64,000 nt of DNA from Deltaproteobacteria bacterium HGW-Deltaproteobacteria-22 (GTDB lineage Bacteria > Myxococcota_A > Polyangia > HGW-17). The number at the start of each line of letters is the position of its first letter. Positions within the stretch are counted from its first letter, which is position 1. The notes beneath the pieces were generated by a model. It searched no databases, was not told where the DNA came from, and saw only the letters and a list, made by a program, of their open reading frames with translations. Location of the stretch: positions 3,107 through 67,106 of the forward strand of contig PHAZ01000001.1 of NCBI GenBank assembly GCA_002841825.1. The letters run 5' to 3'. The position numbers and the translations under genes are program-made. Positions 1 through 64,000 of the stretch are shown one piece after another.

Positions 1-377
1 CCGCGGTGTTCGGGATCCCGCTCGAGCCGATACTGGACCAGACATGAATCCGACTCGTGCGCGTTCTTGCGGGTGGGCCGGTGAGACATCGTGGAAAAGG
101 TGATCTCCATGCCGCCAACATCAGGCTGGGCCCGGAAGAACGTCCGCTTGAACTCGGCGGACGTGTCCTCACCCAGCGACAGATAGGCCATGTTCATATC
201 CTGCACGAACATGTCCAGGGCCGCGGCCGTGGCCTGCGTCTGGTCGGCGCGAAGCTCCGAGAGTTCCTGCGCGGCGCGGGTCGTCCGGATCGTGCTGTAT
301 AAAATGAAGGACATGAACGCGATGAGCGTGATGGACACCATCACTTCGATCAGGGTGAAACCGCGGGATGAATTCAT
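1..377 (-). CDS. gspJ: Type II secretion minor pseudopilin, GspJ-like; 3-prime end truncated by the window edge
   Basis: Minus-strand ATG at 377-375 overlaps the upstream gene stop as ATGA. Translation begins MNSSRGFTLIEVMVSITLIAF..., a prepilin-peptidase-type N-terminus (G|FTLIE + hydrophobic helix). Last gene in the gsp operon order. Not in the ORF track because there is no stop inside the window. Confidence 0.6.
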   Translation of the reverse strand, partial: MNSSRGFTLIEVMVSITLIAFMSFILYSTIRTTRAAQELSELRADQTQATAAALDMFVQDMNMAYLSLGEDTSAEFKRTFFRAQPDVGGMEITFSTMSHRPTRKNAHESDSCLVQYRLERDPEHR

Positions 378-1126
378 CGAACCCTACCCCCGCTCGTGCC
401 GCCTGTGCCGCCCGTGCCGCCCGTACCGCCCGTGCCACCCGTGCCACCCGTGCCGCCGCCGGTCAGCCCTGAAAGATCAAGGATGTTCTGGTCCAGAACC
501 GCCGGGTCGGTGAAGAACGCGATCAGTTCATAGCTCCTCTCCTTTTTCCCGACGCGCCAGGCCACGACGACGCGAACCCGCCGCACGGCTTGTTCCATGA
601 CGTTCTGGATGGTGGAGAGTGCTGTCGTTAAAAAGCTACCCATCATACCGGTCAGGCCCGACATCACATCACTGTCGCCGCCCGGGATCATCTGGGTCAG
701 CAGATCCTGCATGAAGGGAGGAATCGTGCTGTCGGCCGGCGCTCCCTCCCCGGAGCCGTCATCGAGCCCTAGCCCGCCGGCGAGCTGCTGCTGCAGCATG
801 GACATGTCGGGTATCTCAATTTTTTCGATGTACACACAATACGTGAACAGTTCCGTACCCTCGAGTTGATCCGATTCAAAATCGCCGCACATCTCGCCTT
901 CAAACGTACCGAAGCCTTCCTTGCGCAGCAGTTGTTCGGTCTCCAATATTTTATAGTTGGCCAAATGAATACCCTGCAACTGCAGCCGCGCCTCGATGTT
1001 GCGTGTGATCGAGTCCGTCTGTCCCTTGAGAATCCAGATCAGGGACATGGCCAGGATGGTCAGGGCTATCATCACCTCGAGCAGAGTGAAGCCCCCGGAC
1101 GCATGATGAAGGTTAATCCTCTTCAT
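374..1126 (-). CDS. gspI: Type II secretion minor pseudopilin with GspI-like N-terminus (MKRINLHHASGGFTLLEVMIALTILA) and a C-terminal (GGT)n repeat
   Basis: Prepilin leader plus GFTLLEVM motif. Sits between the gspH-like and gspJ-like genes. The track ORF 374..1186 is trimmed to the Met that precedes the leader. Much longer (250 aa) than a typical GspI, so exact family assignment is uncertain. Confidence 0.5.
   Translation of the reverse strand: MKRINLHHASGGFTLLEVMIALTILAMSLIWILKGQTDSITRNIEARLQLQGIHLANYKILETEQLLRKEGFGTFEGEMCGDFESDQLEGTELFTYCVYIEKIEIPDMSMLQQQLAGGLGLDDGSGEGAPADSTIPPFMQDLLTQMIPGGDSDVMSGLTGMMGSFLTTALSTIQNVMEQAVRRVRVVVAWRVGKKERSYELIAFFTDPAVLDQNILDLSGLTGGGTGGTGGTGGTGGTGGTGGTSGGRVR
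394..462. repeat. Tandem 9-bp repeat (CGTGCCGCC-like, about 7 copies) encoding (GGT)n at the gspI-like C-terminus
   Basis: Directly visible period-9 repeat ending at the gene stop/gspJ start junction. Confidence 0.8.
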
Positions 1127-1898
1127 CGTCGTCCTCCGGCGGCAGCAGGTTGCCCTCGGCGTCCTCGCACAGGTCTCCGGGCACAACGAAGCCCGACTCG
1201 TAGCGGACGTGTCCGGTCATGGGTTCCACAATCACCGAAAGTTCGTGTTCGGCCGTGGAGCGCAACAGGATGACCGCTCCCCAGTTGGTGCCGTTTGGAT
1301 AGAAGGCCAGACTGACCAGACCGCTGGTAAACTCCTTGTTCATGCAGGGGAATGTCACCGAGGCGATACGGACGTTCTCCAGCACGATCTCGGTCTTCAT
1401 CTGCGTCTCGAGGGCTTCCCACTGGGACAGCGGCGGCAAAAAAGGCTTGCCCGGATCCGCGGCGCCCAACGGCCCCACGGGATTACTCAGATCCATCCTG
1501 GTCCAGTTCTCGTACCGCCACTCCAGCGTCTCCTCTTCCTCCTCGTCGACGCGGGGATCCCGGTGGGGCAGTGCCACGCCGGGCGGGAAACGCTCGACCT
1601 TCAGGACGGGACTTTCCTTGTCCAGATCCATCACCAGGCGCAGGAGCGTGCGCGAGGTGCGGGCCCTTCCCGACAGAAAGCGCACGCCGCCGGCGAACTT
1701 CCGGCCGGCCTCCCGCAGTTGCATCTTGGGCAGTTGCGAGTAGCTCACCGCCACTGCCCCGAACAGCATCGCGACGATGACCACGACGATCAGCACCTCG
1801 ATCAGCGTGAAGCCAGCGCCTTTTACGCACCGGTTTCGGCTTCCGGGGTGGATCTTCCGGGTCCGGGCCCGGGGGGTTCTACTGGCCGCAATCTTCAT
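1113..1898 (-). CDS. gspH: Type II secretion pseudopilin GspH-like (acidic C-terminus)
   Basis: Contains KGAGFTLIEVLIVVVIVAML prepilin-type N-terminal helix. Lies immediately downstream of gspG. Start trimmed from track ORF 1113..2030 to a Met upstream of the leader; exact start is uncertain and overlaps the gspG 3-prime end. Confidence 0.5.
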   Translation of the reverse strand: MKIAASRTPRARTRKIHPGSRNRCVKGAGFTLIEVLIVVVIVAMLFGAVAVSYSQLPKMQLREAGRKFAGGVRFLSGRARTSRTLLRLVMDLDKESPVLKVERFPPGVALPHRDPRVDEEEEETLEWRYENWTRMDLSNPVGPLGAADPGKPFLPPLSQWEALETQMKTEIVLENVRIASVTFPCMNKEFTSGLVSLAFYPNGTNWGAVILLRSTAEHELSVIVEPMTGHVRYESGFVVPGDLCEDAEGNLLPPEDDDEED

Positions 1899-2322
1899 CT
1901 TTGATGTCATCTCCGGTCCCGAAATTTTCATCGGGACCTGCAGAGTACACGCAGAACGATCGTTCAACCTTCTCCACCCGGATCTCGTTGCCCCAGGCGT
2001 CGGACAGATCCTTTTTCTTGAAGGAGCCATCGGAGATCAGGGTCTCCAGCATGGCCTTGCCGTCCTTGCCCTTGTTCTCGGGCTCGGCCGCTTCGGCGTT
2101 GATGGTCGCGGCGATCCGGTTCACCTGGGTCTGGGTGGTCTTCTTTTTTGCCTTCTTCAGATACGACATGACGCCGACGGTGACGGCGCCCATGACCATA
2201 CCCATGATGACGATGACGACCATGATCTCGATGAGCGTCATACCCAGTTGACGCCGACGGGTGTTATTTCCGGCAGGGCGGGGATCCATGTGTTCGCTGG
2301 CTTGTACTTGATTCTCAGACAT
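1879..2322 (-). CDS. gspG: Type II secretion major pseudopilin GspG
   Basis: About 145 aa. RRRQLG|MTLIEIMVVIVIMG prepilin cleavage motif followed by the conserved GspG-like body. Position after gspF. Confidence 0.8.
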   Translation of the reverse strand: MSENQVQASEHMDPRPAGNNTRRRQLGMTLIEIMVVIVIMGMVMGAVTVGVMSYLKKAKKKTTQTQVNRIAATINAEAAEPENKGKDGKAMLETLISDGSFKKKDLSDAWGNEIRVEKVERSFCVYSAGPDENFGTGDDIKDEDCGQ

Positions 2323-2330
2323 GACGACTC

Positions 2331-3563
2331 CTATACTCCTATGTTGTTCATCTGCATGATCGGCATCAGGATGGACATGACGATGAAGGCCACCATCCCA
2401 CCCATCACCAGGATCATCAGCGGCTCGAGCACCGACGTGAGCTTGGAGAGCGTGGTCTCCACCTCGTTGTCGTACGTGACCGCAACATTGTTTAACATTT
2501 GTTCTAATTGACCAGATTTTTCACCAATTGCCACCATATGACTGACCAACGGAGGGAACTCCCCGGAGCGCTCCATGACACGCGCCATGCTCTCACCCTC
2601 GCGTACGGCCACGGCCACGTCATCGACGACCTCCTGCAGGCGGGTGTTTCCCATGACGCTCCGGGAGATGTCCAGCGACTGCAGGATCGGCACGCCCGAG
2701 TGAAGCATGGTGCCCAGCGTGCTGGAGAACCGGGCGATGGAGATGATCCGCACCAACTGACCGACCAGGGGCACGTGCAGCAGGAAGCGGTCCCACAGGT
2801 GACGCCCCGACTCGGAGCGCTTCCAACGCTTGAATCCAAACACGACGGCGATGATCCCCAGGATCAGCAAGTACCATGAATTGCTGATGAAGTTGCTGAA
2901 ACCGATCAGCAGCCGGGTATAGATCGGCAGGGTCTGGCCACTGTCCTCGAACACGGTCACCACGTTGGGGACGACCGTGGTCATGAGCAGGCCCACCATG
3001 CCCGAGGTGATGAAAACCATGATCACCGGATAGGTCATCGCCGAGGAGACCTTGTCCTTGAGTTTCTGCTGACGCTCAAGATACTCCGCCAGCGAGAACA
3101 GCACGGTGTCGAGGTTACCCGAAGCCTCGCCGGAGCGGACCATGGATACATAAAAAACATTGAACTCTTTAGGATGCGCCATTAAGGCATCGGCCAGCGA
3201 GCGCCCTTCGTTGACGGTCCGCCGTACGGTAAAAACGAGGGTGGCCAGTTTTTTTTGTCCTTTATCACTCTGGAGTTGGTCCGCAATGGCGGCCAGACTC
3301 TCGGTCAGGGGCACGCCGGCCTTGAGCAGGGTCGCCAACTGGCGCGTGAACACGGCAATGGCCGAGGCTGAGACCCGGTTGATGAAGGATATGTCAACTT
3401 CGCGCTGCAGGCCCTTTCCCTTCTCCGTGGAAAGCTTGACTTCCTGCAGGAAAAGTCCCTCCTTGCGCAGTTGGGCACGCAGGGACTTCTCCGAGTCCGC
3501 ATCCCGGGTGCCCCGGACGGCTTTGCCGGAAGCGTTTAGGCATTTATAAACAAATACTGGCAT
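2331..3563 (-). CDS. gspF: Type II secretion inner-membrane platform protein GspF
   Basis: 410 aa, duplicated GspF/PilC-type domain architecture with three TM segments. Lies between gspE and gspG. Confidence 0.85.
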   Translation of the reverse strand: MPVFVYKCLNASGKAVRGTRDADSEKSLRAQLRKEGLFLQEVKLSTEKGKGLQREVDISFINRVSASAIAVFTRQLATLLKAGVPLTESLAAIADQLQSDKGQKKLATLVFTVRRTVNEGRSLADALMAHPKEFNVFYVSMVRSGEASGNLDTVLFSLAEYLERQQKLKDKVSSAMTYPVIMVFITSGMVGLLMTTVVPNVVTVFEDSGQTLPIYTRLLIGFSNFISNSWYLLILGIIAVVFGFKRWKRSESGRHLWDRFLLHVPLVGQLVRIISIARFSSTLGTMLHSGVPILQSLDISRSVMGNTRLQEVVDDVAVAVREGESMARVMERSGEFPPLVSHMVAIGEKSGQLEQMLNNVAVTYDNEVETTLSKLTSVLEPLMILVMGGMVAFIVMSILMPIMQMNNIGV

Positions 3564-3576
3564 GCCCAGTCCTTTC

Positions 3577-5352
<1,776 letters not shown>

Positions 5353-5360
5353 CTCCCGGC

Positions 5361-5489
5361 CGGCTTCGGTGTCTTGCCGTCAGCCGGAGGCGTCTTGCCG
5401 TCAGCCGGAGGCGTCTTGCCGTCAGCCGGAGGCGTCTTGCCGTCAGCCGCCGTCAGCCGGAGGCGTCTTGCCGTCAGCCGGCTTCGGCT
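5361..5489. repeat. Tandem 21-bp repeat (GTCTTGCCGTCAGCCGGAGGC, about 5 copies) spanning the gspD C-terminus, its stop codon and the gspD-gspE intergenic region
   Basis: Encodes PADGKTP on the minus strand. One irregular copy (…CAGCCGCCGTCAGCC…) introduces the gspD stop. Copies continue to about 10 nt from the gspE start. Confidence 0.85.
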
Positions 5490-8019
5490 CCTCTTCGACC
5501 GGATCGGATTCATCGTCTTCGCGCATCTTCTGCAGCATCCGGTGTACTTCCTTGATGTCCCTCTTGTTCACGCTCACCGGCCCGGAGGAGTCCACGACCT
5601 TGTACTCATCCATTGCCTTCTTGCGCTGGATGATTTCTTCTTCCATGCGGTGGGCGGTCCGGTTGATGTCCTCGAAGAATCCATGCTTGTGTTTATAATT
5701 AATATCAGCCTCGAAATCCTGATCCCGGAAGGAGGAGTACTTCTCGATGAACTCCTTGCGAAGCTTCACTTTTTCCATGAAAATCCGGCGTAGGTCGCTC
5801 TCGTCGCGGATGATGTAAGGCGTGATGAAGATCAGGAGGTTGGTCTTCTCGGTGATCCGTGTGGTCGACTTGAACATGTAGCCCAGGATGGGGATGTCGC
5901 CCAGCAGGGGGACCTTCTGCACATTTTCCTTGATCTTTTCGGTGATCAGTCCACCGATGACCACGGTCTGCTGGTCCTTGACCACGACGACCGTCGTTGC
6001 CTTGCGCTTGGAGGTGGTCGGCCCCACGACCTGGTCGATGGACTTGACCTCGTTGATCTCCTGATCCACTTCCATGCGCACGAAGTCACTCTGGTTCACA
6101 TGCGGTGTGAGTTTCAACTTCAGCGCCACGTCCTGGCGCTGCACCGACACCATCGGCATCGAAGACAGGGCCGAAGATGAACTGGAGAACGAGGAGGCCA
6201 GTGAGGAAATGGAAGAATAGCCGCTCTGGAATGGCACGTTCTCACCGACGGTGATCTCGGCTTCCTCGTTGTCGGTGGTCAGGATGTGCGGTGAACTGAT
6301 GACATTGACCGCGTTGTTGCTCTGCAGCGCCTGGAACATCACGCCAAAGGAGGGGAAGGAGATGCCCGGGATGCCCAGCAGGGACTCGGCGTCCTTGATC
6401 TCGGGACCGCGCAGACCAACGGCCATACCCATCAGGGAGAGCGGGTTCATGATGATCGAGTTCATCGAGGAGTTCGTGATCGAGCCACCGAACAGGAAGG
6501 ACTGCTTGTCCCCGGAGCCCATCGGATCACCGCCATGGAACGACATGCCGATGTTGCGGGTCTTGTCCAGGGACACCTCAAGGATGGTCACTTCCACAAA
6601 GACCTGACGGCGAGGACGATCGAGCTCCTTGATGACGCGCTTGATGGACAGGAAATCTTTATTGGATGCCACAATCACCAGGGAGTTGGTAGCCGGATCC
6701 GGCTGGATCTGCACCGGACCCTGGAACAGGCTCTCGGCGTTGCCACCACCACCCCAACCGCCCATCGGATTATACCCACCGTATTGATTTCCGCCCCGCT
6801 GGTTCCGGTTGGTGTTCGTGCGGGAAGTACGCGAGGTTCGCGAGGTCGACGTCGTGCGGCTCGTACCGCTGTTGGTGCCGCCGGTCAGGGCCGACAGGAG
6901 GCTGGCCATGTCCTCGGCGACGGCGTTCTCGAGGTAGACGATGTTGATTTTTTCCTCACCGCCCGGAAGGGGGACGTCGAGCTTCTGGAACAGCGCGAGC
7001 AACTCCAGATAGGCCGCGTCATTCGCAACAATGATCAAACTATTCGTGCGAGGCTCGGCGATGATCTTCGAGATCGAGTTCTTCGTACCGACGTTCTGCA
7101 CACCACCGGACGTGGACGACGTCTGTGGATTATAGACCTTGGTCGGGGCCGTCTGACCGCGACGACGGCCTCCCATGTTGGGAGCCGTTGTGTTGTTGCC
7201 GCTGGAACCGCTTTCCGAGACATCGAACACTTCCGTCAACTTGGTGGCGATCTCCTCGGCATCGGCGTTCTTGACCTTCAGCACCCACACGCGTTCGTCA
7301 TGCACACCCTCGATATCGAGCTGGCTAAGAATCTTCAGCAGCCGGGTGATGCTGGTGCCCATGTCGGTGATGATCAGCAGGTTCGTCGGAGAATAGGTGG
7401 TGATGTCGCCATATTTGGACTTGAATTTACCCAGAATCTCGGCCACCTCCGACACGCTGGCATGCTTGACGTGAATCATCGCCGTGGTGAAGCTCTCGTT
7501 GTTGGCGACCGCCTCTCCGGGCACGGTCAACGGCTGGACGACCGAATTGGCTCCCGCTATCTCGATGACCTTGTAATACTGACCCGACTGCTGGATGGTC
7601 AGGTTCATCGCCTCCAGGGAAGACAGAAAAGCCTTGTACGCCTCGTACGCGGTCACTTCCGAGGGACTGTAGATGGTCACGCGCTGCGCCCGCAGTCCTG
7701 CGCTGACGATGAAGCGTTTGCACGTGATCGAGGAAATCCAGGAGACCAGATCGGCCAGTGTGGACTCCGGCTTGAGCGTGACCTTCATCTTCCGATAGCC
7801 TGGGATGTTCTTGCATTCGTTGAAATTCGGATCATCCTTGGCCGTCCCTGCATCCCCGGTCGAGCCAGGCGCAGGTGGCTTGGCCCCCGATGTGTTGCCG
7901 GGCTGTACGGTGGGCCGGATCGGACGCGAAATCGGGGATGGCTGGGCCAGACCCGTTCCCGGAACAAGGGAGGCACAAAAGAATGTGACAAATAAGAGAT
8001 TACGCATCATCATCTCCAA
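5443..8019 (-). CDS. gspD: Type II secretion outer-membrane secretin GspD
   Basis: N-terminal signal peptide. N0-N3 domains. Secretin core with VPLLGDIPILGYMFKSTTRITEKTNLLIFITPYIIRD signature. C-terminal PADGKTP repeats. Confidence 0.9.
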   Translation of the reverse strand: MEMMMRNLLFVTFFCASLVPGTGLAQPSPISRPIRPTVQPGNTSGAKPPAPGSTGDAGTAKDDPNFNECKNIPGYRKMKVTLKPESTLADLVSWISSITCKRFIVSAGLRAQRVTIYSPSEVTAYEAYKAFLSSLEAMNLTIQQSGQYYKVIEIAGANSVVQPLTVPGEAVANNESFTTAMIHVKHASVSEVAEILGKFKSKYGDITTYSPTNLLIITDMGTSITRLLKILSQLDIEGVHDERVWVLKVKNADAEEIATKLTEVFDVSESGSSGNNTTAPNMGGRRRGQTAPTKVYNPQTSSTSGGVQNVGTKNSISKIIAEPRTNSLIIVANDAAYLELLALFQKLDVPLPGGEEKINIVYLENAVAEDMASLLSALTGGTNSGTSRTTSTSRTSRTSRTNTNRNQRGGNQYGGYNPMGGWGGGGNAESLFQGPVQIQPDPATNSLVIVASNKDFLSIKRVIKELDRPRRQVFVEVTILEVSLDKTRNIGMSFHGGDPMGSGDKQSFLFGGSITNSSMNSIIMNPLSLMGMAVGLRGPEIKDAESLLGIPGISFPSFGVMFQALQSNNAVNVISSPHILTTDNEEAEITVGENVPFQSGYSSISSLASSFSSSSSALSSMPMVSVQRQDVALKLKLTPHVNQSDFVRMEVDQEINEVKSIDQVVGPTTSKRKATTVVVVKDQQTVVIGGLITEKIKENVQKVPLLGDIPILGYMFKSTTRITEKTNLLIFITPYIIRDESDLRRIFMEKVKLRKEFIEKYSSFRDQDFEADINYKHKHGFFEDINRTAHRMEEEIIQRKKAMDEYKVVDSSGPVSVNKRDIKEVHRMLQKMREDDESDPVEEEPKPADGKTPPADGG

Positions 8020-8022
8020 ATA

Positions 8023-8934
8023 TTACCGGATGGAATAATCCATGTTGATCGTCTGGCCGCCGCGGTTGAGCGAGAGGGTCAGATGGTTGGCGTCCTTGAG
8101 CTTGGTGTACAGGGCGAACGTCTGATCAATGGAATCCAGTTGAATGTTGTTGACCGAGGAAATAACGTCCCCGGAGCGGATTCCCAACTTGTAGAACACG
8201 GAAAACGAGCGAACAAAGGAAACCTTGAAGCCGCCGTTGGCATCGGGCATCACCCGGGCGCCGCTGCTGGCTGAGGCCATGTTCTTCATGAAATCGGTGA
8301 TCACCGCCTTGTCCACTTCATATTTATAAGGCCCGACCTGCTGGATCCTGCCGTCATCGCCCTTGGCGTTGGCGGCCCCCGGCGGCGGGGTCGTCGTGGC
8401 CACCACCGGACTGTTCTTGGGCTCGCCCATCAGGTTCAGCACTTTCTCCTGCCCTCCCTGGGTGAACACCACGCGCTTGGACTCGATCGCCACCACCGTG
8501 GCGTCCCCGAGGGCATCGCCCTCCGACAGCAGCACGAACTTGGCCTCCGCATGGGTGGTGAGGGCCACTGTGGCCAGGGAGTCCTTCGGGTTCTTCGCCA
8601 TCATCGTGACAACGAGTTCGGCACCCTCCAGCGAGGCGGCCGCCGGCGGCTCCCCTCCGGCGGTGGCGGTTCCCGCCAGATCGTCCAGGGAAATCGGTTC
8701 GCAGGTGGCACAGAAGATGTTTCTGCGCAACACCCCCCGCAGGTCGGCGACCCACTCCGGCTTCTTGGGGGACGTATCCACCAAGGCCACCGGCCGGCGG
8801 GACGTATCGAGCCGTGGTGCGGAATACAGTTTCCAGGCTACGATATCGGCCGCAATCACACCGGCTCCCAGTCCCTGGAGCAGGACCAGTGTCGCCTGAA
8901 TCAGATGGGGATAAAAACGTGCCAGACCTTCCAT
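8023..8934 (-). CDS. gspC: Type II secretion protein GspC (C-terminal PDZ domain)
   Basis: N-terminal TM segment and C-terminal PDZ-like segment (GFKVSFVRSFSVFYKLGIRSGDVISSVNNIQLDS...). First gene of the gsp cluster, directly upstream of the secretin. Confidence 0.65.
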   Translation of the reverse strand: MEGLARFYPHLIQATLVLLQGLGAGVIAADIVAWKLYSAPRLDTSRRPVALVDTSPKKPEWVADLRGVLRRNIFCATCEPISLDDLAGTATAGGEPPAAASLEGAELVVTMMAKNPKDSLATVALTTHAEAKFVLLSEGDALGDATVVAIESKRVVFTQGGQEKVLNLMGEPKNSPVVATTTPPPGAANAKGDDGRIQQVGPYKYEVDKAVITDFMKNMASASSGARVMPDANGGFKVSFVRSFSVFYKLGIRSGDVISSVNNIQLDSIDQTFALYTKLKDANHLTLSLNRGGQTINMDYSIR

Positions 8935-9128
8935 GTGTTCGCCAACTCCCGCATGAACCCGGCGGAAAACCGTTCATGTCGCGCCGGACAGGCCGCTAGT
9001 GCAAGAACCGGGCCTGCCCGAAAGCATTCCGCATCATCATGATTTTTCCTGTCAATTCAAGGAAAATCGAAGATGTTTGCCAATTTGACAAACCGGTTTG
9101 ATCACTCCCTGAAAAATGTGTCAAATTG

Positions 9129-10004
9129 TCACAGCCGGCAGCGCTCGAAAAGGTCCAGATGCACCTCGGGCGAAAGTTGTTCGGGACGGAGCTGGAGGGA
9201 GAACGGCGGGGCCGCGCGCAACGCTTGGATCCGATCGGCGGAAAGCATCGAAGCCATGATGTTGCCCATCTGCTTTCGGCGCATCGAAAAGATCCGGGTC
9301 AGCCAGACCGAGAGGGCGTTCCAGTCGACGTTCCGGGCTGGCCGCGGCTCAAAGCGCACGACCGAGGAGGTGATCTTGGGGGCCGGCGAGAAGGACCCGG
9401 GACTCACATGAAAGCAGATCGTGCACCCGGCCGCCAGTTGCGCGACCACCGAGAGAAGTCCGTACTCCCTGGAATGGGGACCGGCCACGATCCGCTGCGC
9501 CACCTCGCGCTGGAACATCAACACCCACGGTGAGCCCGCACGTGCAGTCCGGATCAGGGCGAATAAAATCCTCGCGGCCACGCAGTACGGCAGGTTTCCA
9601 ATCACGGCCGGCGTGAACACGCCGGGCGGCGTGGGAACGCCGGGCGAAGTGATGTCGCCGGGTGCTATGACGCCGGTTTTCCCCGCTTGCAGCAGAGAAG
9701 ACAAATCAAGCGTCGTGGCATCCTCTTCGAGCAGGGAGAAGTGAGGATCCGCCCCGAACCGGTGCGTCAGATATGCAGCCGACTCCCGGTGCGGCTCGAT
9801 GGCGATCACCTCAAATCCGCGCGCGAGCAACTCGGTCGTGAGCGCACCCCTGCCAGACCCGATCTCAATCACCGGCCTGGCCTGCACCGGCAACAGATCC
9901 ACGATTTTCTCGATGACCCCACCATTGATTAGATAATTCTGACCCCAGGCTTTGCTCGGGATCCACTGTCCCAGCCACCCTTCACCCGTTCCAGACATGG
10001 ACAC
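9129..10004 (-). CDS. rsmA: 16S rRNA (adenine1518/1519-N6)-dimethyltransferase RsmA/KsgA
   Basis: QNYL, EIGSGRGALT (SAM-binding motif I) and NLPY motifs. Length 291 aa with an inserted Pro-rich loop. Confidence 0.8.
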   Translation of the reverse strand: MSMSGTGEGWLGQWIPSKAWGQNYLINGGVIEKIVDLLPVQARPVIEIGSGRGALTTELLARGFEVIAIEPHRESAAYLTHRFGADPHFSLLEEDATTLDLSSLLQAGKTGVIAPGDITSPGVPTPPGVFTPAVIGNLPYCVAARILFALIRTARAGSPWVLMFQREVAQRIVAGPHSREYGLLSVVAQLAAGCTICFHVSPGSFSPAPKITSSVVRFEPRPARNVDWNALSVWLTRIFSMRRKQMGNIMASMLSADRIQALRAAPPFSLQLRPEQLSPEVHLDLFERCRL

Positions 10005-13000
10005 TATTCCCCACCAAGCAAAAGCAGAAGGCGCAAGGCTTCGTCCTTCATGGGTCCGTCAGGCACCAGGGTGGCATACTTCTTCACGTACTTGATGGCC
10101 ATCTGCCGGTTGCCGGTTTCCTTGTACGCGCCGCCGAGCAGCCGGCAGGTCTCCGCCAGCATGGATTCGACGGTTTCCGTCTGCCAGTGCGCAGCCTCTT
10201 CCGGAATTATTTGATCCTGCAATACTTTTTCAAGCTCCTCTGCCACGAACTGGAGATGCGGAATCGCCGGCCGCAGAGTACCGTTGGCCAACAGGGTCTT
10301 GCCAAGCAGATAGCGCGCCAGAATATTTTTATTATTCGCTTTGACCGCTTTGGCAAAGGAGGTCTCGGCTTCCCGTTTCTGGCGCAGCGAAACGTGGCAT
10401 CGGCCTTCCAGTATATACCGCTGAACCTCCTCAATTCCGGAGTCTTTGGTTTTTTCCAGCAGGTTCAGGGCTTCCTTCGGGTTGTTCTGGGTGGCCAGGA
10501 TCTGGGCTTTCTTAAAAAGAAATGGACCATAATCAGGGCTCTTCCTCAGTCCGGCGTCCATCGCCGCCAGCGCCATGTGCGGGCGCTTCAGCCGGCTCTC
10601 GAGCTCGGACCACCGCATGAACCATCCATGCACGGGCTGATTCATGGCCTGCACTGCCTGAACGATGGTCTTCTCGCCTGATTCGGGCTGACCGCTCTCC
10701 AGTTGAATGAAGCCGATCAGGAACAGGGCTTCGGCGTCCTGTGGATTGGCCTTGATGGCTTTCTCCGCAAAAAACCGGGAGCGCATCAGACGATCCTTTC
10801 TCGTCCCCGACAGGTACAACTGTGCAGCAACCTTGTAGAACAGCGGTTCACGGAAGATTTCCTGGTACTTGTCGAGAATCTGGTGAGCTTCCTGCACTTT
10901 TCCAGCCAACCCCAGGATAGCCACCAGCGCCGCGGCTGATCGTGCCCCTGGAGAAACCCGCTGGAGTTGGGAATCCGCCCAGATCACGGCCTGATTATCT
11001 TTGGAATCCATCATGCGTGCCATCATCACGAGCCCGTCGATCTCCAGCATTGTTGAGCCCTTGATTTTCAGGCTTTCACCGGCCTGGATCATTTTTTTCC
11101 AGTCCTGCGCCTGCAGGGCCTGGACCAGGGTGAGTATCCCCAGAAAATCCTTCACCAACTGGGTCTCGTCTTTTTTATCAGCCACCCAAGCCAACACAGC
11201 CGTCTCCACCTGTCCAGCCAGGTCCGGGCGTTGCCAGACTCCGGTCCACAGATACTCCAGCGTCCTGGGGAGATCAGCCGTCAGGCCGGCCTGAATGGCT
11301 GCCTGAACATCCTCGGTTTCGGCCCCGGACAGCATCAGGATCAACGGTGCCAGCACCAGGCTCCCGGCTGGATCCTGTTTCTTCAAATCCTCCCAGGCAC
11401 TCAAAGCAGGATTTTTCCGGCCTTCGATGATCCATGCCAGAATCGTCGGGGCTTCCTGATTGAGGTTGACCGTCGTTGAAAATTTCCCTAATTGTCCATG
11501 GAACAAGCGCATCCGGCTGCACAGGCGCCAAACCGTACGGTCCTGCTCATCCTCGGCGATGGCCTTGTCACACAGGGAATTGGCTGCGTCGAGTTGACCA
11601 CCCTCCCAGGCAGCGAGCGATGAAAAGGCAAAATTGATGGCCCGGAATCGCCGTCCGATCTTTTCAAGCACCGCGGGTTCCGGAACCGGTATCCGCGGGA
11701 ACTCTCCGGGAAATGCCAGGAAAGTGAACGAGTCCTGGTTCTTTTCATCATACTGAAAGCCTTTCAGTAGCGAGTTCCAGATCGCATTTTCCGGCTTCTC
11801 GCTCAAGGCGGAGATGGCCGATTCGTCCCCGAGCCGCGCGAGGAACCAGGTCACTCCGAACGAGGGTGTCGTCTCCGTGTTGTTCACCAACTGAAAAGCC
11901 TCCCTGGCTTTTTTGGGGGCCTTTTTCACCATCTGTAACACACCACCGAGGAAGTTCCACACCGGGGCACGGTTGTTCTGGCTGCGCGAAGCCGAGAGAA
12001 TTTCTTCCATGACCTTGACCGGATCCGTCATTGTTCCGGTGAAGAAACGTTCCATCTGGGTCTGTCTTGGATTCTGGGTCAGCAAGAGTGCTCGGAAAAA
12101 CTGGAAGCGCCTCGTCTCGTTGTCACCGGTGGAGTTGATGGGGGTCTGCAGAAACTTCTTGCACGACTCCAGCGGCTCGAACTCATGGTAGAACCAGGCC
12201 AGTATCAACGCGGATTCACAATGAATCATCGCATCACCGCGTGACGAAGCCAGCAGTTTTGGATAATCCAGGTTCAGGATGTTCTTCTCGTGTTCGGAAA
12301 TGACCGCCGCCGTTGGTTTGGGCGAGGTCGGCATGGTGTGCCTTTCTTTCGTGGAGCCTGATTTTCCCGAGAAAGGACCGATCCTGAACTGATATGCCGC
12401 GGCCAACGCGAGCAGCAGGACCAGCGGAATCAGCATGAGGACCCTTCGGTTTCCCGAATCCGACCGTTTTTGCGAGGGTCTGTCCGGGCGCCTGTCCGTC
12501 ATCGGCTCATCGTCGAGGGTCAATGGAATCGTCTCTTCGTCCGATACCGACTGCGACGCCGCCACGGCTCCCGGATCGTGATCCACATGATGATCAAGGT
12601 CCAGTCCGCTCCGGCTCTTCTCAGCAGAACCCTTCTGGTTCAGTATCGAGAGATCCAGGTGATCCGAACTCTCAAAGAGACTGGGCGGCATCTCCAGTTT
12701 TTTCGAACCGACGGTTCCGTGGGAGTCGCCATTGATTTCCAGCGGTTTCATGCCCCCTGGATTGAGGTCCATCCTGATCTCGGGAACAAGTCCTCCCCCC
12801 AGCGGCGGAAGGGAAAACTCACGATTCTTGTCCTGGTCTTCATCCTCGGCGGCGGATCGGGACAAGGCATCCGATAGGCTTAACGACAGATCCCTGCGAT
12901 CCCCTGGCATGGATCCGGTGGAGCCGGGGAGGTTCGCAGGTTGTCCGGGTAGTTCTGACTTCGAACCGGGGAGGTTCGCCGGTTGTCCCGGCAGCTCTGA

Positions 13001-13723
13001 CTTCGAACCGGGGAGGTTCGCCGGTTGTCCCGGCAGTTCTGACTTCGAACCGGGCAGGTTGGTAGGTTGTCCCGGTAATTCTGACTTCGAAACGGGCAGG
13101 TTGGTTACCTGTGCTGGAAAGTCCCTTTTTACATCCGGCAAGTCCATGATTCCCGGCGAGAGATCGGTCTTCAGCCCTGGAAGAGCTGCATTGGATGAGC
13201 CTGCGACAGGAGCCTTGATAGAGATCCCGTCACGCAGCGCTGGCAGATCAACACCAGGTTCGCCATGCTGCATTTTCAGGGCTGGAAGATCGTGCTGCGG
13301 AGCAGGTTGCTTGTAGTCAGGCAGATCTGATTTCAAGCCCACCGGATTCATCTTCAGGGCTGGAAGTTCACTCTCTCCCATGGATTTGTGTCCCGGAAGA
13401 TCAACCGATGATGTCGAATCCGGCAATTTCTGTCCCCCCGAAAGAAGCGCTGAAAATTCCTGGACGGACGTGACAGGTATCCAGTTCTCACGATCGTCTG
13501 ATATAAACTCGCTGGCCTCCAGTTTTCCTGAAGATACAAGGGAGACCACCTTTGCTTTGGGAAAAGGACCGAAGACCTTTTCATTTTTTCTCTTCACATA
13601 AATCGTTTGCACGTCATCAAGGGTATAATGCGCCTCGTTCTCCTCGGGGGTGTGGTAGCAAAGCGGACATTGCTTTCCATTGTCGAGAAGGATTGCCTGG
13701 CATTTTGAACAGCGTTTTTTCAT
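10004..13723 (-). CDS. Large membrane-anchored TPR-repeat protein with N-terminal zinc ribbon and tandem Pro-rich repeats
   Basis: N-terminus MKKRCSKCQAILLDNGKQCPLCYH (CxxC...CxxC). A (NLPGSKSELPGQPA)n 14-aa repeat, a single TM helix (VLMLIPLVLLLALAAAY), then about 750 aa of TPR-like helical repeats. Confidence 0.7.
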   Translation of the reverse strand: MKKRCSKCQAILLDNGKQCPLCYHTPEENEAHYTLDDVQTIYVKRKNEKVFGPFPKAKVVSLVSSGKLEASEFISDDRENWIPVTSVQEFSALLSGGQKLPDSTSSVDLPGHKSMGESELPALKMNPVGLKSDLPDYKQPAPQHDLPALKMQHGEPGVDLPALRDGISIKAPVAGSSNAALPGLKTDLSPGIMDLPDVKRDFPAQVTNLPVSKSELPGQPTNLPGSKSELPGQPANLPGSKSELPGQPANLPGSKSELPGQPANLPGSTGSMPGDRRDLSLSLSDALSRSAAEDEDQDKNREFSLPPLGGGLVPEIRMDLNPGGMKPLEINGDSHGTVGSKKLEMPPSLFESSDHLDLSILNQKGSAEKSRSGLDLDHHVDHDPGAVAASQSVSDEETIPLTLDDEPMTDRRPDRPSQKRSDSGNRRVLMLIPLVLLLALAAAYQFRIGPFSGKSGSTKERHTMPTSPKPTAAVISEHEKNILNLDYPKLLASSRGDAMIHCESALILAWFYHEFEPLESCKKFLQTPINSTGDNETRRFQFFRALLLTQNPRQTQMERFFTGTMTDPVKVMEEILSASRSQNNRAPVWNFLGGVLQMVKKAPKKAREAFQLVNNTETTPSFGVTWFLARLGDESAISALSEKPENAIWNSLLKGFQYDEKNQDSFTFLAFPGEFPRIPVPEPAVLEKIGRRFRAINFAFSSLAAWEGGQLDAANSLCDKAIAEDEQDRTVWRLCSRMRLFHGQLGKFSTTVNLNQEAPTILAWIIEGRKNPALSAWEDLKKQDPAGSLVLAPLILMLSGAETEDVQAAIQAGLTADLPRTLEYLWTGVWQRPDLAGQVETAVLAWVADKKDETQLVKDFLGILTLVQALQAQDWKKMIQAGESLKIKGSTMLEIDGLVMMARMMDSKDNQAVIWADSQLQRVSPGARSAAALVAILGLAGKVQEAHQILDKYQEIFREPLFYKVAAQLYLSGTRKDRLMRSRFFAEKAIKANPQDAEALFLIGFIQLESGQPESGEKTIVQAVQAMNQPVHGWFMRWSELESRLKRPHMALAAMDAGLRKSPDYGPFLFKKAQILATQNNPKEALNLLEKTKDSGIEEVQRYILEGRCHVSLRQKREAETSFAKAVKANNKNILARYLLGKTLLANGTLRPAIPHLQFVAEELEKVLQDQIIPEEAAHWQTETVESMLAETCRLLGGAYKETGNRQMAIKYVKKYATLVPDGPMKDEALRLLLLLGGE
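12900..13110. repeat. Tandem 42-bp repeat (about 5 copies) encoding LPGQPANLPGSKSE units inside the TPR protein gene
   Basis: gacttcgaa recurs at 12957, 12999, 13041 and 13083 (period 42 bp); copies are near-identical. Confidence 0.85.
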
Positions 13724-13775
13724 GGATACTCCTCAGACGGAAAAAATCGTAAAATTGTAAACCTGCGGACGCTCC

Positions 13776-13909
13776 CTGTCGACAAAAAAACTGTGGTAGC
13801 AACTCCCAACATAGGCTGAAGTGAAAATTGTCTACAAAATCATCGTGTCACAAGGACCCTGTCGATAAAAGTAGCCTGAAGAATAGGCAAAATCGAACCC
13901 CTGTAGACA
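13776..13909. promoter_or_regulatory. Cluster of DnaA-box-like 9-mers in the divergent intergenic region upstream of dnaN
   Basis: TGTCGACAA (13776-13784), TTGTCTACA (13827-13835), TGTCGATAA (13859-13867, 8/9 to TGTGGATAA), TGTAGACAC (13901-13909). The pair CCCTGTCGAYAAAA occurs twice. AT-rich context. Confidence 0.35.
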
Positions 13910-14013
13910 CATGAGACCACGTGATCTTCTGTTTTGTCTTTCAAAGTTTAGGTAAAAGTCCGATTGATTTCCGAAAGGAAAAGGGATACTTTTTCCATCC
14001 GTGAGGGGTGCAA

Positions 14014-15126
14014 ATGAAAATCACGTTGAACAAATCCACTTTTCTGAACGGACTGTTCCTTGCCCAGAAAATTTCGGAAGGAAACGCCAGCATTCAGCCA
14101 ATCCTTTCAAACATTCAGATCACGGCCAATCCTGATGGAAAAATCTTCTGCAGGGCGACGGATATGAGCACATCCGTCACCAGCGAATTTCAGGCCGAAG
14201 TTTTTCAGCAAGGCACTGCTACTGTCAATGGCAAACTGCTGTATCAACTGGTGTCAAACCTTGCAGGCAAGGAAGTCACGCTTGAGAAGAAAGAAAATGC
14301 CATTTTTCTTACCAGTCACAAGAGTCGCTTCGAGCTCAACGGGCTACGCGATGAAGACTTCCCCAACTTCAATTTTTATGAGGATTCAGCCTATGTAGGT
14401 TTTGAATCAGAGATCCTTCGTGAATTGCTGGATCACACACTGTTCGCCGTAGCAACCGACGAGACAAAGCCGCACCTTGGCGGTATTTACCTTGTCACGG
14501 AAAAGAACATTGCCAAATCAGTGGCCACGGATGGACACAAGCTTGCCCTCGCAGAGTATCCGTTTGAAGGGAAATTCAACATTCCCAACGGCATCATCAT
14601 TCCGAGGAAGGGAGTCAACGACATCATGAAAATGCTGTCTGATGATTCCGCCAACGTAGGCCTTTTCTATGACAAGGAATTGAAAATTCTTGGGCTGAAA
14701 ACGGATAGCACCAAGATGAACATCAAGTTGATTGATTCCAAATTTCCTCCCTATGAACAGGTTATTCCACAGTACCAGGACAATAAATTGGTCATTCCGA
14801 AGGAGGAGTTTCTTGGTGCATTAAAGAGAATTAACTTGCTTTTTGAAGGAAGTGATGCTGGTGTAATATTAAAAATACAAAAGGACGGCATCGTTTTGAC
14901 GGGAATTGATACCCTGAAGGGCAAGGGAACTGAAGAAATAGAAGTTGATTATACAGGCGAGAAAATGCAAATTGCCTTTAATATCAAATTCTTTGACACC
15001 ATCGTCAACAAAATTCAAGGCAAAGAATTCAGCATTTTCCTTCATAATCCAAAGAGCCCTGCGCTGATCAAACCTATCGAAACCAGCAATTTCATTGCCG
15101 TTTTGATGCCCATCCGTCTCGACTGA
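14014..15126 (+). CDS. dnaN: DNA polymerase III beta sliding clamp DnaN
   Basis: MKITLNKSTFLNGL... three-domain beta-clamp-like sequence, about 370 aa. GAGGGG Shine-Dalgarno 5 nt upstream. Followed by recF. Confidence 0.85.
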   Translation: MKITLNKSTFLNGLFLAQKISEGNASIQPILSNIQITANPDGKIFCRATDMSTSVTSEFQAEVFQQGTATVNGKLLYQLVSNLAGKEVTLEKKENAIFLTSHKSRFELNGLRDEDFPNFNFYEDSAYVGFESEILRELLDHTLFAVATDETKPHLGGIYLVTEKNIAKSVATDGHKLALAEYPFEGKFNIPNGIIIPRKGVNDIMKMLSDDSANVGLFYDKELKILGLKTDSTKMNIKLIDSKFPPYEQVIPQYQDNKLVIPKEEFLGALKRINLLFEGSDAGVILKIQKDGIVLTGIDTLKGKGTEEIEVDYTGEKMQIAFNIKFFDTIVNKIQGKEFSIFLHNPKSPALIKPIETSNFIAVLMPIRLD

Positions 15127-15133
15127 TTCCAGA

Positions 15134-16171
15134 ATGGTCCTGGAAAAAATTCATCTTCAGAACTTCCGAAATTTCCACGAAGAGACCATAGTACTTCCGG
15201 CGCAACGTGTTCTTCGCATTTTTGGACAAAATGGGGCGGGAAAAACCAATCTGTTGGAAGCCATCTTCATTTTGTATACAACTCGAAGTTTTCGTAACAG
15301 GAAAACATTGAAGGACTGTATCCAATACGGCGAGAAGTTCTTTCATATTGCAGCTGAAATCCAGGGAATACGGCATGGTATTACCTTCTCCGGTGAGCAG
15401 ATGGAAAAGAGCATTTTCATGGCTCAGCAGAAGGTCAAGGCAGTTGACTTCATCCAAGACAAAAGCATTCTTCATTTTTCACCGGAAGAAAGCCATCAAT
15501 TTTTTCTGAGTCAGGAATATCGAAGAACGCTTCTCGATCGCTATATTTCTGCCCTGGATGCCAATCATTTGGGGAATTTGCTGAAATATAATCATTTTCG
15601 CAGCAAAAAAGTGCAAATTCTCTTCTCCAATACGGCCCAAAAAGGTAGCCTTTTGGCCCTCGAAACCCCACTTTTTCTACACTTGAGTGACATCATTTCA
15701 TCGACGAGAAATGCATTTCTGGATGCGCTGAATCCCTTCTTTCATCATTTCATTCAGATTTTCAATCCAAAGTTGGGTCAATCAACCCTCCTCTATCGAA
15801 AAAAGAAAATTCCTGATGATTTCGTTGAAAAGGAGATACTCGCCCAAAGGGTGCTCTATGGATGTCATCGGGATGAAATGGATATTCTTGAAAGAGGAAA
15901 AGAGATCCGGCAATTTTTCAGTAATGGTGAAAAGAAGGCCATCAATCTGGCTTTCCATTTTGCCTTCATGGAATATCTCAAGGAAAAGTCGACGCAAGAT
16001 TGTCTCGTTTGTCTTGACGATATTGAATCTGAGCTGGATCAGAATACCTTGAAAAATATCTATGGAATGATTGAGAAGACTTCTTCACAGTTTATTATTA
16101 CCAGCAAATCGAATGAACGATCTGGAAAAACTGATATTGAATTGCTTGAAGGAAAATTTCAACACGCATAG
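15134..16171 (+). CDS. recF: DNA replication and repair protein RecF
   Basis: N-terminal LxLxNFRNF. Walker A GQNGAGKTNLLEAI. C-terminal signature/D-loop region. Immediately downstream of dnaN. Confidence 0.85.
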   Translation: MVLEKIHLQNFRNFHEETIVLPAQRVLRIFGQNGAGKTNLLEAIFILYTTRSFRNRKTLKDCIQYGEKFFHIAAEIQGIRHGITFSGEQMEKSIFMAQQKVKAVDFIQDKSILHFSPEESHQFFLSQEYRRTLLDRYISALDANHLGNLLKYNHFRSKKVQILFSNTAQKGSLLALETPLFLHLSDIISSTRNAFLDALNPFFHHFIQIFNPKLGQSTLLYRKKKIPDDFVEKEILAQRVLYGCHRDEMDILERGKEIRQFFSNGEKKAINLAFHFAFMEYLKEKSTQDCLVCLDDIESELDQNTLKNIYGMIEKTSSQFIITSKSNERSGKTDIELLEGKFQHA

Positions 16172-16208
16172 ATTTATTTTTAAATCAGGAAAATCATAAG
16201 AGGCGGGA

Positions 16209-16766
16209 TTACTTGGAAGGAGTAGGAAGCACTTTCACTGGTGTATCTGTCTTATCAGGGTGAAAATCCAGAATCAGCAGATAGTAATTTTGAAAAGTCA
16301 TATGAGTAATCTCGGGTTTTGGCGTGTTATTGCCATTCTTGTAGAGAAAATCAATGATCAGTTTCGTTCCTTTATCATCTCGGAAGAATGACACCTTTTC
16401 GATAGGAGTTTGAAAGAAGCGCGTGATCAGATCTCGCCAGGCATGTTTTTGCCAAGCCGAACAGGCAGGCGCAAGAAGGCGGAGGATTTTTGTATTCCCT
16501 TCGGAAAGATCCTGGCTCTGCAGTTGAAATGGAGAAGAGAATAGAAAGAAGAAGCGTGATCCACCAGGTGATGGCTTTAGTTGAAATCCTGGCCAAAGCA
16601 ATACGCATTTTCCGCCTGCAGGAGGGATTTCTTTGGGAAGTTCAGGTTTGGGTGGAGCTACCCCTGCATATTTCAACACGGGAACATTCTGGGGCTTGGG
16701 TTGAGTAACCACAGGATTGGCACCAAAGAGGAAAACACCCGAAAAGAGAAGAATTGGAATGAACAT
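16209..16766 (-). CDS. Hypothetical secreted protein (signal peptide, Pro-rich N-terminal region)
   Basis: ORF with N-terminal hydrophobic signal MFIPILLFSGVFLFGANP. No recognisable domain. Confidence 0.4.
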   Translation of the reverse strand: MFIPILLFSGVFLFGANPVVTQPKPQNVPVLKYAGVAPPKPELPKEIPPAGGKCVLLWPGFQLKPSPGGSRFFFLFSSPFQLQSQDLSEGNTKILRLLAPACSAWQKHAWRDLITRFFQTPIEKVSFFRDDKGTKLIIDFLYKNGNNTPKPEITHMTFQNYYLLILDFHPDKTDTPVKVLPTPSK

Positions 16767-16892
16767 ATGGATATGACCTCATTCAGGTCTGGACACCTGA
16801 TGAATGCTAGAGTTGAAACAGAAGATAACCCGGTCAACCACAGTTGACAAATTTGCAGCAAAAACACCAGAAGCCACGGACTCGGAACTTGT

Positions 16893-16910
16893 ATGTTTCA
16901 CGTGAAACAT
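16893..16910. promoter_or_regulatory. Perfect 18-bp palindrome ATGTTTCACGTGAAACAT (CACGTG core)
   Basis: Exact reverse-complement symmetry. Located 8 nt downstream of the ABC transporter stop and about 125 nt upstream of the start of the divergent... no, co-directional hypothetical gene 16766. A candidate hairpin terminator or dimeric-regulator operator. Confidence 0.4.
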
Positions 16911-16917
16911 GTAGGGA

Positions 16918-18504
16918 TTATACCTGTCTTTCTGAGGGGGAAAGATGGATCACTTGATCACAAATAGAAAGAAATGCATCGCTGTGTGAAAATAGAACAA
17001 CAATGGCATTGGACTGCTTGAGTTGAAGAATTCTATCCTTGAGAACCTTCTGCATGTCAACGTCGAGAGCGTTCTCAGGTTCATCAATGAGGAGAACCTG
17101 TTGTCCGGAACGAAAGGCTCGCTCAAGGCTGATGCTTTTGCGCTGTCCAGAAGAGAGCGTTTCCGGTGAAAGGTATGGTGCTTGAGGTGAACCATGGAGG
17201 AAGGACAGGAAAGGGGAAGCGTCCTTTGTGGCAGAGAAAGAAGGTGATTTATCGAGAAAAAGATTTTCTTCCAGTTGGAGGGTAAATACGGTGCCGTTCT
17301 GATCAACCAGGGCCACAGGCCCGATGGGTCCCGAAACCCCGTCATAAAGGATCTGCCCGGATGAGGGTTTCAGGACACCGGCAAGTAAAAGAGCGAGGGT
17401 CGTTTTTCCGGAACCATTGGAGCCGCGCACACCGCTGATGGAGCCGGCGCCGAAACTTTGATTGATATGATCTAAAAGGATTTTTCCGTTATCCTGATAG
17501 GAAAAAGACAGATCCTTGAGGACAATGGAATGAATGAATGCAGGTGCCTTTGCAGTTTCGGAAGCGGGGAGATCCAGCAGGATCAATTCAATGTGCTTCA
17601 TATCCCGAACGCTGAGAAAGAGAGAAATATCCTGGGAAAGTCCACTCAGGGGTGCATGGAGAAGGGATAACCCGGCAAGGAAGGAGAAAAACTTGCCCTG
17701 GGATAACGTTCCTTCCTGTACCATGGTGGTTCCGGCGGTATAGACAACTACCAGCGTGATAAGGAACAGCAGGATCTGCGCCGGATGAAAGATCATACGA
17801 AGGCGCGAAAGACGAATGGAACTGGCGGTATAGCGTCCAAGAAGTCGATCGTGAATGGATGAAAAGAACGATCCACGGTGAAAGGCTCGGATCAGAGGCA
17901 TCGCACGGGCGGCTTCAAGTTCGAAATTCGAGCAGGAAGATTGTTCCAGGATGGCCTGCTCCTGGAGGCGGTTGATGTGCCGTCCAAAGAGATATCCAAG
18001 CAGGAAGACAGAGAGAAAGAGGATTCCACAAAAAAGAAACAGGATCGGGGAAATCCATAACAAGGCGATGGAGAAGGCCCCGATCTGCAGGATTTTTCTC
18101 AAGGTGCTGCGCAGCATCGAGAAGATGGATTCACCTAGCCAGTGAACCTCCATGTGCACTTCGTTCCAGTCAATCTGGCTGTTGGCCTGGGATTTTTCAG
18201 AGAAAATAAGAAAGTCCTGGAGGCACTTTCTACGGGTGGACTGCATCCACCGCTGACTGATGCCGGTCAGAATCCAGTCGTCGAAGACGGAAAACAGGTG
18301 ATGGATCGAGAACAACAGGATCAGAAACACGGGGACGTGATCGAGGCGGAAACGGGAGGTCAGAAAAATCAGTCCGAAGCCCAGGCCTGTATGCAGCGAG
18401 ATCAAAAAAAGGGAAACGAGCAGTTGAGAACGATAAGGTCCCAGGGATTGCAAAATGAGGGAAAAGGTGTGGGTCAACGGCATGGAGGCGGTACCATCAT
18501 TCAA
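16918..18504 (-). CDS. ABC transporter, fused permease/ATP-binding protein (exporter type)
   Basis: N-terminal multi-TM domain. Walker A GSNGSGKTTL. ABC signature LSSGQRKSISL. Walker B LLIDEPENALD. Confidence 0.8.
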   Translation of the reverse strand: MNDGTASMPLTHTFSLILQSLGPYRSQLLVSLFLISLHTGLGFGLIFLTSRFRLDHVPVFLILLFSIHHLFSVFDDWILTGISQRWMQSTRRKCLQDFLIFSEKSQANSQIDWNEVHMEVHWLGESIFSMLRSTLRKILQIGAFSIALLWISPILFLFCGILFLSVFLLGYLFGRHINRLQEQAILEQSSCSNFELEAARAMPLIRAFHRGSFFSSIHDRLLGRYTASSIRLSRLRMIFHPAQILLFLITLVVVYTAGTTMVQEGTLSQGKFFSFLAGLSLLHAPLSGLSQDISLFLSVRDMKHIELILLDLPASETAKAPAFIHSIVLKDLSFSYQDNGKILLDHINQSFGAGSISGVRGSNGSGKTTLALLLAGVLKPSSGQILYDGVSGPIGPVALVDQNGTVFTLQLEENLFLDKSPSFSATKDASPFLSFLHGSPQAPYLSPETLSSGQRKSISLERAFRSGQQVLLIDEPENALDVDMQKVLKDRILQLKQSNAIVVLFSHSDAFLSICDQVIHLSPSERQV

Positions 18505-20314
18505 CGGTGACGGACTTGGCGAGATTGCGCGGCTGATCCACGTCGGTGCCCTTGAAGTCGGCGATATGATAGGCCAGAAGTTGAAGAGGTAGAATGCATA
18601 GAATGGGCTGAATCATCTCGTGAATCTGGGAAGGAATCAGCGCAAGATCGTTGACCATGGTGCCGATGTGATGATCCGAGGAGCTGGCGACGGCCAAAAC
18701 CTTGGCATTGCGGGAGAGCACCTCCTCGAGGTTGCTCATGATCTTCTCGTACTGTGCATTCTGAACCGCAAGGACCACGGTGGGGAGATCCTCGTCGATG
18801 AGCGCGATGGGACCGTGTTTCATCTCCCCGGCGGGATAGCCTTCTGCGTGGATGTAACTGATTTCCTTGAGTTTTAATGCGCCTTCGAGGGCGATCGGGT
18901 ACAGGTTTCCGCGACCCAGATAGAGAAAATGCGTGGCGTGGGCGTACCGACGGGCCATCACCTGGATCTGCGGCGCCTGATTGAGGATGTGGTGCATCTG
19001 ACTGGGGCAATCAAAGAGCGCGTCAATCCATTCGGAGACCACTTCGGTGAGCCCTTTCCGTTGGGCGAAATACAGGGAGAGAATGGAAAGCGCGACCAGT
19101 TGCGTGGTGAAGGCCTTGGTAGAGGCGACGCCGATCTCAGGACCCGCGATGGTCTCGATGGTGGCATCGGAGACCTGCTGGATCTGGGAATGAACGGAGT
19201 TGGTGATCGCGAGGATCCGGGCCCCCTTGTGTTTGGCGATGGAGATGGCAGCGAGCGTGTCGGCGGTCTCGCCGGACTGGGAAATGGCGATGACCAGATG
19301 CCTGGAATCGACCAGAGGATCCCGGTAACGGAACTCGGAGGCGACCTCGACCTCGACAGGGATCCGGGCGGCCTGTTCCAGGTAAAATTTCCCGATCAGC
19401 CCGGCATAATAACTGGTGCCGCAGGCCACGATGAAGATTTTTTCAGGGATCGGGAAGTCCGACGGGATCCCGGGGATGTTGACCGTGTAGTCGTCGTGGT
19501 GGAGGTACGCCGTGATGGTGTTGTAGACGGCGCGCGGCTGCTCGAAGATCTCCTTGAGCATGTAATGCTTGTAGCCTTCCTTTTCGGCCATCATCGGATT
19601 GTAGGCGAAGGTCTTGAAGGAGCGCGTAACAACTTGAAGGTCGCTGGAATAGAGTTTGAGTTCGTCACAGGTGATCTCGGCCAGTTCGTGATCCTGGAGC
19701 GGCAGGATCTTCTGGGTGAATGGCAGCAGAGCCGGGACATCGGAGGCGACCAGATGGAAGCGATGGCCCACGCCGATGAACAACGGGCTGCCCTTGCGTG
19801 CGAGCCAGATCTGCTTTTCATATCCCTGGATCAGGATCGCCAGGGCCCACGTACCCTTGCATTGGGAAAGGGCTTTGGAAACGGCTTCCAGAGGTGCGAG
19901 CCCGGACTTGAGCGCGCCCGAGATCAGGTGGCTGACCACTTCTGTATCAGTCTGGCTTGTAAAAATATGCCCTTGTGCGGTCAACTTACCCTTCAGTTCG
20001 GCATAGTTCTCGATGATGCCGTTGTGGATGACGGCGACCCCCTCGTAGAAGTGCGGATGGGAGTTGGTCCTGGATGGTTTGCCGTGGGTGGCCCACCGCG
20101 TATGACCGATGCCGGTGGTGCTCGACGCCGGTGTGGTCTTCAGCAGCTCGGCCAGGCGGGAGAGTTTGCCGACCTCCTTGACGATGGAGATCTTCTGGTT
20201 CTCGAAGAACGCGATTCCGGAACTGTCATAGCCCCGGTATTCCAGTTTCTGAAGACCCTCCATGAGCATGGGGATGACATTGTCGATTCCTGTTGCCGCA
20301 ACGATTCCACACAT
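18497..20314 (-). CDS. glmS: Glutamine--fructose-6-phosphate aminotransferase GlmS
   Basis: N-terminal MCGIVA (Cys2 nucleophile). Two SIS domains. C-terminal ...KSVTVE. 605 aa. Confidence 0.95.
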
Positions 20315-20389
20315 GGTTCACTCCCGGCCTTTTCCGGCCTGGGTGATCCTATCCGCACAGGGATGTGCCTGTCAATTTTCAGCGTAAAA

Positions 20390-21186
20390 TCAAGTGTTTC
20401 CGAACTTCCGGTGCCGCACAGGGTTCTCGAGGGTGCCGATGCCGGTGATGGTGATCTTCACGGTGTCACCGTGTGTGATCGGGCCGACACCGGAGGGAGT
20501 GCCGGTGGTGAGGATGTCAAAGGGCTGCAGGGTCATGATCGACGACACGTAGGCGATCAACTCGGGAATCGAGAAGATCATGTCGTTACAGGGGCTGCTC
20601 TGCTTCAGCGTATGGTTGACGCGCGTCTCGATGGTGCAGGTGAGCGGATCCAGGTCGGTGACCATGCAGGGCCCGATGGGGGCGAAGGTGTCGAAGCCCT
20701 TGGCGTGGGTGTATTTGCCCTCACGGCGCTGGATGTCGCGCGCGGTGACGTCGTTGAGGATGGTGTAGCCGAGGATGTGGCGGGGCGCATCTTCGACGCT
20801 CACTTCGTGGGCGCTCTTGCCGATGATGACGGCCAGCTCCCCCTCGTAGTGGACCTCCTCGCTCTGGGTCGGAAGGACGATGGGCTCCAGGTGCGCGATG
20901 ACCGCGGAGGCGGGCTTCATGAAGATCAGGGGCTCGGCGGGAAGCGCCTTGTTGGATTCCTCGGCGTGGGCGCGGTAATTCAAACCGATGGCCACGATCT
21001 TGCCCACGGGAACCGGCGGAAGAATCCTTCCATCGTTCGATGAAATCTTTTCAATCAGGCTCTTGGCCTGCAATCCCCTGCCCTGCAGCAGAAGGTCCAG
21101 AGACTGAGAGAGAGAGACGATGTTATCTTCTGCGTCGATCTGGACGTAATAATGGATGCCACCGAGATGTCTTCGCTGGATTTTCA
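20390..21186 (-). CDS. Fumarylacetoacetate hydrolase (FAH)-family protein (2-keto-4-pentenoate hydratase / HpcE-like)
   Basis: GLNYRAHAEE...FMKP...YEGELAVIIGK...DVTARD...KGFDTFAPIGP motifs. The track ORF extends upstream in a Pro/Arg-rich non-coding-looking stretch, so the start is trimmed to an in-frame GTG. Confidence 0.75.
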
Positions 21187-21212
21187 CGATGCTACCTCCA
21201 TGCTGTGCGGGT

Positions 21213-23705
<2,493 letters not shown>

Positions 23706-23718
<13 letters not shown>

Positions 23719-26474
23719 ACGCGCCCCTTCTGCTCCCACCACGAAACCCAGCGGCGGACGCCGGACTCGCGAAATTCCATGGAGGCCTCAGGATCGTAGT
23801 CCATGGTCTCGCCCACGATGCGCACCAACTCATCGATGGCGTCCCGGCGCAGCTCCTCATCGTTCTGTCGCAGGCCTTCGATGAGCCAGAGCACGCGGTG
23901 CCGCTGGGAGTTCAGCGCCCACCAGGACTGCCAGCGCTCGAGTTGACTGCCGAAGTCCCGCAGGGTGATCAGGCGCAGCGCGTGGATCATGTGGTCGGCG
24001 ATCTCCGTGGATGCGCTAGGCAGAAGTTGAATAATAGCCTCAATGGAATGCTTGTCGCGCATGCGACCCAGCGCGTCCACCGTGTTCTTTTGCATGGTCG
24101 GATCCGGATGTCCCAGGAAGCCGCGCAGGTTGGAGGTGATCTCGGCGTACTCACGGTGGCCCTCGTAACTGAGTATGACCCGGGCGGCGACATCACGAAC
24201 CGACGGCTCGGGATCAAAGAGTTTCTCGGCGATCCGGAACAGGATGTCCGGGAACCGGATCTCCAGGAACAGGTACGTTGCGTACATGCGGATCTGCGGA
24301 TTTTCAGAGTCGATCAGGTCGATCAGGACCGGTACCACCGGCAGGCCCCAGTCAACCATGAACTGCATCAGAGGCCCGTGCTGACTCGGCGGCGGCATCC
24401 GGGACATGTCGGAGGTCTCACGATAGGTGAGGATCCCGGGGAAATAGAAGTGCAGGACCTCGAGCGTTCGATCCCCCAGGTTTTTCAGGGCCTGCGCAGA
24501 ACGCAAATCGAGACTGTCCTGTTGGATGGAGAGATGCTCGAGTTGGTCGATCAGCGCGATGATCTCCTCGACAAAACTGTTCTGCTGTTCCAGGTGCGTG
24601 GGAATGGGCACGGTGATGGCCGTATAGGGCGTCACTTCCCGTGTGGGAACCACCTCGGGCACCGGTGAGAACACCTCGGGCACCGGTGACAACTCGGGCA
24701 CGGGTGACAACTCGAGCTCGGCTCTCGCCTTGCGCGATTTTTTCCTCTGCTTGATCAGCCGCATCAACCCCTGGCTGAGCAGTCCGGACGCGGCGACCAG
24801 CTCACCCATGGCCGTCGGGGACTGGGCCAGTTGATGGGTGCCGAGCACCAGACCGACCGTACGGGATCCCACCATCAGTGGAATGGCCATGATGTGTACC
24901 GGCGGACTCAGGCTGAGGTGGTCGAGCAGGAACTGGTTGCCTTCCGAGGGCGTGTAGATGCCGAAGGTGGTGATGTTCTGTGCGGCCTTCTGCAGCACGG
25001 AGTCGAAGTCCAGGCTGATCAGGTAATTGCGCACCTTGTGCTGGTCGACCTGGCCGCGGTAGATCGCGAAGTGACCTGTGGCGGCGTCTCCCTCCACGGT
25101 GAACAGGAACAGGTACTGCGCGTAATTGGCACAGTACCGGAGAAAGGCGATCAGGACGTCGTCGCGGCTGGTGGCGGCCACGATCAGGTCCGTGAATTCA
25201 TTCAGGCTGATGGGCGAACCGTCGAAGGAGACCAGCTTGTCACGCGAGCCCATCGCGGAGGCCGGCTTGGGTGTCGGTTTGGGCGCAGGCTTGAATGCCG
25301 GCTTGGGCGCCGGGGCTTCCACGACGGGCGCCGGGGCTTCCACGACGGGCGCCGGGGCTTCATAACTGATGGCAGCGGTCTGCGTCGTGTCCGACGGCAG
25401 GCGCTCGCCGCGCATCGGGATGGAGGCGTCCGAAGAGCCCATCGGCTCGGTCATCGCGTCTTCGATGCGCGGGATTTGAGGAGTCCCCGGGGCTTCGTCT
25501 TCGGCGCTGGCTACGGGCTCTCCGGTGACCTGTCGTACGGTTCCGGAATCGTTAAACTCAGGATCGTCGTTCTCATAGCGGGGAAGGCCCTCGGGCAGCG
25601 GACCGATGGGGCCCGACTCCGAAAACGGGGAGTGGTGCTTCTTGTGCTCAGGGAACGTGAAGCCCGGGCGCGTGACGGCATCATGGAGACCGTCCTCGCC
25701 CTCCGAGTCCTCGTTGCTGTCGTACTCAGCTGGTGCCTTCTTTTCGACGGCGGGTTGCACGGCCCGTTCCAGCTCTCCGGTGGTGCGCTCACGGGAGATG
25801 GTGGGCACCAGAATGTTGGGGGAGACCTGACGCTCCACGTAATTGAACTCGGGCACCGGAGTGATGTCGTGATCGGAGGTCGTCGGGGTCTCAACAGCAG
25901 CGGACCCCGCGGGAACGATGGACTCTGGCGTAGCGGCGGCCGGGGCGATCGGATCCTGGGAGATCCACGGCTTGACGAAGGCCTCCGGGTAGGCGACCGG
26001 GGGTCCGAGGCGGCCAAGGATCCGGTTCTGCCGTTCCTCGAGCTCGAAACCGTAGATCTTCGAGGCGAAGGCGAGCAGGCGTGGCTCGGGAACCACGCGG
26101 GCAATCAGGGATACGCCCAGCATGAAGCCGATCTCTTCGATTTTGTTCTTGTCGAACTCAGCATTGACGAGCACTCCCACCTGCTCACCAACCCGGGTCA
26201 CCGGGATCACCTGGTAACGCAGCGCCAGTTTCTGGGGGAAGATCGCCACCAGCGCCCGTGAGTCCTCAAGGGTGAAATCGCCCAACTGGATCGAGGGAAG
26301 ATCGGAGGCCTCGACGAGCACACGGATCAGATCCTTCTCGCGGATCAAGCCGAGCTCGAGCAGCGCCGAATCCAGGGTTCCACCGTTGATGACCTGGTTC
26401 TGGAACGCCTGATCCAGTTTACGGATGGGAATCAGTCCCAGTTTCACCAGAATGGAAGAAAGTTTGCTGGCCAT
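23706..26474 (-). CDS. Multidomain protein: N-terminal GspE-N/MshEN-like domain + Pro/Ala repeats + GAF-like domain + C-terminal HEAT repeats
   Basis: N-terminus (LVKLGLIPIRKLDQAFQNQ...LLELGLIREKDLIRVLVEA) matches the tandem 24-aa MshEN/T2SSE_N motif. Mid region carries APAPVVE and PKP repeats. A GAF-like block. C-terminal PBS-lyase/HEAT-like repeats (VRDVAARVIL..., GHPDPTMQKNTVDALGRM...). Confidence 0.6.
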
Positions 26475-26609
26475 AGAGTTTCCGGAATCACCAACACAGG
26501 GTCCAATACGGTTACGCCCGCGGGCGGTTCCGGAAGTATCACTTTCTTTGGAGAGAATTTCAATATGAAACCAGTGAAAAAAGCGGGTGCGGGAAAAGGC
26601 CCCTGAAAA

Positions 26610-27116
26610 TCAGCCGGTCACGTCCAGGTGGGGGACTTCGGAAGCCGAAGGCGGCTGTTGATTTTCGCGCTCTTTCTGGCTGGCGAAGTAGGAGATGGCG
26701 AGGCTGGCCAGCACCACCAGGATGAACAGGACCAGGGCCGTGGACACGCGGCTCTGCTTGTCCTCGTCCTTGTCATTGGCCTCGCGGGCGTTGTTCGGAA
26801 CGTCGAGCAGGCTCAGGGCGGCCATCGACGGCACCGGACTGGAAGCGGGCAGCATGGAGACCAGTTCGTCATAGGGGAGCTGGAGTTCGCCGCACAACAA
26901 CTTCACGAAGCCGCGGGAGTAGACCAGGGCGGGAAGGTCCTCGAACCGGTCCTCTTCCAAGGCTGCGATCGCCTCCATGGGGACGCGCGTCTTTTCGTGC
27001 AGTTGCGCGGCGGTCATCTGGACGGACGACCGCGCTTCCCGGAGGCGGGAACCAAGAGAACCCAGGGAGGGCTCGGTGGTCACGCTCGGGTTTTTCGGAT
27101 TACGTTTTTTGCTCAT
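26610..27116 (-). CDS. HTH (XRE-type) membrane protein, RodZ-like
   Basis: N-terminal HTH_XRE-like segment (LGSRLREARSSVQMTAAQLHEKTRV). Single C-terminal TM helix. About 168 aa. Confidence 0.5.
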   Translation of the reverse strand: MSKKRNPKNPSVTTEPSLGSLGSRLREARSSVQMTAAQLHEKTRVPMEAIAALEEDRFEDLPALVYSRGFVKLLCGELQLPYDELVSMLPASSPVPSMAALSLLDVPNNAREANDKDEDKQSRVSTALVLFILVVLASLAISYFASQKERENQQPPSASEVPHLDVTG

Positions 27117-27346
27117 TCAGAAATACCTCACATTCGCACAGGCGAAAGGACTTCGAGAGAATAGTGCTTTTACGCGGCTCGTCAAGCGTCATTTGCAGGA
27201 CGTTCCGTAAATATCATAAAAAGGAAACCACCCAAGGCATTCCCGTATTTCAACTGGCCGGAAATAGGCATATAATGCCGCCGGTTTCCCGTCTGTTTCA
27301 CTTTTGCCCACGCAGGAGATTGAACCGGCCGGGCGAGGAGGCGCCC

Positions 27347-28729
27347 ATGCAGAATCCCAAACTTCAGGTGCTGGCCAACACCGTCAATAAATTGCTACAT
27401 CGCGATGCCTATGGACCATTAAGAAAAATATTATCCAAGCGCCACCCGGCCGAGCTCGCCTATTTTTTCAGGGATTTCACGCCCGTGGATCGCAAACGGC
27501 TCTTCGAGAACTGCGGAGACGACCAGGTGAAGGCCGCGGTGCTTGGGGAGATCGATCTGCCGGTGGCCGTCGAGTTGATCTCCAACCAGGATCCCGCCGA
27601 CGCGGTGCATATCCTCAACAACATGGACTCCGACGATCTCGCCGACCTCCTCGAGGAGCTCGACGAGGATCTCAAGGAGAAGCTGCTCAAACTGTTCAAG
27701 GACGAGGATCAGGAGGCCGTCGAGGAGTTGATGGCCTATGACGCATCCACCGCCGGCGGCATCATGAACCCGTCGTTTCTGGCGCTGCCGCAGACGGCGA
27801 CCGCCGGGGAGGCCGTCGATTTCCTTCAGAACTCGTCGGAGGACTACGCGATCACCTTTTACATATATGTGATCAATTCGGCGGAGAAGCTCTCCGGCGT
27901 GGTGTCCCTGCGCCAGCTCGTCACCTGCAAGCCCTCCACCACGCTGCGCGAACTGATGACGCCGGAGGTCATCTCGGTGCCCGTGAGCATGGACCAGGAG
28001 GAGGTGGCCGAGATCGTGCAGCGCTACGGTTTCCTGGCGGTGCCGGTCGTCGATGACACCAACCGGATGGTGGGTGTAGTCACCGTCGACGACGTCATCG
28101 AGGTCATCCGCGAGGAGGCCACCGAGGACATCTTCAAGATGTCCGGTGCCGGTCAGGACATCGAGTATTTCCAGGATTCGTTCTCCGAGCGTTTCCGGCC
28201 GCGCTTCACGAGCATCTTCTTCCCGCTGCTGACGGGCGTGACCTCCTCCCTGATCCTGGCGTTCCGCCGGCCGTTCTTCACCGACGCGTCCGGCCGCAAC
28301 ATCTTCTTCCTGCTGATGATCCCGATCCTGCTGGTGCTCTCCTCGGCCATCGCGAACCAGTCGGGCAGCCTGATGGTCCGGGGCATCGCGCTGGGTCGCG
28401 TGAAGTGGGCCCACTTCATCGAGGTGTTCCGGCGCGAGACCGCGATGAGCCTGATGCTGGGCCTGCTCTTCGGCCTGTTCGCGTTCGGCTTCGCCATGAT
28501 CCCCATCTTCACGCGCAACGGCTCGGCCAGTCTTCAGGTCGTGTTTCCGATGTTCGTGGGGCTGACGGTGTTCTTCAGCATGCTGTTCGCCGGCGTGGTC
28601 GGCGCCTGCCTGCCCCTGGTGTTCAAACGCATGAACCTCGATCCCGCCTCCGCCGCCGGCTCGATCCTGTCGGGTCTGGTCGAGGTGTTCACCATTCTCC
28701 TGTACGTTTTCCTGATCTCCTGGGCTTAG
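27347..28729 (+). CDS. mgtE: Magnesium transporter MgtE
   Basis: MgtE N-domain, two CBS domains, 5-TM MgtE channel domain, acidic stretch. Track ORF trimmed to MQNPKLQ. Confidence 0.85.
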   Translation: MQNPKLQVLANTVNKLLHRDAYGPLRKILSKRHPAELAYFFRDFTPVDRKRLFENCGDDQVKAAVLGEIDLPVAVELISNQDPADAVHILNNMDSDDLADLLEELDEDLKEKLLKLFKDEDQEAVEELMAYDASTAGGIMNPSFLALPQTATAGEAVDFLQNSSEDYAITFYIYVINSAEKLSGVVSLRQLVTCKPSTTLRELMTPEVISVPVSMDQEEVAEIVQRYGFLAVPVVDDTNRMVGVVTVDDVIEVIREEATEDIFKMSGAGQDIEYFQDSFSERFRPRFTSIFFPLLTGVTSSLILAFRRPFFTDASGRNIFFLLMIPILLVLSSAIANQSGSLMVRGIALGRVKWAHFIEVFRRETAMSLMLGLLFGLFAFGFAMIPIFTRNGSASLQVVFPMFVGLTVFFSMLFAGVVGACLPLVFKRMNLDPASAAGSILSGLVEVFTILLYVFLISWA

Positions 28730-28734
28730 ATCCC

Positions 28735-29595
28735 ATGACCGCCAACGATCTCGCGGTGACTGCCTTCGTGGTGCGCAGGGTGACCACGGGCGAGAGTGAC
28801 CTCGTGCTGTCTCTGCTGACCCGCGAACGGGGCAAGATCGATGTGTACGCCCGGGCCGGACGCAGGAGCCGGCGGCGCTTCCAGGCCGGGCTGTCCCCCT
28901 GCCTGCTCTTCCAGGGCATGATCGCCCCGTCGCGCCGGGGTTCATCCCGCCCCGGGTCCCTGTGGTCCCTCGAGGAGATGATCGTCGCCCGGCCCGCGGC
29001 GCTGCTGACCTCCCGGCCCTCGCGCATGGTCGTGGGACAGTACGCCACCGAGCTGGTCCGTGAGTTCTGCCCGCCGGAGGTGCCCGAGCCGGAGTTGTTT
29101 CAACATCTTGACGACTTCCTTGTACGCCTGGACCAGCCCAGGAGTCCGACCTGGCGGGACTGGTTCGCCCTGGAGTGGAGCGTGCTGACCGCCGCCGGCG
29201 TGGCCCCCGAGCTGCGGGCTTGTGTCCTCTGCCGTCGCCCTGCGCCGGGCCGGCGCCCCGGGTCCGGGGGACCTTCCGATGGGTCGGGGGGACCGTCCGG
29301 TGCGTCCGGCGAGCCTTCCGGTGGGTCGGGGGGACGATCTGCTGCCGGGCCATCCTGGGGCTTCTCGGAGGCCGCCGGCGGCCTCGTGTGTCCCTCGTGC
29401 GGCAGAAGCCCCGCGATGCCGGTCTGGAATCCCGCCTGGAACGACATCCTGGATGGCACGGGATCCGGCCCCGATCCAGAAGATGCGCCGGCGCTGCTGG
29501 CGTTGCTGGAACCCTGGATTTTTCAGGTGTTGAACCGGAAACTGCACGCCCGCGGCCTGTGCCGGAGCATCTTCTCGTCACCTACGGAATGGTGA
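28735..29595 (+). CDS. recO: DNA repair protein RecO (with a Gly/Ser/Pro-rich insertion)
   Basis: ATG 5 nt after the mgtE stop. N-terminal OB-fold-like VVRRVTTGESDLVLSLLTRERGKIDVYARAGRRSRRRF. C-terminal Cys pairs (C..C ... CPSC). Confidence 0.7.
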   Translation: MTANDLAVTAFVVRRVTTGESDLVLSLLTRERGKIDVYARAGRRSRRRFQAGLSPCLLFQGMIAPSRRGSSRPGSLWSLEEMIVARPAALLTSRPSRMVVGQYATELVREFCPPEVPEPELFQHLDDFLVRLDQPRSPTWRDWFALEWSVLTAAGVAPELRACVLCRRPAPGRRPGSGGPSDGSGGPSGASGEPSGGSGGRSAAGPSWGFSEAAGGLVCPSCGRSPAMPVWNPAWNDILDGTGSGPDPEDAPALLALLEPWIFQVLNRKLHARGLCRSIFSSPTEW

Positions 29596-30826
29596 TGACC
29601 TCGTCGACCTTCTTGACCCAGCGGAAGTTGTCGATGACGACCGCGGAGTCGAGGATGCCGTCCCCCTCGTCGTGGATCGAGAAGATGATCTCGATCAGGG
29701 AGCCCGGCTCCACCGGGGCACGGGTGGTCAGCCACGGCGTGGAAGAGGCGTCGGAACCCTGGTAGCCGGTGCCGGTCAGGTCCTGCGCGCCAGGCGAGAA
29801 GAAGTCGTTGTTGACCGTGATGGCCTTGTTGTTGGTGTCGAACGAGATGTTGTTGCGGGGGCCGTTGGCGGTTTCGTCCTTCATCATCGCATAGAACGTG
29901 TCGTTGAACTCCGAGTCGACCCACTCGGGATACTCCGAGGACAGGAAGAGGAAGTCGAAGGCGAGCCCCTCGGCGTTGGCCGGCACCCGCAGCCGCAGGA
30001 CCATCTGCGTCATGTCATGGCACTCGGACTCCTGGTCGTCGCTCTCGGCGTTGGCGATCATGGTCACCGGGTCCACACAGGTCTCGTTCAGGTCCGAGGC
30101 CGTTTCGTCGTCCTGCGGAGAGGGATTGAACTCGGCGCCAGTGAACAGCGCGATCATCTGGCAGCCCACAGGCAGCACCGGATCGTCGGGGTCGACCTGG
30201 CGCGGGGCGATGGGCCGAAGCGCGCCCCAGCCGTTGGCGCCGGGCGTGGTGCCCTGGGGATCGTAACTGATGATGGCGGCTGACTGGGCGCCGATGATCT
30301 GCAGCGCCGAGGCATGCCAGGCGGTGTTGCACAGGCCCAGGGCGTCGCCGAAGGACGCGTTGGGGCCGATGTTGGTCAACTGGAGCGTGGTCTCGTCGCG
30401 GGCGCAGTCGCACAGATGCTCGGCCTCGTCGACCACGCCGTTGCAGTTGTTGTCCAGGCCGTCGCCCATCATCTCAATGTTGGTGGGGGAGATGCGCTCG
30501 TCGTAGTCGTTGCAGTCGCCATCGCAGACGGTGACGCCGTCATGGTCCATGTCGGGTTCCTCGATGTCGCGGTGGCCATCACAGTTGTTGTCTATGCCGT
30601 CGCCGCAGATCTCGTGGGCGCCCGGATGGACGTCGGGGTTGTTGTCGTCGCAGTCGCCACCGGCGGGGGTGACGCCGTCGCCGTCATGATCGTCGGGCAG
30701 CGTCGTGTTGTTGGTGTTGTTGGTCTGGGAATTGAAGCCGTTGTTCTGGTTGGAGCTGCTGCCGGGGTTGCAGGCGACCAGTCCGGATACGAGTACCAGC
30801 AGGGAAATGACGCAGGACAGTTTCAT
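29582..30826 (-). CDS. Secreted lipoprotein with tandem Cys/Asp-rich putative metal-binding repeats and a C-terminal conserved domain of unknown function
   Basis: Lipoprotein signal (LVSGLVAC). Two copies of DxDGDG..GDCDDNNP....E.CGDG.DNNCDG motif. C-terminal domain with FLSSEYPEW..FNDTF and HDEGDGILDSAVVIDNF motifs. Confidence 0.55.
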   Translation of the reverse strand: MKLSCVISLLVLVSGLVACNPGSSSNQNNGFNSQTNNTNNTTLPDDHDGDGVTPAGGDCDDNNPDVHPGAHEICGDGIDNNCDGHRDIEEPDMDHDGVTVCDGDCNDYDERISPTNIEMMGDGLDNNCNGVVDEAEHLCDCARDETTLQLTNIGPNASFGDALGLCNTAWHASALQIIGAQSAAIISYDPQGTTPGANGWGALRPIAPRQVDPDDPVLPVGCQMIALFTGAEFNPSPQDDETASDLNETCVDPVTMIANAESDDQESECHDMTQMVLRLRVPANAEGLAFDFLFLSSEYPEWVDSEFNDTFYAMMKDETANGPRNNISFDTNNKAITVNNDFFSPGAQDLTGTGYQGSDASSTPWLTTRAPVEPGSLIEIIFSIHDEGDGILDSAVVIDNFRWVKKVDEVITIP

Positions 30827-30892
30827 GGAACGACCTCCCTTTTGGGCATTTTTTACCACGATTAACAGGTTTGACAAACGGTAGTTTCAGAT

Positions 30893-33112
30893 TTGTGGCC
30901 GGGTTTGCGGGAATGCCGTATACTGCCGGCTCTGGAGGTGTGTGTGAAAGATCACCCGAATCACCGATTTTCATCGCTGCTGCCTTCGTTCAAGCGCCGG
31001 ATCCGGGCCCGGCGGGCCCGTCCCCTGCCCCTGGGGGTCTCGGTGCGGCATGGCGGCGTGCGATTTTCCATCTTCTCCCAGTATGCGAACAACCTGCGGC
31101 TGGTGCTGTTCGCCGACGACCAGGCTGCGACGCCCGAGCGCGCCTTCGACCTGGACCCGGAGTTTCATCGCTTCGGCGACATCTGGTCGATCTTCATCGA
31201 GGGGATCGGCGCCGGTCAGATCTACGCCTGGCAGGCCTTCGGTCCGTTCGATCCGGAGAAGGGCCACCGCTTTAATGATAATAAATTTCTTATTGATCCC
31301 TACACCCGCGCCATCGTGGGCGACTACGACTGGAACGTCAAGGGGTTCCGGCATGACTGTCCCCACGACGCGCCGCGCTCGCTGGTGCTCGATGACACCT
31401 ACCCCTGGAAGGACAATCGCTTCCTGCGGATTCCCTGGGAGGACACGGTCATCTATGAAGCGCACCTGTCCGGCTTCACCAAGGACGAGTCCTCGGGCGT
31501 CCCCTTCCGGGGGACCTTCGACGGCTTCATCGAGAAGCTGCCCTACCTGCGGGACCTGGGCATCACCGCCGTCGAGGTGCTGCCCATCCAGGCCTTTCCG
31601 GCCCACGAGAACGTGAACATCAACCCCGTCACGGGCGCACGCCTGACGAACTACTGGGGGTACTCCACCCTGGCGTTTCTCGCGCCCCACCCGCCGTACG
31701 GCACCGGCCGCAGCCCCGGCTGCGAGGTCGAGGAGTGCAAGCGCTTCGTCGACGCCTGCCACCGGCACGGTCTCGAGGTCATCCTGGACATCGTGTTCAA
31801 CCACACGGCCGAGGGGGACGAGACCGGCCCCACCCTCTCGTTCAAGGGGCTGGACAACCGGGTCTACTATCAACTCGACCAGGATTTATCGAAGTATAAA
31901 AATTTCAGCGGCTGCGGCAACACCTTCAACTGCAACCACCCGTACGTGCGTGACTTCATCCTCGACGTGCTCCGCTACTGGGTCGTGGAGATGCGGGTCG
32001 ACGGCTTCCGTTTCGACCTGGCGAGCATCCTCGGACGGGACACCGACGGCACGCTCATGGACCGCCCGCCCCTGGTGGAGCGCATCGCCGAGGACCCGAT
32101 CCTGCGCGGCGTGAAGTTGATCGCCGAGGCCTGGGACGCCGGCGGTGCGTACCAGGTGGGAAGCTTTCCAGGCACCTCCTGGTCGGAGTGGAACGGCCGC
32201 TTCCGCGACGACGTGCGCCAGTTCTGGCTGACCCCGGAGGGCACCGCCTCCGCCCTCGCCACGCGACTGGCCGGCAGCGAGGACCTGTACGGCCCGCGCG
32301 GTCCGCGCCACGGCGTCAACTTCATCACGGCCCACGACGGATTCACCCTGCGGGATCTGGTCTCCTACGAGCGCAAGAACAACGACGCCAACGGGGAGCT
32401 CAACCGCGACGGCGAGAACCACAACAACTCGTGCAACCACGGCGTCGAGGGCGTCACCGTCTATGCGCCGATCCGCAACCTGCGCCTGATCCAGATGAAG
32501 AACCTGCTGACGACGCTGTTCTGCTCCCAGGGCGTCCCGATGGTGTCCATGGGCGACGAGATCGGCAAGACCCAGCACGGCAACAACAATGCCTACTGCC
32601 AGGACAACCCTATGAACTGGTTCCACTGGGACATGCTGACCGAGGTGTCCGAGGAAGGCGGGGATCACCACCATCCCCGGGATCACGCCGAGGCGCTGTA
32701 CCTGCACGAGTTCACGAAGCTGCTGGTGCGCCTGCGGCGCGAGTGCCCTGCCCTGCGCCGCCGGACGTTCCTCACCGGGAAGCCTGCGCCCGTCGAGCCC
32801 GACGTGATCTGGCACGGACCGTCATCCAGCGATGACATGGAGTGGGAGTCGCCGCTGCGCATCCTGGGCATGCGGCTGGGGCCGGTCGAAGGTACCGGGA
32901 AATTCCGAGGGCGCATGGAGTTCCTGTTCTGCGCCGAGCCGATCCAGGTGGAGTTCTTCCTGTCGCCCGGGGTTGGGTGGGGCCTGGTGCTCGACACCTC
33001 GGACCTGTTCACCCGTCCGTCCATCGCCCTCGACGGCCCCCTGGTCCCGGTGAAGTCACGCGTGGTGCTCAACGGTCCGTGCGTGGTGATTCTTTCGGAA
33101 CTCCCAGGGTGA
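30893..33112 (+). CDS. glgX: Glycogen debranching enzyme GlgX (isoamylase-type GH13)
   Basis: GH13 regions: DIVFNHTAEGDE, GFRFDLASILGRD, EAWDAGG, FITAHDGFTLRDL. N-terminal CBM48-like domain. Exact start uncertain (GTG/TTG candidates). Confidence 0.85.
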   Translation: MWPGLRECRILPALEVCVKDHPNHRFSSLLPSFKRRIRARRARPLPLGVSVRHGGVRFSIFSQYANNLRLVLFADDQAATPERAFDLDPEFHRFGDIWSIFIEGIGAGQIYAWQAFGPFDPEKGHRFNDNKFLIDPYTRAIVGDYDWNVKGFRHDCPHDAPRSLVLDDTYPWKDNRFLRIPWEDTVIYEAHLSGFTKDESSGVPFRGTFDGFIEKLPYLRDLGITAVEVLPIQAFPAHENVNINPVTGARLTNYWGYSTLAFLAPHPPYGTGRSPGCEVEECKRFVDACHRHGLEVILDIVFNHTAEGDETGPTLSFKGLDNRVYYQLDQDLSKYKNFSGCGNTFNCNHPYVRDFILDVLRYWVVEMRVDGFRFDLASILGRDTDGTLMDRPPLVERIAEDPILRGVKLIAEAWDAGGAYQVGSFPGTSWSEWNGRFRDDVRQFWLTPEGTASALATRLAGSEDLYGPRGPRHGVNFITAHDGFTLRDLVSYERKNNDANGELNRDGENHNNSCNHGVEGVTVYAPIRNLRLIQMKNLLTTLFCSQGVPMVSMGDEIGKTQHGNNNAYCQDNPMNWFHWDMLTEVSEEGGDHHHPRDHAEALYLHEFTKLLVRLRRECPALRRRTFLTGKPAPVEPDVIWHGPSSSDDMEWESPLRILGMRLGPVEGTGKFRGRMEFLFCAEPIQVEFFLSPGVGWGLVLDTSDLFTRPSIALDGPLVPVKSRVVLNGPCVVILSELPG

Positions 33113-35570
33113 ACGACTGCAGGAAGCACTTCTGGTTCTTGAATTTTTCTTCGTAGACGGTGACGATCAACTGCGAACCCTCCGATGAGGCCACGGGCAT
33201 GGCCACGGAGAAATTCTCCGGCGGCGTGTAGAGCCTGAGGCTGTGGCGGTCGCGCAGGTGCAGGGCGACGAGGCTGAGGTTCTTCTCCACGACGGTGCCA
33301 TCGGGGATGGGCTGTCCCACCTCGTGCCACGGACCGGCCGCCGGCAGGAGCATCCACTGGCCGTCGGCGGTGAACACGGGCGGTCCGCCCAGGCGCTGGG
33401 CGCAGCGCACCCAGGTCACCTGTCCGTCGGTGGGCCGGATCAGGTACAGGCAGCGGTGGGAGGGGTCCGGGATCCAGAAGCCTTCGGCCGACGCGCGCAC
33501 CCAGGAGGCGGGATGGAACGAGGCCTCCCGCGGTTCGATCTCGCTGATGTCCTTGGCGCCGCCCACGACCTCGGGCGTCCGGGTGACGAGCTTCTGCCAG
33601 AGAACCTTTCCCGAGTCCGCGTCCACGGCCGCCCAGGAGCCCTTGCCCGGCGGGCTCTCGTTCTTGGTGAAGACCAGCCAGTCGCGATCCGCAGGATGAA
33701 CCGAAAGCATCGGATATTCCTTGACTTTTTTCACCTCGTTGTTTTCGAGGAGATAGTTGCCGTCGGGCATGTTGAAATAGATCCGGGAGGCGGTGGCCGC
33801 CCGCACCGAGGGCATGGACTTCAGATCCTTGGCGCCCGGTCCGACGGGCTTTCCGTCGGTCAGCGACAGGGCCGACAGGGCGTACGCCTCCGCGAGGACG
33901 ACGGTCTCCGAGGTCACCTGGCGGATCTCCCGATCCTTGAGGGGCGCGGTCCAGGCGATGCCGCTCCGGGCCTTCACGAGCACGAGTTGGTCGGCGCGCT
34001 CGAGCAGCGCCGAGCCGTCGGTGCGGACCTTCAGCAGCGACACCGGTCCCTTGCCCGGCAGCGTGAAACTGTTGGTGGAGGTGCCCCGCGCGATGTCGAG
34101 GGTCTGGAACAGGCCGTCGACGGCGCTGTACAGTTCGCCGCCGTGCACCCAGACGGGCAGGTTCAACTCGCGCTCACCGGTGCCGATGCGCGCCGGAACG
34201 CGGCTCTCCTGGGGTTTGCCCAGCTGCACCTGCAGGACCTTCTCGGGCTCGGCCGGGGAGAACGAGTGCAGGTACAGGCGTTCCAGGTGCGGGCGGTCCG
34301 GCCACAGGGTGCGCAGGACCAGCGCGAACCGGTCGGGACGGGCCAGGGCGAACTGGACCAGCTCGACGGACGCGGTCTTGATCGTGATCGGGCCGGTCCA
34401 GACGACGGTGTTCTCGCGCATGTTCATGACGGTGAACTTGTCGTCGGTGGTGGCCGCGGCCACGAAGTCACCCTGGGCGGTGATGAACCTCGGCGTGACG
34501 GCCATGTCCTGGTCGAGGGTCTTCTTGCCGGTGGCCAGGTCGATGGAGAACACGTTCTTCCCGTTGCGGCACACATGGAACGTCTCCGTGCGCGTGCACG
34601 GCACGATGGGCAGCTCCACGTGCCAGGCGGTCTCGCCGGTGGTGGTGTCCACACCCGACAGGGTCACCATGTTCAGCCCCTCGGTGCTGAGGAACGTGGC
34701 GATGCTGCCCGTCAGGCTCACCGGCATCTGCGCCTGCAGGGTGCCCGGCAGCGCCACGGGCTCGCCCTCGCGGATTCCCTGCACGACCGCGCGGGGCAGA
34801 AAGGGCGGCATCAGGGTGGACACGAGCACGGTGTTTCCGGACAGGGGCAGGTCCACGGACCAGTCCTTCCGGTCCAGCGGATCGGCGTATTGCCACAGTT
34901 CCTTCTGCTGGGAGCACGACACGGTCCGCAGCGCGCCGTCCTGGGTGCGGAAGGCCACCCGGTCCGGGCCCAGCGCGGTGGCCGGGAAGTTGGGAGACAC
35001 GAGCACGTCGATCTCTTCGAACAGCGGCTTGAGGCCGGCGATGTCGATGTTCTTCTTCTCCGCCGGATTCCACAGGTACGGCTCCGCCGCGCCCACGAAG
35101 AGGTTTTGGCCGCAGGGGGCGAAATGGAACACGTTCCCCAGCGATCGGTCCGAGGCGCCGTCGGCCACGGCCATGTGATAGATGGACTTGTAGCGCGTCT
35201 CGTAGAAGAGGGTCTTGGTGTCCAGGGCTGCCGTGCGCAGGCTCCACGGGACGTTCTCCCCATAGACCTTCATGGTGCGGCGTTTCTTCCAGCGGACCGT
35301 GCCGTCGGAGGTGGCCACCATCAACTGGTCCACGGGCCGGTACTGGGTATGGTTGCCCGAAAAGGAGACGACGTGGGCCCAGTCCGCGCCGACAGACGAG
35401 ACCAGGGAGAACTGCTCCATGTCCAGCTTCCAGCCGGCGGTGGCGGCCAGTTGGGCCGGCGGCGGCGGGGCCGGCGGTCCGGCGGGTGCTTTGGAGTCGG
35501 AGGAACCGGACTTGCATCCGGCCAAAAGGGACGGCAACAACAGCGAAATGAGTAGAATATGCTTGCACAT
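33069..35570 (-). CDS. Lipoprotein with beta-propeller (PQQ/BamB-like) repeats
   Basis: Lipoprotein signal MCKHILLISLLLPSLLAGC. Body rich in W/G repeat units typical of PQQ-like propellers. Converges on and overlaps the glgX 3-prime end. Confidence 0.5.
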   Translation of the reverse strand: MCKHILLISLLLPSLLAGCKSGSSDSKAPAGPPAPPPPAQLAATAGWKLDMEQFSLVSSVGADWAHVVSFSGNHTQYRPVDQLMVATSDGTVRWKKRRTMKVYGENVPWSLRTAALDTKTLFYETRYKSIYHMAVADGASDRSLGNVFHFAPCGQNLFVGAAEPYLWNPAEKKNIDIAGLKPLFEEIDVLVSPNFPATALGPDRVAFRTQDGALRTVSCSQQKELWQYADPLDRKDWSVDLPLSGNTVLVSTLMPPFLPRAVVQGIREGEPVALPGTLQAQMPVSLTGSIATFLSTEGLNMVTLSGVDTTTGETAWHVELPIVPCTRTETFHVCRNGKNVFSIDLATGKKTLDQDMAVTPRFITAQGDFVAAATTDDKFTVMNMRENTVVWTGPITIKTASVELVQFALARPDRFALVLRTLWPDRPHLERLYLHSFSPAEPEKVLQVQLGKPQESRVPARIGTGERELNLPVWVHGGELYSAVDGLFQTLDIARGTSTNSFTLPGKGPVSLLKVRTDGSALLERADQLVLVKARSGIAWTAPLKDREIRQVTSETVVLAEAYALSALSLTDGKPVGPGAKDLKSMPSVRAATASRIYFNMPDGNYLLENNEVKKVKEYPMLSVHPADRDWLVFTKNESPPGKGSWAAVDADSGKVLWQKLVTRTPEVVGGAKDISEIEPREASFHPASWVRASAEGFWIPDPSHRCLYLIRPTDGQVTWVRCAQRLGGPPVFTADGQWMLLPAAGPWHEVGQPIPDGTVVEKNLSLVALHLRDRHSLRLYTPPENFSVAMPVASSEGSQLIVTVYEEKFKNQKCFLQSFTLGVPKESPRTDR

Positions 35571-35675
35571 GACCTCCGCTCTAACACAGGCAACGCCAAA
35601 AATCATCCCCGGGAAATTTCGTTTTCATATAGATAACTCAAGTCCATCGTTGACGGAAGATGGGGTTTCGGTACA

Positions 35676-36494
35676 ATGCTGGCCATGTTTCGATGGCAAA
35701 ACCTCCTCCTGCTGGTTCTCGTCTGCATCCCCGTATCGCTGGCCATGGCCCGCCGTCGTCCGCCGGTGAAGAAGATTCCCACCTTTTCGATCACCGGGAC
35801 CGTGGAGGCCACCGAGGCGCCTCCGGCCACCGAGGCCGAAAAGCGCGTCGCCTTCCTGCGGCAGCTCAAGGAGAAGGCTTATCACCGTTATCGTGATCCC
35901 CTGGTGATCCTGCCGCCCAAACTGTTCCTGTCGAACCGGCTGGCCGTCGTGGCGTGGAACACCGCGCCTCCCCCGCCCAACCCCATCGCCACGAGCACGG
36001 CCATCGACGCCCTGGTCATCCGCGGCGGCGCGTTCATCCCCCAGTTGTGGGTCCTGAACTTCGAGGCGGACTTCCATGCGGTCAACCGGGGCAACAAGGA
36101 CGTGAAGCTCTTCTCCCCGGGCCGCGTCATCAACGGCACCGCCGTCGGTCCCGAGACCCTCGCACCGGACAGCGACCGCGTCATCGCCATCAACCCCCGC
36201 AGCGAGGAGACGCAGGACAAGAACGTGAAGTTCTGGTCCTATCCGCTGCGCCTGGTGGGTTCCCCGTCGGCCATCGGGCGCGTCCTGTTCGTCCGCTCGC
36301 ACCACTTCACGCTGGTCAACGACGACGGCACGTTCTCGATCCCTCCCCTGCCCGCCGGGAAGTACCAGATCTCCTTCATGGACCGCAACCGTGAGCTGCT
36401 CACCCAGGAAGTCGTGATCCCTGAAAAAGGCAAGGGCGAACTGAAACCGCTGGAAGTGAAGATCACCCTTCCCTTCTCCACGGAAGAATTCTAG
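35676..36494 (+). CDS. Hypothetical secreted protein (C-terminal carboxypeptidase-regulatory-like beta-sandwich)
   Basis: Signal peptide MLAMFRWQNLLLLVLVCIPVSLAMA. C-terminal FTLVNDDGTFSIPPLPAGKYQISF motif. Confidence 0.45.
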   Translation: MLAMFRWQNLLLLVLVCIPVSLAMARRRPPVKKIPTFSITGTVEATEAPPATEAEKRVAFLRQLKEKAYHRYRDPLVILPPKLFLSNRLAVVAWNTAPPPPNPIATSTAIDALVIRGGAFIPQLWVLNFEADFHAVNRGNKDVKLFSPGRVINGTAVGPETLAPDSDRVIAINPRSEETQDKNVKFWSYPLRLVGSPSAIGRVLFVRSHHFTLVNDDGTFSIPPLPAGKYQISFMDRNRELLTQEVVIPEKGKGELKPLEVKITLPFSTEEF

Positions 36495-36504
36495 AGGCAC
36501 ATCC

Positions 36505-38373
36505 ATGTTTTTTTCCAAGATCTGGCTGGTTCTGGTCACATTCGCCGGTGTTCTGGCCCTGGGCGCCCTGCTCGTCGCCACCCGCCCGGCGGAGTATTTC
36601 CTGAAGCAGAATTTCCGCGCCGACGGCATGCTGCTGGACATGGCACAGGTGTCGTTCGACGCCGAACTGTCGCGCGAGTCGCGTCAGATGCTGGACCGGC
36701 TGGGCAGCATCCGGCTGGACAAGCGCATCGTCGAGGCGGCCGAGACCCAGAAGGACACGGAAAAACTCACTCCGGTCCTGCAGGACTTCGCCAAGCGCCT
36801 CAATGTGATGGAGGTGATCGTCACGGATCCGGCCGGCGCCGTGCTGGCCAACTCCGCCAAGGGTCGCGCCACGGTCGCCAACTTCACGCCGTTCAAGGAA
36901 GCCGTCCAGGGCTACCACAGCGACAACACCATGGTCCTGGACAACCACCTGCTGCAGGTGTTCGCGGTGCCCATCCTGTCCAAGGACTACAAGCGGGTGG
37001 CCGGAGCGCTGGTGGTCCTGCGCAAGTTCGACACGGAGTTCCTCGCCGGCATCCAGGACGCCCTCGGTCACGGCAAGACCAAGGACTTCGATGTTGAAGT
37101 TGCAATATTTATGAACAATAAACTCGTGTACACCACCCACAAACATGACGTGTGGGGGCAGGTGCCAGCTTACTACGAGAAGGTCGCCGCCGACATCCGC
37201 AACCCCGAGAAGGGTTTTGCCCCGTCCACCACGCTGGTGGACAAGAAGCAGGAATACCAGGTGATCCTGGGCCAACTGCGCGGCGAGGTCACCAATCCGC
37301 TGGTCGAGGGCGACCCGAATCCGGCGCCGGCGGCCGCGGACAAGGACAAGAAGGACGACGCCAAGAAGGACGACGCCAAGAAGGACGGCGCCAAGAAGGA
37401 CAGCGCCAAGAAGGCGGGCTCGGGCGTCACCGACGACACCGGCGTCTACTATGCGCTGGCCTGGAAGCTGCCGCCGCCCCTGGGCAGTTTCGCGTTCATG
37501 GACAAGCACATCCCGCAGAGCGAACTGATGAAGGGCTTCCCATGGACGATGCTCGTGCTCGCGGGCGTGGGCATCTTCATCCTGGGCATGCTCATCGTCA
37601 TCTTCGAGGGCGACATGCCCCTGCGCCGCCTGATCAAGCACACCAAGGAGGTCGCCTCGGGCGACATGCTGCTGATCAACGACCAGGCGTTCCACGGCCG
37701 GTTTTCCTCCCTGGCCCGCGCGATCAACGAGGCCCTGGAGAAGACCGCCGAGCGACAGGGCGGCCCCTCACTGCACGACAAGTCCATCGGTGACATCCTC
37801 GGCGGACCGGCCCCCTCGGGTGGCGGTGCCGGGCTCTCGCTCAAGGACGGCGGTCCGCCGCCCCCGCCGGTGACCGGCAAGCCTCTGACCTACCCCAAGG
37901 TCAAGAATGTCGACCTGCCGGGCCAGAAGGTGCCCGCGGTGCTGCCGGACAAGCCGATCATGTCGTCAGCGCCCCCCCTGCCCTCGTCGGCTCCCCCGCC
38001 GCTGCCGGGCCGCCCCTCCAATCCAGCCATTCCGACGGTGTCCGGATCCGAATCCGCTCCGGCCTCCACCTCTTTGGCCGCGGACAAGCCGGCCGATGCC
38101 GGGGACAAGAAGAGCTCCGGCAACATCATCCTTCCCCCGGGACCTTCGGATGATCCGACCGAATATTACAATTATATTTTAACCAAATTCAAAGAAATGA
38201 AGATGCAACTCGAGGGCTCCCTGGAAGGCTTCACCGACGAGGAGTTCGTCAAGAAGCTCGCCCAGTCCACCGCCGACGTCCGCGCCAAGATGAAGTGCGA
38301 GCGCGTCATCCTCACCGTCTACGAGCGCGAAAAGAAAGCCGGCCTCAAGGCCGCCCCCTACCGCGGCCAGTAG
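36505..38373 (+). CDS. Membrane protein with periplasmic sensor-like domain, second TM, cytoplasmic Lys/Asp and Pro-rich repeats and a conserved C-terminal domain
   Basis: TM1 at N-terminus. Roughly 270-aa extracytoplasmic region. TM2 (WTMLVLAGVGIFILGMLIVIF) followed by a HAMP-like stretch. (KDDAKK)n. Pro-rich linker. Conserved C-terminal 70 aa. Confidence 0.5.
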   Translation: MFFSKIWLVLVTFAGVLALGALLVATRPAEYFLKQNFRADGMLLDMAQVSFDAELSRESRQMLDRLGSIRLDKRIVEAAETQKDTEKLTPVLQDFAKRLNVMEVIVTDPAGAVLANSAKGRATVANFTPFKEAVQGYHSDNTMVLDNHLLQVFAVPILSKDYKRVAGALVVLRKFDTEFLAGIQDALGHGKTKDFDVEVAIFMNNKLVYTTHKHDVWGQVPAYYEKVAADIRNPEKGFAPSTTLVDKKQEYQVILGQLRGEVTNPLVEGDPNPAPAAADKDKKDDAKKDDAKKDGAKKDSAKKAGSGVTDDTGVYYALAWKLPPPLGSFAFMDKHIPQSELMKGFPWTMLVLAGVGIFILGMLIVIFEGDMPLRRLIKHTKEVASGDMLLINDQAFHGRFSSLARAINEALEKTAERQGGPSLHDKSIGDILGGPAPSGGGAGLSLKDGGPPPPPVTGKPLTYPKVKNVDLPGQKVPAVLPDKPIMSSAPPLPSSAPPPLPGRPSNPAIPTVSGSESAPASTSLAADKPADAGDKKSSGNIILPPGPSDDPTEYYNYILTKFKEMKMQLEGSLEGFTDEEFVKKLAQSTADVRAKMKCERVILTVYEREKKAGLKAAPYRGQ

Positions 38374-38427
38374 AACACTGAGCAGGAATCCGTTGAAAAA
38401 CCTCAGTTTTTCTCGCCTGTTGAAATA

Positions 38428-38447
38428 GCATTTCCTTAACTTGGGCG
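38428..38447. repeat. Left direct repeat (attL candidate), CATTTCCTTAACTTGGGCG
   Basis: 19-bp exact match to 63026-63044. Lies between the chromosomal gene ending at 38373 and the integrase gene end at 38478. Confidence 0.7.
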
Positions 38448-38477
38448 CAAGCCTTAATCGTTCCGGCTGATTTTTTC

Positions 38478-39638
38478 TCAGCGGATTCCATTGGCAGTAG
38501 TCTGATTCTGAAGGATGTTTACGCCGGCGCGGAGGTTGTCGGGGGATAGATGCGCGTAGCGGCCGGTCACCTCCAGGGAACTATGGCCCAACAATGTGGA
38601 GACGACGGGTAATGGTACACCAGCCTGGACCATGCACGAGGCATGCGAGTGTCGGAGCATATGTGGGGAGATGGGCCTCAACCCGGCTGATCTGCAGGAT
38701 TTCTTCAGATGGAAGCCGGCGTTGCGTGGACGTTCATAGCCTTGTTTTTTGTCCGAAATAATCACCAGGCGCCGGCTGAGGGATGCCTGTGGCAATGGCG
38801 TAATATTCTTCTCTCCGGGAAAGCGTAAGAAAAAAATATTCTTCAACGCGCTGACCGCTTCGCTGTTCAGGGGGAGCACACGGGTGCGGCCATTCTTTGG
38901 TGTCATCACTTGTGGTCCGCGATCCGTGAAATACACGGTCCGCTGAACTCGAATGGACTCGAATTTTGCCCGGAGATCGAGGTCGTTCCATTCAAGCGCA
39001 CACATCTCCCCAATTCGAAGGCCAGTATGGAAGAGGAACCGAAATACGCAGCTCCAGATGGGTGATGCATGTTTGCAAAGAGACTCCAATTCCTCCACCG
39101 TGAGGAAATCCGTCTTGATATTCACGATCTCCTTGATCGACTCCAGGGTCAAGGAAAGAGGAGGCAATCCGGATTTATCGGCGACCTTCAGGCAGGTTTT
39201 CAGAACGCGGATGTGCCGAGGCGTGGATATCTTTCTGGCGGCTTCCATGAGTTGATCGCAATGCGATTGCGAGAAATTCACCCAGGCCAGTTCGCCGATG
39301 ACCGGAAAGACATGCTTGCGCAGACTGCACTCGTGGATGTAGCGGGTGGAGGGTTTCAGATGTCCGGTGAGCTCCAGCCAGTCCAGAATTGCACGTAGAC
39401 CGCTCTCCACGGTGTGAATGGTTTTCGGCCCGCGCTTATGCCCGGGCACCACCTTCTTGATACCGTTCTGGATCATCGAGAGTTCCTTCTCTCCCCACGA
39501 GATGGCCGCCCCTCGACTATCGAAACCACGCTTCTTCAGGCGGCGCGGGATGCCTTCATGATCCTTGAAGCAGTGGTCCACACGGAACAGTACCCGGCCA
39601 CGCCTCTCGTAGGGATAAGCGACGATAATCTCAGACAT
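38478..39638 (-). CDS. int: Tyrosine-type site-specific integrase
   Basis: C-terminal catalytic domain with R...HMLRHSHAS...LGHSSLEVTGRYAHL (R-H-R-Y tetrad). N-terminal SAM-like core-binding domain. Confidence 0.9.
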   Translation of the reverse strand: MSEIIVAYPYERRGRVLFRVDHCFKDHEGIPRRLKKRGFDSRGAAISWGEKELSMIQNGIKKVVPGHKRGPKTIHTVESGLRAILDWLELTGHLKPSTRYIHECSLRKHVFPVIGELAWVNFSQSHCDQLMEAARKISTPRHIRVLKTCLKVADKSGLPPLSLTLESIKEIVNIKTDFLTVEELESLCKHASPIWSCVFRFLFHTGLRIGEMCALEWNDLDLRAKFESIRVQRTVYFTDRGPQVMTPKNGRTRVLPLNSEAVSALKNIFFLRFPGEKNITPLPQASLSRRLVIISDKKQGYERPRNAGFHLKKSCRSAGLRPISPHMLRHSHASCMVQAGVPLPVVSTLLGHSSLEVTGRYAHLSPDNLRAGVNILQNQTTANGIR

Positions 39639-39744
39639 AACTATCGGCCTTTCTGGCCTGCAGAATTTCGCGTTGCAGGCATCATAGCTCAGCCCCAAGG
39701 GGCGGTCAAGCACGCAGGCTCGGCCGCCCCTCCAAAGCGCAGGG

Positions 39745-40209
39745 TCATTGAGCTTCCGACGGTTTTGCCGAGGGAAGCGGGGCTTGCGGACGAGGCTTGT
39801 CCCGTTGGATCAGTTCGGTGATTAGAGAACTGGCTTCCTGAGTGGTGAGGGCGTCGACAGTTTTCCCGAAACGGGATTTGCAGCCCGCCTCGAATTTACT
39901 CTTGTTTCCGCCAAGCTTCTCGTCCACGAGTTCGCGCAGCTTGACGAGTTGACGTGCTGTGATCTGACCCTGGACGTTGGCTGTCGATGGTGTTGTTTGG
40001 GGACGGGTGACATTGGACGAAGGTATGGATGAGACGCGCGATGGCGCATCCTGTGCGACAGGCGATGGCGTCTCACCACTTGCAGGAGAAGAGCCTTCCT
40101 CTTCTCGGAGTATGGTCATCATCTCGGCGAACTCCTTGTTGAGTTCCTGGAGGTGTTGCTGGATACGGTTGAAGCGAGTAACGAAGTTTTCAGTTGTCAT
40201 ATCAATCAC
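39745..40209 (-). CDS. Hypothetical island protein, paralog A (coiled-coil N-terminus, conserved C-terminal domain)
   Basis: C-terminal ITARQLVKLRELVDEKLGGNKSKFEAGCKSRFGKTVDALTTQEASSLITELI aligns with the protein at 56394..56780. Confidence 0.6.
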   Translation of the reverse strand: MIDMTTENFVTRFNRIQQHLQELNKEFAEMMTILREEEGSSPASGETPSPVAQDAPSRVSSIPSSNVTRPQTTPSTANVQGQITARQLVKLRELVDEKLGGNKSKFEAGCKSRFGKTVDALTTQEASSLITELIQRDKPRPQAPLPSAKPSEAQ

Positions 40210-40276
40210 CTTCTTTCTGCGCGCCGCTGGCCGGAGGCATCATCGCCCGCCGGCCACGACACAACCAGGTTTGCGA

Positions 40277-40510
40277 CTAGGCCGCCTTGTCCTTGTTTCC
40301 AGACAGCCAATTCATGATGGTCTCGCGGTTGAAGCGGTAGCTCTTTCCGGTCCTGCGGCACGGGATCTGTTTGTGTTCGATCATGTAATAAATCGAGTTC
40401 GGCCGTACGCGCAGCAGTTGGGCCAACTGAGAGACATCCAGGACCTCGGGCAGCGCCGCGGTCGGTTCGGTGGTGGTGGCGATTTCGGGGTTCATATACA
40501 GGGTTTTCAT
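40277..40510 (-). CDS. xis: Excisionase / AlpA-like HTH DNA-binding protein
   Basis: 77 aa. LDVSQLAQLLRVRPNSIYYMIEHKQIPCRRTGKSYRFNRETIMNW matches the MerR/AlpA excisionase fold pattern. Heads the xis-X-int operon. Confidence 0.7.
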   Translation of the reverse strand: MKTLYMNPEIATTTEPTAALPEVLDVSQLAQLLRVRPNSIYYMIEHKQIPCRRTGKSYRFNRETIMNWLSGNKDKAA

Positions 40511-40637
40511 TTTAAGACTCCTTGCCCTTACAGGGCAAAATAGGTAAATAAGACCAGACCTGTCGACGACACCACCATGGTGACGACGACACTTTCAACA
40601 ACGCCCGGAGGCCCGCGGCAACGGGAGCAGGTGGGCA

Positions 40638-43600
40638 TCAGGGCACCTCCTCCGGGTCGACCATGGAGACGAACGTGCCATCAAAACTGATGACACCCTG
40701 TGCGACGAGGTCGTCGATCATCGGCTTCGCCATCGGCCGCAAATGCTCTGGGAGCATCTCCCGGACGCGGTTCAGGTGCAGGGCACCTTCGCTGAGTGAA
40801 TGGGACGTGACAGCGAGCCGGAAGTGCTCCAGTTCGTCGACGTTGGCGGTGACCGAGACAATTTCCTCGGGGAGATCCAAGTGGCCAGAAAAACCCACGC
40901 TGGTGCCGGCACCACTTCCTGTCTCTTGATAAATATTTTCTTGTTCTCCGCCTTCTTCTTCTTTTTCTTCTCCCCGAAAAGGGTACCCCTCAATCCGTGG
41001 GTTTTTTTGGCCACTTACGACTTGGCCCACACCAAGGTCGACATCGGCGAGCCCCGGTTTCGGCGTGAACGTGGGCTTCTGTTTCGGCAGCAGCTTAATG
41101 CCGGTTACGCCACGCGTTCGGTAATGATCCTCCTGACGGCGGCAGACCTCACCGCCCCAGGTCACCTCCACTGCCGCGAAAAACCGGTCATGGCTGAAGG
41201 TGTCCCGATGGTCGTAGTCAGGCCACCACTTGTTGTAGGCAACGTCGATGTCGTCCCAAGAGATGTAGTGGCTCTCGGACTGCTGGAACCTCTCCCACAA
41301 AAAACGGGCCTCGACGGTCGTCAAGGCCTCGGCGAGGTAGACCGCCTCCTCCACGGGCTGCGTGTACTGCCACGTCCCCGTTTCCAGGTAGCGCCGGGCA
41401 AAATGGACCCCGTAGGAGAAGATGATATCCATCTCGGCCTCGTCCTGGGTCCAGGCGAGCTCCGCATCCATCTGGTTCTCGGCCGTGTACCGGATGCGGT
41501 GCGACCACACGTGGACGTTGCGACGGTCTGCACCTCCACGAGTGCGGTCCTTCCCGATGCTGGGATGGTTGCTGAGGATGACGATCAGGCTTGTGTTCAG
41601 GAAGCTCGTGGCATCCTGGTACACGGGCGCCCCAGTCAAGGTCTCAGCCGTCGTGGCCTCCTTGATGAAAGGACCGAGAATGTCGAACACGTTGTGCGGC
41701 GCGTCGTCGAAGACGGCGAGCAACTTGCCTCTCAGGGTCGAGATACCCCGCAACCGCCGTTCACCAGTGAAATCGGCGATCTGCGCATGCAGGATGTTCG
41801 AGTCACCCACGAGGATCGCGACGTACTTCATGAAGGTAGACTTTCCTTCACCGCCAGGTCCCCAAAAAATAATGCAGATGCCGGTCTGCCGCGTGAGCAG
41901 CAAGCGGGCGATCATTTCGATGAGGGCGACGATGTTCACGCCCCACCGCTCCCAGGCCTGGATGGTTTTCAAGGATTCCAGCGGCGGCAACTGTGTCGGG
42001 TCCTCGATGAATGTGCGCGGCACGTAGAACACTGCAGGCTGCTTCGGCCGCCCGGGAGTGAACCACCGATCAAGCTCGAAGGAGATGAAGCCGTTCTTGC
42101 AGAGAATGCCCTTCTGGAGCACTTCGCCGCCTCGGAATTCGAGTACGGCGGTCGCGAGGTACCAGGCCACGAGCGTGAACTCACTTGGCTCCAGCGGACG
42201 CCCCGCGACCGTGTTGAACAGATCGTGGAGTTCCTCTGGCCGAACCGGGCTGAGATGCCCTTCGGTGTTGACTCGATGGAACGTGGGCGTCATCGACGGG
42301 CGGCTCGGCGGCTCGATGCACACTAAACTGTCCCCGGTGCTTCTTGCCACGCCTCGGGCGATGACGACATACTCGTCCTCTTGTGGTTCTCCTTCGGATT
42401 CTAATTTTTCCAGCTGCTGCCTCTCGGTTTCAATGATCAACTTTCCGAGATCTGTGAGGGTGCACTTGAAGTGCTTTGCACCTGCCTTGAGGACTTTTTT
42501 GATCATCACTGGGTTGGCTCGCACCAACTCGTACGCGAAAGACTGCAGGACCTTGGGAAGCTGGTCTGACGGGGTATCAGTTGGGATGGCCAAGAGTTGA
42601 TCGATGAGTTCCTTCTCCGTCGGCGAAGGCGCTGCGCTGGCTTTACTTGCCATCGGTGCCGGCAGAGAGGTCGTTGGGATCGACGTGAAAGTGTAGGTCA
42701 AGCCACCATGAGCGAAGCTCCAGATGTACGGTGGCTTGCCCGGTTTGACGATGAACTGTGCGAGCCGTTCACCGCCGTGGTAGTCAGGTTCCAGCGGATC
42801 GGAGAAGGTCTTCCCGTTCCACTTTTCCTGGTCCCCGAGGAGCTCACCGACCGTGACCTCGCCGGCCTGCCCGTGCAGCACGAATTCGTCTGGCAGCACG
42901 TGGGTGGCAGCAGCCACGCCCAGGCGGTCACGCATGTGCTGCGCTTCTTCCGGCGACTGAGGGCGTCCCGCACGTTGGCCGTCCTTCTGGATGCGATCCT
43001 CGATCCACGCAGCACGGACAGCGTCGGCCTCGTCCTGGGCGTCTGCCTTGAGCGCGGCGACGATCTCTTTGAGACGCTCATCTTCTTCCGGCGTGAGCGC
43101 GGTGAGCGCGGTGACAGTATCCAGCACGCTACCGTCTTTCACCGTGGGTGCCGGCCTTAACTGGACGAGGCCCTTGCCGCAGGCCGCACCGGCTGCAAAG
43201 TCGAGCCGCTCCGGCTGCCACACGGATCCATCGATGGACGTGCGCAGCAGCATCGTTCCAGCCTTGGTGACCTGGATGTACCCGTGCCCCGCAAGGACGA
43301 GCCGGTCAAACAGCAACTGCCCTGCGCGTGGGATGTCCTGGCCGTTTTTCGCAACGAGGTAGACCCGCTTGCCGCCTTCGCCCTTGAGAACTTCGCCGGT
43401 CTTCTCATTGACGATGAAGGTGCTCGCGCTGTCGGTGACAACCAGGGCGCAGTCCGCGATCTCTGGGCACACCGACACCAGGAGTCCTACCAGCTCCTCG
43501 CGTGTCAGTGGCATGGTGCCCGGCCGGATGTCGAAGTCGATCATCATGATCGCGAGTCCGGCGAGAAAACGGAAGTTCTCTCGGATGCGGGCGAGGTCGC

Positions 43601-43853
43601 CTGGACCGACGTTTTCACGGGTCGTGACGTGTGCCTCGTCCACGTTGGGGACGCCGTAGCCGCACGCCTGGTTGATCAACAGTTGGATCAGGAGCTCGAT
43701 GAAGCCGTGGGGGAAGTCCGCTTCGACGCGCTTGACCTCGCCGTTCCAAAGGTTGCCCCCAGGCAGGATGACAAGCTGGTCGTTCTCCAGCGTGATGGAT
43801 TTGGTGAGCCGGGGTGGCTCGTGGGACGTGAAGACCGAAATGGGCACCCTCAT
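40638..43853 (-). CDS. Phage/plasmid primase-helicase (P4-family C-terminal NTPase domain)
   Basis: 1071 aa. Walker A IIFWGPGGEGKSTFMKYVAIL and Walker B LAVFDDAP in a D5/P4-primase-type helicase domain. Large N-terminal domain. Acidic C-terminal tail. Confidence 0.65.
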   Translation of the reverse strand: MRVPISVFTSHEPPRLTKSITLENDQLVILPGGNLWNGEVKRVEADFPHGFIELLIQLLINQACGYGVPNVDEAHVTTRENVGPGDLARIRENFRFLAGLAIMMIDFDIRPGTMPLTREELVGLLVSVCPEIADCALVVTDSASTFIVNEKTGEVLKGEGGKRVYLVAKNGQDIPRAGQLLFDRLVLAGHGYIQVTKAGTMLLRTSIDGSVWQPERLDFAAGAACGKGLVQLRPAPTVKDGSVLDTVTALTALTPEEDERLKEIVAALKADAQDEADAVRAAWIEDRIQKDGQRAGRPQSPEEAQHMRDRLGVAAATHVLPDEFVLHGQAGEVTVGELLGDQEKWNGKTFSDPLEPDYHGGERLAQFIVKPGKPPYIWSFAHGGLTYTFTSIPTTSLPAPMASKASAAPSPTEKELIDQLLAIPTDTPSDQLPKVLQSFAYELVRANPVMIKKVLKAGAKHFKCTLTDLGKLIIETERQQLEKLESEGEPQEDEYVVIARGVARSTGDSLVCIEPPSRPSMTPTFHRVNTEGHLSPVRPEELHDLFNTVAGRPLEPSEFTLVAWYLATAVLEFRGGEVLQKGILCKNGFISFELDRWFTPGRPKQPAVFYVPRTFIEDPTQLPPLESLKTIQAWERWGVNIVALIEMIARLLLTRQTGICIIFWGPGGEGKSTFMKYVAILVGDSNILHAQIADFTGERRLRGISTLRGKLLAVFDDAPHNVFDILGPFIKEATTAETLTGAPVYQDATSFLNTSLIVILSNHPSIGKDRTRGGADRRNVHVWSHRIRYTAENQMDAELAWTQDEAEMDIIFSYGVHFARRYLETGTWQYTQPVEEAVYLAEALTTVEARFLWERFQQSESHYISWDDIDVAYNKWWPDYDHRDTFSHDRFFAAVEVTWGGEVCRRQEDHYRTRGVTGIKLLPKQKPTFTPKPGLADVDLGVGQVVSGQKNPRIEGYPFRGEEKEEEGGEQENIYQETGSGAGTSVGFSGHLDLPEEIVSVTANVDELEHFRLAVTSHSLSEGALHLNRVREMLPEHLRPMAKPMIDDLVAQGVISFDGTFVSMVDPEEVP

Positions 43854-44590
43854 GGTGTCACCCCCTGGTTGATTTTTTGTTTTTTGGCAGGCCGACGATC
43901 AGTCGGTACGACGAAGCTCGCGACGAGTCGATAGACCCGTGCGACGGTTTCCAGATGTTGGGGCGTGTTCGCCCTTGCGGATGCTAGACGAGGTCGTGGG
44001 CCAGGTTCATCACCCGGCCCGCTAGATGGGCCTGATTCGCCCCCGGAGGCTGAGCCCGGGGGTGATGTGGACCGGGAAGAGGATGAACTTGCCGAACGGC
44101 GTGCTCGATGTGCTCTGGCGCGGTGCTTCACGATGAAGCGGATATGTGGGACGGACGCACGCCTGGACTGAACACGCGGCTGGGGATAAGACGCTCGGTA
44201 CAACAGCCGGTATGGAAGATCAGGATCGGAGTTTTCTGGACCCAACTGGGGAGGGGAGCCAGCGGGCGGAAGCTCTTCGTTATGTCCAAATGCCATATCG
44301 TATTCTTCTTGAGTAAGCCGATTATCCATCTCGCAGGATTCATTTTCCTGGTTGTAGGTCTCCGCGTCATGGACTACAAACTCGCCCGACTTCATGAGGT
44401 CGGTGATCTTCTGGACTTGTTCCGACTGCTCTTTCTTCTTCCGCCGAATGAAGGCAGCCTCCGAGGGCCGGCCGTATCTGTTCGAGCGATTTCTCCTGAT
44501 GGTCTTCATCCACAAATCTCCGTCTCCCAACGACCGGGTCTGAGCACCGGTTGTCAAAACTGGATATAAGTCCTCCAGGATCATTTTCAA
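43850..44590 (-). CDS. Hypothetical protein (low-complexity C-terminal half; the real extent is uncertain)
   Basis: ORF only. The C-terminal Ser/Arg/Pro-rich part may be non-coding read-through. Confidence 0.3.
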   Translation of the reverse strand: MKMILEDLYPVLTTGAQTRSLGDGDLWMKTIRRNRSNRYGRPSEAAFIRRKKKEQSEQVQKITDLMKSGEFVVHDAETYNQENESCEMDNRLTQEEYDMAFGHNEELPPAGSPPQLGPENSDPDLPYRLLYRASYPQPRVQSRRASVPHIRFIVKHRARAHRARRSASSSSSRSTSPPGSASGGESGPSSGPGDEPGPRPRLASARANTPQHLETVARVYRLVASFVVPTDRRPAKKQKINQGVTP

Positions 44591-44805
44591 CCCCTAAAAT
44601 TCAGTCCGAATTATTTATTTGTAGCTCTATTGATCCACCGCCTCGTTCAGCGAGAACAACCGCGAATGACCCTGAATACCCCGGAAAATGATAGCGATTA
44701 TTATTTTAATTACCAGTGCATTTTTTTCGCGATCCGTGGGAAAAGTGCGGGTTCGTTAACACGGATTCGGCGTGATCCCGGCGACAAGGTACCTGCGCCG
44801 CGCGC

Positions 44806-47775
44806 TCAGGTGCGGGCGAGCAGATCTTCGACGGTGCTGGCGACCACGTAGCGGGCTGCGGAACCTTCATGCGCTTCCAGGGCGTGGAAGTGCGCACGAC
44901 CGCAGGCGATTTTTCCCTGTTCCTGCTGACGCAAATCTTCCACGAACAGGCTGCCCTTGGTCTCCACCACGAAGTAGAGCCGCTGCTGGTTCTCGGTTTC
45001 CACGAGCACCGCCCAGTCGGGATTGTACCCACCCAGCGGCGTGGGGATGGAGAACCACCCCGGAAGTTTCGCGTACACCCGGACGGCAGTGTTGCTTTCA
45101 AGCCCACGGGCAAAATCCGCCTCCACCTGCGAGTCGTACACGATCTCCTCCGTGGCCGACTTCTTCGTGACGAGAAGATTACGCAGGTAGCCGCTGAGCT
45201 CCTCCTGCTCGAACAATTCCTGGGCGTAGTAGCTCGCATCACCGATGCGTTGATACCGAATACCATCGACAATGGCGGAACGCTTGCACCGAGCGATGAC
45301 CTCCACCGCGAGTTCGATGAACTTCTGGGGATTGCGCTTGAAATCTCCCAGCCGGCTGCAGCGCTGCAGGATGCGGCAGAGGGTGCGGCGCGTGAGCTGG
45401 GTGCGGTTCTGCATCTCCGTAAGGATGTCCGGCAGCTCCAGACCGCCCTCCTCCAGATGGACGGTGGTATCGGCATTCAGATGGGTGGGCGTCACGCCGG
45501 CCCTTCCAATGGTTAAATCCGCCTTGCGCCACTGCATATTTACGCGCGCAATGGCAGGTGCGTTCTCGATGGCCAGCGCGCACGCCTCGATCAACTGTTC
45601 GTTGTCGAAGTCCAGGCGGTAGGTGGTCTTGAATTTGATACGATCCCACAACTCCTTGAATTCCTGGCTCTGCAGCACGGCCTGGCGAGGCTGGACGCGC
45701 CTTCGTTCGTCGGCGTTTTTCACGTCCAGGCGTCCGGCCAGTTTTTTTAACATGGCAGTAATAGGCTCCCGGGAGGCGAGGAAGCGCTCCGGCAGCTGCA
45801 ATCTTCCGGAAGCCAGCACCTGTCTGAGCTTGTCCGTCACGCGTCCCTGCGCGTCGATGAAGCCCTCCGCCAACAGGAACTCCCACAACTGGCCTGATGG
45901 CTCCCGCCCCAGTGCGGTGGTCACACCATCGCTTCCGGTCACGGGAAGGGCGGCGAACTGGTCCTTTTCCACCACGCCGAAGCGGATGCCGGTGTCCTGT
46001 TCGATTTCCTTCTGAAGGTTCTCGGCGAAGCGTTCGTAGCTCTCCCGTGCCACCACGGTCAGCGTGTTGATCTCGAATCCACGCACACGCTGGCCTTCCT
46101 GGTTCACGCAAAGGCGCAGTCCGCGGCCGATGGTCTGCCGACGCTCCCGCTCCGAACGCATGTCACGCAGCGCGCAAATCTGGAACACGTTGGGACTGTC
46201 CCAGCCTTCCCGCAGCGCGGAATGGGAGAAGATGAACTTCAGCGGCGTGTTCAAATCGAGCAGCCGCTCCTTGTCCTTCATGATGAGGTTGTAGGCGCGC
46301 TCTGCGTTCTCCCTGTTGGTCTGGTTGCTCTCGGTGGTGTCCGACCACCCACCCTTGCGGTCGATGGAAAAATACCCGTCGTGAACATCCCGGGCGACAT
46401 GGGTCTGATCCACCTCACCAAAGAGCGAGGCGAAGTCAGGATGCCGGGCTGCACGCAGGTATTCCTCCTCGAAGATCGTGGCGTACACACCGGCAACCGC
46501 CTGCCCCTGTTCGTCGTATTGGCGATACCGAGATACCTGGTCGATGAAGAACAGGGACAGCACTTTAATGCCCTGTGGCCGGAGCCGTTTCTCCTTCTCC
46601 AGGTGCTCCCGGATGGTCCGTCGGATCATCTGCCGGTGAACGGCCAGATCGTCCACATCTCCTTCGACCTCGCCGGGACGAAGGAAGACATCTTTTCCCG
46701 GACAGTTCAGTTCCATGAACTCTTTGCCTTTAGCCGCGCGCAGCTCCCCTACGCGGTAGTTTGCGTACAGGGCACGCCCCGTGGTCTGCTCCAGATCATC
46801 TCCGGCCTGCAGCGTCACTTCCATGCGCTGCACGCTGCTCTTCTTCTGCACGTCGAGTTCCACGCGAGCCCGGATTTCACCCTTGCGCGCATCCACACGA
46901 ACCAATCGCACGTAGGGCTTGTTGTATGCGTCCTCCACGGTCGCGGCCGCCACCTCGATTTGTTTGACGAGCTTGCGTTCGTAGGCGTCGACGGCGTCGA
47001 GTCGATATACCATCGCATGCTTGTCTGCATGGGTGGCCGAATACCGCAGCGTGCACATCGGGGACATGGCTCCCAGCGCCTCCTTGCCGCGTCCCTCCAG
47101 TCCACCGTCCACGCTCTGCGGCTCATCCACGATCAACACCGGTCGCGTGGCGCGGATCAGGTCGATGGGCTTTTCCCCGCCCGTCTTCTCACTCTCCTTG
47201 TACAGGTTGTTGACGTCCTTCTTGTTGATGGCGCCCACCGTCACGACCATGATCTGGATATGCGGACTCGTGGCGAAGTTCCGGACCTGTCCGAGCTTGG
47301 ACGAATCGTACAGAAAGTACTCGTAATGCACGCCGGCGTAGAGTCCCTTGAAGTGCTCCTCCGTGATCTGCAGCGACTTGTACACGCCTTCCTTGATGGC
47401 GATCGACGGCACCACGATGACGAACTTGGTGAACCCGAAGCGCAGATTCAACTCGAAGATCGTGCGCAGATAGACGTAGGTCTTGCCCGTGCCCGTCTCC
47501 ATCTCCACCGTGAAATCTCCGGCACCCAGATCCACCGAAGGAGCCAGTCCGTTGTGGAGCTGGACCTCGTGCAGGTTCTTCATCAGTTCGTCATCGAGCA
47601 GCGTCAGCCGGTTCCCAATGCCCAGGCCGCTCTCGAACACGTTCTCCATCCGTCCCACGGCGGCCCGCGTGACGGTGAACTCGGTGCGACAGACTTCCTG
47701 GCCCCGGAAGAGCCCGCATACCGCGTCGACAGCCTGCAGTTGGTAGTCCAGTTGGGGCTCGAAGTGCAGCTTCAT
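44806..47775 (-). CDS. res: Type III restriction enzyme, Res subunit (SF2 helicase + endonuclease)
   Basis: N-terminal MKLHFEPQLDYQLQAVDAV typical of Res. Motif I EMETGTGKTY. Motif II LIVDEPQS. Helicase C-terminal motifs. About 990 aa. Confidence 0.85.
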   Translation of the reverse strand: MKLHFEPQLDYQLQAVDAVCGLFRGQEVCRTEFTVTRAAVGRMENVFESGLGIGNRLTLLDDELMKNLHEVQLHNGLAPSVDLGAGDFTVEMETGTGKTYVYLRTIFELNLRFGFTKFVIVVPSIAIKEGVYKSLQITEEHFKGLYAGVHYEYFLYDSSKLGQVRNFATSPHIQIMVVTVGAINKKDVNNLYKESEKTGGEKPIDLIRATRPVLIVDEPQSVDGGLEGRGKEALGAMSPMCTLRYSATHADKHAMVYRLDAVDAYERKLVKQIEVAAATVEDAYNKPYVRLVRVDARKGEIRARVELDVQKKSSVQRMEVTLQAGDDLEQTTGRALYANYRVGELRAAKGKEFMELNCPGKDVFLRPGEVEGDVDDLAVHRQMIRRTIREHLEKEKRLRPQGIKVLSLFFIDQVSRYRQYDEQGQAVAGVYATIFEEEYLRAARHPDFASLFGEVDQTHVARDVHDGYFSIDRKGGWSDTTESNQTNRENAERAYNLIMKDKERLLDLNTPLKFIFSHSALREGWDSPNVFQICALRDMRSERERRQTIGRGLRLCVNQEGQRVRGFEINTLTVVARESYERFAENLQKEIEQDTGIRFGVVEKDQFAALPVTGSDGVTTALGREPSGQLWEFLLAEGFIDAQGRVTDKLRQVLASGRLQLPERFLASREPITAMLKKLAGRLDVKNADERRRVQPRQAVLQSQEFKELWDRIKFKTTYRLDFDNEQLIEACALAIENAPAIARVNMQWRKADLTIGRAGVTPTHLNADTTVHLEEGGLELPDILTEMQNRTQLTRRTLCRILQRCSRLGDFKRNPQKFIELAVEVIARCKRSAIVDGIRYQRIGDASYYAQELFEQEELSGYLRNLLVTKKSATEEIVYDSQVEADFARGLESNTAVRVYAKLPGWFSIPTPLGGYNPDWAVLVETENQQRLYFVVETKGSLFVEDLRQQEQGKIACGRAHFHALEAHEGSAARYVVASTVEDLLART

Positions 47776-48191
47776 GATTCGTCCCCAGCGATGGAGCGTC
47801 GCAGGATGGCCGCCCGCTCGGACTCGATGAGCAGCATCGATAGATTAAGAAATGCCCGAAAATCGAAGATCGCCAGCACGGTCGTTTTGGTAACGAAATT
47901 CGTTTCGTCACCAAAATGACCCTGAAGGCATAGCTTGAACGATTTCAATCGGGTGCCGCGCAGGACCTCGTAGCCGTTTTTGGTCAACTCCTCGCCGTAT
48001 CTATCCAGATAGTTGTCGATGGTCCGAGGGGTCACCTCGAAGAAAGCGGCGACTTGTTCCTTCAAGACCACGGTCTTTCCCTCGAAGGGAATTCCCTGGA
48101 TACCCGCGGCCTTCTCAATCTCCGAAAGCGCGTAGGGGTTGTTCAGGATGTTCTGGCGATCGATCTCCGAGGAGGTCAGGTCCTTTCCCAT
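47772..48191 (-). CDS. Small protein between mod and res, RhuM-family-like putative DNA-binding protein
   Basis: 140 aa after trimming the track ORF to MGKDL.... The VLKEQVAAFFEVTPRTIDNYLDRYGEEL segment resembles the N-terminal HTH-like region of RhuM-type proteins that commonly interrupt R-M loci. Start and stop overlap the mod and res genes. Confidence 0.4.
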   Translation of the reverse strand: MGKDLTSSEIDRQNILNNPYALSEIEKAAGIQGIPFEGKTVVLKEQVAAFFEVTPRTIDNYLDRYGEELTKNGYEVLRGTRLKSFKLCLQGHFGDETNFVTKTTVLAIFDFRAFLNLSMLLIESERAAILRRSIAGDES

Positions 48192-48193
48192 GG

Positions 48194-50113
48194 TTACAAA
48201 CTCCTCACGTTGGTGACGCCGTGCTGCAGCAGGATCGCCGACAAGTTGACCTTGGCGACATCGTCGACGAACGCACCATCGCGAAAGACGCAAGTCGGAT
48301 CTCCAGCGGTGCCCAACTCCCGTCGCCAGCCCACGATGCCCAGCGCCAGGGGTTCGATCTGCTCCCGGGAGATCTTTTCCGCCAGACAGGTCACCAGCGT
48401 ACCGCCGCCGATGGCGCTGACTTCCAGTCCGGCGATGGTTCTTTTCTGTAGGGGTACGCACAGGTCCAGACCCAGCTTGAGCAGGACTTCGTAGAGCAGA
48501 TCCTGCTCCGTGCGTCCGGGTTTGACGTGCTCGACGGCATCCAGCAGCGAGCGTTCCAGGTCGCGATGATCCGGGTCCCACTCCCGCAGGTTGGTGGCGT
48601 CGAGTTTGAACACGCGGAAACCAAGGTCAGGAGGCACCGGTTTCATCCCTTCGCTTTCCGAGAAGAGGTCACCCTGACGAGTACTCTCTGTCGCTTGCAG
48701 CTCTTCGGTAATCTTCTTTCCCGCTCGCCGCAGACGCTCCTTGGTGATATCGGAGATATTAACTATGGATTCCGAGATCCTTTCCTTTAGTGGCTCTTGC
48801 AGTTGAATAATAATGAATCTTTTATTTAGATTACTTGAAAGGTTCTGTGCCATTACTGCGTGGGCTGTCGTTCCAGATCCAGCAAAAAAATCAAGAACTA
48901 TCCCTTCTTCATCTGGGGAGAAGGCTAGTTGAATCATTCTACTAATAAGCAATGTAGGTTTTGGCGTGTCAAAAGATTCACTTTCGGGGAATAGTGCTCT
49001 CATCTGATTTTTCGAGGTTCGATTGCTCCCAACATCTTCTTTTCGCCAAAGCGTCCGAGGAGTGAGATCTCCGACTTCAGTAAGGTATCTTTTTATACTA
49101 GGTCGCGCGTCATTAGTTGGTCCCCACCAGATTCTGCCGTCAGAATCCAGTTCTTGAAGTTTTTCTTCTGAGATTCTCCAAAATCTTCCAGGTGGGGGTG
49201 AGAAAGTTCGCCCCGTTGGGCCTTTCACAGAATATTTTCCTTTGGAATAAGGCTTATTTGCGTAGGGATCACCGGGCAGCCATTCTCCACGAGGATCATT
49301 ATCTGGATTATTGTAAATGGAATTAGCCTCTTCTGTGCGAGGTAAGCGGGATGGTACCCATTCAGGTGATTTTGAATAAACAATTAGGAAATCATGGTCT
49401 TCGGAAAATTGACGTGCTGTATTTCTCGGTGAATCGGCTTTTTCCCAAATCACGGTAGCGACGAAATTCTCAGAACCAAAAATGTCATCCATAATCATCC
49501 GCAGGTTCGCCACTTCGTTGTCGTCGATGCTGACGAAGATCACGCCGTCGTCTCGCAACAGAGTGCGGGCCAGCTTCAGGCGCGGATACATCATGTTCAG
49601 CCAGTCCGTGTGGAAACGTCCGCTGGCTTCGGTGTTGGAGGAGATTTTCTTCCCACCCTCGACCTGTCCCGTCAACTCCAGGTAGTTGCGGATGCTGTCC
49701 TGGAAGTTGTCCGGATACACGAAGTCCTTGCCGGTGTTGTAGGGCGGATCGATGTAGATCAACTTCACGCGACCGGCGTAGCTCTTCTGCAGCAACTTGA
49801 GCACTTCGAGGTTGTCGCCCTCGATTAGCACGTTCTGGGTGGTGTCCCAGTCCACGCTGTCTTCAGGACAAGGCCGCAAGGTACCCGTGGAGGGTAAAAG
49901 CGCTGCCTGTCGTGCCTGCCGTTTGCCGAACCAGTTCAGTCCGAACTTCTCCTCCCGATCCTCGACGCGACCTCCCAGTAGTTGACGCAGCACCTCGAAG
50001 TCGACCTTCCCTTCGACGAAGGCCTCCGGAAACAAAGCGCGCAACTGCTCCAGGTTCTCTGTCACGAGCTCCAGGGAGTGCGTCATCGGGTCGGTGGGTT
50101 CGATTTTCTTCAT
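48194..50113 (-). CDS. mod: Type III restriction-modification DNA methyltransferase, Mod subunit (N6-adenine)
   Basis: DPPYN catalytic motif (LIYIDPPYNTGKDF). SAM motif FFAGSGTTAHAV. 639 aa. Confidence 0.85.
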   Translation of the reverse strand: MKKIEPTDPMTHSLELVTENLEQLRALFPEAFVEGKVDFEVLRQLLGGRVEDREEKFGLNWFGKRQARQAALLPSTGTLRPCPEDSVDWDTTQNVLIEGDNLEVLKLLQKSYAGRVKLIYIDPPYNTGKDFVYPDNFQDSIRNYLELTGQVEGGKKISSNTEASGRFHTDWLNMMYPRLKLARTLLRDDGVIFVSIDDNEVANLRMIMDDIFGSENFVATVIWEKADSPRNTARQFSEDHDFLIVYSKSPEWVPSRLPRTEEANSIYNNPDNDPRGEWLPGDPYANKPYSKGKYSVKGPTGRTFSPPPGRFWRISEEKLQELDSDGRIWWGPTNDARPSIKRYLTEVGDLTPRTLWRKEDVGSNRTSKNQMRALFPESESFDTPKPTLLISRMIQLAFSPDEEGIVLDFFAGSGTTAHAVMAQNLSSNLNKRFIIIQLQEPLKERISESIVNISDITKERLRRAGKKITEELQATESTRQGDLFSESEGMKPVPPDLGFRVFKLDATNLREWDPDHRDLERSLLDAVEHVKPGRTEQDLLYEVLLKLGLDLCVPLQKRTIAGLEVSAIGGGTLVTCLAEKISREQIEPLALGIVGWRRELGTAGDPTCVFRDGAFVDDVAKVNLSAILLQHGVTNVRSL

Positions 50114-50136
50114 CGTGTTGACTCCATGCTACGGGC

Positions 50137-50907
50137 TTACAAACGGCGCTTCCACATTTCCAGTTCCCGCTGCGCCTGCGCCAACTCGTCATTGAGCTGC
50201 ACCTGGCGGGCGATCTGCTTTTCCCGACGGGCAGCGGATCGAAGCCGGGTCATCATGCTACCGATTCGCGCCACCTCCCGCAATGCTTCTTCTCGTTCCC
50301 TGGCCCGCTCGGGAGTGGCGCAGATCGAGAAGTTCCCCAGGATGCGGGCAGTCTGCAGGGCCAGCAGAGCATCGATCCAGCTCTGATACAGTTGGTGCAT
50401 GTGCATGCGCCGCTGGTTTCCCAAGGCCAGACTGCCACGGAAATCCAGCAGGAAAGGCGCGTCGGGATCGGTGATGGAGCCCACGGTCACGACCTTGCCG
50501 TCAAGCACCGTTCGGGAAGGATCCTGGAGGGCACGTCGGATGTGCACCGCCGATAACTGGGTGCAGTCGGCCTGCTCGGTGAGCAGCAGCACCGGATAGG
50601 GAACGGACCGATGCACGCGTTCCACCATGCGTCCGATCCGTGCTTGCGGACGAAGCGACAGGTGCAGCACGGCGATCTCCTGGTAGTCTCGCGCAGATTC
50701 GCGATAAGCAGGAACGCCGATGGTGGTGGGCTTGAGCGTGGCCAGCCAGAACAGGGCGACAACACCTTCCGAGATAGCCTTGCGATCCGCCGGGGAAAAG
50801 ACTGCATTTTCCAACAGCAATTTCTTTGGAATGCGCAGGTTCAATCGACACGTGTCCGGAAGATCCAGCGCCGCTACGAGATCGTCGGAGTTGAAGATCT
50901 CCTTCAC
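50137..50907 (-). CDS. DUF4391-like protein (helicase/R-M-associated, function unknown)
   Basis: 256 aa. Position and size match DUF4391-family proteins found between SNF2 helicase and type III mod genes. Assigned from memory of that family and its context, not from a search. Confidence 0.5.
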   Translation of the reverse strand: MKEIFNSDDLVAALDLPDTCRLNLRIPKKLLLENAVFSPADRKAISEGVVALFWLATLKPTTIGVPAYRESARDYQEIAVLHLSLRPQARIGRMVERVHRSVPYPVLLLTEQADCTQLSAVHIRRALQDPSRTVLDGKVVTVGSITDPDAPFLLDFRGSLALGNQRRMHMHQLYQSWIDALLALQTARILGNFSICATPERAREREEALREVARIGSMMTRLRSAARREKQIARQVQLNDELAQAQRELEMWKRRL

Positions 50908-53900
50908 TGCGGTTTTCCTCGATCGTCTTCGTCGGAAAGCACTACCAAAAAGGCGAGCACCTCGAAGTCCTGGCTGCCGGAGAATTCCCCGGTGACTGCG
51001 TGCGTGCCCCCCGGTGAGAACAGACTGGCTGCGGCCTTCTCTTCGCTCTTTCCTGCGATGGAGGCAATGGCAGCAGAGAGCGCACGCTGGGCCTTGCGCA
51101 TGTCGAAGCCGTTCTTTGTTTCTCGATCAAAACGGTTGACCGCGCCCGCATCCACAAGGTCGCGGCCGATGCACAGCCGTTTGATGCGATCCAGGAGTTT
51201 CTTCGTCTGGGTGTAAGGCAACACTACGGTGCCATCATCGGTCACGTGCACGAGGAAGTGCGGTGCCAGCGGATACCCGTCGGAAGAGAACCGTGAGGCG
51301 GCAGGTCCCTCAGCGCGCAGGCAGAACAGGAAACCAGGTGGGATGTCGATCTCATGCGTCGTGGTGACGGCAAACGAACCGAAGGGGGCACTGTCGAGCG
51401 TTCCGGGATGGGCCTTCAGATGGCGCGCCAGATCGATGCGGAAATCCGTGAGCGTGAGATCGGCGATGGAAACGCCGGAGGAAAGATCCTCCAGGTCGAT
51501 GACGGCATCCTGAAGCTTGAGTAGCTGCTTGCGCCGGTATTCCAGATCGTTCATCTGGTTGCCGACCGCAGCCTGGATGAGGTTCTCCTCGCCCGTGGCG
51601 GAGATGTCCAGCAGCACCATGCGTCCGCCGACGCGCTGTTCCAGGTTGATGTACTCTTCGAGCTCCATGTTGGGCCAGAAGTTGATCAACTGGATACGGT
51701 CGTTGGGGCTGCCGATGCGGTCGATGCGGCCGAACCGCTGGATGATGCGCACGGGGTTCCAGTGGATGTCGTAATTGATGAGCGTGTCGCAGTCCTGCAG
51801 GTTCTGTCCTTCGGAAATGCAATCGGTGGCGATGAGCAGATCGAGCTCCCCTTCATCGGCTAGAGCTTCCGGCCGTTCCTTGGAACGCGGCGAGAAGGCC
51901 GTGAGAATGTTGGCCAGCTCACGGCGGAGTTTGGGCAGCGTCGTCTGGTTGGTGCCGGCACCGGTCACCAGGGCGCTTTCAATCTGATGCGTCTGTTTGG
52001 CCCAGGTGGCCAGATGTTCGTAGAGATAGCGGGCCGTATCCGCGAAGGCGGTGAAGACGATGACCTTCCGATTGCCGTGATTGACCGGATGCTTGAGCTT
52101 GTGCTCGATGACGCCTTTGAGGTTCGCCAGCTTCGCGTCTCGTGCAGCATCCACCTGATGCGCGGCCTGCACGAGCGTGGACAGGCGGTTGCGATCCTCG
52201 ATGAGATCCTGCCTCCAGCGGATAAGGTCCACATCGTGGAGGAGTACTTTAATCTTGCGACCCACGAGCTGGCTCTCGAACTCGGGATCCTCGATGTCCA
52301 TTTCCTCGATGTCGATGGCTTCCACCTCCTCGCTGGTGGGCTGCTGTTCGATGCGGTCGAGCATGGCTTCCACGTCGTCGAGTTGTCGCTGCATGGTGAG
52401 CTGGAAGGACGTGACGGAACTTTCCATCCGCTTGAGTGCGTTGATGCGGATCAATTGAATGAGACTGTCCTCACGGTCCTTCTGACGGAAAAAACCTTCG
52501 CCGCTGCTGAGCACGGTGCTGTACTTGCGATCGTAGGACTCCTGCCGGTGTGCCAGCACGTATCGCAGCGGTGCGTAGGCCGCCAGGTGCAGGTGTCGGA
52601 TCTCCGAGTTGATCGCGGCGATGGGAGGAAACACGCCGGCGTTGTCGACATCGGCCTTGATGTTGATCGGGGTCAAGCGATCCGGAAAACGGCCCGTCTC
52701 CTCGATGCCGTAGTACTTCTCGATGTGCTTGCGGGAGCGTGCAATTGTGAGCAGATCCAGCAGGGTGAAGTAGTCGAAGCCCAGCATGTCCACCAGGCGC
52801 AAGGGAGTCCGTTCTGCCTCGTCCAGTGTGAGCCAGCGATTGAACTGCTTCTGCGCGATGCGGGTGGTGGTGTCGATGCTGGCGATCCCATACTCCTCCA
52901 GGGCGGTGTCCTTGCCCTCAGTGGCGAACGCGATCTGGTTGCGCAAATCGGCCAGGCGGTTGTTCACGGGAGTGGCCGAGAGCATCAGCACGCGCGTCTT
53001 CACGCCTTCCTGGATAAGCTTGCGCATCAACTTGCCGTAGCGGGTTTCCCCGTCCATGTGCGGCGTGCGGCGATTGCGGAAGTTGTGCGACTCGTCGATG
53101 ACCACGAGGTCGTAGTTGCCCCAGTTGATGTGCGCGAGATTGATATCGCCGGAGATACCACCATCGCGCGAAAGGTCCGTGTGATTGAGCACGTCGTAAG
53201 AGAGACGATCTGCAGCGAGGATGTTGCGACAGTCGTTGGCCTTGTAAATCGTCCAGTTGTCACGCAGACGTTTGGGACACAGCACCAGCACCCGATCGTT
53301 GCGCAGCTCATGGTACTTGATGATGGCCAGCGCCTCGAAGGTCTTTCCCAGACCGACGCTGTCGGCGATGATGCAACCGCCGTGACGTTCGAGCTTGTCG
53401 ATGGCACCGATGACACCATCCCGCTGGAATTTGTAGAGCTTCTTCCAGACCATGGTGTTGCGGATGCCGGTGGCCGATTTGATGATGCGATCCTCGTCGA
53501 GATCGTCCTGCCTGTCAGAGAACAGATGGAACAGCATCAGCGCATACAGGGAGGTGGGATCGCGTGGGGTGGCGATATCCTGTAACGCCTGTAGCAGAGC
53601 CTGCGAATTAGTTCCGTCGGAACGTCGCGCATTCCACTGCGCCTCAAACCATTGGGCCACGGAGTCCGCTTCTTCGCTAGTCTGGGAAGCCTGGATCAAA
53701 TTCATGGGATTGCCCGGCGTCAAACCTAGGCCGTCGGTCGAAAACGACAAGGTTCCCGACAGTGCCAGAACCGGCTTTCCATCTGGGTTTGAAACGACCC
53801 AGGTGCCCTGCGGGATCGCTCCCTGCGCAAATCGAAACTCCACCTGCGAGGATGTCAACCAAGCCATACAATGGTTCGCCCAATGCCGCAACTGCAGCCG

Positions 53901-54125
53901 GTTTCGTGCCGGCCGATCCGCCTCGCTTCCCGTCAGCGCCAGTGCATCCATTTCCTCAGGCAACAGCAGGCGGCATTGCGCCAGGTCTGAAAGTCGCTTC
54001 ACCATTTCCGCAAAGGCCAGAAGCGACAACCGTGATGTCACGACATCCAACCGATTTCCGACTTCCAGCGCCGACGCCAGGTGATCCATGACGCGGTCGC
54101 TTCCGACATTGCGCACGATTCTCAT
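50904..54125 (-). CDS. SNF2-family helicase with about 220-aa N-terminal extra domain
   Basis: Motif [14 protein letters not shown]. Motif II [12 protein letters not shown]. Motif III [9 protein letters not shown]. C-terminal helicase domain [43 protein letters not shown]. 4-bp overlap with the DUF4391 gene. Confidence 0.85.
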   Translation of the reverse strand: [1073 protein letters not shown]

Positions 54126-54537
54126 GTTGGACTCCTTGGATGGTCGACCATTTCATTCGCAGCCACCTGCAGCGGCTCCTTCCGGAGTATGGCAGAGGGG
54201 AGAAAAAGTCAAGGATTGGTGGGTCTCATTGCAAGCACAACGAAGACACCACCCAGCAGGTGGACAGTCTGTGGTTCATGATCCCTGAATGGGAGTAAAA
54301 GTCCTTGGCTCTTGTTTCCGAAATTTTCAACTTGACCCTTCAATAAATTTTACTAGTATTGCTTTATAGCCATTTGTCCACTTGTACTTAGAATTTTTTA
54401 CTGTCAGCTAATATTGGTCATTGGTGTTAAATGGAGCTGGTTCATACAGAAACACGGAGTCAACTTTTTCCATATGATCGCGTTAGCATTGATCGTCCTT
54501 TACACGATGAGTTAAAAATTCTCACGGGAGTGTGTGC

Positions 54538-54810
54538 ATGCCTACTTTAATTAGCCCAAATACCCTACCGCGTGGCACGGTTGCCTATAACATGCTATCC
54601 AAATTCAAGGATCTACTTCAAGCAAAGCAAAGGCACCGTATCGTCGTTACGACACCTGACTACTATCAGATCGAAATTCTGTGGGGACTATTCAGTCTGG
54701 AGAAAGGTGAAAAGAGAGAGTTTCTCATTGAAGGTGGACCAGAGTTCTGCGCGGCAGTTCTCCAGTCGCTGCGGTCTGATGCTAAGATCCTGAAACTCTT
54801 GGAGCAGTAA
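54538..54810 (+). CDS. Hypothetical protein in an AT-rich segment
   Basis: ATG with GGGAG Shine-Dalgarno 7 nt upstream. 90 aa, no recognisable motif. Low-GC codon usage unlike the flanks. Confidence 0.4.
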   Translation: MPTLISPNTLPRGTVAYNMLSKFKDLLQAKQRHRIVVTTPDYYQIEILWGLFSLEKGEKREFLIEGGPEFCAAVLQSLRSDAKILKLLEQ

Positions 54811-54842
54811 CCGAGTTATGTATCGGGAAAAAGGAGTTGCTC

Positions 54843-54995
54843 ATGCGAAAATTCACCGTAATAGCGGTATTGATTTCCATTTTAGCGGCCATTTCGCTTA
54901 CTGCTTGCCCACCTGGTGGTGATGACGAGGCCACAAAGCGCGGCGGAGGGGGAAAGCAACAGCCCTACAATCCAAATGACGGACGCTATAAATAA
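54843..54995 (+). CDS. Small lipoprotein (50 aa)
   Basis: AAGGAG Shine-Dalgarno 7 nt upstream. MRKFTVIAVLISILAAISLTAC lipoprotein signal. Gly-rich mature peptide. Confidence 0.45.
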   Translation: MRKFTVIAVLISILAAISLTACPPGGDDEATKRGGGGKQQPYNPNDGRYK

Positions 54996-55006
54996 GGAGG
55001 TTGAAA

Positions 55007-55150
55007 ATGTGGACATTGGTTCTTGCAGATGAGTGGCTGTTTGGCTGGAGTAGGGGAATGTGGAAGGTCATGGCTATTATTATCATTGTTATCTTTATTC
55101 TCACTCGCGGAAAAATGACCTTTAAGGACGACGATAATGATGAAGAATAG
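55007..55150 (+). CDS. Small single-TM membrane peptide (47 aa)
   Basis: AAGGAGG Shine-Dalgarno. Hydrophobic core KVMAIIIIVIFIL. Acidic C-terminus DDDNDEE. Confidence 0.4.
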   Translation: MWTLVLADEWLFGWSRGMWKVMAIIIIVIFILTRGKMTFKDDDNDEE

Positions 55151-55181
55151 CTAATATAAACAACATATGGGAGCAGGAAAC

Positions 55182-55400
55182 ATGACAAAGAAATGTTTTT
55201 TTCCACTGTTGATATCCTTCATTTTTTTCGGGAATTCTTCTTGTAACAACTCGAATAAGGAGAAATGCAATAGTTATCAACAATGCTTAGATAATTGGGC
55301 ACGGGGAGATGGACCGCAAGTTTCCGCTAGCGAAATTTATGCATATTGCGCAAACCAAAGCGGAATCAGTGTCCCATCAAATCCTAATAAATGCGATTGA
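55182..55400 (+). CDS. Small secreted Cys-rich peptide (putative lipoprotein, five Cys in the mature part)
   Basis: GGAG Shine-Dalgarno. Signal MTKKCFFPLLISFIFFGNSSC. Mature roughly 50 aa with C-x4-C...C...C spacing. Confidence 0.45.
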   Translation: MTKKCFFPLLISFIFFGNSSCNNSNKEKCNSYQQCLDNWARGDGPQVSASEIYAYCANQSGISVPSNPNKCD

Positions 55401-55417
55401 TTCCTTATTCTTCTTGC

Positions 55418-55463
55418 CTATTCCGGAGCATCGTGGACACCTATTCCGGAGCATCGTGGACAG
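55418..55463. repeat. Tandem 23-bp direct repeat x2 (CTATTCCGGAGCATCGTGGACA[C/G])
   Basis: Two adjacent copies with one mismatch, immediately downstream of the small-peptide genes. Confidence 0.8.
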
Positions 55464-55533
55464 CATCCGTGAAATAGCATGATGCCTTTTTGTGAGGCCG
55501 CAACTGACCCTGGATTTGAATTTCATGACGCCT

Positions 55534-55559
55534 AAAAAAGTCTGGGTTTCCCCAGACTT
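55534..55559 (-). terminator. Rho-independent terminator for the minus-strand operon ending with the Cas4-like gene
   Basis: Minus-strand hairpin AAGTCTGGG-GAAA-CCCAGACTT followed by TTTTTT. Lies 30 nt downstream of the stop at 55589. Confidence 0.65.
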
Positions 55560-55588
55560 GAAGATCAAATATTCATTGTGTGGTGGGT

Positions 55589-56422
55589 TCAGTCCTGACT
55601 GGCGCACATGCTCCTGTAGCTGCAGCCGCCGCATCTCCAACTCCTGTGTTTAGGCAGGACGAGCTGGGGATGGTCGTGGGACAGGGCAAGGGAGATGATT
55701 GTGGAGGCGGATGCGGCCAGGGTCAGGGCGCCTCGCTCCTCTTTGGCGGGGTCATGGCGGGCGATGGTCTGGAGGGTGACTGCAGGAATTTTGGATTTTT
55801 GGAGGAACTGATACTGCAGGGAGACATCATCGACGTCGAAGATAGTCTTGGCCGCGAGTGAATACAAAGACATCTGAGTGTCCGGTGCGGCGACCTTGTC
55901 GTTGTCGATGCGCGCAGCCGTCTTGTGGTCGGTCACGACGATCTGTCCGTTGCGTTCTTCGACGAGATCGAAGGTACCGAGCAGGCACTCCGGGAGTTGC
56001 TCGCCCGAGAACGGGTTCACTAGCGGGAGAACAAACTTGAATTCAACGGCAAGGATGTGGGCAGGACGGTAGCCGGTGGCCAGGAAGGCCGTCAGCATCG
56101 CGCTGGCCTGCGACTTTAGCGAATCGATGGACTCGCCCTTCTTGAACGAGATGGGTGCTCTCTGCGGGGCATCGATGGCCGCCGAGGCCACGTCGACGAG
56201 TTCGGTGAGCGTCGGCTCCGTGCCGGACTGCTTCACGGAATTGTAGAAATAAGCGAGCGATTCGTGCACCGCGGACCCTAGGATGAGCGCGGCGCCGGTG
56301 TCTTGGGGCGGTTGCCCTTGGATGTAGTGGTAGAGGAATTCGCGGGGGCACTCAATGAGGGTGGAGATCGAGGAGGCCGAGAGGTGAAGTGCTTCATCTT
56401 GCGGAACGGGATTTGTAACCAT
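55589..56422 (-). CDS. PD-(D/E)xK nuclease-superfamily protein, Cas4/RecB-like, with C-terminal Cys cluster
   Basis: Motifs around QIVVTDHKTA (D..E.K core). Three C-terminal Cys (CGGCSYRSMC) plus an N-terminal Cys (IEC), the Cas4/AddB-type Fe-S arrangement. No cas1/cas2 or CRISPR nearby. Confidence 0.6.
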   Translation of the reverse strand: MVTNPVPQDEALHLSASSISTLIECPREFLYHYIQGQPPQDTGAALILGSAVHESLAYFYNSVKQSGTEPTLTELVDVASAAIDAPQRAPISFKKGESIDSLKSQASAMLTAFLATGYRPAHILAVEFKFVLPLVNPFSGEQLPECLLGTFDLVEERNGQIVVTDHKTAARIDNDKVAAPDTQMSLYSLAAKTIFDVDDVSLQYQFLQKSKIPAVTLQTIARHDPAKEERGALTLAASASTIISLALSHDHPQLVLPKHRSWRCGGCSYRSMCASQD

Positions 56423-56780
56423 GGGATTCTCCTCCGATCAGTTCGGAAATCAGCGTACTGGCTTCCTTGGTCGACAGATAGTTCAGCGCCTTGCTGAAGC
56501 GAGCCTTGCAGCTCGCGTCGAAGGCGTTCCAATTGCCGTCGAGTTTCTCGTTACACAGCTTACGCAGCATGGCGAGCTGGCGGCTGCTGATGCGACCTTT
56601 CTCATCGATAGCGGGGGCAGGCGTTTCGTTGGTGACGGGAAGCGGCGTGCTGTTGGTGGTCGCGGGAATGTGGCTGTTGGCGGGGTGAACGAGGATCAGC
56701 ACCTCGGCGATCTCTTTGCAGATCTCGTGGAGGTTCTGACCGATGTGGTCGAGATGGTTGCGAAGTTGTTCTTGTTCCAT
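56394..56780 (-). CDS. Hypothetical island protein, paralog B
   Basis: AAGGAG Shine-Dalgarno. C-terminal ISSRQLAMLRKLCNEKLDGNWNAFDASCKARFSKALNYLSTKEASTLISELI aligns with the protein at 39745..40209. Track ORF trimmed to MEQEQL. Confidence 0.55.
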   Translation of the reverse strand: MEQEQLRNHLDHIGQNLHEICKEIAEVLILVHPANSHIPATTNSTPLPVTNETPAPAIDEKGRISSRQLAMLRKLCNEKLDGNWNAFDASCKARFSKALNYLSTKEASTLISELIGGESHGYKSRSAR

Positions 56781-56943
56781 AACAAATCTCCTTGGATTGA
56801 AGCGGGTTATTTGCGCTTCTTGGGGTGGCGGTTGTTTTGCGACGGTTGCGGTTGCGGCGGAGAAGCCGGGATCCAAGCGACGACGATCTCGGCAACTTGC
56901 AAAATGAGGCAAATAACTTTCGGGTTCATGTGGTGATCTCCTT

Positions 56944-57930
56944 TCAGGCCGCTGCGAGTTGCATGGCCAGTTGCAGTGCGGTTTCTTTGACCTGCATGCC
57001 CTGTCCGAACCAGGCAGAATACATTCGGCTATCAGGGTTGTTGAGATTGCGTGAGTGGTCAACGAACTCCGAAACTGCATTCAGTGCGCGCCAGAAATTC
57101 GTCGCTGTGATATCGGTGCCGCGGCCGTTCTCGAAGAGTGCGGTAATTCGATCGCGGATTGAGCGAGCGCTGTTGCGCTTGGCGGTTTCGGCGGGATCGG
57201 GGAAGAGGCGGGTGAGGTACTCGCTCAACTGGAAGGTGTTGATGCTGCGCTGGGCCAGGTAACGGTACAGGTCGGCACTCTGCTCAAACTGGGCATTCAC
57301 GCCGGCCAGGTATTCAGCGACGTTCTGGATCCTGGCGACTGCACCGGCCGTGTGTCGGATGCTGATTCGCTTGTGCTTATCGGCGCGGGCTGTGGCCATG
57401 GCGAGGGTGTTCGAGCAGACCACGCGGATCGGCGTGAACATGATGCGGACGGGGCTGCTTCCGTCATGGGAATTTGAGAGCAGCAGATACTTGTCGACAA
57501 CGTCGTCTCCGGCAATGCGAAGGTTTCCATTGAGACGTGCGAGAACAAATACGGTTCGGCCGCCGCGAAGACTGCCGGCCGTGTGATACTCCACCATTCC
57601 CGTTTCGACGATCCGATTGAAAAACTCGAATGCAGCCTCATTCTGTACAGGGCGATATTGGTCGCCCACGACGCCGAGAGTTTGATAGGTGGGGGTGGTG
57701 TCGGCCTGCGTGATCTTGCGAACGACGGCGAAATGCCTCGGCACGCTCAGTGCATGCCACGTGTTGTTGTCCTGCACGATCGCTTCCAACGGCGTCTTGA
57801 AAACACTCCATCCGAGTCCTGCGGAAACAATCGCAGCAGCAGCGGTGGGCGGTGCGTCGGCAAGCAAAACGCCAAGGCCATGCCAGGCTGGCTTCTGAAC
57901 GAAGAATCCATTTTCAAACTGATGGCTCAT
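56944..57930 (-). CDS. DUF932-family protein (phage/plasmid-associated)
   Basis: 328 aa. Overall similarity to DUF932/TIGR03299-type proteins common on integrative elements (MSHQFENGFF...GVV.DQY.PVQN...SLRGGRTVF...). Assignment from memory. Confidence 0.5.
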   Translation of the reverse strand: MSHQFENGFFVQKPAWHGLGVLLADAPPTAAAAIVSAGLGWSVFKTPLEAIVQDNNTWHALSVPRHFAVVRKITQADTTPTYQTLGVVGDQYRPVQNEAAFEFFNRIVETGMVEYHTAGSLRGGRTVFVLARLNGNLRIAGDDVVDKYLLLSNSHDGSSPVRIMFTPIRVVCSNTLAMATARADKHKRISIRHTAGAVARIQNVAEYLAGVNAQFEQSADLYRYLAQRSINTFQLSEYLTRLFPDPAETAKRNSARSIRDRITALFENGRGTDITATNFWRALNAVSEFVDHSRNLNNPDSRMYSAWFGQGMQVKETALQLAMQLAAA

Positions 57931-58518
57931 GATTCAATCCTTTTCTGTTGATTTAATTATTGTTTTTGTCGGGGTGGGTTAATTGACAGGGTGGGAGAAA
58001 TGGCGGGTTTGAGGGTGGGTCCTTGTTGTTCATAGAAGTGCTCCTGGTATGGGTTTCAGGCGGTTTTTGCTTGGTGACGCGGATGCGGTTTTTGGGTGCG
58101 GATGCGGGTGTGTGTTTGCGGACGTTTGGGTGTTTCTAGGACGGGCGTTTGGAAGGGAAAAGTGGCAGGTAAATGCGGTGGTTTGCGGTGAGGTTGTGGT
58201 GAGGTGTTTTTCGCGGGGTCGGTTGCGGGTTTTCAGGCAGGCAGGAACGCAAAAGTGCGCTCCTTATGGTTCTTGTACCAGAAAAATGCGGATAATCAGG
58301 TTATGGATGCTCAATTCCCAGCGACAGACGAGAAAGTCAGATCGGGGAGCACGTTGCCCAGTTCATCGACGAGGCCAACACGCACAGGCGACCAAACTGA
58401 GCGACCAAGCTCAACAAGGCGCTCCCGAGGCCAGTGGCGGTGCAGGCGGTAGAGGACGTTGCCGTCGGGTGTCAAGGGCGATTGAGATGCGGTCGAGCGC
58501 AAACGGGGCACGCAACCC

Positions 58519-58770
58519 TTAGCGGCAGAGCTGCTCGAGTCCGGCGCGATCCTCGGGCGCCCCCGTGTGGAAGGCGTGAAGGGAGAAACCATCGACCTTG
58601 GATTCCTCTGCGTCTTCGTCGCGGTCCTCGGCAATGTGCTTGAGCTTGAGGCAGGCGCAATCGACACTGCTGTCACCGTCGTAGTCGAGGGCGTCGGCGC
58701 AGACGCGGCCGTCCCACCCAGTGTCGTGCCACGGGACGCGGATGGAGATGTGTTTCAACGGGTAGTTCAT
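58519..58770 (-). CDS. Small ORF translationally coupled (ATGA) to the RT-nitrilase gene; unrecognised N-terminal motif IRVPWHDTGWDGRVC; possibly frameshifted
   Basis: ATG overlaps the RT stop codon. 83-aa ORF. A second frame continues coding-like sequence to about 58311. Confidence 0.35.
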   Translation of the reverse strand: MNYPLKHISIRVPWHDTGWDGRVCADALDYDGDSSVDCACLKLKHIAEDRDEDAEESKVDGFSLHAFHTGAPEDRAGLEQLCR

Positions 58771-61700
58771 CCCAAACCTGCCGGAGGCGACTTCCAAGGC
58801 GACTCCGGCGCGAGTGCTTTGATCCTGCGCGCTATGACATGGTCGATGTTATTGATTTCGAAGAAGGCTACCGAAGCTTGCGGTTGTCCATGAAGGTGGA
58901 ACATCTGCCGTTGGTACTCCTTTCCCCAGGGATGGTACGCATTGCTGCCACCATACTCGCCGTTGTTTGCGATAACGACATACTGAAACATGTGGTAATG
59001 CAGCGCCAATGCCATTTGATCGAACGTGCCCACGTCCCTGTTCAGCGCTGGGATCGCGAATACATCAGAATGGTGACGAAGGTCTGCGGCCAACGCCAGA
59101 TCTGTCGCGTCGTAGCAGACGGCCGCGGTAAGCCACAGTGGCGGATCTGCTAACATGCTCGACCAGTCGTAGCCCACCAACCACTGACAAGGGCGCCAAC
59201 CTTGCACGACAACTTTCGGATTGTTCAACTTTGTCTCACCTGCGGCGAGGTGATGCTTTCCTTGCCGTCGAATGAGAGTCTGCAACCCGTGAGCTGCCGA
59301 CCAGGTCGGCATTATCCAAATGGCGGAATTGACCAGCGGCTGACCAGCGAACAATTCTTGGTAAGTCAGTCCCGCCAAGATGATGGCCCTGTGCTTGCGA
59401 GCAAACGGAATGAGGTGTGTCTTCACATCAAGTGGATGCACGGCAAGTTCCGGCAGAATTAGCCAATCGAGGCGACCATCGAGACCCATGTGCGTCTCAC
59501 GCAGATCGAGCATTCGCTCGATCGCTGCCAGAGCGGCAGACAAATGATTACGGTGCGTCTTGCGAATGCCCCGTTCGGACAAACTAAGATCGTCAACCGC
59601 TGCAGCGGTGATGATGTCGCTGGAGGTCGGCGTAACGGTCTGCACCACACAAGCCCGTAGTGGTCGCGTCTTCTTCTTCCCGTCAGGCCGCGAGGTATTG
59701 AACGGCAGAAGAAGAACACCGCTTGAACCACCTTGCATCCTATCGAGTTTCGATTGGCGCTCTTCAATAAGGGCGAGCAAGGCGAGAACGCCGCCTTCGG
59801 TCTGTCGGTCCATCTCTGAAATTTGACACCCTGGCCATCGAAGCAACGAGAAAAGCAACTGCTCAATCCAGTCCGAGATCGGCAGCCAGTCATCGCCAAA
59901 CGCCGAGTGCCCGTTGAAGAGACCGTAGAGCCTTTGATACCAATGGCTCTCCGCTGCTCGGTACGTTGTTGCGGTCTCCTTCCAACTGGGCGGGCGCACA
60001 ATCTTTGTGAAGTCTTGGCGCGCTGTCAGAATGAATCGAAGTAGATATCCAAGCTGAAATCGCCAACGCTTGTCAGCAGGGCACCATCGGGGCGGGCGGT
60101 ACATGGACCCGGCAGGTGTGACTCGGCTTGACGCGACGGAGACCGTGTCTTTTTCGGATAGTCCTTTCGCGGAATCCTGAACCCTAATGCGGACGTCTTC
60201 TGGGGTGATGACGTCATCCATTGCTGCCTCGGGCAATGCCTTCAGAAACTTTGAGGCGAAGCGAAGCACGGCGAGCTCGTTCCGTAGCGAACCGTTGGGC
60301 GTACCTTGAAGGACTATTTCGGCGAGCGACATCCCTGACTCGGCTCCAGCACGCAGCCGCAGGCAAAGATCATCACGCAAGCGCGGGGTGACGCTGGCAG
60401 CAAGGTCGGGCCGCGATTCAAGTATCTCCAATGCAAAGGACGGATCTCGCTCGCCGATCTGCTCGAGCCGGCTGGATGTGACACCATCGCGCACCAGCTC
60501 AATCGCTGTTTCTCGTCCGCAAAACGATCGACGCGCCAAGACGGCCAGCGTAGAAAAGTCCCCTCCCTTAATACGGTCGCCCTCGTTTCTGAGGAAGCGG
60601 ATCAACTCGCGGTAATGTTTCGTCTCCGGGTTGGTTCCTCCCCGTTGGACTGGTGCGTCCTTGGGGTCGTTTGCCGCGAGATACAAGAATGCCTGCTGCC
60701 TGAGATACCAAGGCAGCGCCGCTGGGGGTAACTCAGCAAGGCGCACCGCCTCCTGCCGCAGGAGCTTTCGATAGGCATCGATGTCGATACCTTTTGGCAT
60801 AGGCTCGCCTGTTTCAACGAAACCGGTCTCCGTGGCGCCAGCCCGCAACACTTCCGAGAGGCAGTACCACGCCACCCGTCGCGGTGCCCCTCGATGTCCT
60901 CCCTTAACGGTGAACGGTCGTAACAGGTCGAGCACACTTTGAAGAACAACCTCCGCCGGCCAAAGGTCCAACCCGATGCGAAGCAGGCGCACATTCGAGG
61001 GGTCTTCGACCCAACTTTCGATGAGGCCGAGGGCAAACGATCTGGCTTCATCATCAAGCTCGCTCTGAGTGCGAGCTACACCGGCGCGACTTGCTGCGTC
61101 CTCGTTCGCGTACACCTCGACTGACGTGTCCGGCTCTACGCGGTCCGCTAGGAGCGGTCTCAGGGAACGATAGGTGCTTCTGAACCGCGCTGCGGCGAAA
61201 CGCTCAACTGTGGCGTCGAGTACATCTGTGACGGGTGCGAATGCCCAACTTTGTCCGTCGATTCGCTGTGCCGAATAGCGCTGTTGGGACTGAATCAGCC
61301 CTTGGACAGCATTAAGGATGTCTTCGCCGCCAATTGCATCGAAGCCGCCGGAGATTGCGCCCTGAATGCGCGCCATCTTCCGGCTCTGCCGCACCAAAGG
61401 TCGCTCATCCCCTCCGAAGTTCGCGGCCCTGGTCTTCTCGGCAGAGACCTGCAAACCATGGGCTTGCTCATCAAGCAACTCCTGAAGCCATTTCGTTGAA
61501 AGCTGCTCGATGTCAGGGAGTGTCTTCTTTTCCGTGACCCCCAAGACAATGCGGAGATCATCGACGTACCGGCAAACATCCTTGACGACGACTCCAGGCT
61601 CGATCTCCTGAGACACGGTTTCCCGCAATCCTTGGTCAAAATCGAGCAACACGACGTTTGCAAAGAAACCGGATGCGACCAATCCTTGGGGAAGCGCGAC

Positions 61701-62537
61701 TCGTGAGAAATCGTCAATCCCCGCCTGCCTCGTGTAGTCTGCGATCTCTCGATCGTCCTTGCTGGCCCACTCCCAGTTCAACAAGCGATTCGCGAGTATG
61801 TAGAAGTTCGGATCATCGTTCGGTCGCGCCAGTGCGCTGAGCTTCCTAGCGAGTAGATCGGGCCGCACGCGGTCATAGAACTGGCGTAGGTCCGAGTGGA
61901 CGATGATGATTCGATTGCCTGCATCCCTTGAGACTTCCTCGGCGACAGTCTCGGGTCGCGCCAGAAAGCTTCGATAGTCTTGGTAGTGGGCGCGATAGAG
62001 TTTTCCTGAACCCCAGCGGTGAAGAAGCGAGCCACCAGCGTTGTCGCAAAACAAACGGTTGCCGTAGGAGATAACTTGATTGCGTACCACCGTATCTGTG
62101 ATTTGACCGCGAGGGTCACCCTGTAGCGTCTCGACCCTATCAGCGATGCACATCATCACGGCGGTGGCTGCCACTTGGTCGCTGAGGCTTGCGTGCGCCA
62201 ATGGACGCAGCGTGGTGCCCGGGCGTTTCGTATCCTGCGGGGTCCTTCGAACTGGGACTGGTTCCCAGCGCTTGGAGATCGAATTCACCTGCCAATGCTG
62301 ACTCTTGGGCGCCGGTACTATTCGCAGCGGATCGCTACACCACCTCTCAGGCGCCGCGAGACGTTCGGCCAGCTCGCCCAAAAAACGAGGGAGGTTAATC
62401 GCAGTCCGATCCAGTTCCAGCGTGTCAGAAAACCAATTGTGATACCGGATGTAAGAAGCCGTCTTCTTCCATGCTTGGACGAGGACAACCTCTTCGCGGA
62501 GTAGCTCAAGGTGCGGTCCAAGAACGTCGTTTGTCAT
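58767..62537 (-). CDS. Reverse transcriptase-nitrilase fusion protein (defence-associated RT, DRT type 1 / UG1-like)
   Basis: RT motif A IIIVHSDLRQFYDRV. Motif B-prime VALPQGLVASGFFANVVL. Motif C YVDD. Long helical middle region. C-terminal carbon-nitrogen hydrolase domain (LILPEL ... AAVCYDATD candidate E/C of the catalytic triad). 1256 aa. Confidence 0.75.
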   Translation of the reverse strand: MTNDVLGPHLELLREEVVLVQAWKKTASYIRYHNWFSDTLELDRTAINLPRFLGELAERLAAPERWCSDPLRIVPAPKSQHWQVNSISKRWEPVPVRRTPQDTKRPGTTLRPLAHASLSDQVAATAVMMCIADRVETLQGDPRGQITDTVVRNQVISYGNRLFCDNAGGSLLHRWGSGKLYRAHYQDYRSFLARPETVAEEVSRDAGNRIIIVHSDLRQFYDRVRPDLLARKLSALARPNDDPNFYILANRLLNWEWASKDDREIADYTRQAGIDDFSRVALPQGLVASGFFANVVLLDFDQGLRETVSQEIEPGVVVKDVCRYVDDLRIVLGVTEKKTLPDIEQLSTKWLQELLDEQAHGLQVSAEKTRAANFGGDERPLVRQSRKMARIQGAISGGFDAIGGEDILNAVQGLIQSQQRYSAQRIDGQSWAFAPVTDVLDATVERFAAARFRSTYRSLRPLLADRVEPDTSVEVYANEDAASRAGVARTQSELDDEARSFALGLIESWVEDPSNVRLLRIGLDLWPAEVVLQSVLDLLRPFTVKGGHRGAPRRVAWYCLSEVLRAGATETGFVETGEPMPKGIDIDAYRKLLRQEAVRLAELPPAALPWYLRQQAFLYLAANDPKDAPVQRGGTNPETKHYRELIRFLRNEGDRIKGGDFSTLAVLARRSFCGRETAIELVRDGVTSSRLEQIGERDPSFALEILESRPDLAASVTPRLRDDLCLRLRAGAESGMSLAEIVLQGTPNGSLRNELAVLRFASKFLKALPEAAMDDVITPEDVRIRVQDSAKGLSEKDTVSVASSRVTPAGSMYRPPRWCPADKRWRFQLGYLLRFILTARQDFTKIVRPPSWKETATTYRAAESHWYQRLYGLFNGHSAFGDDWLPISDWIEQLLFSLLRWPGCQISEMDRQTEGGVLALLALIEERQSKLDRMQGGSSGVLLLPFNTSRPDGKKKTRPLRACVVQTVTPTSSDIITAAAVDDLSLSERGIRKTHRNHLSAALAAIERMLDLRETHMGLDGRLDWLILPELAVHPLDVKTHLIPFARKHRAIILAGLTYQELFAGQPLVNSAIWIMPTWSAAHGLQTLIRRQGKHHLAAGETKLNNPKVVVQGWRPCQWLVGYDWSSMLADPPLWLTAAVCYDATDLALAADLRHHSDVFAIPALNRDVGTFDQMALALHYHMFQYVVIANNGEYGGSNAYHPWGKEYQRQMFHLHGQPQASVAFFEINNIDHVIARRIKALAPESPWKSPPAGLG

Positions 62538-62604
62538 GAGGACAGGCTACCGCTGCGGTTGGGGGACAACTGGCTGGGTGCCATGGAACCGACCGCCTGT
62601 GGCT

Positions 62605-62790
62605 TCATGACTCGCGACCCATTACCTCAACGAACTCCGCGACCACCTGCAGCTCCCCCTCATTCACGCCGGTGAGAATGATCGGCTTGAAGTTGGGGTT
62701 CACCGGCTTCAGCGTGTTCTTCTCGTCCTTCGAGAGCGTGCGCCCCTTGCGGTCCTTGAGCCACTTCTCGCAGAGAGCATAAGCACTCAT
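62605..62790 (-). CDS. Small hypothetical ORF near the right end of the element
   Basis: 61-aa ORF only, no motif recognised. Could be a gene remnant. Confidence 0.2.
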   Translation of the reverse strand: MSAYALCEKWLKDRKGRTLSKDEKNTLKPVNPNFKPIILTGVNEGELQVVAEFVEVMGRES

Positions 62791-63025
62791 AGACGTTTTG
62801 GCCTCCCACGGGTACTATCCCCGAGGGTGCAGCGGAAGTCAAGGTTGAGCATTTTGGGTAAAAAAGGGGTTTACGAGGAGATTTGGCGCCATCGCTTTAC
62901 GTGTTGTTCGCCCATGATTTTCCGCCTCCTCCGCAACTGACCCGCGCGCACCTCCCCGACCGCCGGGGAGCGAAACGTTCACCTGTGACCCGACCCACCT
63001 TCACGTTCCACCCACGTCAGGAAAC

Positions 63026-63044
63026 ATTTCCTTAACTTGGGCGA
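63026..63044. repeat. Right direct repeat (attR candidate), CATTTCCTTAACTTGGGCG
   Basis: Exact copy of 38429-38447. Followed by a second AACTTGGGC half-repeat. Confidence 0.7.
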
Positions 63045-63333
63045 AACTTGGGCCAAAATGAGCCTTTCCTTACACGAATGAGAAAAAATGAGGCTGACAA
63101 CAAGAACTGAGAAAACCCACACGGGACAAGGAAATACGCGAAATTCTCAGGCCGTACGCGGGGTTTTGAAATGGCACATGGATTACCGCGGCCAGTAGAC
63201 CCCCCTCCCATTTTGGGACAGCGGATGCTCCATCAAGTCAAATTCGCCGTTCCATTCGTTGACGGTCCACCACCTGGCTGCTATCGTTTCCGTGATGCGG
63301 CAAGCACGAATCTACATATTGTTAATCAACGCG

Positions 63334-64000
63334 ATGGTTGCATGGATGGCCCTGGGAACGGCCTGTGGGCAGACGACGTCCTCAGGGACCGGCCCTATGA
63401 CCAATATCCCGGGTGGGCCGTGGCTCAAAATTCACACACCAACGCCCGATGACCTGCTTGATGTGTGGGAAGATGGCCATGGTATCGTATGGGCCGTCGG
63501 GCGCTTTGGCACCGTGTTGCGATGTGATGGTGCACGGGTTGAGAGGGTCGATCTGGGCCACCACGGTGTGGATTTTCAGGCCATTCACGGCTCGTCACCG
63601 GAGGATATCTGGATCGTCGGCGACGAAGGCGTTGTCCTGCATTTCAATGGTGCTGACTGGGTGGAACGTCCGATCACCTCGCACGTCAGGTGGCTGATGG
63701 ACGTATGGGTGACCCCGGGCGGGAATGTCTGGGCCGTGGGCTCTGCCTACGAATACGTGGACGATGGTAGCGGGTTCTACCCGGTGGCTCATCTGTGGGA
63801 CGGCGCCCAGTGGAACTACACGCCGCTGCCTGAATCCGTCAGAGACACAGACCGACGGACCAAGTGCACCCAGCTTGAAGCCGTTCATGGCACCGACGGC
63901 GATCTCTATGCGGTGGGAACGGCCGGGGGGCTGTTTCACCATGACGGTTCGGAGTGGAGCTCTTTGGACTCGGGGGTCGACTACTACCTTTTCGATGTCT
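63334..64000 (+). CDS. Beta-propeller repeat protein (Ycf48/BNR-like), N-terminal part; continues beyond the window
   Basis: ATG at 63334 preceded by an in-frame stop. Open to the window end. Repeated V/I-W-A-V-G...G...DG units (VWAVGRFGTVLRCDG, IWIVGDEGVVLHFNG, VWAVGSAYEYVDDGSG, LYAVGTAGGLFHHDG). N-terminal signal-like MVAWMALGTAC. Confidence 0.45.
   Translation, partial: MVAWMALGTACGQTTSSGTGPMTNIPGGPWLKIHTPTPDDLLDVWEDGHGIVWAVGRFGTVLRCDGARVERVDLGHHGVDFQAIHGSSPEDIWIVGDEGVVLHFNGADWVERPITSHVRWLMDVWVTPGGNVWAVGSAYEYVDDGSGFYPVAHLWDGAQWNYTPLPESVRDTDRRTKCTQLEAVHGTDGDLYAVGTAGGLFHHDGSEWSSLDSGVDYYLFDV

What the first reader, a model, noticed from the sequence alone, without database searches (positions are those of the whole stretch)
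38428..63044. 24.6 kb integrase-bearing island bounded by a 19-bp exact direct repeat, with no tRNA at either end
CATTTCCTTAACTTGGGCG occurs exactly twice in the window, at 38429-38447 and 63026-63044. It brackets the tyrosine integrase at the extreme left plus an xis-like gene, a P4-type primase/helicase, DUF932 and a dense set of defence genes. Everything to the left is housekeeping or envelope genes. A beta-propeller chromosomal gene resumes right after the repeat. The repeats sit in an intergenic region rather than at a tRNA 3-prime end, which is unusual for this class of integrase. The geometry (int reading toward attL, xis-X-int operon) is that of an excisable element. Carrying three different defence modules on one element makes it a mobile defence island.
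Basis: partly seen in the sequence, partly recalled or inferred. Interest (0 to 1): 0.75.

Follow-up and report, generated by a model that had tools for sequence, protein, structure and literature searches.

The report
Defence island inserted at a gene's stop codon

Summary
The 19-mer CATTTCCTTAACTTGGGCG is real and exact. It occurs only twice in the window, at 38429-38447 and 63025-63043 (the finding's second coordinate is 1 nt off). It is not the island boundary. A second, outer direct repeat, TACCGCGGCCAGTAGA (38359-38374 and 63184-63199), covers the last four codons and the TAG stop of an MXAN_5187-family gene. A sister MAG about 96% identical carries the uninterrupted site, with one 16-mer, no 19-mer, and left and right flanks joined. 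The insertion is therefore 24,825 bp and targets a protein gene's 3' end, not an intergenic site. Both 19-mers are element DNA, 54 bp and 140 bp from the core, spanning about 248 bp of reconstructed attP. A second element has a 63%-identical integrase, a different target gene and its own empty site, yet carries the identical 19-mer at the same offset. Its integrase N-terminal ~85 residues are 93-97% identical, against roughly 35-80% elsewhere. The 19-mers are therefore most likely lambda-style arm-type integrase sites. This is inferred; the fold test was inconclusive. The cargo is Drt1a plus a five-gene Snf2/DUF4391/type III R-M operon. This is a new member of a known kind and of modest interest.

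The parts
36505..38373 (+). Target gene: MXAN_5187-family protein (622 aa). Its last codons, TAC CGC GGC CAG TAG, are the att core.
   Evidence: NCBIfam MXAN_5187 C-terminal domain, 31.7 bits against a cut-off of 30. The translation ends ...APYRGQ*. The same C-terminus is present in the empty site L003.
38359..38374 (+). attL core: the 16-bp identity segment TACCGCGGCCAGTAGA.
   Evidence: Exact duplicate of 63184-63199. There is a single copy at the junction of the empty site L003.
38386..38414 (+). Conserved P'-arm block 2 (GAATCCGTTGAAAAACCTCAGTTTTTCTC), containing the inverted repeat GAAAAAC/GTTTTTC.
   Evidence: 29 of 30 positions identical to the second element, L008, even though the integrases are only 63% identical. 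No terminator consensus was found.
38421..38451 (+). Conserved P'-arm block 1. It contains the left 19-mer (38429-38447), the proposed arm-type Int site(s).
   Evidence: 31 of 31 positions identical in L008 at the same offset from the int stop and from the core. It is absent from the empty site.
38478..39638 (-). Tyrosine integrase, 386 aa (ATG start; the 411-aa GTG ORF is an over-extension).
   Evidence: Pfam Phage_integrase 2e-28; phrog_1 7e-53. P0001 is identical. R208, K248, H326, R329, H352 and Y361 are invariant in alignment A3. The AF2 model shows a beta3-alpha N-domain, a linker, a core-binding domain and a catalytic domain. Foldseek hits include Tn1549 Int, XerA and full-length lambda Int.
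39745..40200 (-). 151-aa ORF of unknown function between HTH_17 and int.
   Evidence: No family hits. No homologue at the same position in the second element.
40277..40510 (-). HTH_17 (AlpA/Xis-like) protein, 77 aa; candidate recombination directionality factor or regulator.
   Evidence: Pfam HTH_17 1.4e-11; phrog_66 'excisionase and transcriptional regulator'. 66% identical to the counterpart in the second element.
40638..43853 (-). Primase-helicase, 1071 aa: an N-terminal AEP-type primase plus a C-terminal P4/D5-type helicase.
   Evidence: DUF5906; TIGR01613 primase_Cterm, P4 family; phrog_16593 and phrog_1156 DNA primase. Only 31-35% identical to phage and plasmid proteins.
43850..44584 (-). 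244-aa ORF of unknown function.
   Evidence: Called as a gene on contigs L002 and L012. No family hits.
44806..54125 (-). Five tightly packed genes: Snf2 helicase (50904-54125), DUF4391 (50137-50907), type III Mod (48194-50113), 139-aa gene (47772-48191) and type III Res (44806-47775).
   Evidence: PADLOC REase_III E=0, MTase_III 2e-216, 'C3a139 HKD+Snf2' 3e-113 and PDC-M59A 5e-35. Pfam DUF4391 1e-57. The coordinates show 4-nt overlaps or 2-23-nt gaps.
54126..55588 (.). Low-GC (about 0.48) segment with small + strand lipoprotein-like ORFs and a perfect 23-bp tandem duplication (55417-55462).
55589..56422 (-). PD-(D/E)XK (Cas4/RecB-like) nuclease.
   Evidence: Pfam PDDEXK_1 1e-27; phrog_1218 exonuclease.
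56944..57930 (-). DUF932 protein.
   Evidence: Pfam DUF932 4e-58; phrog_1221 2e-72.
58767..62537 (-). Drt1a (UG1 reverse transcriptase-nitrilase), 1256 aa.
   Evidence: PADLOC Drt1a E=0, 1272.7 bits, covering the full length; RTasNitrilase 1e-60. Pfam RVT_1.
63025..63072 (+). P-arm repeat cluster: the right 19-mer (63025-63043) plus extra half-copies AACTTGGGC (63045-63053) and TTTCCTTA (63065-63072). An inverted ATTTCCTT lies at 63128-63135.
   Evidence: All window occurrences of both half-site motifs fall in the two arms.
63184..63199 (+). attR core: the second copy of TACCGCGGCCAGTAGA. Host DNA resumes here.
   Evidence: Homology to L003 resumes at 63184.
63295..64000 (+). Right flanking chromosomal gene (beta-propeller lipoprotein), which runs off the window.
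   Evidence: Translation. 91% identical to the gene next to the empty site in L003.

Best explanation
The feature is a 24,825-bp integrative genomic island of an uncultured Myxococcota bacterium. It was inserted by its own lambda-type tyrosine integrase into a 16-bp core, TACCGCGGCCAGTAGA, that overlaps the last four codons and the stop codon of an MXAN_5187-family gene. Because the element carries the same 16 bp, the host protein is left unchanged. The two 19-mers are not target duplications. They are element sequences that sit on either side of the core in the excised attP, about 158 bp on the P side and about 72 bp on the P' side, centre to centre. They are most likely arm-type binding sites for the integrase's N-terminal domain, which would help assemble the recombination complex, with the HTH_17 protein as a probable directionality factor. 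After excision the primase-helicase could replicate the circle. The cargo is Drt1a plus a type III R-M operon extended by Snf2 and DUF4391. Shown here: the insertion limits, the core, that the 19-mers are internal, and that they are conserved in a second element with a different target. Inferred: binding of the 19-mers by the Int N-domain, current excision activity, and replication.
For: (1) Empty site. L003, a GTDB MAG about 96% identical in nucleotides, aligns to window 26500-38376 and then directly to 63184-63711. The junction has one 16-mer and no 19-mer. The right-flank gene is conserved there at 91%. (2) The 16-mer is exact at both ends and covers the stop codon. (3) Independent replicate. 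An element with a 63%-identical integrase (L006-L009) has the exact 19-mer about 31 bp after the int stop and 58 bp from its own junction, against 30 bp and 57 bp here. Its empty site, L018, shows a different core, TTACTGCAGGGAGT, overlapping the stop codon of a different gene that encodes a 505-aa protein. (4) Co-conservation. Int residues 1 to about 85 are 93-97% identical, against roughly 35-80% in 30-codon windows across the rest. The arm blocks match at 60 of 61 positions while the neighbouring int 3' end is about 0.6-0.68 identical in nucleotides. HTH_17 is only 66% identical and the intervening ORF is unrelated. (5) Architecture. AF2 gives a beta3-alpha N-domain (7-57), a disordered linker, a helical core-binding domain and a catalytic domain. 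Full-length lambda Int structures align over 367-378 columns. The span of the reconstructed attP is 248 bp with a 16-bp core, against about 240 bp and 15 bp for lambda (PMC4111918). (6) Extra half-copies of the 19-mer occur only in the arms. (7) The 19-mer is not a dispersed motif. The metagenome scan found only the second element plus two contigs that share no other similarity with the window, and the viral scan found none.
Confidence: 0.72

Rival explanations
1. The 19-mers are the att core sites (target duplications) of a 24.6-kb element that integrated into an intergenic site.
For: They are the longest exact dispersed direct repeat in the window, and they bracket the integrase and the cargo.
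Against: The empty site L003 contains no 19-mer. It also lacks the 54 bp to the left and the 140 bp to the right of the 19-mers, and it joins the flanks at the 16-mer. The identical 19-mer occurs inside a second element that sits at a different chromosomal site, and that site's empty form (L018) also lacks it.
Confidence: 0.02
2. The 19-mers are functional element sites bound by a factor other than the Int N-domain. Candidates are the HTH_17 Xis/AlpA-like protein, the primase-helicase (as iterons of an origin next to attP), or a host bending protein.
For: The 19-mer is long for a single arm-type site. Strong conservation shows constraint but does not identify the binder. The fold evidence for an arm-binding domain is inconclusive. 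The second element's primase is unknown because its contig is truncated.
Against: Of the proteins that can be compared, only the Int N-domain is nearly identical between the two elements (93-97%). HTH_17 is 66% identical and the adjacent ORF is unrelated. Direct copies in both arms flanking the core are typical of Int arm-type sites; from memory, directionality-factor sites in lambda lie in one arm only. No promoter or terminator consensus was found.
Confidence: 0.2
3. Nested elements. An inner element bounded by the 19-mers inserted into the remnant of an older, outer element bounded by the 16-mers.
For: There are two concentric pairs of direct repeats.
Against: The 'outer element' would be only 54 + 140 bp with no genes. 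The only integrase lies inside the 19-mers, yet the unit that is missing from empty sites is the whole 24,825 bp. The same 57-58-bp 'outer' piece accompanies the 19-mer at a second, different target whose core matches that target. This would need the same nesting to have happened twice, or the composite to move as one unit, which amounts to the main explanation.
Confidence: 0.03
4. The island is a fixed relic that can no longer excise. The repeats are leftovers of one ancient event.
For: All four retrieved contigs of this strain carry it integrated at the same site. No circular junction was seen.
Against: The int ORF is intact with all six catalytic residues. Both the 16-mers and the 19-mers are perfect. 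The site is polymorphic between genomes about 96% identical. Assemblies of the sister element's target break within 0-15 bp of the att core in three data sets, as a mixed occupied/empty population would produce.
Confidence: 0.15

Closest known systems
Bacteriophage lambda Int/attP system (heterobivalent tyrosine integrases with arm-type sites)
   Same: The recombinase is a tyrosine recombinase with an extra N-terminal beta3-alpha domain ahead of the core-binding and catalytic domains. The reconstructed attP spans about 248 bp around a 16-bp identity core, against about 240 bp and 15 bp in lambda (PMC4111918). Repeated motifs lie in both arms, int sits next to the P' arm and reads towards it, and a small HTH gene lies upstream.
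   Different: Sequence identity to lambda Int is about 15%. The proposed arm site is a 19-bp exact unit, or two adjoining half-sites, rather than 10-bp sites. The target is a protein gene's stop codon rather than the intergenic gal-bio site. No phage structural genes are present. Binding of the N-domain to the 19-mer has not been shown.
Integrative genetic elements that target the extreme 3' end of protein-coding genes (TIGER/Islander class; from memory, phage 21 and e14 at icd are examples)
   Same: The element carries the terminal codons of the target gene in its attP, so integration preserves the protein. It is strain-variable and has a precise empty site (PMC7192596).
   Different: The restored segment is very short, at four codons plus the stop. 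The target genes, an MXAN_5187-family gene and a gene for a 505-aa hypothetical protein, are not among those I know to be described.
P4-like satellites and other int-alpA-primase islands that carry defence hotspots
   Same: It has an integrase, an AlpA/HTH_17-type gene, a P4-family (TIGR01613/DUF5906) primase-helicase and defence cargo.
   Different: No psu, sid, delta, cos, capsid, terminase or other packaging genes were detected with PHROGs or Pfam. The primase N-domain is AEP-type and only 31-35% identical to any phage or plasmid protein. The host is a myxobacterium. A helper phage is purely hypothetical.
DRT1 (UG1 RT-nitrilase) and type III restriction-modification systems
   Same: The cargo proteins match the PADLOC Drt1a, REase_III and MTase_III profiles over their full lengths. 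DRT1 has been characterised experimentally (PMC13275509).
   Different: The type III genes sit in a five-gene cluster with an Snf2 helicase, DUF4391 and a 139-aa protein (a PDC-M59A match). I found no functional study of this combination; only two papers in the library mention DUF4391 at all.

Membership tests
Site-specific integrative genomic island (tyrosine-integrase IGE) | A precise insertion relative to an uninterrupted site in a related genome. | tested here: met
   L003 joins window 38376 to 63184 with a single 16-mer.
Site-specific integrative genomic island (tyrosine-integrase IGE) | Direct repeats (attL and attR cores) at both ends that are identical to attB. | tested here: met
   TACCGCGGCCAGTAGA is at 38359-38374 and 63184-63199, and once in L003.
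Site-specific integrative genomic island (tyrosine-integrase IGE) | An intact integrase with the R-K-H-R-H-Y catalytic residues, encoded next to one end. | tested here: met
   Pfam Phage_integrase. R208, K248, H326, R329, H352 and Y361 are invariant. The int stop lies 104 bp from the core.
Site-specific integrative genomic island (tyrosine-integrase IGE) | Demonstrated excision, seen as an attP circle and a repaired attB in the same population. | not testable with these tools
   Raw reads cannot be mapped here. The only indirect hint is that contigs break at the sister element's att core.
Lambda-type (arm-binding, heterobivalent) integrase system | An N-terminal arm-type DNA-binding domain (three-stranded sheet plus helix) ahead of the core-binding domain. 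| tested here: inconclusive
Lambda-type (arm-binding, heterobivalent) integrase system | Repeated arm-type sites in both the P and P' arms of attP, distinct in sequence from the core. | tested here: met
   At the sequence level, identical 19-mers lie 140 bp (P) and 54 bp (P') from the core, with extra half-copies confined to the arms. The P' copy is conserved in a second element. Protein binding was not tested.
Lambda-type (arm-binding, heterobivalent) integrase system | Inverted core-type sites flanking a short overlap region. | tested here: inconclusive
   The dyads are weak: CTAC-N8-GTAG (5 of 9) and TTACT-N6-AGTAA (6 of 9). The two cores share 11 of 16 positions.
Lambda-type (arm-binding, heterobivalent) integrase system | A recombination directionality factor. 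| tested here: inconclusive
   An HTH_17 / phrog_66 'excisionase and transcriptional regulator' gene is present upstream of int. Its function was not tested.
tRNA/tmRNA-targeting island | An att core within a t(m)RNA gene. | tested here: not met
   ARAGORN finds no such genes in the window and Rfam finds nothing. The core is in a CDS.
P4-like phage satellite | An integrase, an AlpA-type gene and a P4-family primase-helicase. | tested here: met
P4-like phage satellite | Capsid-hijacking genes (psu, delta, sid) and a cos site. | tested here: not met
   None of the island's tested ORFs has a PHROG or Pfam hit to such functions. A cos site cannot be recognised without a helper.
Prophage or ICE/IME | Virion structural and terminase genes, or a relaxase, T4SS or coupling protein. 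| tested here: not met
   Pfam, PHROGs, NCBIfam and PADLOC gave no such hits on the island proteins. IMG/VR holds no close relative.
DRT type 1 defence system | A single large protein with an RT domain and a C-terminal nitrilase domain that matches the Drt1a profile over its full length. | tested here: met
   PADLOC Drt1a covers residues 4-1255 of 1256, 1272.7 bits; RTasNitrilase covers 747-1255.

The most novel reading that the evidence does not exclude
The island belongs to a small family in which the arm module and the core module evolve or are exchanged separately. The arm module is the Int N-domain together with its 19-mer arm sites. The core module is the Int core-binding and catalytic domains together with the att core. 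Two sister strains carry sibling elements with an essentially identical arm module. Their core modules have diverged, and each is aimed at the stop codon of a different protein gene, in opposite orientation relative to the element. Occupancy appears reciprocal: the MAG with site 1 empty carries element 2, while site 2 is empty in a contig from the same sample as the window's strain. This could mean that shared arm sites make the two elements incompatible, or let them cross-talk, within one cell. If so, this would be a natural example of integrase retargeting by module swapping.
Probability: 0.3. Interest if true: 0.5.

Novelty: new member of a known kind. Interest (0 to 1): 0.3.

Why it matters
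The main value is a correction. The longest direct repeat around an island need not be its att site. Here the true junction is a shorter repeat hidden in a gene's last codons, and the conspicuous repeat is internal attP architecture. Automated island callers and manual readers that rely on the longest flanking direct repeat would set the boundaries wrong by 70 bp and 156 bp. They would also call the target intergenic and miss that a host gene's 3' end is involved. A secondary point is the pair of sibling elements with the same arm module but different cores. This gives a clean natural contrast for asking which integrase domains set target choice, a question relevant to work on reprogramming integrases. 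The cargo (Drt1a and type III R-M) is known. The Snf2 + DUF4391 extension of a type III operon is a candidate accessory module that I could not find studied.

Full report
OBSERVATION. The 19-mer CATTTCCTTAACTTGGGCG is present exactly twice in the window, at 38429-38447 and 63025-63043, even when two mismatches are allowed. None of 100 dinucleotide-preserving shuffles gave a match. The finding's second coordinate is one base off. Between the copies lie, almost all on the minus strand:
- a tyrosine integrase
- an HTH_17 (AlpA/Xis-like) gene
- a 1071-aa primase-helicase (DUF5906, TIGR01613 P4-family; phrog DNA primase)
- type III Res and Mod
- DUF4391 and an Snf2 helicase
- a PD-(D/E)XK nuclease
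- DUF932
- a 1256-aa reverse transcriptase
ARAGORN finds no tRNA or tmRNA in the whole window, and Rfam finds nothing at gathering thresholds. GC falls from about 0.65 to about 0.56 at 38 kb. So the raw observation holds.

A SECOND, OUTER REPEAT. A search for shared words between the two boundary regions turned up a 16-mer, TACCGCGGCCAGTAGA, at 38359-38374 and 63184-63199. The left copy is the end of the + strand gene 36505-38373 (TAC CGC GGC CAG TAG...YRGQ*). That gene encodes an MXAN_5187-family protein. The 16-mers lie outside the 19-mers, 54 bp to the left of the left copy and 140 bp to the right of the right copy. This raised two models. In the other, the 16-mer is the core and the 19-mers are internal.

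THE EMPTY SITE DECIDES. Contigs encoding the identical flanking protein all carry the island (L001, L002). A scan of species-representative genomes with that protein gave L003, a Myxococcota MAG (GCA_018817795.1, contig JAHITJ010000251.1). L003 1-11872 aligns to window 26500-38376 at 96.2% identity, and L003 11855-12383 aligns to window 63184-63711 at 95.1%. The two alignments overlap on a single copy of the 16-mer, and L003 has no 19-mer at all. The three-way alignment shows the L003 site to be the left half of attL joined to the right half of attR. The beta-propeller lipoprotein gene that starts at 63295 follows directly in L003 at 91% amino-acid identity. The inserted DNA is therefore 24,825 bp (38375-63199, or equivalently 38359-63183). 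The target is the extreme 3' end of a protein-coding gene, and the host protein's C-terminus is unchanged by the insertion. The two more distant genomes, L004 and L005, have a different gene end and different neighbours, so they add nothing.

WHAT THE 19-MERS ARE. Both copies are element DNA. In the reconstructed circular attP they flank the core in direct orientation. From the start of the P copy to the end of the P' copy is 159 + 89 = 248 bp, around a 16-bp identity segment. The lambda attP is described as about 240 bp around a 15-bp identical core, with Int arm-binding sites in both arms (PMC4111918). The arms also hold extra partial copies: AACTTGGGC at 63045, TTTCCTTA at 63065 and an inverted ATTTCCTT at 63128. 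Every occurrence of these two half-motifs in the 64-kb window lies in the arms.

INDEPENDENT REPLICATE AND CO-VARIATION. The integrase (386 aa from its ATG, 38478-39638) has only seven relatives at E below 1e-30.
- The closest relative, P0002 (63% identity), lies on contigs L006-L009. One of these, L008, belongs to the same MAG as the empty-site contig L003.
- That element carries the exact 19-mer about 31 bp after its int stop, against 30 bp here. It sits inside two blocks that match the window at 31 of 31 and 29 of 30 positions. Similarity collapses where the window's core begins.
- This second element has its own empty site, L018. It was found through the neighbouring histidine-kinase orthologue and comes from the same ENA sample as a 100%-identical copy of the window.
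- In L018, identity with the occupied locus ends after ...TTCTTACTGCAGGGAGT. This overlaps the stop codon (CTG CAG TAA) of a minus-strand gene encoding a 505-aa protein. The 19-mer starts 58 bp inside the element, against 57 bp in the window.
- The two cores share 11 of 16 positions (TACCGCGGCCAGTAGA and TACTGCAGGGAGTAAA).
- Along the integrase, residues 1 to about 85 are 93-97% identical (nucleotide identity about 0.9). The rest is roughly 35-80% identical in 30-codon windows (nucleotide identity 0.5-0.68).
- As controls, the HTH_17 proteins are only 66% identical and the ORFs between HTH_17 and int are unrelated.
So the only protein segment that tracks the invariant 19-mer is the integrase N-terminus. 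In lambda-type integrases that is the domain that binds arm-type sites. The diverged remainder goes with a different core and target.

RIVALS.
- The 19-mer-as-core model is contradicted by two empty sites.
- A nested-element model needs a gene-less 194-bp outer element and the same nesting at two different targets.
- A different binder, such as HTH_17, the primase or a host factor, cannot be excluded. It is less consistent with the co-conservation pattern and with copies in both arms. No promoter or terminator consensus lies in the conserved blocks.
- The 19-mer is not a dispersed motif. The metagenome scan returned only the second element and two contigs that share no other similarity with the window, and the viral scan returned none.

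IS IT STILL MOBILE? The signs point that way. The int ORF is intact with all six catalytic residues and the repeats are perfect. The site is polymorphic between genomes about 96% identical. Three assemblies break within 0-15 bp of the sister element's att core. No attP junction was observed, and read mapping is not possible with these tools.

WHAT KIND OF ELEMENT. No capsid, terminase, packaging, relaxase or T4SS genes were detected, and IMG/VR holds no close relative. The int / HTH_17 / P4-family primase-helicase module recalls P4-like satellites, but psu, sid and delta are absent. The primase's AEP-type N-domain is only 31-35% identical to any phage or plasmid protein. It is best described as an integrative, possibly replicative, genomic island whose route of transfer is unknown. 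In the TIGER survey about half of mapped elements also lack phage or ICE marker genes (PMC7192596). In the same survey only 37.3% of attBs lie in t(m)RNA genes, and CDS targets are usually preserved through an attP-borne fragment or by using the extreme tail. So the lack of a tRNA is not unusual.

CARGO. The reverse transcriptase matches the PADLOC Drt1a profile over its full length (1272.7 bits) and has a nitrilase C-terminal region. DRT1 has been characterised experimentally (PMC13275509). Res and Mod match type III profiles over their full lengths. Snf2 (50904-54125), DUF4391 (50137-50907), Mod (48194-50113), a 139-aa gene (47772-48191; PDC-M59A match) and Res (44806-47775) overlap by 4 nt or are separated by 2-23 nt. 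They look like one operon rather than two modules. Only two papers in the library mention DUF4391 at all.

VERDICT. The island is real and well delimited, but its borders and target were misread. It is a new member of a known kind: a lambda-style integrase island at a CDS 3' end, carrying a defence cargo. The most interesting residue is the pair of sibling elements that share an arm module (N-domain plus 19-mer) but have different core modules and targets. Interest 0.3.

Noticed in passing
window 13724-16171 (dnaN 14008-15126, recF 15134-16171): The DnaN and RecF genes both pass the NCBIfam equivalog cut-offs, yet their GC is about 0.42-0.44 in a genome of about 0.60. They sit at the minimum of cumulative GC skew (about 11-16 kb), next to an AT-rich 284-bp intergenic region (13724-14007). 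This may be the chromosomal origin region, or a horizontally acquired dnaN-recF pair. No dnaA gene lies next to dnaN: the ORF immediately upstream is a 1239-aa TPR protein on the opposite strand.
   Followed up: partly
L006-L009 (element 2) and L018 (its empty site); L019-L021: A sibling element has a 63%-identical integrase and targets the stop codon of a different gene, encoding a 505-aa protein next to an FHA-domain gene. Occupancy looks reciprocal: the MAG with site 1 empty carries element 2, while site 2 is empty in a contig from the same sample as the window's strain. Three assemblies break within 0-15 bp of that att core.
   Followed up: partly
window 44806-54125: Snf2 helicase, DUF4391, type III Mod, a 139-aa protein (PADLOC PDC-M59A match, weak HTH hint) and type III Res form one tightly packed, apparently translationally coupled five-gene cluster. 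It may be a type III R-M variant with accessory helicase components rather than two separate systems.
   Followed up: partly
window 54126-55588: A low-GC (about 0.48) segment in the middle of the island holds small + strand ORFs with lipoprotein-like or secreted-looking N-termini and a perfect 23-bp tandem duplication (CCTATTCCGGAGCATCGTGGACA twice, 55417-55462). Its function is unknown. It could be a separately acquired cargo patch, a regulatory region or an origin.
   Followed up: no
L010 11183-11360: A more distant relative (integrase P0004, 42% identical, different N-terminus) has different short repeats just after its int stop: CGTGAAGGT twice direct and once inverted, plus the palindrome CGTGAACGTTCACG. 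That fits arm or core sites co-varying with the integrase, but the element's ends were not mapped. Its neighbourhood holds other defence-like genes (HsdR, a deaminase, DUF1828/1829, RloB/AAA_21).
   Followed up: partly
window 12951-13080, 37331-37412, 5371-5480 and 25305-25361: There are in-frame tandem repeats inside chromosomal genes. A 42-bp unit occurs about three times in the 1239-aa TPR protein gene. A 15-bp KKDDA-type unit occurs about five times in the island's target gene. Units of 21 bp occur at about 5.4 kb and 25.3 kb.
   Followed up: no
window 62538-63024: A 487-bp non-coding stretch lies between the Drt1a start codon and the P-arm 19-mer. There is no Rfam hit and it folds no better than shuffles (z = +1.85), so there is no sign of a structured ncRNA. 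It presumably holds the Drt1a promoter and the outer part of the P arm.
   Followed up: yes
window 38359-38376 versus L003 11855-11872: The attB of the sister strain matches the element side for two more bases (TAGAAC) than the window's attR does (TAGACC). The host DNA just right of the core differs between the strains (AACCCCCATCCC against ACCCCCCTCCC). This is probably strain polymorphism, but the exact crossover interval within the core is undetermined.
   Followed up: no

Follow-up and report, generated by a model that had tools for sequence, protein, structure and literature searches.

Classical type III restriction-modification (R-M) systems need only two proteins, Mod and Res. They hemimethylate an asymmetric site, and their ATP-dependent cleavage requires a pair of unmethylated sites in inverse orientation. 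A second ATPase can be integral to methylation-based systems, as is the case in MANTIS, DISARM and Hma (10.64898/2026.09.23.753747; PMC11232893). In particular, MANTIS (Gao_RL) is a BREX-related type 2 system of four genes and two ATPases that is methylation-based and, like type III systems, prefers inverted sites (10.64898/2026.09.23.753747), and Hma consists of the Snf2-nuclease HmaA, the methylase HmaB and the ATPase HmaC (PMC11232893).

The locus described here lies in a 64,000-nt stretch of contig PHAZ01000001.1 from Deltaproteobacteria bacterium HGW-Deltaproteobacteria-22 (the whole of which we call the window), and it carries, as an intact operon, a conserved restriction cassette of four genes, Snf2-DUF4391-Mod-Res. 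The cassette is very widespread yet apparently unstudied: we found no published description of it and no characterised mechanism in the literature searched, in agreement with the preliminary description, and neither PADLOC nor NCBIfam holds a model for it.

The operon and the island that carries it

The preliminary description had reported five co-directional genes, and their ORFs, strand and coordinates were all reproduced from the sequence (Table 1). The five are tightly packed on the minus strand. The DUF4391 start codon lies over the Snf2 stop codon (4-nt overlap) and the two genes are translationally coupled, the DUF4391 gene is separated from mod by 23 nt and mod from the small ORF by 2 nt, and the small ORF overlaps res by 4 nt (ATGA); the junctions had been given as overlapping or 2–20 nt, which holds for the overlaps and the 2-nt gap and falls short at DUF4391/mod. 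The Snf2 gene is the first transcribed of the cassette. On the minus strand its leader gives no match to the sigma-70 consensus, and it lacks the small HTH regulator gene found there in the E. coli, Vibrio, Shewanella and Enterococcus copies. Many other copies have a small HTH or WYL regulator upstream; no homologue of the upstream HTH genes of other loci is present in the window, nor any counterpart of the MAD1-like HTH annotated upstream of an E. coli copy.

Table 1. Features of the locus and its island (window positions; strand given as − or., the latter for repeats)
Feature	Position (nt)	Strand	Details
Pseudo-PLD/Snf2 ATPase	50904–54125	−	1073 aa; Pfam SNF2-rel_dom and Helicase_C
PLD-fold domain of Snf2 protein (predicted)	53556–54125	−	aa 1–~190; AF2 model and Foldseek
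Snf2 core	51636–53453	−	aa ~225–830; Pfam, motifs
Conserved C-terminal region of Snf2 protein		−	aa 850–1073; fold not recognised
DUF4391 protein	50137–50907	−	256 aa, GTG start; PF14335
Type III Mod, beta-class N6-adenine methyltransferase (predicted)	48194–50113	−	639 aa; N6_N4_Mtase, PADLOC MTase_III
Mod variable target-recognition region (predicted)	48914–49441	−	aa ~225–400; alignment of cassettes
Small ORF, remnant	47772–48191	−	139 aa; ATG preceded by GAGGAG; partial PADLOC PDC-M59A
Type III Res, SF2 ATPase with C-terminal PD-(D/E)xK endonuclease (predicted)	44806–47775	−	989 aa; ResIII, RE_endonuc
Leader 5′ of Snf2 gene	54126–54531	−	AT-rich, non-coding, GC 0.48; presumed promoter region
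Left 22-nt direct repeat, putative att site	38429–38450	.	21/22 match with 63025–63046
Right 22-nt direct repeat, putative att site	63025–63046	.	matches left copy
Tyrosine integrase of island, outside cassette	38478–39713	−	Phage_integrase E = 2e-28

Defence genes generally cluster on islands, and the cassette is cargo, together with Drt1a, on a 24.6-kb integrase-bearing defence island bounded by the two 22-nt direct repeats. The left repeat lies 28 nt past the stop codon of the integrase gene, and GC content drops across this boundary from 0.65 (37–38 kb) to 0.56 (38–39 kb).

HMM searches recovered four of the five domain assignments proposed earlier (DUF4391, Snf2, Mod and Res); the exception is the small ORF, which had been called RhuM-like and counted as one of the five genes of the cluster, wedged between mod and res. 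It has no PF13310 match even at E ≤ 10, its full-length relative has no BLASTP similarity to genuine RhuM, and its PADLOC match is to PDC-M59A, at model positions 2–128 of 338 only. In three of the 80 related loci surveyed below (L046, L060 and L067), a 341-aa PDC-M59A-type gene and then a 147-aa Fic/Doc gene lie intact at the mod-res junction. The small ORF is 72% (amino acid) and 79% (nucleotide) identical to the 5′ part of that 341-aa gene, and its 3′ terminus matches the terminal part of Doc; in it, ~410 nt from the 5′ end of a PDC-M59A-type gene are fused in frame to the final ~25 nt of the Doc (PDC-M59B) gene. It is an in-frame deletion scar of an accessory PDC-M59A/Doc pair. We considered it as a full copy of the PADLOC candidate system PDC-M59, and rejected this with M59A truncated and M59B deleted, and as a fifth cassette component, rejected since it is a remnant of a pair seen in so few relatives. 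Accessory families at the cassette junctions of related loci include RhuM, Fic/Doc, YhcG/DUF1016, AlbA_2 and GmrSD, and these junctions, mod-res most of all, are hot spots for the insertion of accessory genes.

The four cassette proteins

Pfam and PADLOC agree with the earlier view that Mod and Res are a type III pair and that the helicase is a SNF2 ATPase. Mod matches N6_N4_Mtase (Pfam, E = 1.5e-38) and MTase_III (PADLOC, E = 2e-216), and has the beta-class motif order, DPPY (122–125) before FAGSG (410–414), with a variable recognition region between them. Across 36 cassettes this region averages only 26% identity, and its divergence shows no correlation with that of any other region; the target specificity of the cassette varies in the Mod recognition domain only. 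Res matches RE_endonuc (E = 1e-33) and ResIII in Pfam and REase_III in PADLOC (1261 bits), and is collinear with NF012027 over positions 1–960 of 986, although the score of 332 bits is below the cut-off of 564. It has the SF2 helicase-like ATPase motifs (GTGKT 95–99, DEPQ 217–220, QTIGRGLR 547–554) and a C-terminal PD-(D/E)xK endonuclease (PD 919–920, ETK 938–940), the combination expected of a type III Res. The ATPase motifs of Snf2 and Res, the methylase motifs of Mod and the nuclease motifs of Res are all intact, and Mod and Res are canonical type III enzymes with every catalytic motif.

The Snf2 protein has an SNF2-related N-lobe, a Helicase_C lobe and motifs I–VI, including GLGKT (258–262), DESH (344–347), SATP and the motif at 796–805. 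The PADLOC 'HKD+Snf2' model matches it with E = 3e-113, over model positions 145–947 only. Its N-terminal domain, left unassigned in the preliminary description, is predicted to have a phospholipase-D (PLD) fold: an AF2 model of residues 1–232 (pLDDT 84) has SauUSI (7clg) as its best Foldseek match (E = 2.7e-6), with further matches to NgoAVII R, NucT, Zucchini, FAM83B and Tdp1, a range of hits that places it in the PLD superfamily. The catalytic HxK(x)4D...GSxN motif of PLD nucleases is not present in this domain; throughout the family of this protein Q106-G107 stands in place of HxK, and GSxxFSTxGLG in place of GSxN. HxK is missing from the protein described here and from 110 of 111 close homologues, so the domain is a pseudo-nuclease. 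The Snf2 core averages 82% identity across phyla, above the 72% of Res, which argues for strong selection.

The DUF4391 assignment is secure, with a match to PF14335 at 195.9 bits (cut-off 29.9, E = 1.2e-57) over profile positions 1–232 of 232. An AF2 model (pLDDT 90.6, pTM 0.87) predicts an alpha/beta domain of six strands and, after it, three long helices. Foldseek with this model returned nothing at E ≤ 0.001 in the PDB (best E = 0.037, prob 0.21) or BFVD, a PDB sequence-profile search gave no match, and PADLOC and NCBIfam have no model that matches the protein. The extent to which the DUF4391 N-domain has diverged follows the divergence of the Res C-terminal half (rho 0.70) as closely as the two Res halves follow one another, although shared ancestry confounds such correlations. 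The top 150 family representatives include no Snf2::DUF4391 or DUF4391::Mod/Res fusions. Since neither member of the Snf2-DUF4391 pair shows a recognisable active effector domain, the pair has no evident way to act alone.

Conservation of the cassette and its possible mechanism

The recurrence of helicase, DUF4391, mod and res, noted in the preliminary description, is borne out by a neighbourhood survey of 80 species-level loci from many phyla: nearly all of those with enough flank keep the order and strand Snf2-DUF4391-Mod-Res. This arrangement is far beyond chance. All annotated loci from plasmids or E. coli that were examined through a DUF4391 match, or through a Snf2 match of at least 40% identity, have it; of four loci examined through Res matches, two carry the cassette, one is IS-decayed and one is without Snf2-DUF4391. 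The order is shared from Proteobacteria to Firmicutes and an archaeon. It is found on Listeria, Enterococcus, Acinetobacter and Bacillus plasmids, on E. coli chromosomes and plasmids and on an Erysipelothrix element, and it holds where DUF4391 identity falls to 24–29%, an archaeal plasmid included. A related helicase gene occurs in about 88 of 5,426 complete E. coli genomes, and PLSDB plasmids hold 115 full-length matches to the Snf2 protein and 142 to Res; overwhelmingly, the cassette is on mobile elements.

Exceptions to the four-gene order are mostly IS-decayed, and where Mod or Res is lacking downstream, an IS or transposase has disrupted the locus. The spacing between Snf2 and DUF4391 is at most 54 nt in 65 of 75 loci, but the tight coupling of the cassette genes is not absolute because accessory genes separate DUF4391 from Snf2 in 13% of loci and from Mod in 22%. 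The Snf2/DUF4391 addition can also be lost with the rest intact, since Thiodictyon pTs485 has Mod-RhuM-Res without either gene (its Res is 52% identical to that of the window) and one genome locus (L031) has DUF4391-Mod-Res without Snf2.

Our preferred reading, which we hold at a probability of about 0.55, is that the cassette is a restriction system of four components, derived from type III and equipped with a second motor that is nuclease-dead. A Mod2-Res complex would recognise and hemimethylate an asymmetric site and would be the sole nuclease of the system, and Snf2 and DUF4391 would form a complex. By analogy with the live PLD domains of SauUSI and MtsD, the dead PLD domain may serve in dimerisation or DNA clamping. 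DUF4391 would dock the Snf2 motor onto Mod-Res, and the motor would translocate on double-stranded DNA and cooperate with Mod-Res where the DNA is unmethylated. It may remove proteins bound there, or may power or control communication between sites that lie far apart.

Alternatively, a self-sufficient type III R-M system and a separate two-gene Snf2/DUF4391 module for defence or sensing, such as a back-up set off by anti-restriction proteins or DNA damage, could travel together, their adjacency reflecting co-selection and co-transfer. That Mod and Res alone are enough in classical type III systems, that Mod-RhuM-Res stands without the other two genes in Thiodictyon, that accessory genes can part Snf2-DUF4391 from Mod-Res, and that defence genes are found together on islands, here with Drt1a, would all fit such a pairing. 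We nevertheless regard it as unlikely: among the loci examined with Snf2 of at least 40% identity, Snf2-DUF4391 never occurs alone or with another partner, IS-decayed copies excepted, the order and strand stay the same across bacteria and an archaeon, and the pair is without an active nuclease or other recognisable effector.

Slightly more doubtful still is a role for Snf2/DUF4391 as a control module outside the killing machinery, which would load or stimulate Mod for methylation of the host, as MtsA/MtsB do in MANTIS, or would prevent self-restriction by removing Mod-Res from host DNA while the system establishes itself or once the DNA has been replicated. ATPase-dependent methyltransferase loading is known from MANTIS (10.64898/2026.09.23.753747), type III systems are hazardous on entering a new host (reviewed in PMC12707154), establishment matters on the mobile elements that mostly carry the cassette, and the Snf2 gene is transcribed first. 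However, a 1073-aa motor with so conserved a core is costly for pure regulation, and many copies already have their own upstream regulator.

A more far-reaching form of the preferred four-component reading, which we put forward tentatively as a possibility well short of an even chance, is that Snf2-DUF4391-Mod-Res is a distinct, ancient ATP-dependent class in which a PLD-dimerised, dead-nuclease Snf2 docked through DUF4391 couples distant Mod-Res complexes. If true, the rules of type III restriction would change, for example by allowing cleavage where all sites are in one orientation or are shielded by proteins, and a sizeable share of the loci annotated as 'type III R-M' would be four-component machines, to judge from the PLSDB counts above.

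In weighing whether Snf2 and DUF4391 are integral, the points counted in favour were the conserved order, the 4-nt overlap, the intact motifs, the disruption of loci that lack Mod or Res, the lack of an effector of their own, the conservation of Snf2, the parallel divergence of DUF4391 and Res and the precedent of MANTIS, DISARM and Hma; those counted against were the self-sufficiency of classical Mod-Res, pTs485, L031, the inserts, the confounding of the correlations by ancestry and the lack of fusions.

Comparison with known systems

The cassette is not DISARM, BREX, MANTIS or MADS. With class 1 DISARM it shares a Snf2-like ATPase beside an adenine methyltransferase, as parts of a methylation-based defence with several ATPases, whereas DISARM has no type III Res or DUF4391 and its drmA, drmB and drmC core is missing in the window. 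The Snf2 protein could be seen as the DrmD equivalent and Mod as the DrmMI equivalent of a class 1 DISARM variant; DrmD (NF038317) is the best NCBIfam match of the helicase (E = 4e-49), and drmA-drmB lie directly upstream of the same cassette in Bacillus cereus plasmids. This variant is very improbable, as the DrmD score of 167.7 bits is far below the cut-off of 610, DrmA, DrmB (DUF1998) and DrmC are missing from the window and from all other retrieved loci except B. cereus, and the B. cereus copies represent a single element whose proteins are identical. Neither Pfam nor PADLOC gave a match to DrmA or DrmB in the island proteins scanned, tblastn with the B. cereus DrmA/DrmB found nothing in the window, and, in place of a DrmC PLD nuclease, the sole PLD fold is that at the N-terminus of the Snf2 protein, which has no HKD. 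Because DrmA/DrmB/DrmC are missing, membership of the window in DISARM is refuted and an evolutionary relationship alone could stand; the sub-threshold DrmD scores and the B. cereus arrangement leave the comparison some value as an analogy.

The suggestion of a DISARM/BREX-like system likewise fails for BREX: PglZ and BrxC had no match in 14 island proteins scanned with PADLOC, and there was no BREX match by Pfam in the cluster or in the integrase, 154-aa and HTH_17 island proteins (these three by Pfam only). No cluster protein matches an NCBIfam MAD model, as would be seen in MADS.

MANTIS has in common with the cassette two ATPases, a small protein of unrecognised role and specificity set by an m6A methyltransferase, and the PLD + SF2 architecture of its effector MtsD is that of the cassette helicase (10.64898/2026.09.23.753747). 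It differs in having MtsA (DUF499 AAA+) and MtsB (DUF3870), both absent from the cassette, and in a PLD domain that keeps its catalytic histidine, where the cassette has lost it and a separate Res supplies the PD-(D/E)xK nuclease. Assignment to MANTIS/Gao_RL was rejected, with no DUF499 or DUF3870 match by Pfam or PADLOC among the cluster and island proteins scanned, as was an MtsD-type catalytic HKD effector, since Q106 replaces the catalytic His across the whole family of this helicase and the architecture alone is common to both. The type IV ATP-dependent enzyme SauUSI (PDB 7CLG) also has a PLD domain followed by an SF2 motor and dimerises via the PLD, but it has an active HKD site and its own methylated-cytosine recognition domain and acts alone, while the cassette helicase is Snf2-type, nuclease-dead and operon-linked to Mod/Res.

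Hma likewise combines a Snf2 helicase with a methyltransferase and has other defence systems inserted between its core genes; HmaA, however, has an active C-terminal PD-(D/E)xK nuclease, HmaB is DUF1156 and HmaC is DUF499 (PMC11232893). The cassette helicase has weak, partial similarity to HmaA (E = 9e-22). The families at the cassette junctions are the same as those of accessory genes nested in R-M operons, the insert in the window being cut down to a 139-aa fragment without a Doc partner.

Classical type III R-M systems (EcoP15I, EcoP1I, StyLTI) share with the cassette a beta-class m6A Mod with a central variable recognition domain, a Res of SF2 ATPase and C-terminal PD-(D/E)xK that is collinear over its full length, and mod upstream of res in one operon; the cassette Res falls under the NCBIfam equivalog cut-off (332 vs 564 bits). 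They are without the pseudo-PLD/Snf2 and DUF4391 genes, which precede mod in nearly all cassette loci. A plain two-gene type III system, with mod and res only, was therefore rejected for this locus, and the earlier view that it is more than plain type III R-M is upheld.

Organization of the cassette and of its island

The five minus-strand ORFs that the preliminary description had grouped together are all present as it placed them, and HMM searches uphold its assignment of four of them to the Snf2, DUF4391, type III Mod and type III Res families (see the table of features). Read 5′ to 3′, the Snf2 and DUF4391 genes overlap by 4 nt, gaps of 23 nt and 2 nt precede mod and the small ORF, respectively, and the small ORF overlaps res by 4 nt (ATGA). 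A scan that performs at chance level overall found no terminator-like site on the coding strand within the cluster; consensus promoter and terminator scans gave match counts equal to chance, and mod contains no phase-variation repeats. The Snf2 protein has SNF2-rel_dom and Helicase_C domains in HMM searches, and Res aligns collinearly with the NCBIfam model for type III endonucleases, scoring under its cut-off. Catalytic motifs are complete in Snf2 (including GLGKT), Mod (where DPPY precedes FAGSG) and Res (GTGKT, DEPQ, QTIGRGLR and PD...ETK).

Features of the island, in window coordinates
Feature	Position	Strand	Length	Assignment or remark
Direct repeat, left copy	38429-38450		22 nt
Tyrosine integrase	38478-39713			Left end of island
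Protein without family; P4-type primase; HTH_17 gene	40277-44590	-	246 aa; 1071 aa;	Primase DUF5906/primase_Cterm; HTH_17 gene excisionase-like; downstream of res
Res	44806-47775	-	989 aa	PADLOC REase_III, 1261 bits; C-terminal RE_endonuc domain
Small ORF	47772-48191	-	139 aa	PADLOC PDC-M59A, partial match
Mod	48194-50113	-	639 aa	PADLOC MTase_III, E = 2e-216
DUF4391	50137-50907	-	256 aa	PF14335, 195.9 bits
Snf2 ATPase	50904-54125	-	1073 aa
PD-(D/E)xK nuclease; unassigned protein; DUF932 protein	55589-57930	-	277 aa; 228 aa; 328 aa	Nuclease PDDEXK_1/Cas4-like; between cassette and Drt1a
Drt1a reverse transcriptase-nitrilase	58767-62537	-	1256 aa	PADLOC Drt1a, full length, 1273 bits
Direct repeat, right copy	63025-63046		22 nt

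The 24.6-kb island that carries the cassette is flanked by direct repeats that match at 21 of 22 positions and are probably the att sites of an integrative island. The left repeat is just downstream of a CHASE4-domain gene ending at 38373; no tRNA gene was found in the window and no Rfam RNA in the island. The integrase is followed by the HTH_17 gene and then the primase; the 40277-44590 genes are the replication/excision module of the island and are missing from other cassette loci. Since the Drt1a match is full length, the island also carries a DRT type 1 defense gene. A DUF932 gene likewise adjoins the cassette in Escherichia coli ABWA45.

Upstream of Snf2 is a low-GC spacer (GC 0.48) with several small ORFs divergent to the cassette (54532-55210), among them a 92-aa ORF (54532-54810), a lipoprotein-like ORF and one resembling a small membrane protein. 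Also upstream of Snf2, an AT-rich intergenic region contains a perfect tandem duplication (55417-55462) of a 23-nt unit (CCTATTCCGGAGCATCGTGGACA). Elsewhere in the window, whose sequence is of metagenomic origin, GC is 0.42-0.51 at 13000-18000, compared with about 0.60 around it, and this low-GC stretch may be a further foreign segment.

The small ORF and the two additional proteins

The small ORF had been called RhuM-like, an identity that must be dropped: it matches no Pfam family, relaxing the threshold to E ≤ 10 brings up no RhuM hit, and the 341-aa protein discussed next is not similar to a genuine RhuM protein of a different locus. The small ORF covers only positions 2-128 of the 338-position PADLOC candidate model PDC-M59A. 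In three Gallionella/Sideroxydans loci (L046, L060 and L067) the mod-res slot holds an intact 341-aa PDC-M59A gene, followed by a 147-aa Fic/Doc gene (PDC-M59B). The 341-aa protein and the window ORF share 72% identity across the first ~135 residues, the DNA identity over the first ~410 nt of the intact gene is 79%, and the last ~25 nt of the window ORF match the 3′ end of the Doc gene, ATGA overlap with res included. Because its two ends align with the 5′ part of PDC-M59A and the 3′ end of Doc, ~1.06 kb was lost in frame, taking with it the greater part of M59A and almost the whole Doc toxin. Judged by these alignments, the small ORF is a scar and not a component of the cassette; the insertion previously remarked upon thus stands, as one decayed accessory insert.

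The N-terminal domain of the helicase, which had defied assignment, can now be given a PLD fold by predicted structure, while Pfam at E ≤ 10 has no match for the N-terminal 237 aa or the C-terminal 221 aa; the C-terminal ~220 residues are conserved. The AlphaFold model of residues 1-232 (pLDDT 84) best matches the PLD nuclease domain of SauUSI (7CLG, E = 2.7e-6), with further structural matches to NgoAVII R, NucT, Zucchini and Tdp1 and to the inactive PLD-like FAM83B and TrmBL2. Throughout the Snf2 family the HxK of the HKD motif is replaced by an invariant Q-G, and GSxN by GSxxFSTxGLG. Both replacements are seen in close homologs and in 50%-identical copies (E. coli, Vibrio, Shewanella, Acinetobacter and a methanogen), and a single one of 111 close homologs has any HxK nearby. 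These family-wide replacements mark the domain as a predicted PLD-fold pseudo-nuclease. The top PADLOC model for the whole helicase is "HKD+Snf2" (E = 3e-113) with its first 145 positions not aligned, which fits descent from PLD-helicase effectors. The best PDB relatives of the motor by sequence are RapA and SNF2, and on this comparison it is a genuine Snf2 enzyme.

A model of the DUF4391 protein from a 30-sequence alignment (pLDDT 90.6, pTM 0.87) places three long helices after a six-stranded alpha/beta domain. Foldseek found no significant match to it in PDB or BFVD, a profile search of PDB sequences gave none, and PADLOC and NCBIfam hold no DUF4391 model. The family comprises about 2,000-2,050 clusters at 50% identity, and RefSeq names the two additional genes "helicase-related protein" and "DUF4391 domain-containing protein." A fusion search among the top 150 family representatives found only two proteins (P0334 and P0354), in which DUF4391 is joined to inserted accessory genes (AAA_12 helicase and AlbA_2), and no fusion to Snf2, Mod or Res.

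Recurrence and divergence of the cassette

A DUF4391 profile scan of one genome per species found 287 relatives. Among the 80 best loci, nearly all with a long enough contig have the order Snf2-DUF4391-Mod-Res on one strand, so the recurrence suspected in the preliminary description is real and synteny rules out chance adjacency; transposases interrupt the small number of loci in which Mod or Res is missing. Phyla represented in the 80 include Acidobacteriota, Pseudomonadota, Chlorobiota, Planctomycetota, Cyanobacteriota, Nitrospirota, Latescibacterota, Chloroflexota and Bacillota. The same four genes, with DUF4391 24-29% identical, occur on plasmids of Paraburkholderia, Acinetobacter (within a Tn7-like element), Shewanella, Vibrio (IncC) and the archaeon Methanomethylovorans, and they are also found on Enterococcus, Listeria, E. 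coli and Acinetobacter NEB149 plasmids and in an Erysipelothrix element. Full-length relatives are carried by 115 (Snf2) and 142 (Res) PLSDB plasmids. By match positions alone, lactococcal plasmids, two of them labeled as from a dairy environment, have full-length Res and Snf2 matches ~4.3 kb apart on one strand. Both E. coli chromosomes inspected carry the full cassette, and about 88 of 5,426 complete E. coli genomes have a related helicase gene.

In many copies a small HTH gene lies directly upstream of Snf2 (E. coli NCTC11023, L087 8270-8434, where RefSeq labels it MAD1-like; E. coli ABWA45, L088 8252-8359; and related loci L086 5322-5558 and L092 1744-1944), and on some enterobacterial plasmids a WYL-domain gene takes its place; the window has neither.

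Snf2 relatives at about 27% identity have a different partner; on a Planktothrix plasmid (L098 6977-12559) a 28%-identical relative is accompanied by a 711-aa hypothetical protein instead of DUF4391-Mod-Res, and this pair may be a different two-gene system. A Terriglobia locus (L031 10001-17889) has DUF4391-Mod-Res with no Snf2 gene within 10 kb upstream. Thiodictyon plasmid pTs485 (L091 5002-11009) has an intact Mod-RhuM-Res without Snf2/DUF4391, its Res 52% identical to that of the window; thus, the add-on is dispensable for the persistence of an intact Mod-Res. That the cassette consists of two independent systems travelling together, a reading that this plasmid favors and the order kept in nearly all long loci opposes, we consider unlikely.

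Over 36 complete cassettes, mean pairwise identity is 74% for Snf2 (82% in the motor core and 52% in the PLD domain), 72% for Res, 56% for DUF4391 and 56% for Mod, whose recognition domain falls to 26%. Divergence of this recognition domain correlates with that of no other region, so specificity resides in Mod alone, and by these comparisons Snf2 and DUF4391 both look unlike specificity subunits. The DUF4391 N-domain diverges in step with the C-terminal half of Res (rho 0.70), a lead that is suggestive only because shared descent confounds such correlations. A role of Snf2 and DUF4391 in control or establishment seems less likely again than independent travel.

The internal junctions are hot spots of insertion: inserts >300 bp occur between Snf2 and DUF4391 in 10 of 75 loci, between DUF4391 and Mod in 16 of 72 and between Mod and Res in 29 of 58. 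Their products include AlbA_2/HATPase_c_4, GmrSD, true RhuM, YhcG/DUF1016, DarT-DarG, Bro-N, PDC-M59A/Doc, AAA_12 helicases and DUF4143 ATPases. A ~1,240-aa AAA ATPase is the DUF4391/Mod insert at one locus (L019 10772-14467) and lies beside the drmA-cassette locus of a Bacillus cereus plasmid (L094 7925-11680); the two copies are 43% identical.

Interpretation and comparison with known systems

The locus is an intact, mobile and widely conserved four-gene unit, in which a canonical type III pair is accompanied by a PLD/Snf2 motor that is nuclease-dead and by a protein of orphan fold. We favor functional integration of Snf2/DUF4391 with Mod-Res, at a probability of roughly 0.55. Mod-Res would supply recognition, methylation and the sole nuclease, and Snf2 and DUF4391 would form a complex whose motor works with Mod-Res on unmethylated DNA; by analogy with the live PLD domains of SauUSI and MtsD, the dead one might serve in dimerization or DNA clamping. 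The cassette is common and adds to type III restriction-modification two conserved genes, both overlooked by current defense-finding tools. If these act in restriction, the mechanism, phage-evasion rules and plasmid-transfer barrier assumed for such loci need revision, and DUF4391 acquires a function; native E. coli carriers make their role directly testable.

A 2025 restriction-modification review and a 2025 lactococcal survey describe type III systems as R plus M only (PMC12707154, PMC12418389). In the searchable literature (REBASE and subscription journals lie outside this scope) DUF4391 mentions are incidental, no paper treats PF14335 and none describes the cassette; searches for type III plus Snf2 returned nothing on it, the Gao_RL and MADS papers concerning other systems.

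The DISARM/BREX-like character earlier suggested is not borne out, and membership in DISARM, BREX, MANTIS, MADS and Hma is ruled out, since their defining genes are absent. B. cereus plasmids (L094 12724-26457 and L100) do have drmA and a DUF1998 (drmB) gene 33 nt upstream of the cassette, with drmC absent; these copies are one element with identical proteins, the only place where the arrangement was seen, and may be a composite of a DISARM core and the cassette. Neither DrmA nor DrmB is found in the window or in any other fetched locus, and it is very improbable that the cassette is itself a DISARM variant. MANTIS (formerly Gao_RL) differs from the cassette in having four genes of its own, encoding a DUF499 AAA+ protein, a DUF3870 protein, a methyltransferase and an active PLD-SF2 effector, and Hma and MADS differ from it as well.

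Follow-up and report, generated by a model that had tools for sequence, protein, structure and literature searches.

The Drt1a gene and its surroundings

The window, by which we mean the whole 64,000-nt stretch of DNA analysed, contains on its minus strand, at 58767..62537, an intact gene for Drt1a, a UG1 reverse transcriptase (RT) fused to a C-N hydrolase/nitrilase. The 1256-aa product matches the PADLOC Drt1a profile across residues 4-1255 (E=0, 1272.7 bits), also matches RTasNitrilase (1.2e-60) and Pfam RVT_1, and aligns end-to-end with the Drt1a of a related locus, L089, at 59% identity. A YVDD motif and the nitrilase ELAV/CYDATD motifs are readable in the translation. The attributes of Drt1a in DRT type 1, a length of ~1200-1300 aa and an RT with a C-terminal C-N hydrolase, are those of the gene at 58767-62537 and not of the small ORF that follows it.

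The Drt1a stop codon (TGA, 58769-58767) overlaps, as ATGA on the minus strand, an ATG at 58770-58768 that opens an 83-aa ORF (58770..58519, minus strand). This ORF begins MNYPLKHISIRVPWHDTGWDGRVC, ends with a TAA at 58521-58519 and corresponds to a GenBank entry, hypothetical protein CVU65_00215, from a Deltaproteobacteria metagenome-assembled genome recovered from groundwater. A second ORF, in the +1 frame of the same strand (58676..58311, 121 codons), contains ...LTPDGNVLYRLHRHWPRERLVELGRSVWSPVRVGLVDELGN... and terminates with a TGA at 58313-58311. A preliminary description of this DNA had reported both features: the coordinates confirm that the RT stop overlaps an ORF ending at 58519, an overlap that recurs in related loci, and the frame continuing to about 58311 is real as an open frame. 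A scan of 57800-58900 for promoters and terminators identified none above shuffled expectation, and there was no Rfam match at E<=1 across 57000-64000.

DRT1 is stated to work alone (PMC13275509, PMC9226505), and a transmembrane partner, Drt1b, is found beside about 18% of drt1 genes (PMC13275509; 33/175 in PMC9226505), so that the preliminary account of published DRT1 systems as single-gene holds roughly, the drt1b-associated loci excepted. As in most DRT1 loci, the window has a full-length Drt1a and no Drt1b: neither downstream ORF has a PADLOC match to Drt1b and both translations, read directly, are charged and have no long hydrophobic stretch. The DRT1 of the window is effectively a single-gene system, and its Drt1a would be expected to work alone, by analogy with the characterised DRT1 expressed in E. 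coli (PMC13275509).

The surroundings are a defence-rich mobile region with SNF2/DUF4391/methylase/Res, PD-(D/E)XK, DUF932 and DUF5906 genes. A minus-strand operon at 44806-54125 encodes an SNF2 helicase (1073 aa), a DUF4391 protein, an N6_N4 methylase and a 989-aa ResIII + RE_endonuc protein; this is apparently a second restriction-like defence system in the same island, and seemingly an intact one. At 54000-55600, between the SNF2 operon and the PD-(D/E)XK gene, the GC content is 0.39-0.49 versus 0.58 for the window, and only short AT-rich ORFs are present. The region 57800-58400 is the non-coding leader of the DUF932 gene, with a plus-strand GC skew of +0.36 and repeated C/A-rich, CCGCA-like motifs on the minus strand.

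A PDC-S68 sequence at the start of the small ORF

Residues 1-58 of the 83-aa ORF match positions 1-51 of the 1221 in the PADLOC PDC-S68 profile (E=7.6e-14). The N-terminal motif that the preliminary description could not assign to any family is, then, the N-terminus of PDC-S68. Pfam and NCBIfam gave no match for this ORF or for the second-frame ORF. PDC-S68 is one of 145 phage defence candidates predicted from their embedding in BREX, DISARM and Type I restriction-modification (RM) systems (Payne et al., bioRxiv 10.1101/2024.01.29.577857); the defence function is a prediction, and the main text of that preprint does not use the names S68 or PDC-S. Based on PADLOC, blastn and GC by codon position, the matching region (58600..58770, minus strand) is very probably a 57-codon 5′ remnant of a gene for a PDC-S68-family, RecD2-like helicase. 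The 57 codons are coding-like in composition (GC3 0.84, GC2 0.39), and tblastn with an intact family member from locus L009 covers, in the window, residues 1-50 of 1255 only. The window copy differs from PDC-S68 in that it retains ~4% of the gene, far from a full-length match to the profile, and in having neither the helicase core nor all of the invariant residues.

The 59 relatives from a word-indexed search are short without exception (55-146 aa), with conservation limited to the first ~57 residues. Eleven residues (S9, R11, V12, P13, W14, H15, W19, D20, G21, V23 and C24) are invariant across these 59, which bears out the earlier impression of a conserved motif. An exhaustive HMMER search of 1.84 billion representatives gave 332 matches at E <= 0.001, including full-length proteins of 1239-1276 aa; nearly all end at query residues 50-66 and none extends beyond about residue 74. 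The motif of the family is H-x-S-x-R-x-P-W-H-D-x-G-W-x-G-x-V-C-x2-P-x2-N-x2-C-L-x-L. In the window, its first half (to C24) and the C-L-K-L are intact and, between them, the P and N have been exchanged for a longer, unrelated segment. DNA and protein alignments place this replaced segment at 58660..58695 (minus strand) and make it 21 nt longer than the corresponding sequence of the relatives; ADALDYDGDSSVD occupies the place of A-PRLNG. The P, N and C of C-x2-P-x2-N-x2-C are invariant or nearly so in the family, and the P and N are invariant even among relatives that are 40-50% identical. Outside the replaced segment the stub, with only 50 comparable codons, is about 90% identical to L009. As the start codon, the ATGA coupling, the coding-like GC3 and this identity to L009 have all been kept, the decay is recent or the stub is constrained.

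The intact gene and the PDC-S68 family

We fetched 83 loci that encode relatives of the C-terminus of Drt1a. Among those whose downstream flank is long enough for a judgement, L009 is the closest, its Drt1a C-terminus being 84% identical to that of the window. At this locus the GGTTTGGGATGA junction is the same, and behind it stands an intact gene for a 1255-aa protein at 11200-14967; an uninterrupted ORF behind another RT-nitrilase gene, as envisaged in the preliminary description, does therefore exist, at the same ATGA junction. The 1255-aa protein matches PDC-S68 end-to-end (E=0), as do the intact homologues that adjoin Drt1a elsewhere, and contains AAA_30, AAA_19 and UvrD_C_2 domains at about residues 615-1085. 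A RecD2-like SF1B core (AAA_30 / UvrD_C_2, with Walker A GPAGTGKT) is present in L009, L046, L035 and L045. The core of the parent family matches NCBIfam TIGR01448 at 3e-58, which is below the curated cut-off, and PDB 3e1s at 1.1e-20, and Foldseek aligned an AlphaFold model (pLDDT 80.7) with the RecD2 structure 3gpl at E=2.4e-23. The parent architecture consists of a conserved N-terminal region of ~600 aa, the RecD2-like SF1B core and a small C-terminal domain that resembles PDC-S69. The core is thus like that of the RecD2/RecD/Dda SF1B 5′-3′ DNA helicases, and the C-terminal domain and the ~600-aa N-terminal region set the family apart from them. A Foldseek search with the N-terminal region against the PDB and BFVD returned nothing significant (best 2p5d, E=0.5, probability 0.21).

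AlphaFold models were inspected for one near-complete protein (P0281, 1186 aa, pLDDT 80.7) and for the N-terminal 489 aa alone of another (P0173, pLDDT 85.0). In both, HISIRVPW forms the first beta-strand of an alpha/beta region, with strands to about residue 240 and a helical region thereafter. To a much larger domain, the first ~57 residues contribute a single strand and a few short helices, and from these models, inspected for features other than strand pairing, it seems unlikely that the segment present in the window would fold alone.

There are more than 2200 matches to PDC-S68 at E<=1e-20. Proteins of the family (P0195-P0313) are 79-93% identical across Beta-/Gammaproteobacteria, Acidobacteriota, Binatia, Dadabacteria, Fimbriimonadaceae and others, and this degree of identity across phyla would imply a recent and wide horizontal spread or a very strong constraint. 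Seven full-length S68 genes were located on long contigs: one lies 13 nt behind Drt1a (L089), two lie 14-25 nt behind a gene for a Type ISP-like enzyme, two lie 23-24 nt behind HsdR-S24 and the remaining two are elsewhere in RM islands. The contexts behind HsdR and Type ISP genes agree with the way in which the PDCs were defined. The S68 helicase also occurs on its own. In several loci the HsdR or Type ISP-like enzyme itself has a C-terminal, LexA-like Peptidase_S24 domain (L092 2387-5977, L094 2431-5976, L093 2091-5975, L003 6299-7975), an unusual fusion with a conserved junction, the S68 gene starting 14-25 nt downstream of the S24-encoding end.

The breakpoint and the sequence beyond it

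A single blastn alignment of window positions 59198-58601 with L009 10772-11348 (83% identity) crosses the gene junction and ends at 58601, and the alignment of the window with L046 covers 58770-58600 and then ends. In a multiple alignment, the window tracks L009, L046 and L027 as far as ...GACGCAGAGGAATCC, beyond which there is no relationship. The breakpoint would accordingly fall at 58600/58599, a position read from a single metagenome-assembled contig. The remaining ~3.6 kb of the helicase gene is missing from the window; no other part of the 1255-aa protein, and nothing of the helicase core with its AAA_30 / UvrD_C_2 domains and Walker A GPAGTGKT, was found in any frame of 56000-59200.

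Beyond the breakpoint, the 83-aa ORF reads through into a non-homologous tail of 26 codons and the TAA (58519..58599, minus strand), delimited by the limits of the HMMER matches and by the divergence from L009, L046 and L027. The tail reads KVDGFSLHAFHTGAPEDRAGLEQLCR; it has no homologue in any search, and in none of the 332 HMMER matches does homology reach it. The +1 frame over the same DNA and onward (58311..58598, minus strand) is judged to be non-coding filler. Its translation (58314-58598) has no protein homologue at E<=10 in a word-indexed search of about 5.8 billion sequences and no Pfam or PADLOC match, blastn of 57931-58620 against the PLSDB plasmids gave no match, and blastn and tblastx of 57931-58650 against 97 fetched loci detected the S68 head only, with all else at <=34 bits. 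The GC2 of this frame is 0.60, versus 0.40-0.45 in the real genes of the window, and its codon score of -0.105 bits/codon is near the 5th percentile (-0.135) of in-frame windows, on a measure that discriminates weakly in this window. Divergence from the relatives starts ~80 nt ahead of the stop codon of the 83-aa ORF and not at a frameshift point. Given the missing homologues, the GC2, the low codon score and this early divergence, we take the second frame to be open by accident, within GC-rich (58%-GC) non-coding DNA. The preliminary description had called the second frame protein-like: homology searches identified the family of the first segment and nothing for the second, and a coding-like composition is likewise confined to the first 57 codons. 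An internal deletion in S68 that left its C-terminus as the second frame was also considered and ruled out, as this frame matches no part of S68.

Remnants upstream of Drt1a

A 61-aa ORF upstream of Drt1a, at 62605..62790 (minus strand), consists of two fused remnants of a gene for a Type ISP-like RM enzyme with a terminal Peptidase_S24 domain, as established by blastn, tblastn and DNA alignment. One, at 62723-62774 (minus strand), is a 52-nt piece of the Type_ISP_C region with 98% identity to L009 6671-6722 in blastn. The other, at 62617-62730 (minus strand), encodes the final 38 residues of the S24 domain, and was detected when the S24 tails of L092, L093 and L094 were used as tblastn queries (66-68% identity across 38 aa). 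A spacer between this S24 tail and the Drt1a start (62538..62604, minus strand) is conserved with L009 and L010 in DNA alignment and blastn, and blastn of the upstream flank aligned 189 nt at 78% with L009 7244-7432. A Type ISP-like enzyme of 1150-1290 aa with an S24 end is encoded directly 5′ of Drt1a in L009, L046, L027, L016, L010 and L052. In L035 the order is Type ISP-like gene, S68, Drt1a, and there is no S24-tail match at that locus. On either side of Drt1a, the window thus has stubs of the genes that usually adjoin it, and the region is a decayed three-gene array of which Drt1a is the sole survivor. No direct or inverted repeats of >=10 nt flank the Drt1a cassette, and there is no IS at the breakpoints.

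Origin of the small ORF

The small ORF behind Drt1a is, very probably, a pseudogene remnant, the surviving 5′ end of a PDC-S68 helicase gene that has otherwise been deleted. The ancestral same-strand array would have had the order Type ISP-like RM enzyme with a C-terminal Peptidase_S24, Drt1a and a PDC-S68 protein of ~1250 aa, with the start codon of the helicase gene overlapping the Drt1a stop as ATGA. Deletions or rearrangements would then have left 57 helicase codons (to the breakpoint at 58600/58599) and two short pieces of the upstream gene, and spared Drt1a. Its overlap with the Drt1a stop probably explains the survival of the stub, since a deletion extending further upstream would damage a selected gene. 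Ribosomes that leave Drt1a probably still re-initiate at the stub and synthesize an 83-residue peptide, 57 residues of a degraded motif followed by 26 unrelated residues. Lacking the helicase, the C-terminal domain and the remainder of its own domain, this peptide is presumably non-functional. The preliminary description had suggested a coupled partner that was intact, frameshifted or recently inactivated; recent inactivation is the option that stands.

It is quite improbable that the truncation is an assembly artefact, in which mis-assembly at 58600 and near 62730-62775 would have made the contig chimeric and the genome itself would have intact neighbours. In favour of an artefact, the sequence is from a metagenome-assembled genome, the exact protein was seen on one contig only, and S68, with its 79-93% identity across phyla, behaves as an inter-genome repeat able to break assemblies. 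Against it, three or more mis-joins would have to lie symmetrically about a single gene, and neither the 21-nt-longer segment nor the internal deletion in the upstream remnant is what an assembly error looks like; independent assemblies, moreover, contain equivalent remnants, in one case on 5 contigs. A second alternative takes the 83-aa ORF for a functional small accessory protein of DRT1, translationally coupled and with the WHD/GW/VC motif as an autonomous module. The start codon and the ATGA coupling are intact, the first 57 codons are coding-like and many short database proteins (55-146 aa) carry the motif, but every short relative examined in context proved to be a fragment or remnant of a long gene, the tail has no homology, the invariant P and N are lost, breakpoints vary from locus to locus and so provide no conserved short form, and the AlphaFold models place the segment within a much larger domain; we regard this as highly improbable, and the new accessory component of DRT1 that was suggested earlier is, rather, very probably a remnant of a PDC-S68 gene. 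That the two frames encode one protein, interrupted near 58519-58540 by a sequencing indel or by a frameshift, whether true or programmed, is hardly credible: the +1 frame is open for 121 codons and overlaps the end of the first ORF, but it has neither a homologue nor a match to the 1255-aa partner, there is no slippery heptamer at 58519-58560 by inspection, the joined frames would give only ~150 aa versus ~1250 in the family, and a deletion or rearrangement has cut the gene at 58600, ~80 nt ahead of the stop.

The short relatives examined in context are consistent with a remnant of a longer gene. P0014 and P0002 are the first pieces of helicase genes of ~1250 aa that have been frameshifted, in assemblies in which the neighbouring genes are also split, and P0006, P0015 and P0021 are stubs with unrelated genes behind them. 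The 83-aa ORF is better annotated as a pseudogene fragment than as a hypothetical protein or a DRT1 accessory factor.

Linkage of Drt1a and S68 in related loci

An S68 gene or stub is present immediately downstream of Drt1a in 11 of the 78 Drt1a loci with >=300 nt of downstream flank, and we put the linkage at ~13% of the sampled loci; in L035, S68 lies directly upstream instead. Most loci have gaps of -4 to +22 nt. Four-nt start/stop overlaps are found in the window, L009, L045, L016 and L010, a recurrence that argues against chance as the source of the ATGA overlap, and gaps of 13-22 nt in L027, L085, L087 and L089. Three S68 subtypes take part in the linkage, as do Drt1a proteins with 44-84% identity. 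Across nine loci, the pairwise identities of Drt1a and S68 correlate (Spearman 0.76), with pairs that are not independent and with partner swaps visible, for example in L016. The DRT1 literature (PMC13275509, PMC9226505) gives no helicase partner for UG1 and does not describe the Drt1a-S68 link. The coupled neighbour in the window, a stub of a soluble helicase, differs from the transmembrane Drt1b.

Some DRT1 systems might use Drt1a and the PDC-S68 helicase together as one functional module, in many cases behind a Type ISP-S24 enzyme, and the window would then be a decayed example; we consider this unlikely. DRT1 expressed in E. coli is reported to require a phage SF1B helicase, Dda, for activation (PMC13275509), and on that analogy it may be speculated that a host-encoded SF1B helicase could process or sense DRT1 DNA adducts. 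As S68 is equally tightly linked to restriction genes, independent systems that are co-transcribed are a more economical reading than a Drt1a-S68 partnership. A partner specific to DRT1, as the preliminary description implied, does not fit the presence of the same helicase behind Type I HsdR and Type ISP genes, and also alone. The recurrent Drt1a-S68 operon in relatives is nevertheless a moderate lead, the feature in the window itself mattering little, and gives the catalogued PDC-S68 defence candidate a repeated, tight operonic linkage with Drt1a, and equally with S24-ended restriction enzymes. At L007 (3693-7448) and in L038, a different gene, for a 1251-aa Type IIG-like methyltransferase, overlaps the Drt1a start by ATGA, and Drt1a is thus coupled to various large restriction genes upstream. 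This 1251-aa gene of L007 was considered as an S68 helicase and rejected.

The same decay at other loci

Stubs of S68 remain behind Drt1a or restriction genes at several other loci, and this type of decay is not unusual. There are 33 S68 codons at L041 and 122 codons, with a frameshift, at L010; at L003, a 64-codon stub lies behind an HsdR-S24 gene. In L096 (6712-7201) and L097 (1592-2081), an 84-aa S24 tail and a 67-aa S68 head are present with nothing else between or around them. The S24-tail/S68-head junction may be a hotspot for defence-gene exchange, and this scar, found in many genomes, could serve as a marker for sites of defence-gene swapping. Presumably, deletions spread freely downstream but are held back upstream, where the stop codon of a gene under selection overlaps or abuts the start of S68. 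In L004/L005, a 53-codon S68 head (8001-8153) is followed by a QatABCD operon; the motif was considered as an N-terminal module of the KAP NTPase (QatA) at these loci and this was rejected, as it is merely a 53-aa S68 stub ahead of the Qat operon. At L006, where the Drt1a C-terminus is 93% identical to that of the window, 13 S68 codons are left. An N-terminal DUF262-like fragment (YAIDSYQREYGW; 3103-3570, minus strand), a defence-gene remnant, lies right after this 13-codon stub, at the locus closest to the window.

What the first reader, a model, noticed from the sequence alone, without database searches (positions are those of the whole stretch)
58767..62537. 1256-aa reverse transcriptase fused to a nitrilase domain (DRT type 1 / UG1-like) on the island
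Clear RT motifs A, B-prime (LPQG) and C (YVDD) in the N-terminal third. The C-terminal approximately 300 aa has CN-hydrolase features (LILPEL glutamate, AAVCYD cysteine). This matches the published defence-associated RT class 1 architecture, whose mechanism is still unresolved. Here it sits on a mobile element next to another nuclease and an R-M system.
Basis: partly seen in the sequence, partly recalled or inferred. Interest (0 to 1): 0.6.

Follow-up and report, generated by a model that had tools for sequence, protein, structure and literature searches.

The report
DRT1 reverse transcriptase–nitrilase defence gene
This is an intact but ordinary member of the known DRT1 (UG1) family of anti-phage reverse transcriptase–nitrilase proteins, whose mechanism was published in 2026; it sits at one end of a 25-kb integrated island, and the genes that flank it in its closest relatives have been deleted.

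Summary
The 1256-codon ORF is real (58767-62537, minus strand). It matches the PADLOC Drt1a/UG1 profile end to end (1272.7 bits, E=0). Its only PDB sequence hit is the solved DRT1 filament, 9YFD (E 3.9e-110; about 34% identity in the RT part and 41% in the nitrilase part).

Every residue shown by mutation to be essential in DRT1 is present and conserved across 53 diverse homologues: YVDD D326/D327, priming Ser396, nitrilase Cys1141, and the C-terminal lid K1249/A1253. The rest of the Glu-Lys-Glu-Cys tetrad (E1030, K1094, E1101) is also present.

Pfam CN_hydrolase does not hit even at E≤10. An AlphaFold model of the C-terminal 510 aa nevertheless retrieves only nitrilase-superfamily folds.

Its statement that the mechanism is unresolved is out of date (Neville et al., NSMB 2026), although the nitrilase substrate and the full trigger remain unknown.

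Context beyond the finding:
- Direct repeats at 38359-38374 and 63184-63199 delimit a ~24.8-kb integrase island, and the RT is its last gene.
- In the closest relatives the RT lies between a type IIG/ISP-like methyltransferase gene and an SF1B helicase gene (PDC-S68). Here both are reduced to stubs.
- The helicase usually occurs without an RT, so the two are co-located rather than an obligate pair.

Verdict: new member of a known kind, low to moderate interest.

The parts
58767..62537 (-). drt1 (UG1) gene: 1256-aa reverse transcriptase / alpha-helical repeat / nitrilase fusion, stop codon included
   Evidence: ORF. PADLOC Drt1a 1272.7 bits, full length. PDB 9yfd_A E 3.9e-110. dN/dS 0.20 against the 90%-identical relative L001.
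61398..62537 (-). N-terminal extension plus RT domain (aa 1-380). The Pfam RVT_1 match covers aa 197-372 (nt 61422-61949).
   Evidence: Alignment to 9YFD residues 11-399, 34% identity. Invariant D216, P283-Q284-G285, V325-D326-D327 in 53 homologues.
61557..61568 (-). RT motif C, YVDD (aa 324-327). D326/D327 correspond to the essential D324/D325 of DRT1.
   Evidence: PMC13275509.
61350..61352 (-). Ser396, the predicted protein-priming serine (equivalent to Ser402 of DRT1)
   Evidence: Aligned with S402. Invariant 53/53. S402A abolishes defence in DRT1. Priming here is inferred.
59661..61097 (-). Central helical region (aa 481-959), corresponding to the alpha-helical repeat domain of DRT1
   Evidence: Aligned in part to 9YFD (6-625 and 810-1240). 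Domain name taken from PMC13275509. Boundaries are approximate.
58770..59660 (-). C-terminal nitrilase (CN-hydrolase superfamily) domain, aa 960-1256. Catalytic tetrad: E1030 (59448-59450), K1094 (59256-59258), E1101 (59235-59237), C1141 (59115-59117).
   Evidence: 9YFD 967-1213, E 7e-45, 41% identity. E1030, K1094 and C1141 invariant; E1101 >=90%. AF2 model plus Foldseek: the best 44 hits are all CN-hydrolases. Pfam CN_hydrolase: no hit.
58779..58793 (-). C-terminal lid motif K1249-S-P-P-A1253 (equivalent to the essential K1219...A1223 of DRT1)
   Evidence: The profile alignment to 9YFD 1135-1228 places 'KTQPAG' on 'KSPPAG'. K 52/53, P1252 and A1253 53/53. K1219A and A1223F abolish defence.
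58600..58797 (-). Stub (first ~59 codons) of an SF1B helicase gene (PADLOC PDC-S68) that is full length (1264 aa) in close relatives. Its start overlaps the RT stop by 31 nt. The ORF as called is 58519-58797.
   Evidence: PADLOC PDC-S68 positions 1-51 of 1221, E 1e-13. tblastn covers only aa 1-59. DNA homology to L001 stops at 58601.
62723..62774 (-). 52-nt remnant of the type IIG/ISP-like methyltransferase gene that precedes the RT in relatives (encodes CEKWLKDRKGRTLSKD)
   Evidence: The homology block with L001 that contains the RT ends at 62574.
38359..38374 (+). Left copy of the 16-nt direct repeat TACCGCGGCCAGTAGA, a putative att core. It overlaps the stop codon of the 622-aa ORF 36505-38373.
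63184..63199 (+). Right copy of the 16-nt direct repeat, the putative other end of the island, ~650 nt beyond the RT start
38478..39713 (-). Tyrosine integrase at the left end of the island
   Evidence: Pfam Phage_integrase E 2.1e-28.

Best explanation
The ORF encodes a single-gene DRT1 (UG1, class 3 UG/Abi) abortive-infection defence protein, carried as cargo at the right end of a ~24.8-kb integrase-bearing island. By homology to the characterised DRT1, the proposed mechanism is as follows. The RT domain needs no RNA template. It primes on its own Ser396 and adds a short, A-rich, semirandom ssDNA that stays covalently attached. These DNA adducts drive tetramerisation through the nitrilase domains and stacking into filaments. 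In the filament, the domain-swapped C-terminal tail (K1249...A1253) closes over the nitrilase active site (E1030-K1094-E1101-C1141) and keeps it dormant. Phage replication functions, which in T4 include the SF1B helicase Dda, release this state, and nitrilase activity on a still unknown substrate aborts the infection. Shown here: gene integrity, family membership, conservation of every mutationally essential residue, the nitrilase fold, purifying selection, absence of a known ncRNA, and the island context. Inferred: all biochemical steps, expression, and activity in this host.
For: A full-length Drt1a profile match of 1272.7 bits. 9YFD is the only PDB sequence hit, E 3.9e-110 and 7e-45 for the nitrilase part alone. 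D326/D327, S396, E1030, K1094, C1141, P1252 and A1253 are invariant, and K1249 is 52/53, in 53 homologues of 28-59% identity. The C-terminal lid aligns with K1219/A1223 of 9YFD. The AF2 model (pLDDT 69, pTM 0.73) retrieves only CN-hydrolase folds, E ~1e-5, probability 1.0. dN/dS is 0.20 overall and 0.14-0.24 in each domain. There is no Rfam family in 54-64 kb, consistent with template-free synthesis. The mechanism and mutant data are from PMC13275509. Most relatives (at least 60 of 80 genome loci) have no helicase partner, and published DRT1 works as a single gene.
Against: Identity to the only characterised DRT1 is modest, 34-41%. The native upstream region is replaced from 37 nt before the start codon. 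No promoter-like site stands out above chance, so expression is unproven. Both neighbouring genes of the ancestral arrangement are deleted. Pfam CN_hydrolase does not detect the domain. The host is an uncultured deltaproteobacterial MAG whose phages are unknown.
Confidence: 0.85

Rival explanations
1. The gene is an intact-looking but functionally stranded leftover. It survived deletions that removed its operon neighbours and its native promoter, and it is no longer expressed or no longer protective in this genome.
For: The helicase is reduced to ~59 codons and the methyltransferase to 52 nt. Homology with the 90%-identical relative covers only 58601-62574. There is no convincing promoter.
Against: There is no frameshift or stop in 3.8 kb. 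dN/dS is 0.20 in all domains and all catalytic residues are intact. The same stub state recurs in L020, L066 and L083 with intact RTs. Two independent assemblies carry the identical gene.
Confidence: 0.1
2. In this clade the RT-nitrilase works together with the SF1B helicase (PDC-S68) encoded directly downstream. The window copy, having lost the helicase, would then be an incomplete system.
For: In relatives the helicase start overlaps the RT stop by 31 or 4 nt. The pair occurs in three RT clades. The phage SF1B helicase Dda is required to trigger DRT1. The partner is RecD2/RecD/Dda-like.
Against: Of 64 helicase loci with enough upstream sequence, only 2 have an RT. Five have the methyltransferase directly followed by the helicase. 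At least 60 of 80 RT loci lack the helicase. Helicase and RT identities are incongruent: helicase 80-88% alongside RT 58%. Published DRT1 is autonomous.
Confidence: 0.05
3. It is a retroelement RT (group II intron maturase or retron RT), or another RT-nitrilase class (UG5-large), rather than DRT1.
For: Weak RT-domain similarity only: TIGR04416 41.5 bits and retron St85 25.7 bits. RT_UG5-nitrilase scores 116 bits, on the nitrilase part only.
Against: These scores are far below the curated cut-offs of 300 and 235. No intron or retron RNA was found by Rfam. The Drt1a profile scores 1272.7 bits over the full length.
Confidence: 0.01

Closest known systems
DRT1 (UG1, class 3 UG/Abi RT) as characterised in PDB 9YFD / PMC13275509
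   Same: The size is similar (1256 vs 1229 aa) and the order is the same: RT, helical repeat, nitrilase. YVDD, the priming Ser, the Glu-Lys-Glu-Cys tetrad and the C-terminal K-x-P-P-A lid are all conserved. It is a single gene in a defence island. No ncRNA was found.
   Different: Identity is only ~34% (RT) and ~41% (nitrilase). The window protein belongs to the sub-family modelled by PADLOC PDLC03745 (1272.7 bits) rather than PDLC02171 (407.5 bits). The host is an environmental deltaproteobacterial MAG. There is no drt1b. No experimental data exist.
UG5-large (DRT5L) RT-nitrilase
   Same: It is also a class 3 RT fused to a C-terminal nitrilase, and it performs protein-primed, template-free synthesis according to PMC13275509.
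   Different: Only the nitrilase part matches (116 bits, aa 979-1229). According to PMC13275509 the DRT1 priming serine is not conserved in other class 3 DRTs.
Class 1 protein-primed UG/Abi RTs (AbiK, DRT4 and others) and retrons with fused effectors (retron-Eco2)
   Same: Class 1 RTs also make untemplated DNA covalently attached to the protein. In retrons, the DNA product acts as an antitoxin-like regulator of an effector.
   Different: These systems have no nitrilase effector. Their priming residues and oligomers differ. Retrons need an msr/msd RNA, and none was found here.
PADLOC candidate PDC-S68 (SF1B helicase with a C-terminal nuclease-like region), together with a split type ISP-like R-M (PLD-SNF2 + type IIG methyltransferase)
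   Same: These are the neighbours of the RT in its closest relatives, and remnants of two of them flank the RT in the window.
   Different: They are not part of DRT1. The helicase is found mostly without an RT. In the window only stubs remain.

Membership tests
DRT1 / UG1 (class 3 UG/Abi RT) | Full-length match to a UG1/Drt1a profile and a length of 1200-1300 aa | tested here: met
   PDLC03745 Drt1a: E=0, 1272.7 bits, protein 4-1255 against profile 4-1176 of 1176. Length 1256 aa.
DRT1 / UG1 (class 3 UG/Abi RT) | RT domain with a catalytic YxDD motif | tested here: met
   Pfam RVT_1 39.4 bits, above the 29.6 cut-off. Y324-V-D326-D327, with V325/D326/D327 invariant in 53/53 and Y324 in 52/53.
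DRT1 / UG1 (class 3 UG/Abi RT) | C-terminal CN-hydrolase (nitrilase) domain with a Glu-Lys-Glu-Cys tetrad | tested here: met
   9YFD nitrilase domain E 7e-45. E1030, K1094 and C1141 invariant; E1101 >=90%. Foldseek returns only CN-hydrolases among hits with E <= 0.002. Caveat: the Pfam CN_hydrolase profile gives no hit at E<=10.
DRT1 / UG1 (class 3 UG/Abi RT) | Conserved priming serine in the linker after the RT domain (S402 in 9YFD) | tested here: met
   S396 aligns with S402 and is invariant in 53/53.
DRT1 / UG1 (class 3 UG/Abi RT) | Conserved C-terminal lid residues (K1219 and A1223 in 9YFD) | tested here: met
   K1249 and A1253 align with them. K 52/53, A 53/53.
DRT1 / UG1 (class 3 UG/Abi RT) | [quoted passage not shown] | not testable with these tools
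   These need biochemistry and phage assays. They are inferred from PMC13275509.
DRT1 / UG1 (class 3 UG/Abi RT) | Adjacent transmembrane gene drt1b (optional, ~18% of loci) | tested here: not met
   No Drt1b hit among 10 neighbouring ORFs. This feature is not required for membership.
Group II intron RT / retron RT | Score above the curated family cut-off and an associated structured RNA | tested here: not met
   TIGR04416 41.5 bits against 300. Retron St85 25.7 bits against 235. No Rfam match in 54-64 kb at E<=0.1.
UG5-large RT-nitrilase | Full-length match to the UG5 profile | tested here: not met
   Only aa 979-1229 match, 116 bits.

The most novel reading that the evidence does not exclude
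In three separate RT clades, the drt1 gene sits between the methyltransferase gene and the SF1B helicase gene of a PLD-SNF2 / type IIG-ISP methyltransferase / SF1B helicase cassette, and its stop codon overlaps the helicase start. Because a phage SF1B helicase (T4 Dda) is needed to trigger DRT1, the host-encoded SF1B helicase could act on the DRT1 ssDNA adducts. That would make a functionally coupled R-M plus abortive-infection module. The window would then hold a decayed copy of that module that kept only the RT.
Probability: 0.12. Interest if true: 0.55.

Novelty: new member of a known kind. Interest (0 to 1): 0.25.

Why it matters
In itself the gene adds one more divergent, environmental DRT1 to a family that already has hundreds of 50%-identity clusters and a solved structure, so it changes little. 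It has two uses. First, the residues found essential in the single characterised DRT1 (priming Ser, lid Lys/Ala, nitrilase Cys) are invariant or nearly so (K1249 in 52 of 53) across homologues down to 28% identity, which supports the generality of the published mechanism. Second, the recurrent embedding of drt1 inside a three-gene R-M-like cassette with an SF1B helicase, and its repeated survival when that cassette decays, gives natural material for asking whether DRT1 is truly autonomous and what senses its DNA adducts.

Tried and rejected
1. Pfam CN_hydrolase. There was no hit on the full protein (E<=1), nor on the C-terminal 297 or 510 aa (E<=10). I replaced this test with homology to 9YFD and a fold search.

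2. NCBIfam. Nothing reached a cut-off.

3. ncRNA. Rfam found nothing in 54-64 kb. The promoter and terminator scan was not above chance.

4. drt1b. No match among the neighbours.

5. P0185 (1229 aa) as the 9YFD sequence. It is not, and no fetched protein is. Residue mapping therefore used HMMER alignments to the PDB chain.

6. 'RT + PDC-S68 helicase is an obligate two-gene system'. I tested this with a metagenome scan. Only 2 of 64 helicase loci carry an RT, so I rejected it as a general rule.

7. The 52-nt block at 62723-62774, conserved at 86-96% across divergent loci, as a possible DNA or RNA element. It encodes a conserved methyltransferase peptide (CEKWLKDRKGRTLSKD), so I read it as a gene remnant.

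8. The first tree run timed out. I repeated it with faster settings. The result is a rough NJ identity tree only.

9. The full-length protein exceeds the 1200-aa limit of the structure and representative searches, so I used sub-ranges.
Full report
**1. Observation**

An ATG-started ORF of 1256 codons plus stop lies at exactly 58767-62537.
- LPQG, aa 282-285
- YVDD, aa 324-327
- LILPEL, ending in E1030
- AAVCYD, containing C1141

Pfam recognises the RT domain: RVT_1 covers aa 197-372 at 39.4 bits, against a cut-off of 29.6. The identical protein is deposited as a hypothetical protein of the MAG 'Deltaproteobacteria bacterium HGW-Deltaproteobacteria-22'. Two independent assemblies also carry it.

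**2. What it is**

The PADLOC Drt1a (UG1) profile matches from end to end: E=0, 1272.7 bits, protein 4-1255 against profile 4-1176 of 1176. The RT-associated nitrilase profiles match the C-terminal part: RTasNitrilase at 1.2e-60 and RT_UG5-nitrilase at 4e-34.

Retroelement models fall far below their cut-offs. The group II intron maturase scores 41.5 bits against 300, and retron St85 scores 25.7 against 235.

The only PDB sequence hit is 9yfd_A, 'Defense-associated reverse transcriptase 1'. It scores E 3.9e-110, in two stretches covering aa 6-625 and 810-1240. The C-terminal 297 aa alone give 7e-45. Identity is about 34% over the RT part and 41% over the nitrilase part.

The family is large:
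- more than 1594 homologues with E<=1e-10
- 351 clusters at 50% identity with E<=1e-30
- 529 loci in species-representative genomes of many phyla

**3. The nitrilase question**

Pfam CN_hydrolase gives no hit, even at E<=10 on the isolated C-terminal region. Three other lines of evidence overrule it.
- The region is homologous to the DRT1 domain that cryo-EM showed to be a nitrilase with a catalytic tetrad.
- E1030, K1094 and C1141 are invariant, and E1101 is at least 90% conserved, in 53 homologues of 28-59% identity.
- An AlphaFold2 model of aa 747-1256 (pLDDT 69, pTM 0.73) retrieves only CN-hydrolase superfamily structures from the PDB. They include aliphatic amidase, formamidase AmiF, Lnt, Nit2 and beta-alanine synthase, at E ~1e-5 and probability 1.0.

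**4. How it most likely works**

The DRT1 mechanism was published in June 2026 (PMC13275509). Its main points are:
- DNA synthesis is template-free and protein-primed from Ser402.
- The product is a short, A-rich, covalently attached ssDNA adduct.
- The adducts drive tetramers and dormant filaments.
- A domain-swapped C-terminal tail, with K1219 and A1223 essential, closes the nitrilase site.
- RT (D324/D325) and nitrilase (C1116) activities are both required.
- Defence is by abortive infection.
- The T4 Dda helicase is necessary but not sufficient for triggering.
- The nitrilase substrate is unknown.

Each of these residues has its counterpart in the window protein:

| 9YFD residue | Window residue | Conservation in 53 homologues |
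|---|---|---|
| D324/D325 | D326/D327 | invariant |
| S402 | S396 | invariant |
| C1116 | C1141 | invariant |
| K1219 | K1249 | 52/53 |
| A1223 | A1253 | invariant |

The gene has evolved under purifying selection in every domain. Against the 90%-identical relative, dN/dS is 0.20 overall and 0.14-0.24 per domain. No known RNA family is present in 54-64 kb, which fits template-free synthesis.

I therefore commit to the DRT1 mechanism for this protein, with confidence 0.85. The biochemical steps, expression and host activity are inferred, not shown.

**5. Surroundings**

Window 1-38 kb carries housekeeping-type genes, including GlmS-like and glycogen-debranching-like genes.

A 16-nt direct repeat, TACCGCGGCCAGTAGA, occurs exactly twice. 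One copy is at 38359-38374, overlapping the stop codon of the 622-aa ORF. The other is at 63184-63199. A 19-nt repeat lies just inside each end, at 38429-38447 and 63025-63043. Together they delimit a ~24.8-kb island.

The island's genes are all on the minus strand. In order they are:
- tyrosine integrase (38478-39713)
- P4-family primase-like protein
- type III R-M res and mod
- DUF4391 plus SNF2 helicase
- PD-(D/E)XK nuclease
- DUF932 / TIGR03299
- the RT, as the last gene

The 'mobile element, nuclease, R-M' context is thus confirmed. No drt1b is present.

**6.

The RT's immediate flanks are gene remnants.

In the closest relatives (90% nucleotide identity for L001-L003; 76-78% amino-acid identity for L004 and L005) the RT is the third gene of a four-gene block:
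- a PLD-SNF2 protein
- a type IIG/ISP-like methyltransferase-TRD
- the RT
- a 1264-aa SF1B (RecD2/Dda-like) helicase, PADLOC candidate PDC-S68, whose start overlaps the RT stop by 31 or 4 nt

In the window, homology to L001 covers only 58601-62574. The helicase is cut to its first ~59 codons (58600-58797). The methyltransferase is reduced to 52 nt (62723-62774).

Among 80 genome loci, the state of the helicase directly downstream of the RT is:
- full length in 9
- cut by the contig end in 1
- reduced to an N-terminal stub, as in the window, in 3 others (L020, L066, L083)

These loci fall in three RT clades.

I tested whether the RT and the helicase form an obligate pair, and they do not. Of 64 helicase loci from metagenomes with enough upstream sequence, only 2 carry an RT. 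Five have the methyltransferase directly followed by the helicase.

The better reading is that drt1 is recurrently embedded in, and outlives, a three-gene R-M-like cassette. Functional coupling with the helicase remains possible. It is suggestive because the phage trigger, Dda, is also an SF1B helicase. I give it a probability of about 0.1.

Neither Mestre et al. 2022 (which reports only a transmembrane partner for UG1) nor any held paper (no mention of PDC-S68) describes this arrangement.

**7. Verdict**

The finding is a correct identification of a known kind of system: a new, divergent, uncharacterised member of DRT1/UG1. Interest is low to moderate (0.25). The embedded-cassette context is the only part that goes beyond current descriptions.

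Noticed in passing
window 58519-58797 (-); L001 8482-12276; L020, L066, L083 downstream of the RT: The 92-aa ORF that overlaps the RT stop codon is the N-terminal stub of a 1264-aa SF1B helicase (PADLOC PDC-S68). Three other genomes independently keep an intact RT followed by a similar ~40-50-codon stub.
   Followed up: yes
L001, L002, L004, L005, L017, L019, L020, L025, L027, L028, L062, L083; L088, L090, L092, L109, L136: A cassette of PLD-SNF2, a type IIG/ISP-like methyltransferase and an SF1B helicase (whose C-terminus has a conserved region hit by PADLOC PDC-S69, possibly a nuclease domain; not tested) occurs both with and without a drt1 gene between the methyltransferase and the helicase. 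The literature I searched does not describe this arrangement.
   Followed up: partly
window 62723-62774 (inside ORF 62605-62790, -): A 52-nt block is 86-96% identical to the methyltransferase genes of loci whose RTs are only ~58% identical. It encodes CEKWLKDRKGRTLSKD and is the only piece of that gene left in the window.
   Followed up: partly
window 38359-38374 / 63184-63199 and 38429-38447 / 63025-63043: Two pairs of exact direct repeats (16 and 19 nt) bracket the integrase-to-RT segment. The 16-mer includes the stop codon of the flanking 622-aa ORF, which suggests integration into the 3' end of that gene. The 19-mers could be arm-type recombinase sites.
   Followed up: partly
window 44806-54125 (-): A type III R-M (res 44806-47775, mod 48194-50113) is followed by DUF4391 (50137-50907) and a 1073-aa SNF2 helicase (50904-54125) that matches the PADLOC 'HKD+Snf2' model from position 145 onward. 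This looks like a second defence module on the same island.
   Followed up: no
window 58027-58168 and 55512-55618, compared with L085: A second assembly of the same element (JGI contig, L085) is 100% identical except that it lacks these two non-coding segments of 142 and 107 nt. The 142-nt segment lies in a C/A-rich stretch between DUF932 and the helicase stub.
   Followed up: no
window 14001-18000: A low-GC patch (0.43-0.46, against ~0.60 around it) lies in the chromosomal part of the window and holds the ORFs 14008-15126 and 15134-16171 (+). It may be another acquired segment.
   Followed up: no
L085 1-7800 (beyond the window end, upstream of the RT): Beyond the putative right att site there are genes of 525, 503, 396 and 313 aa with no Pfam hit on record, and a DUF5670 gene. 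I did not examine them.
   Followed up: no
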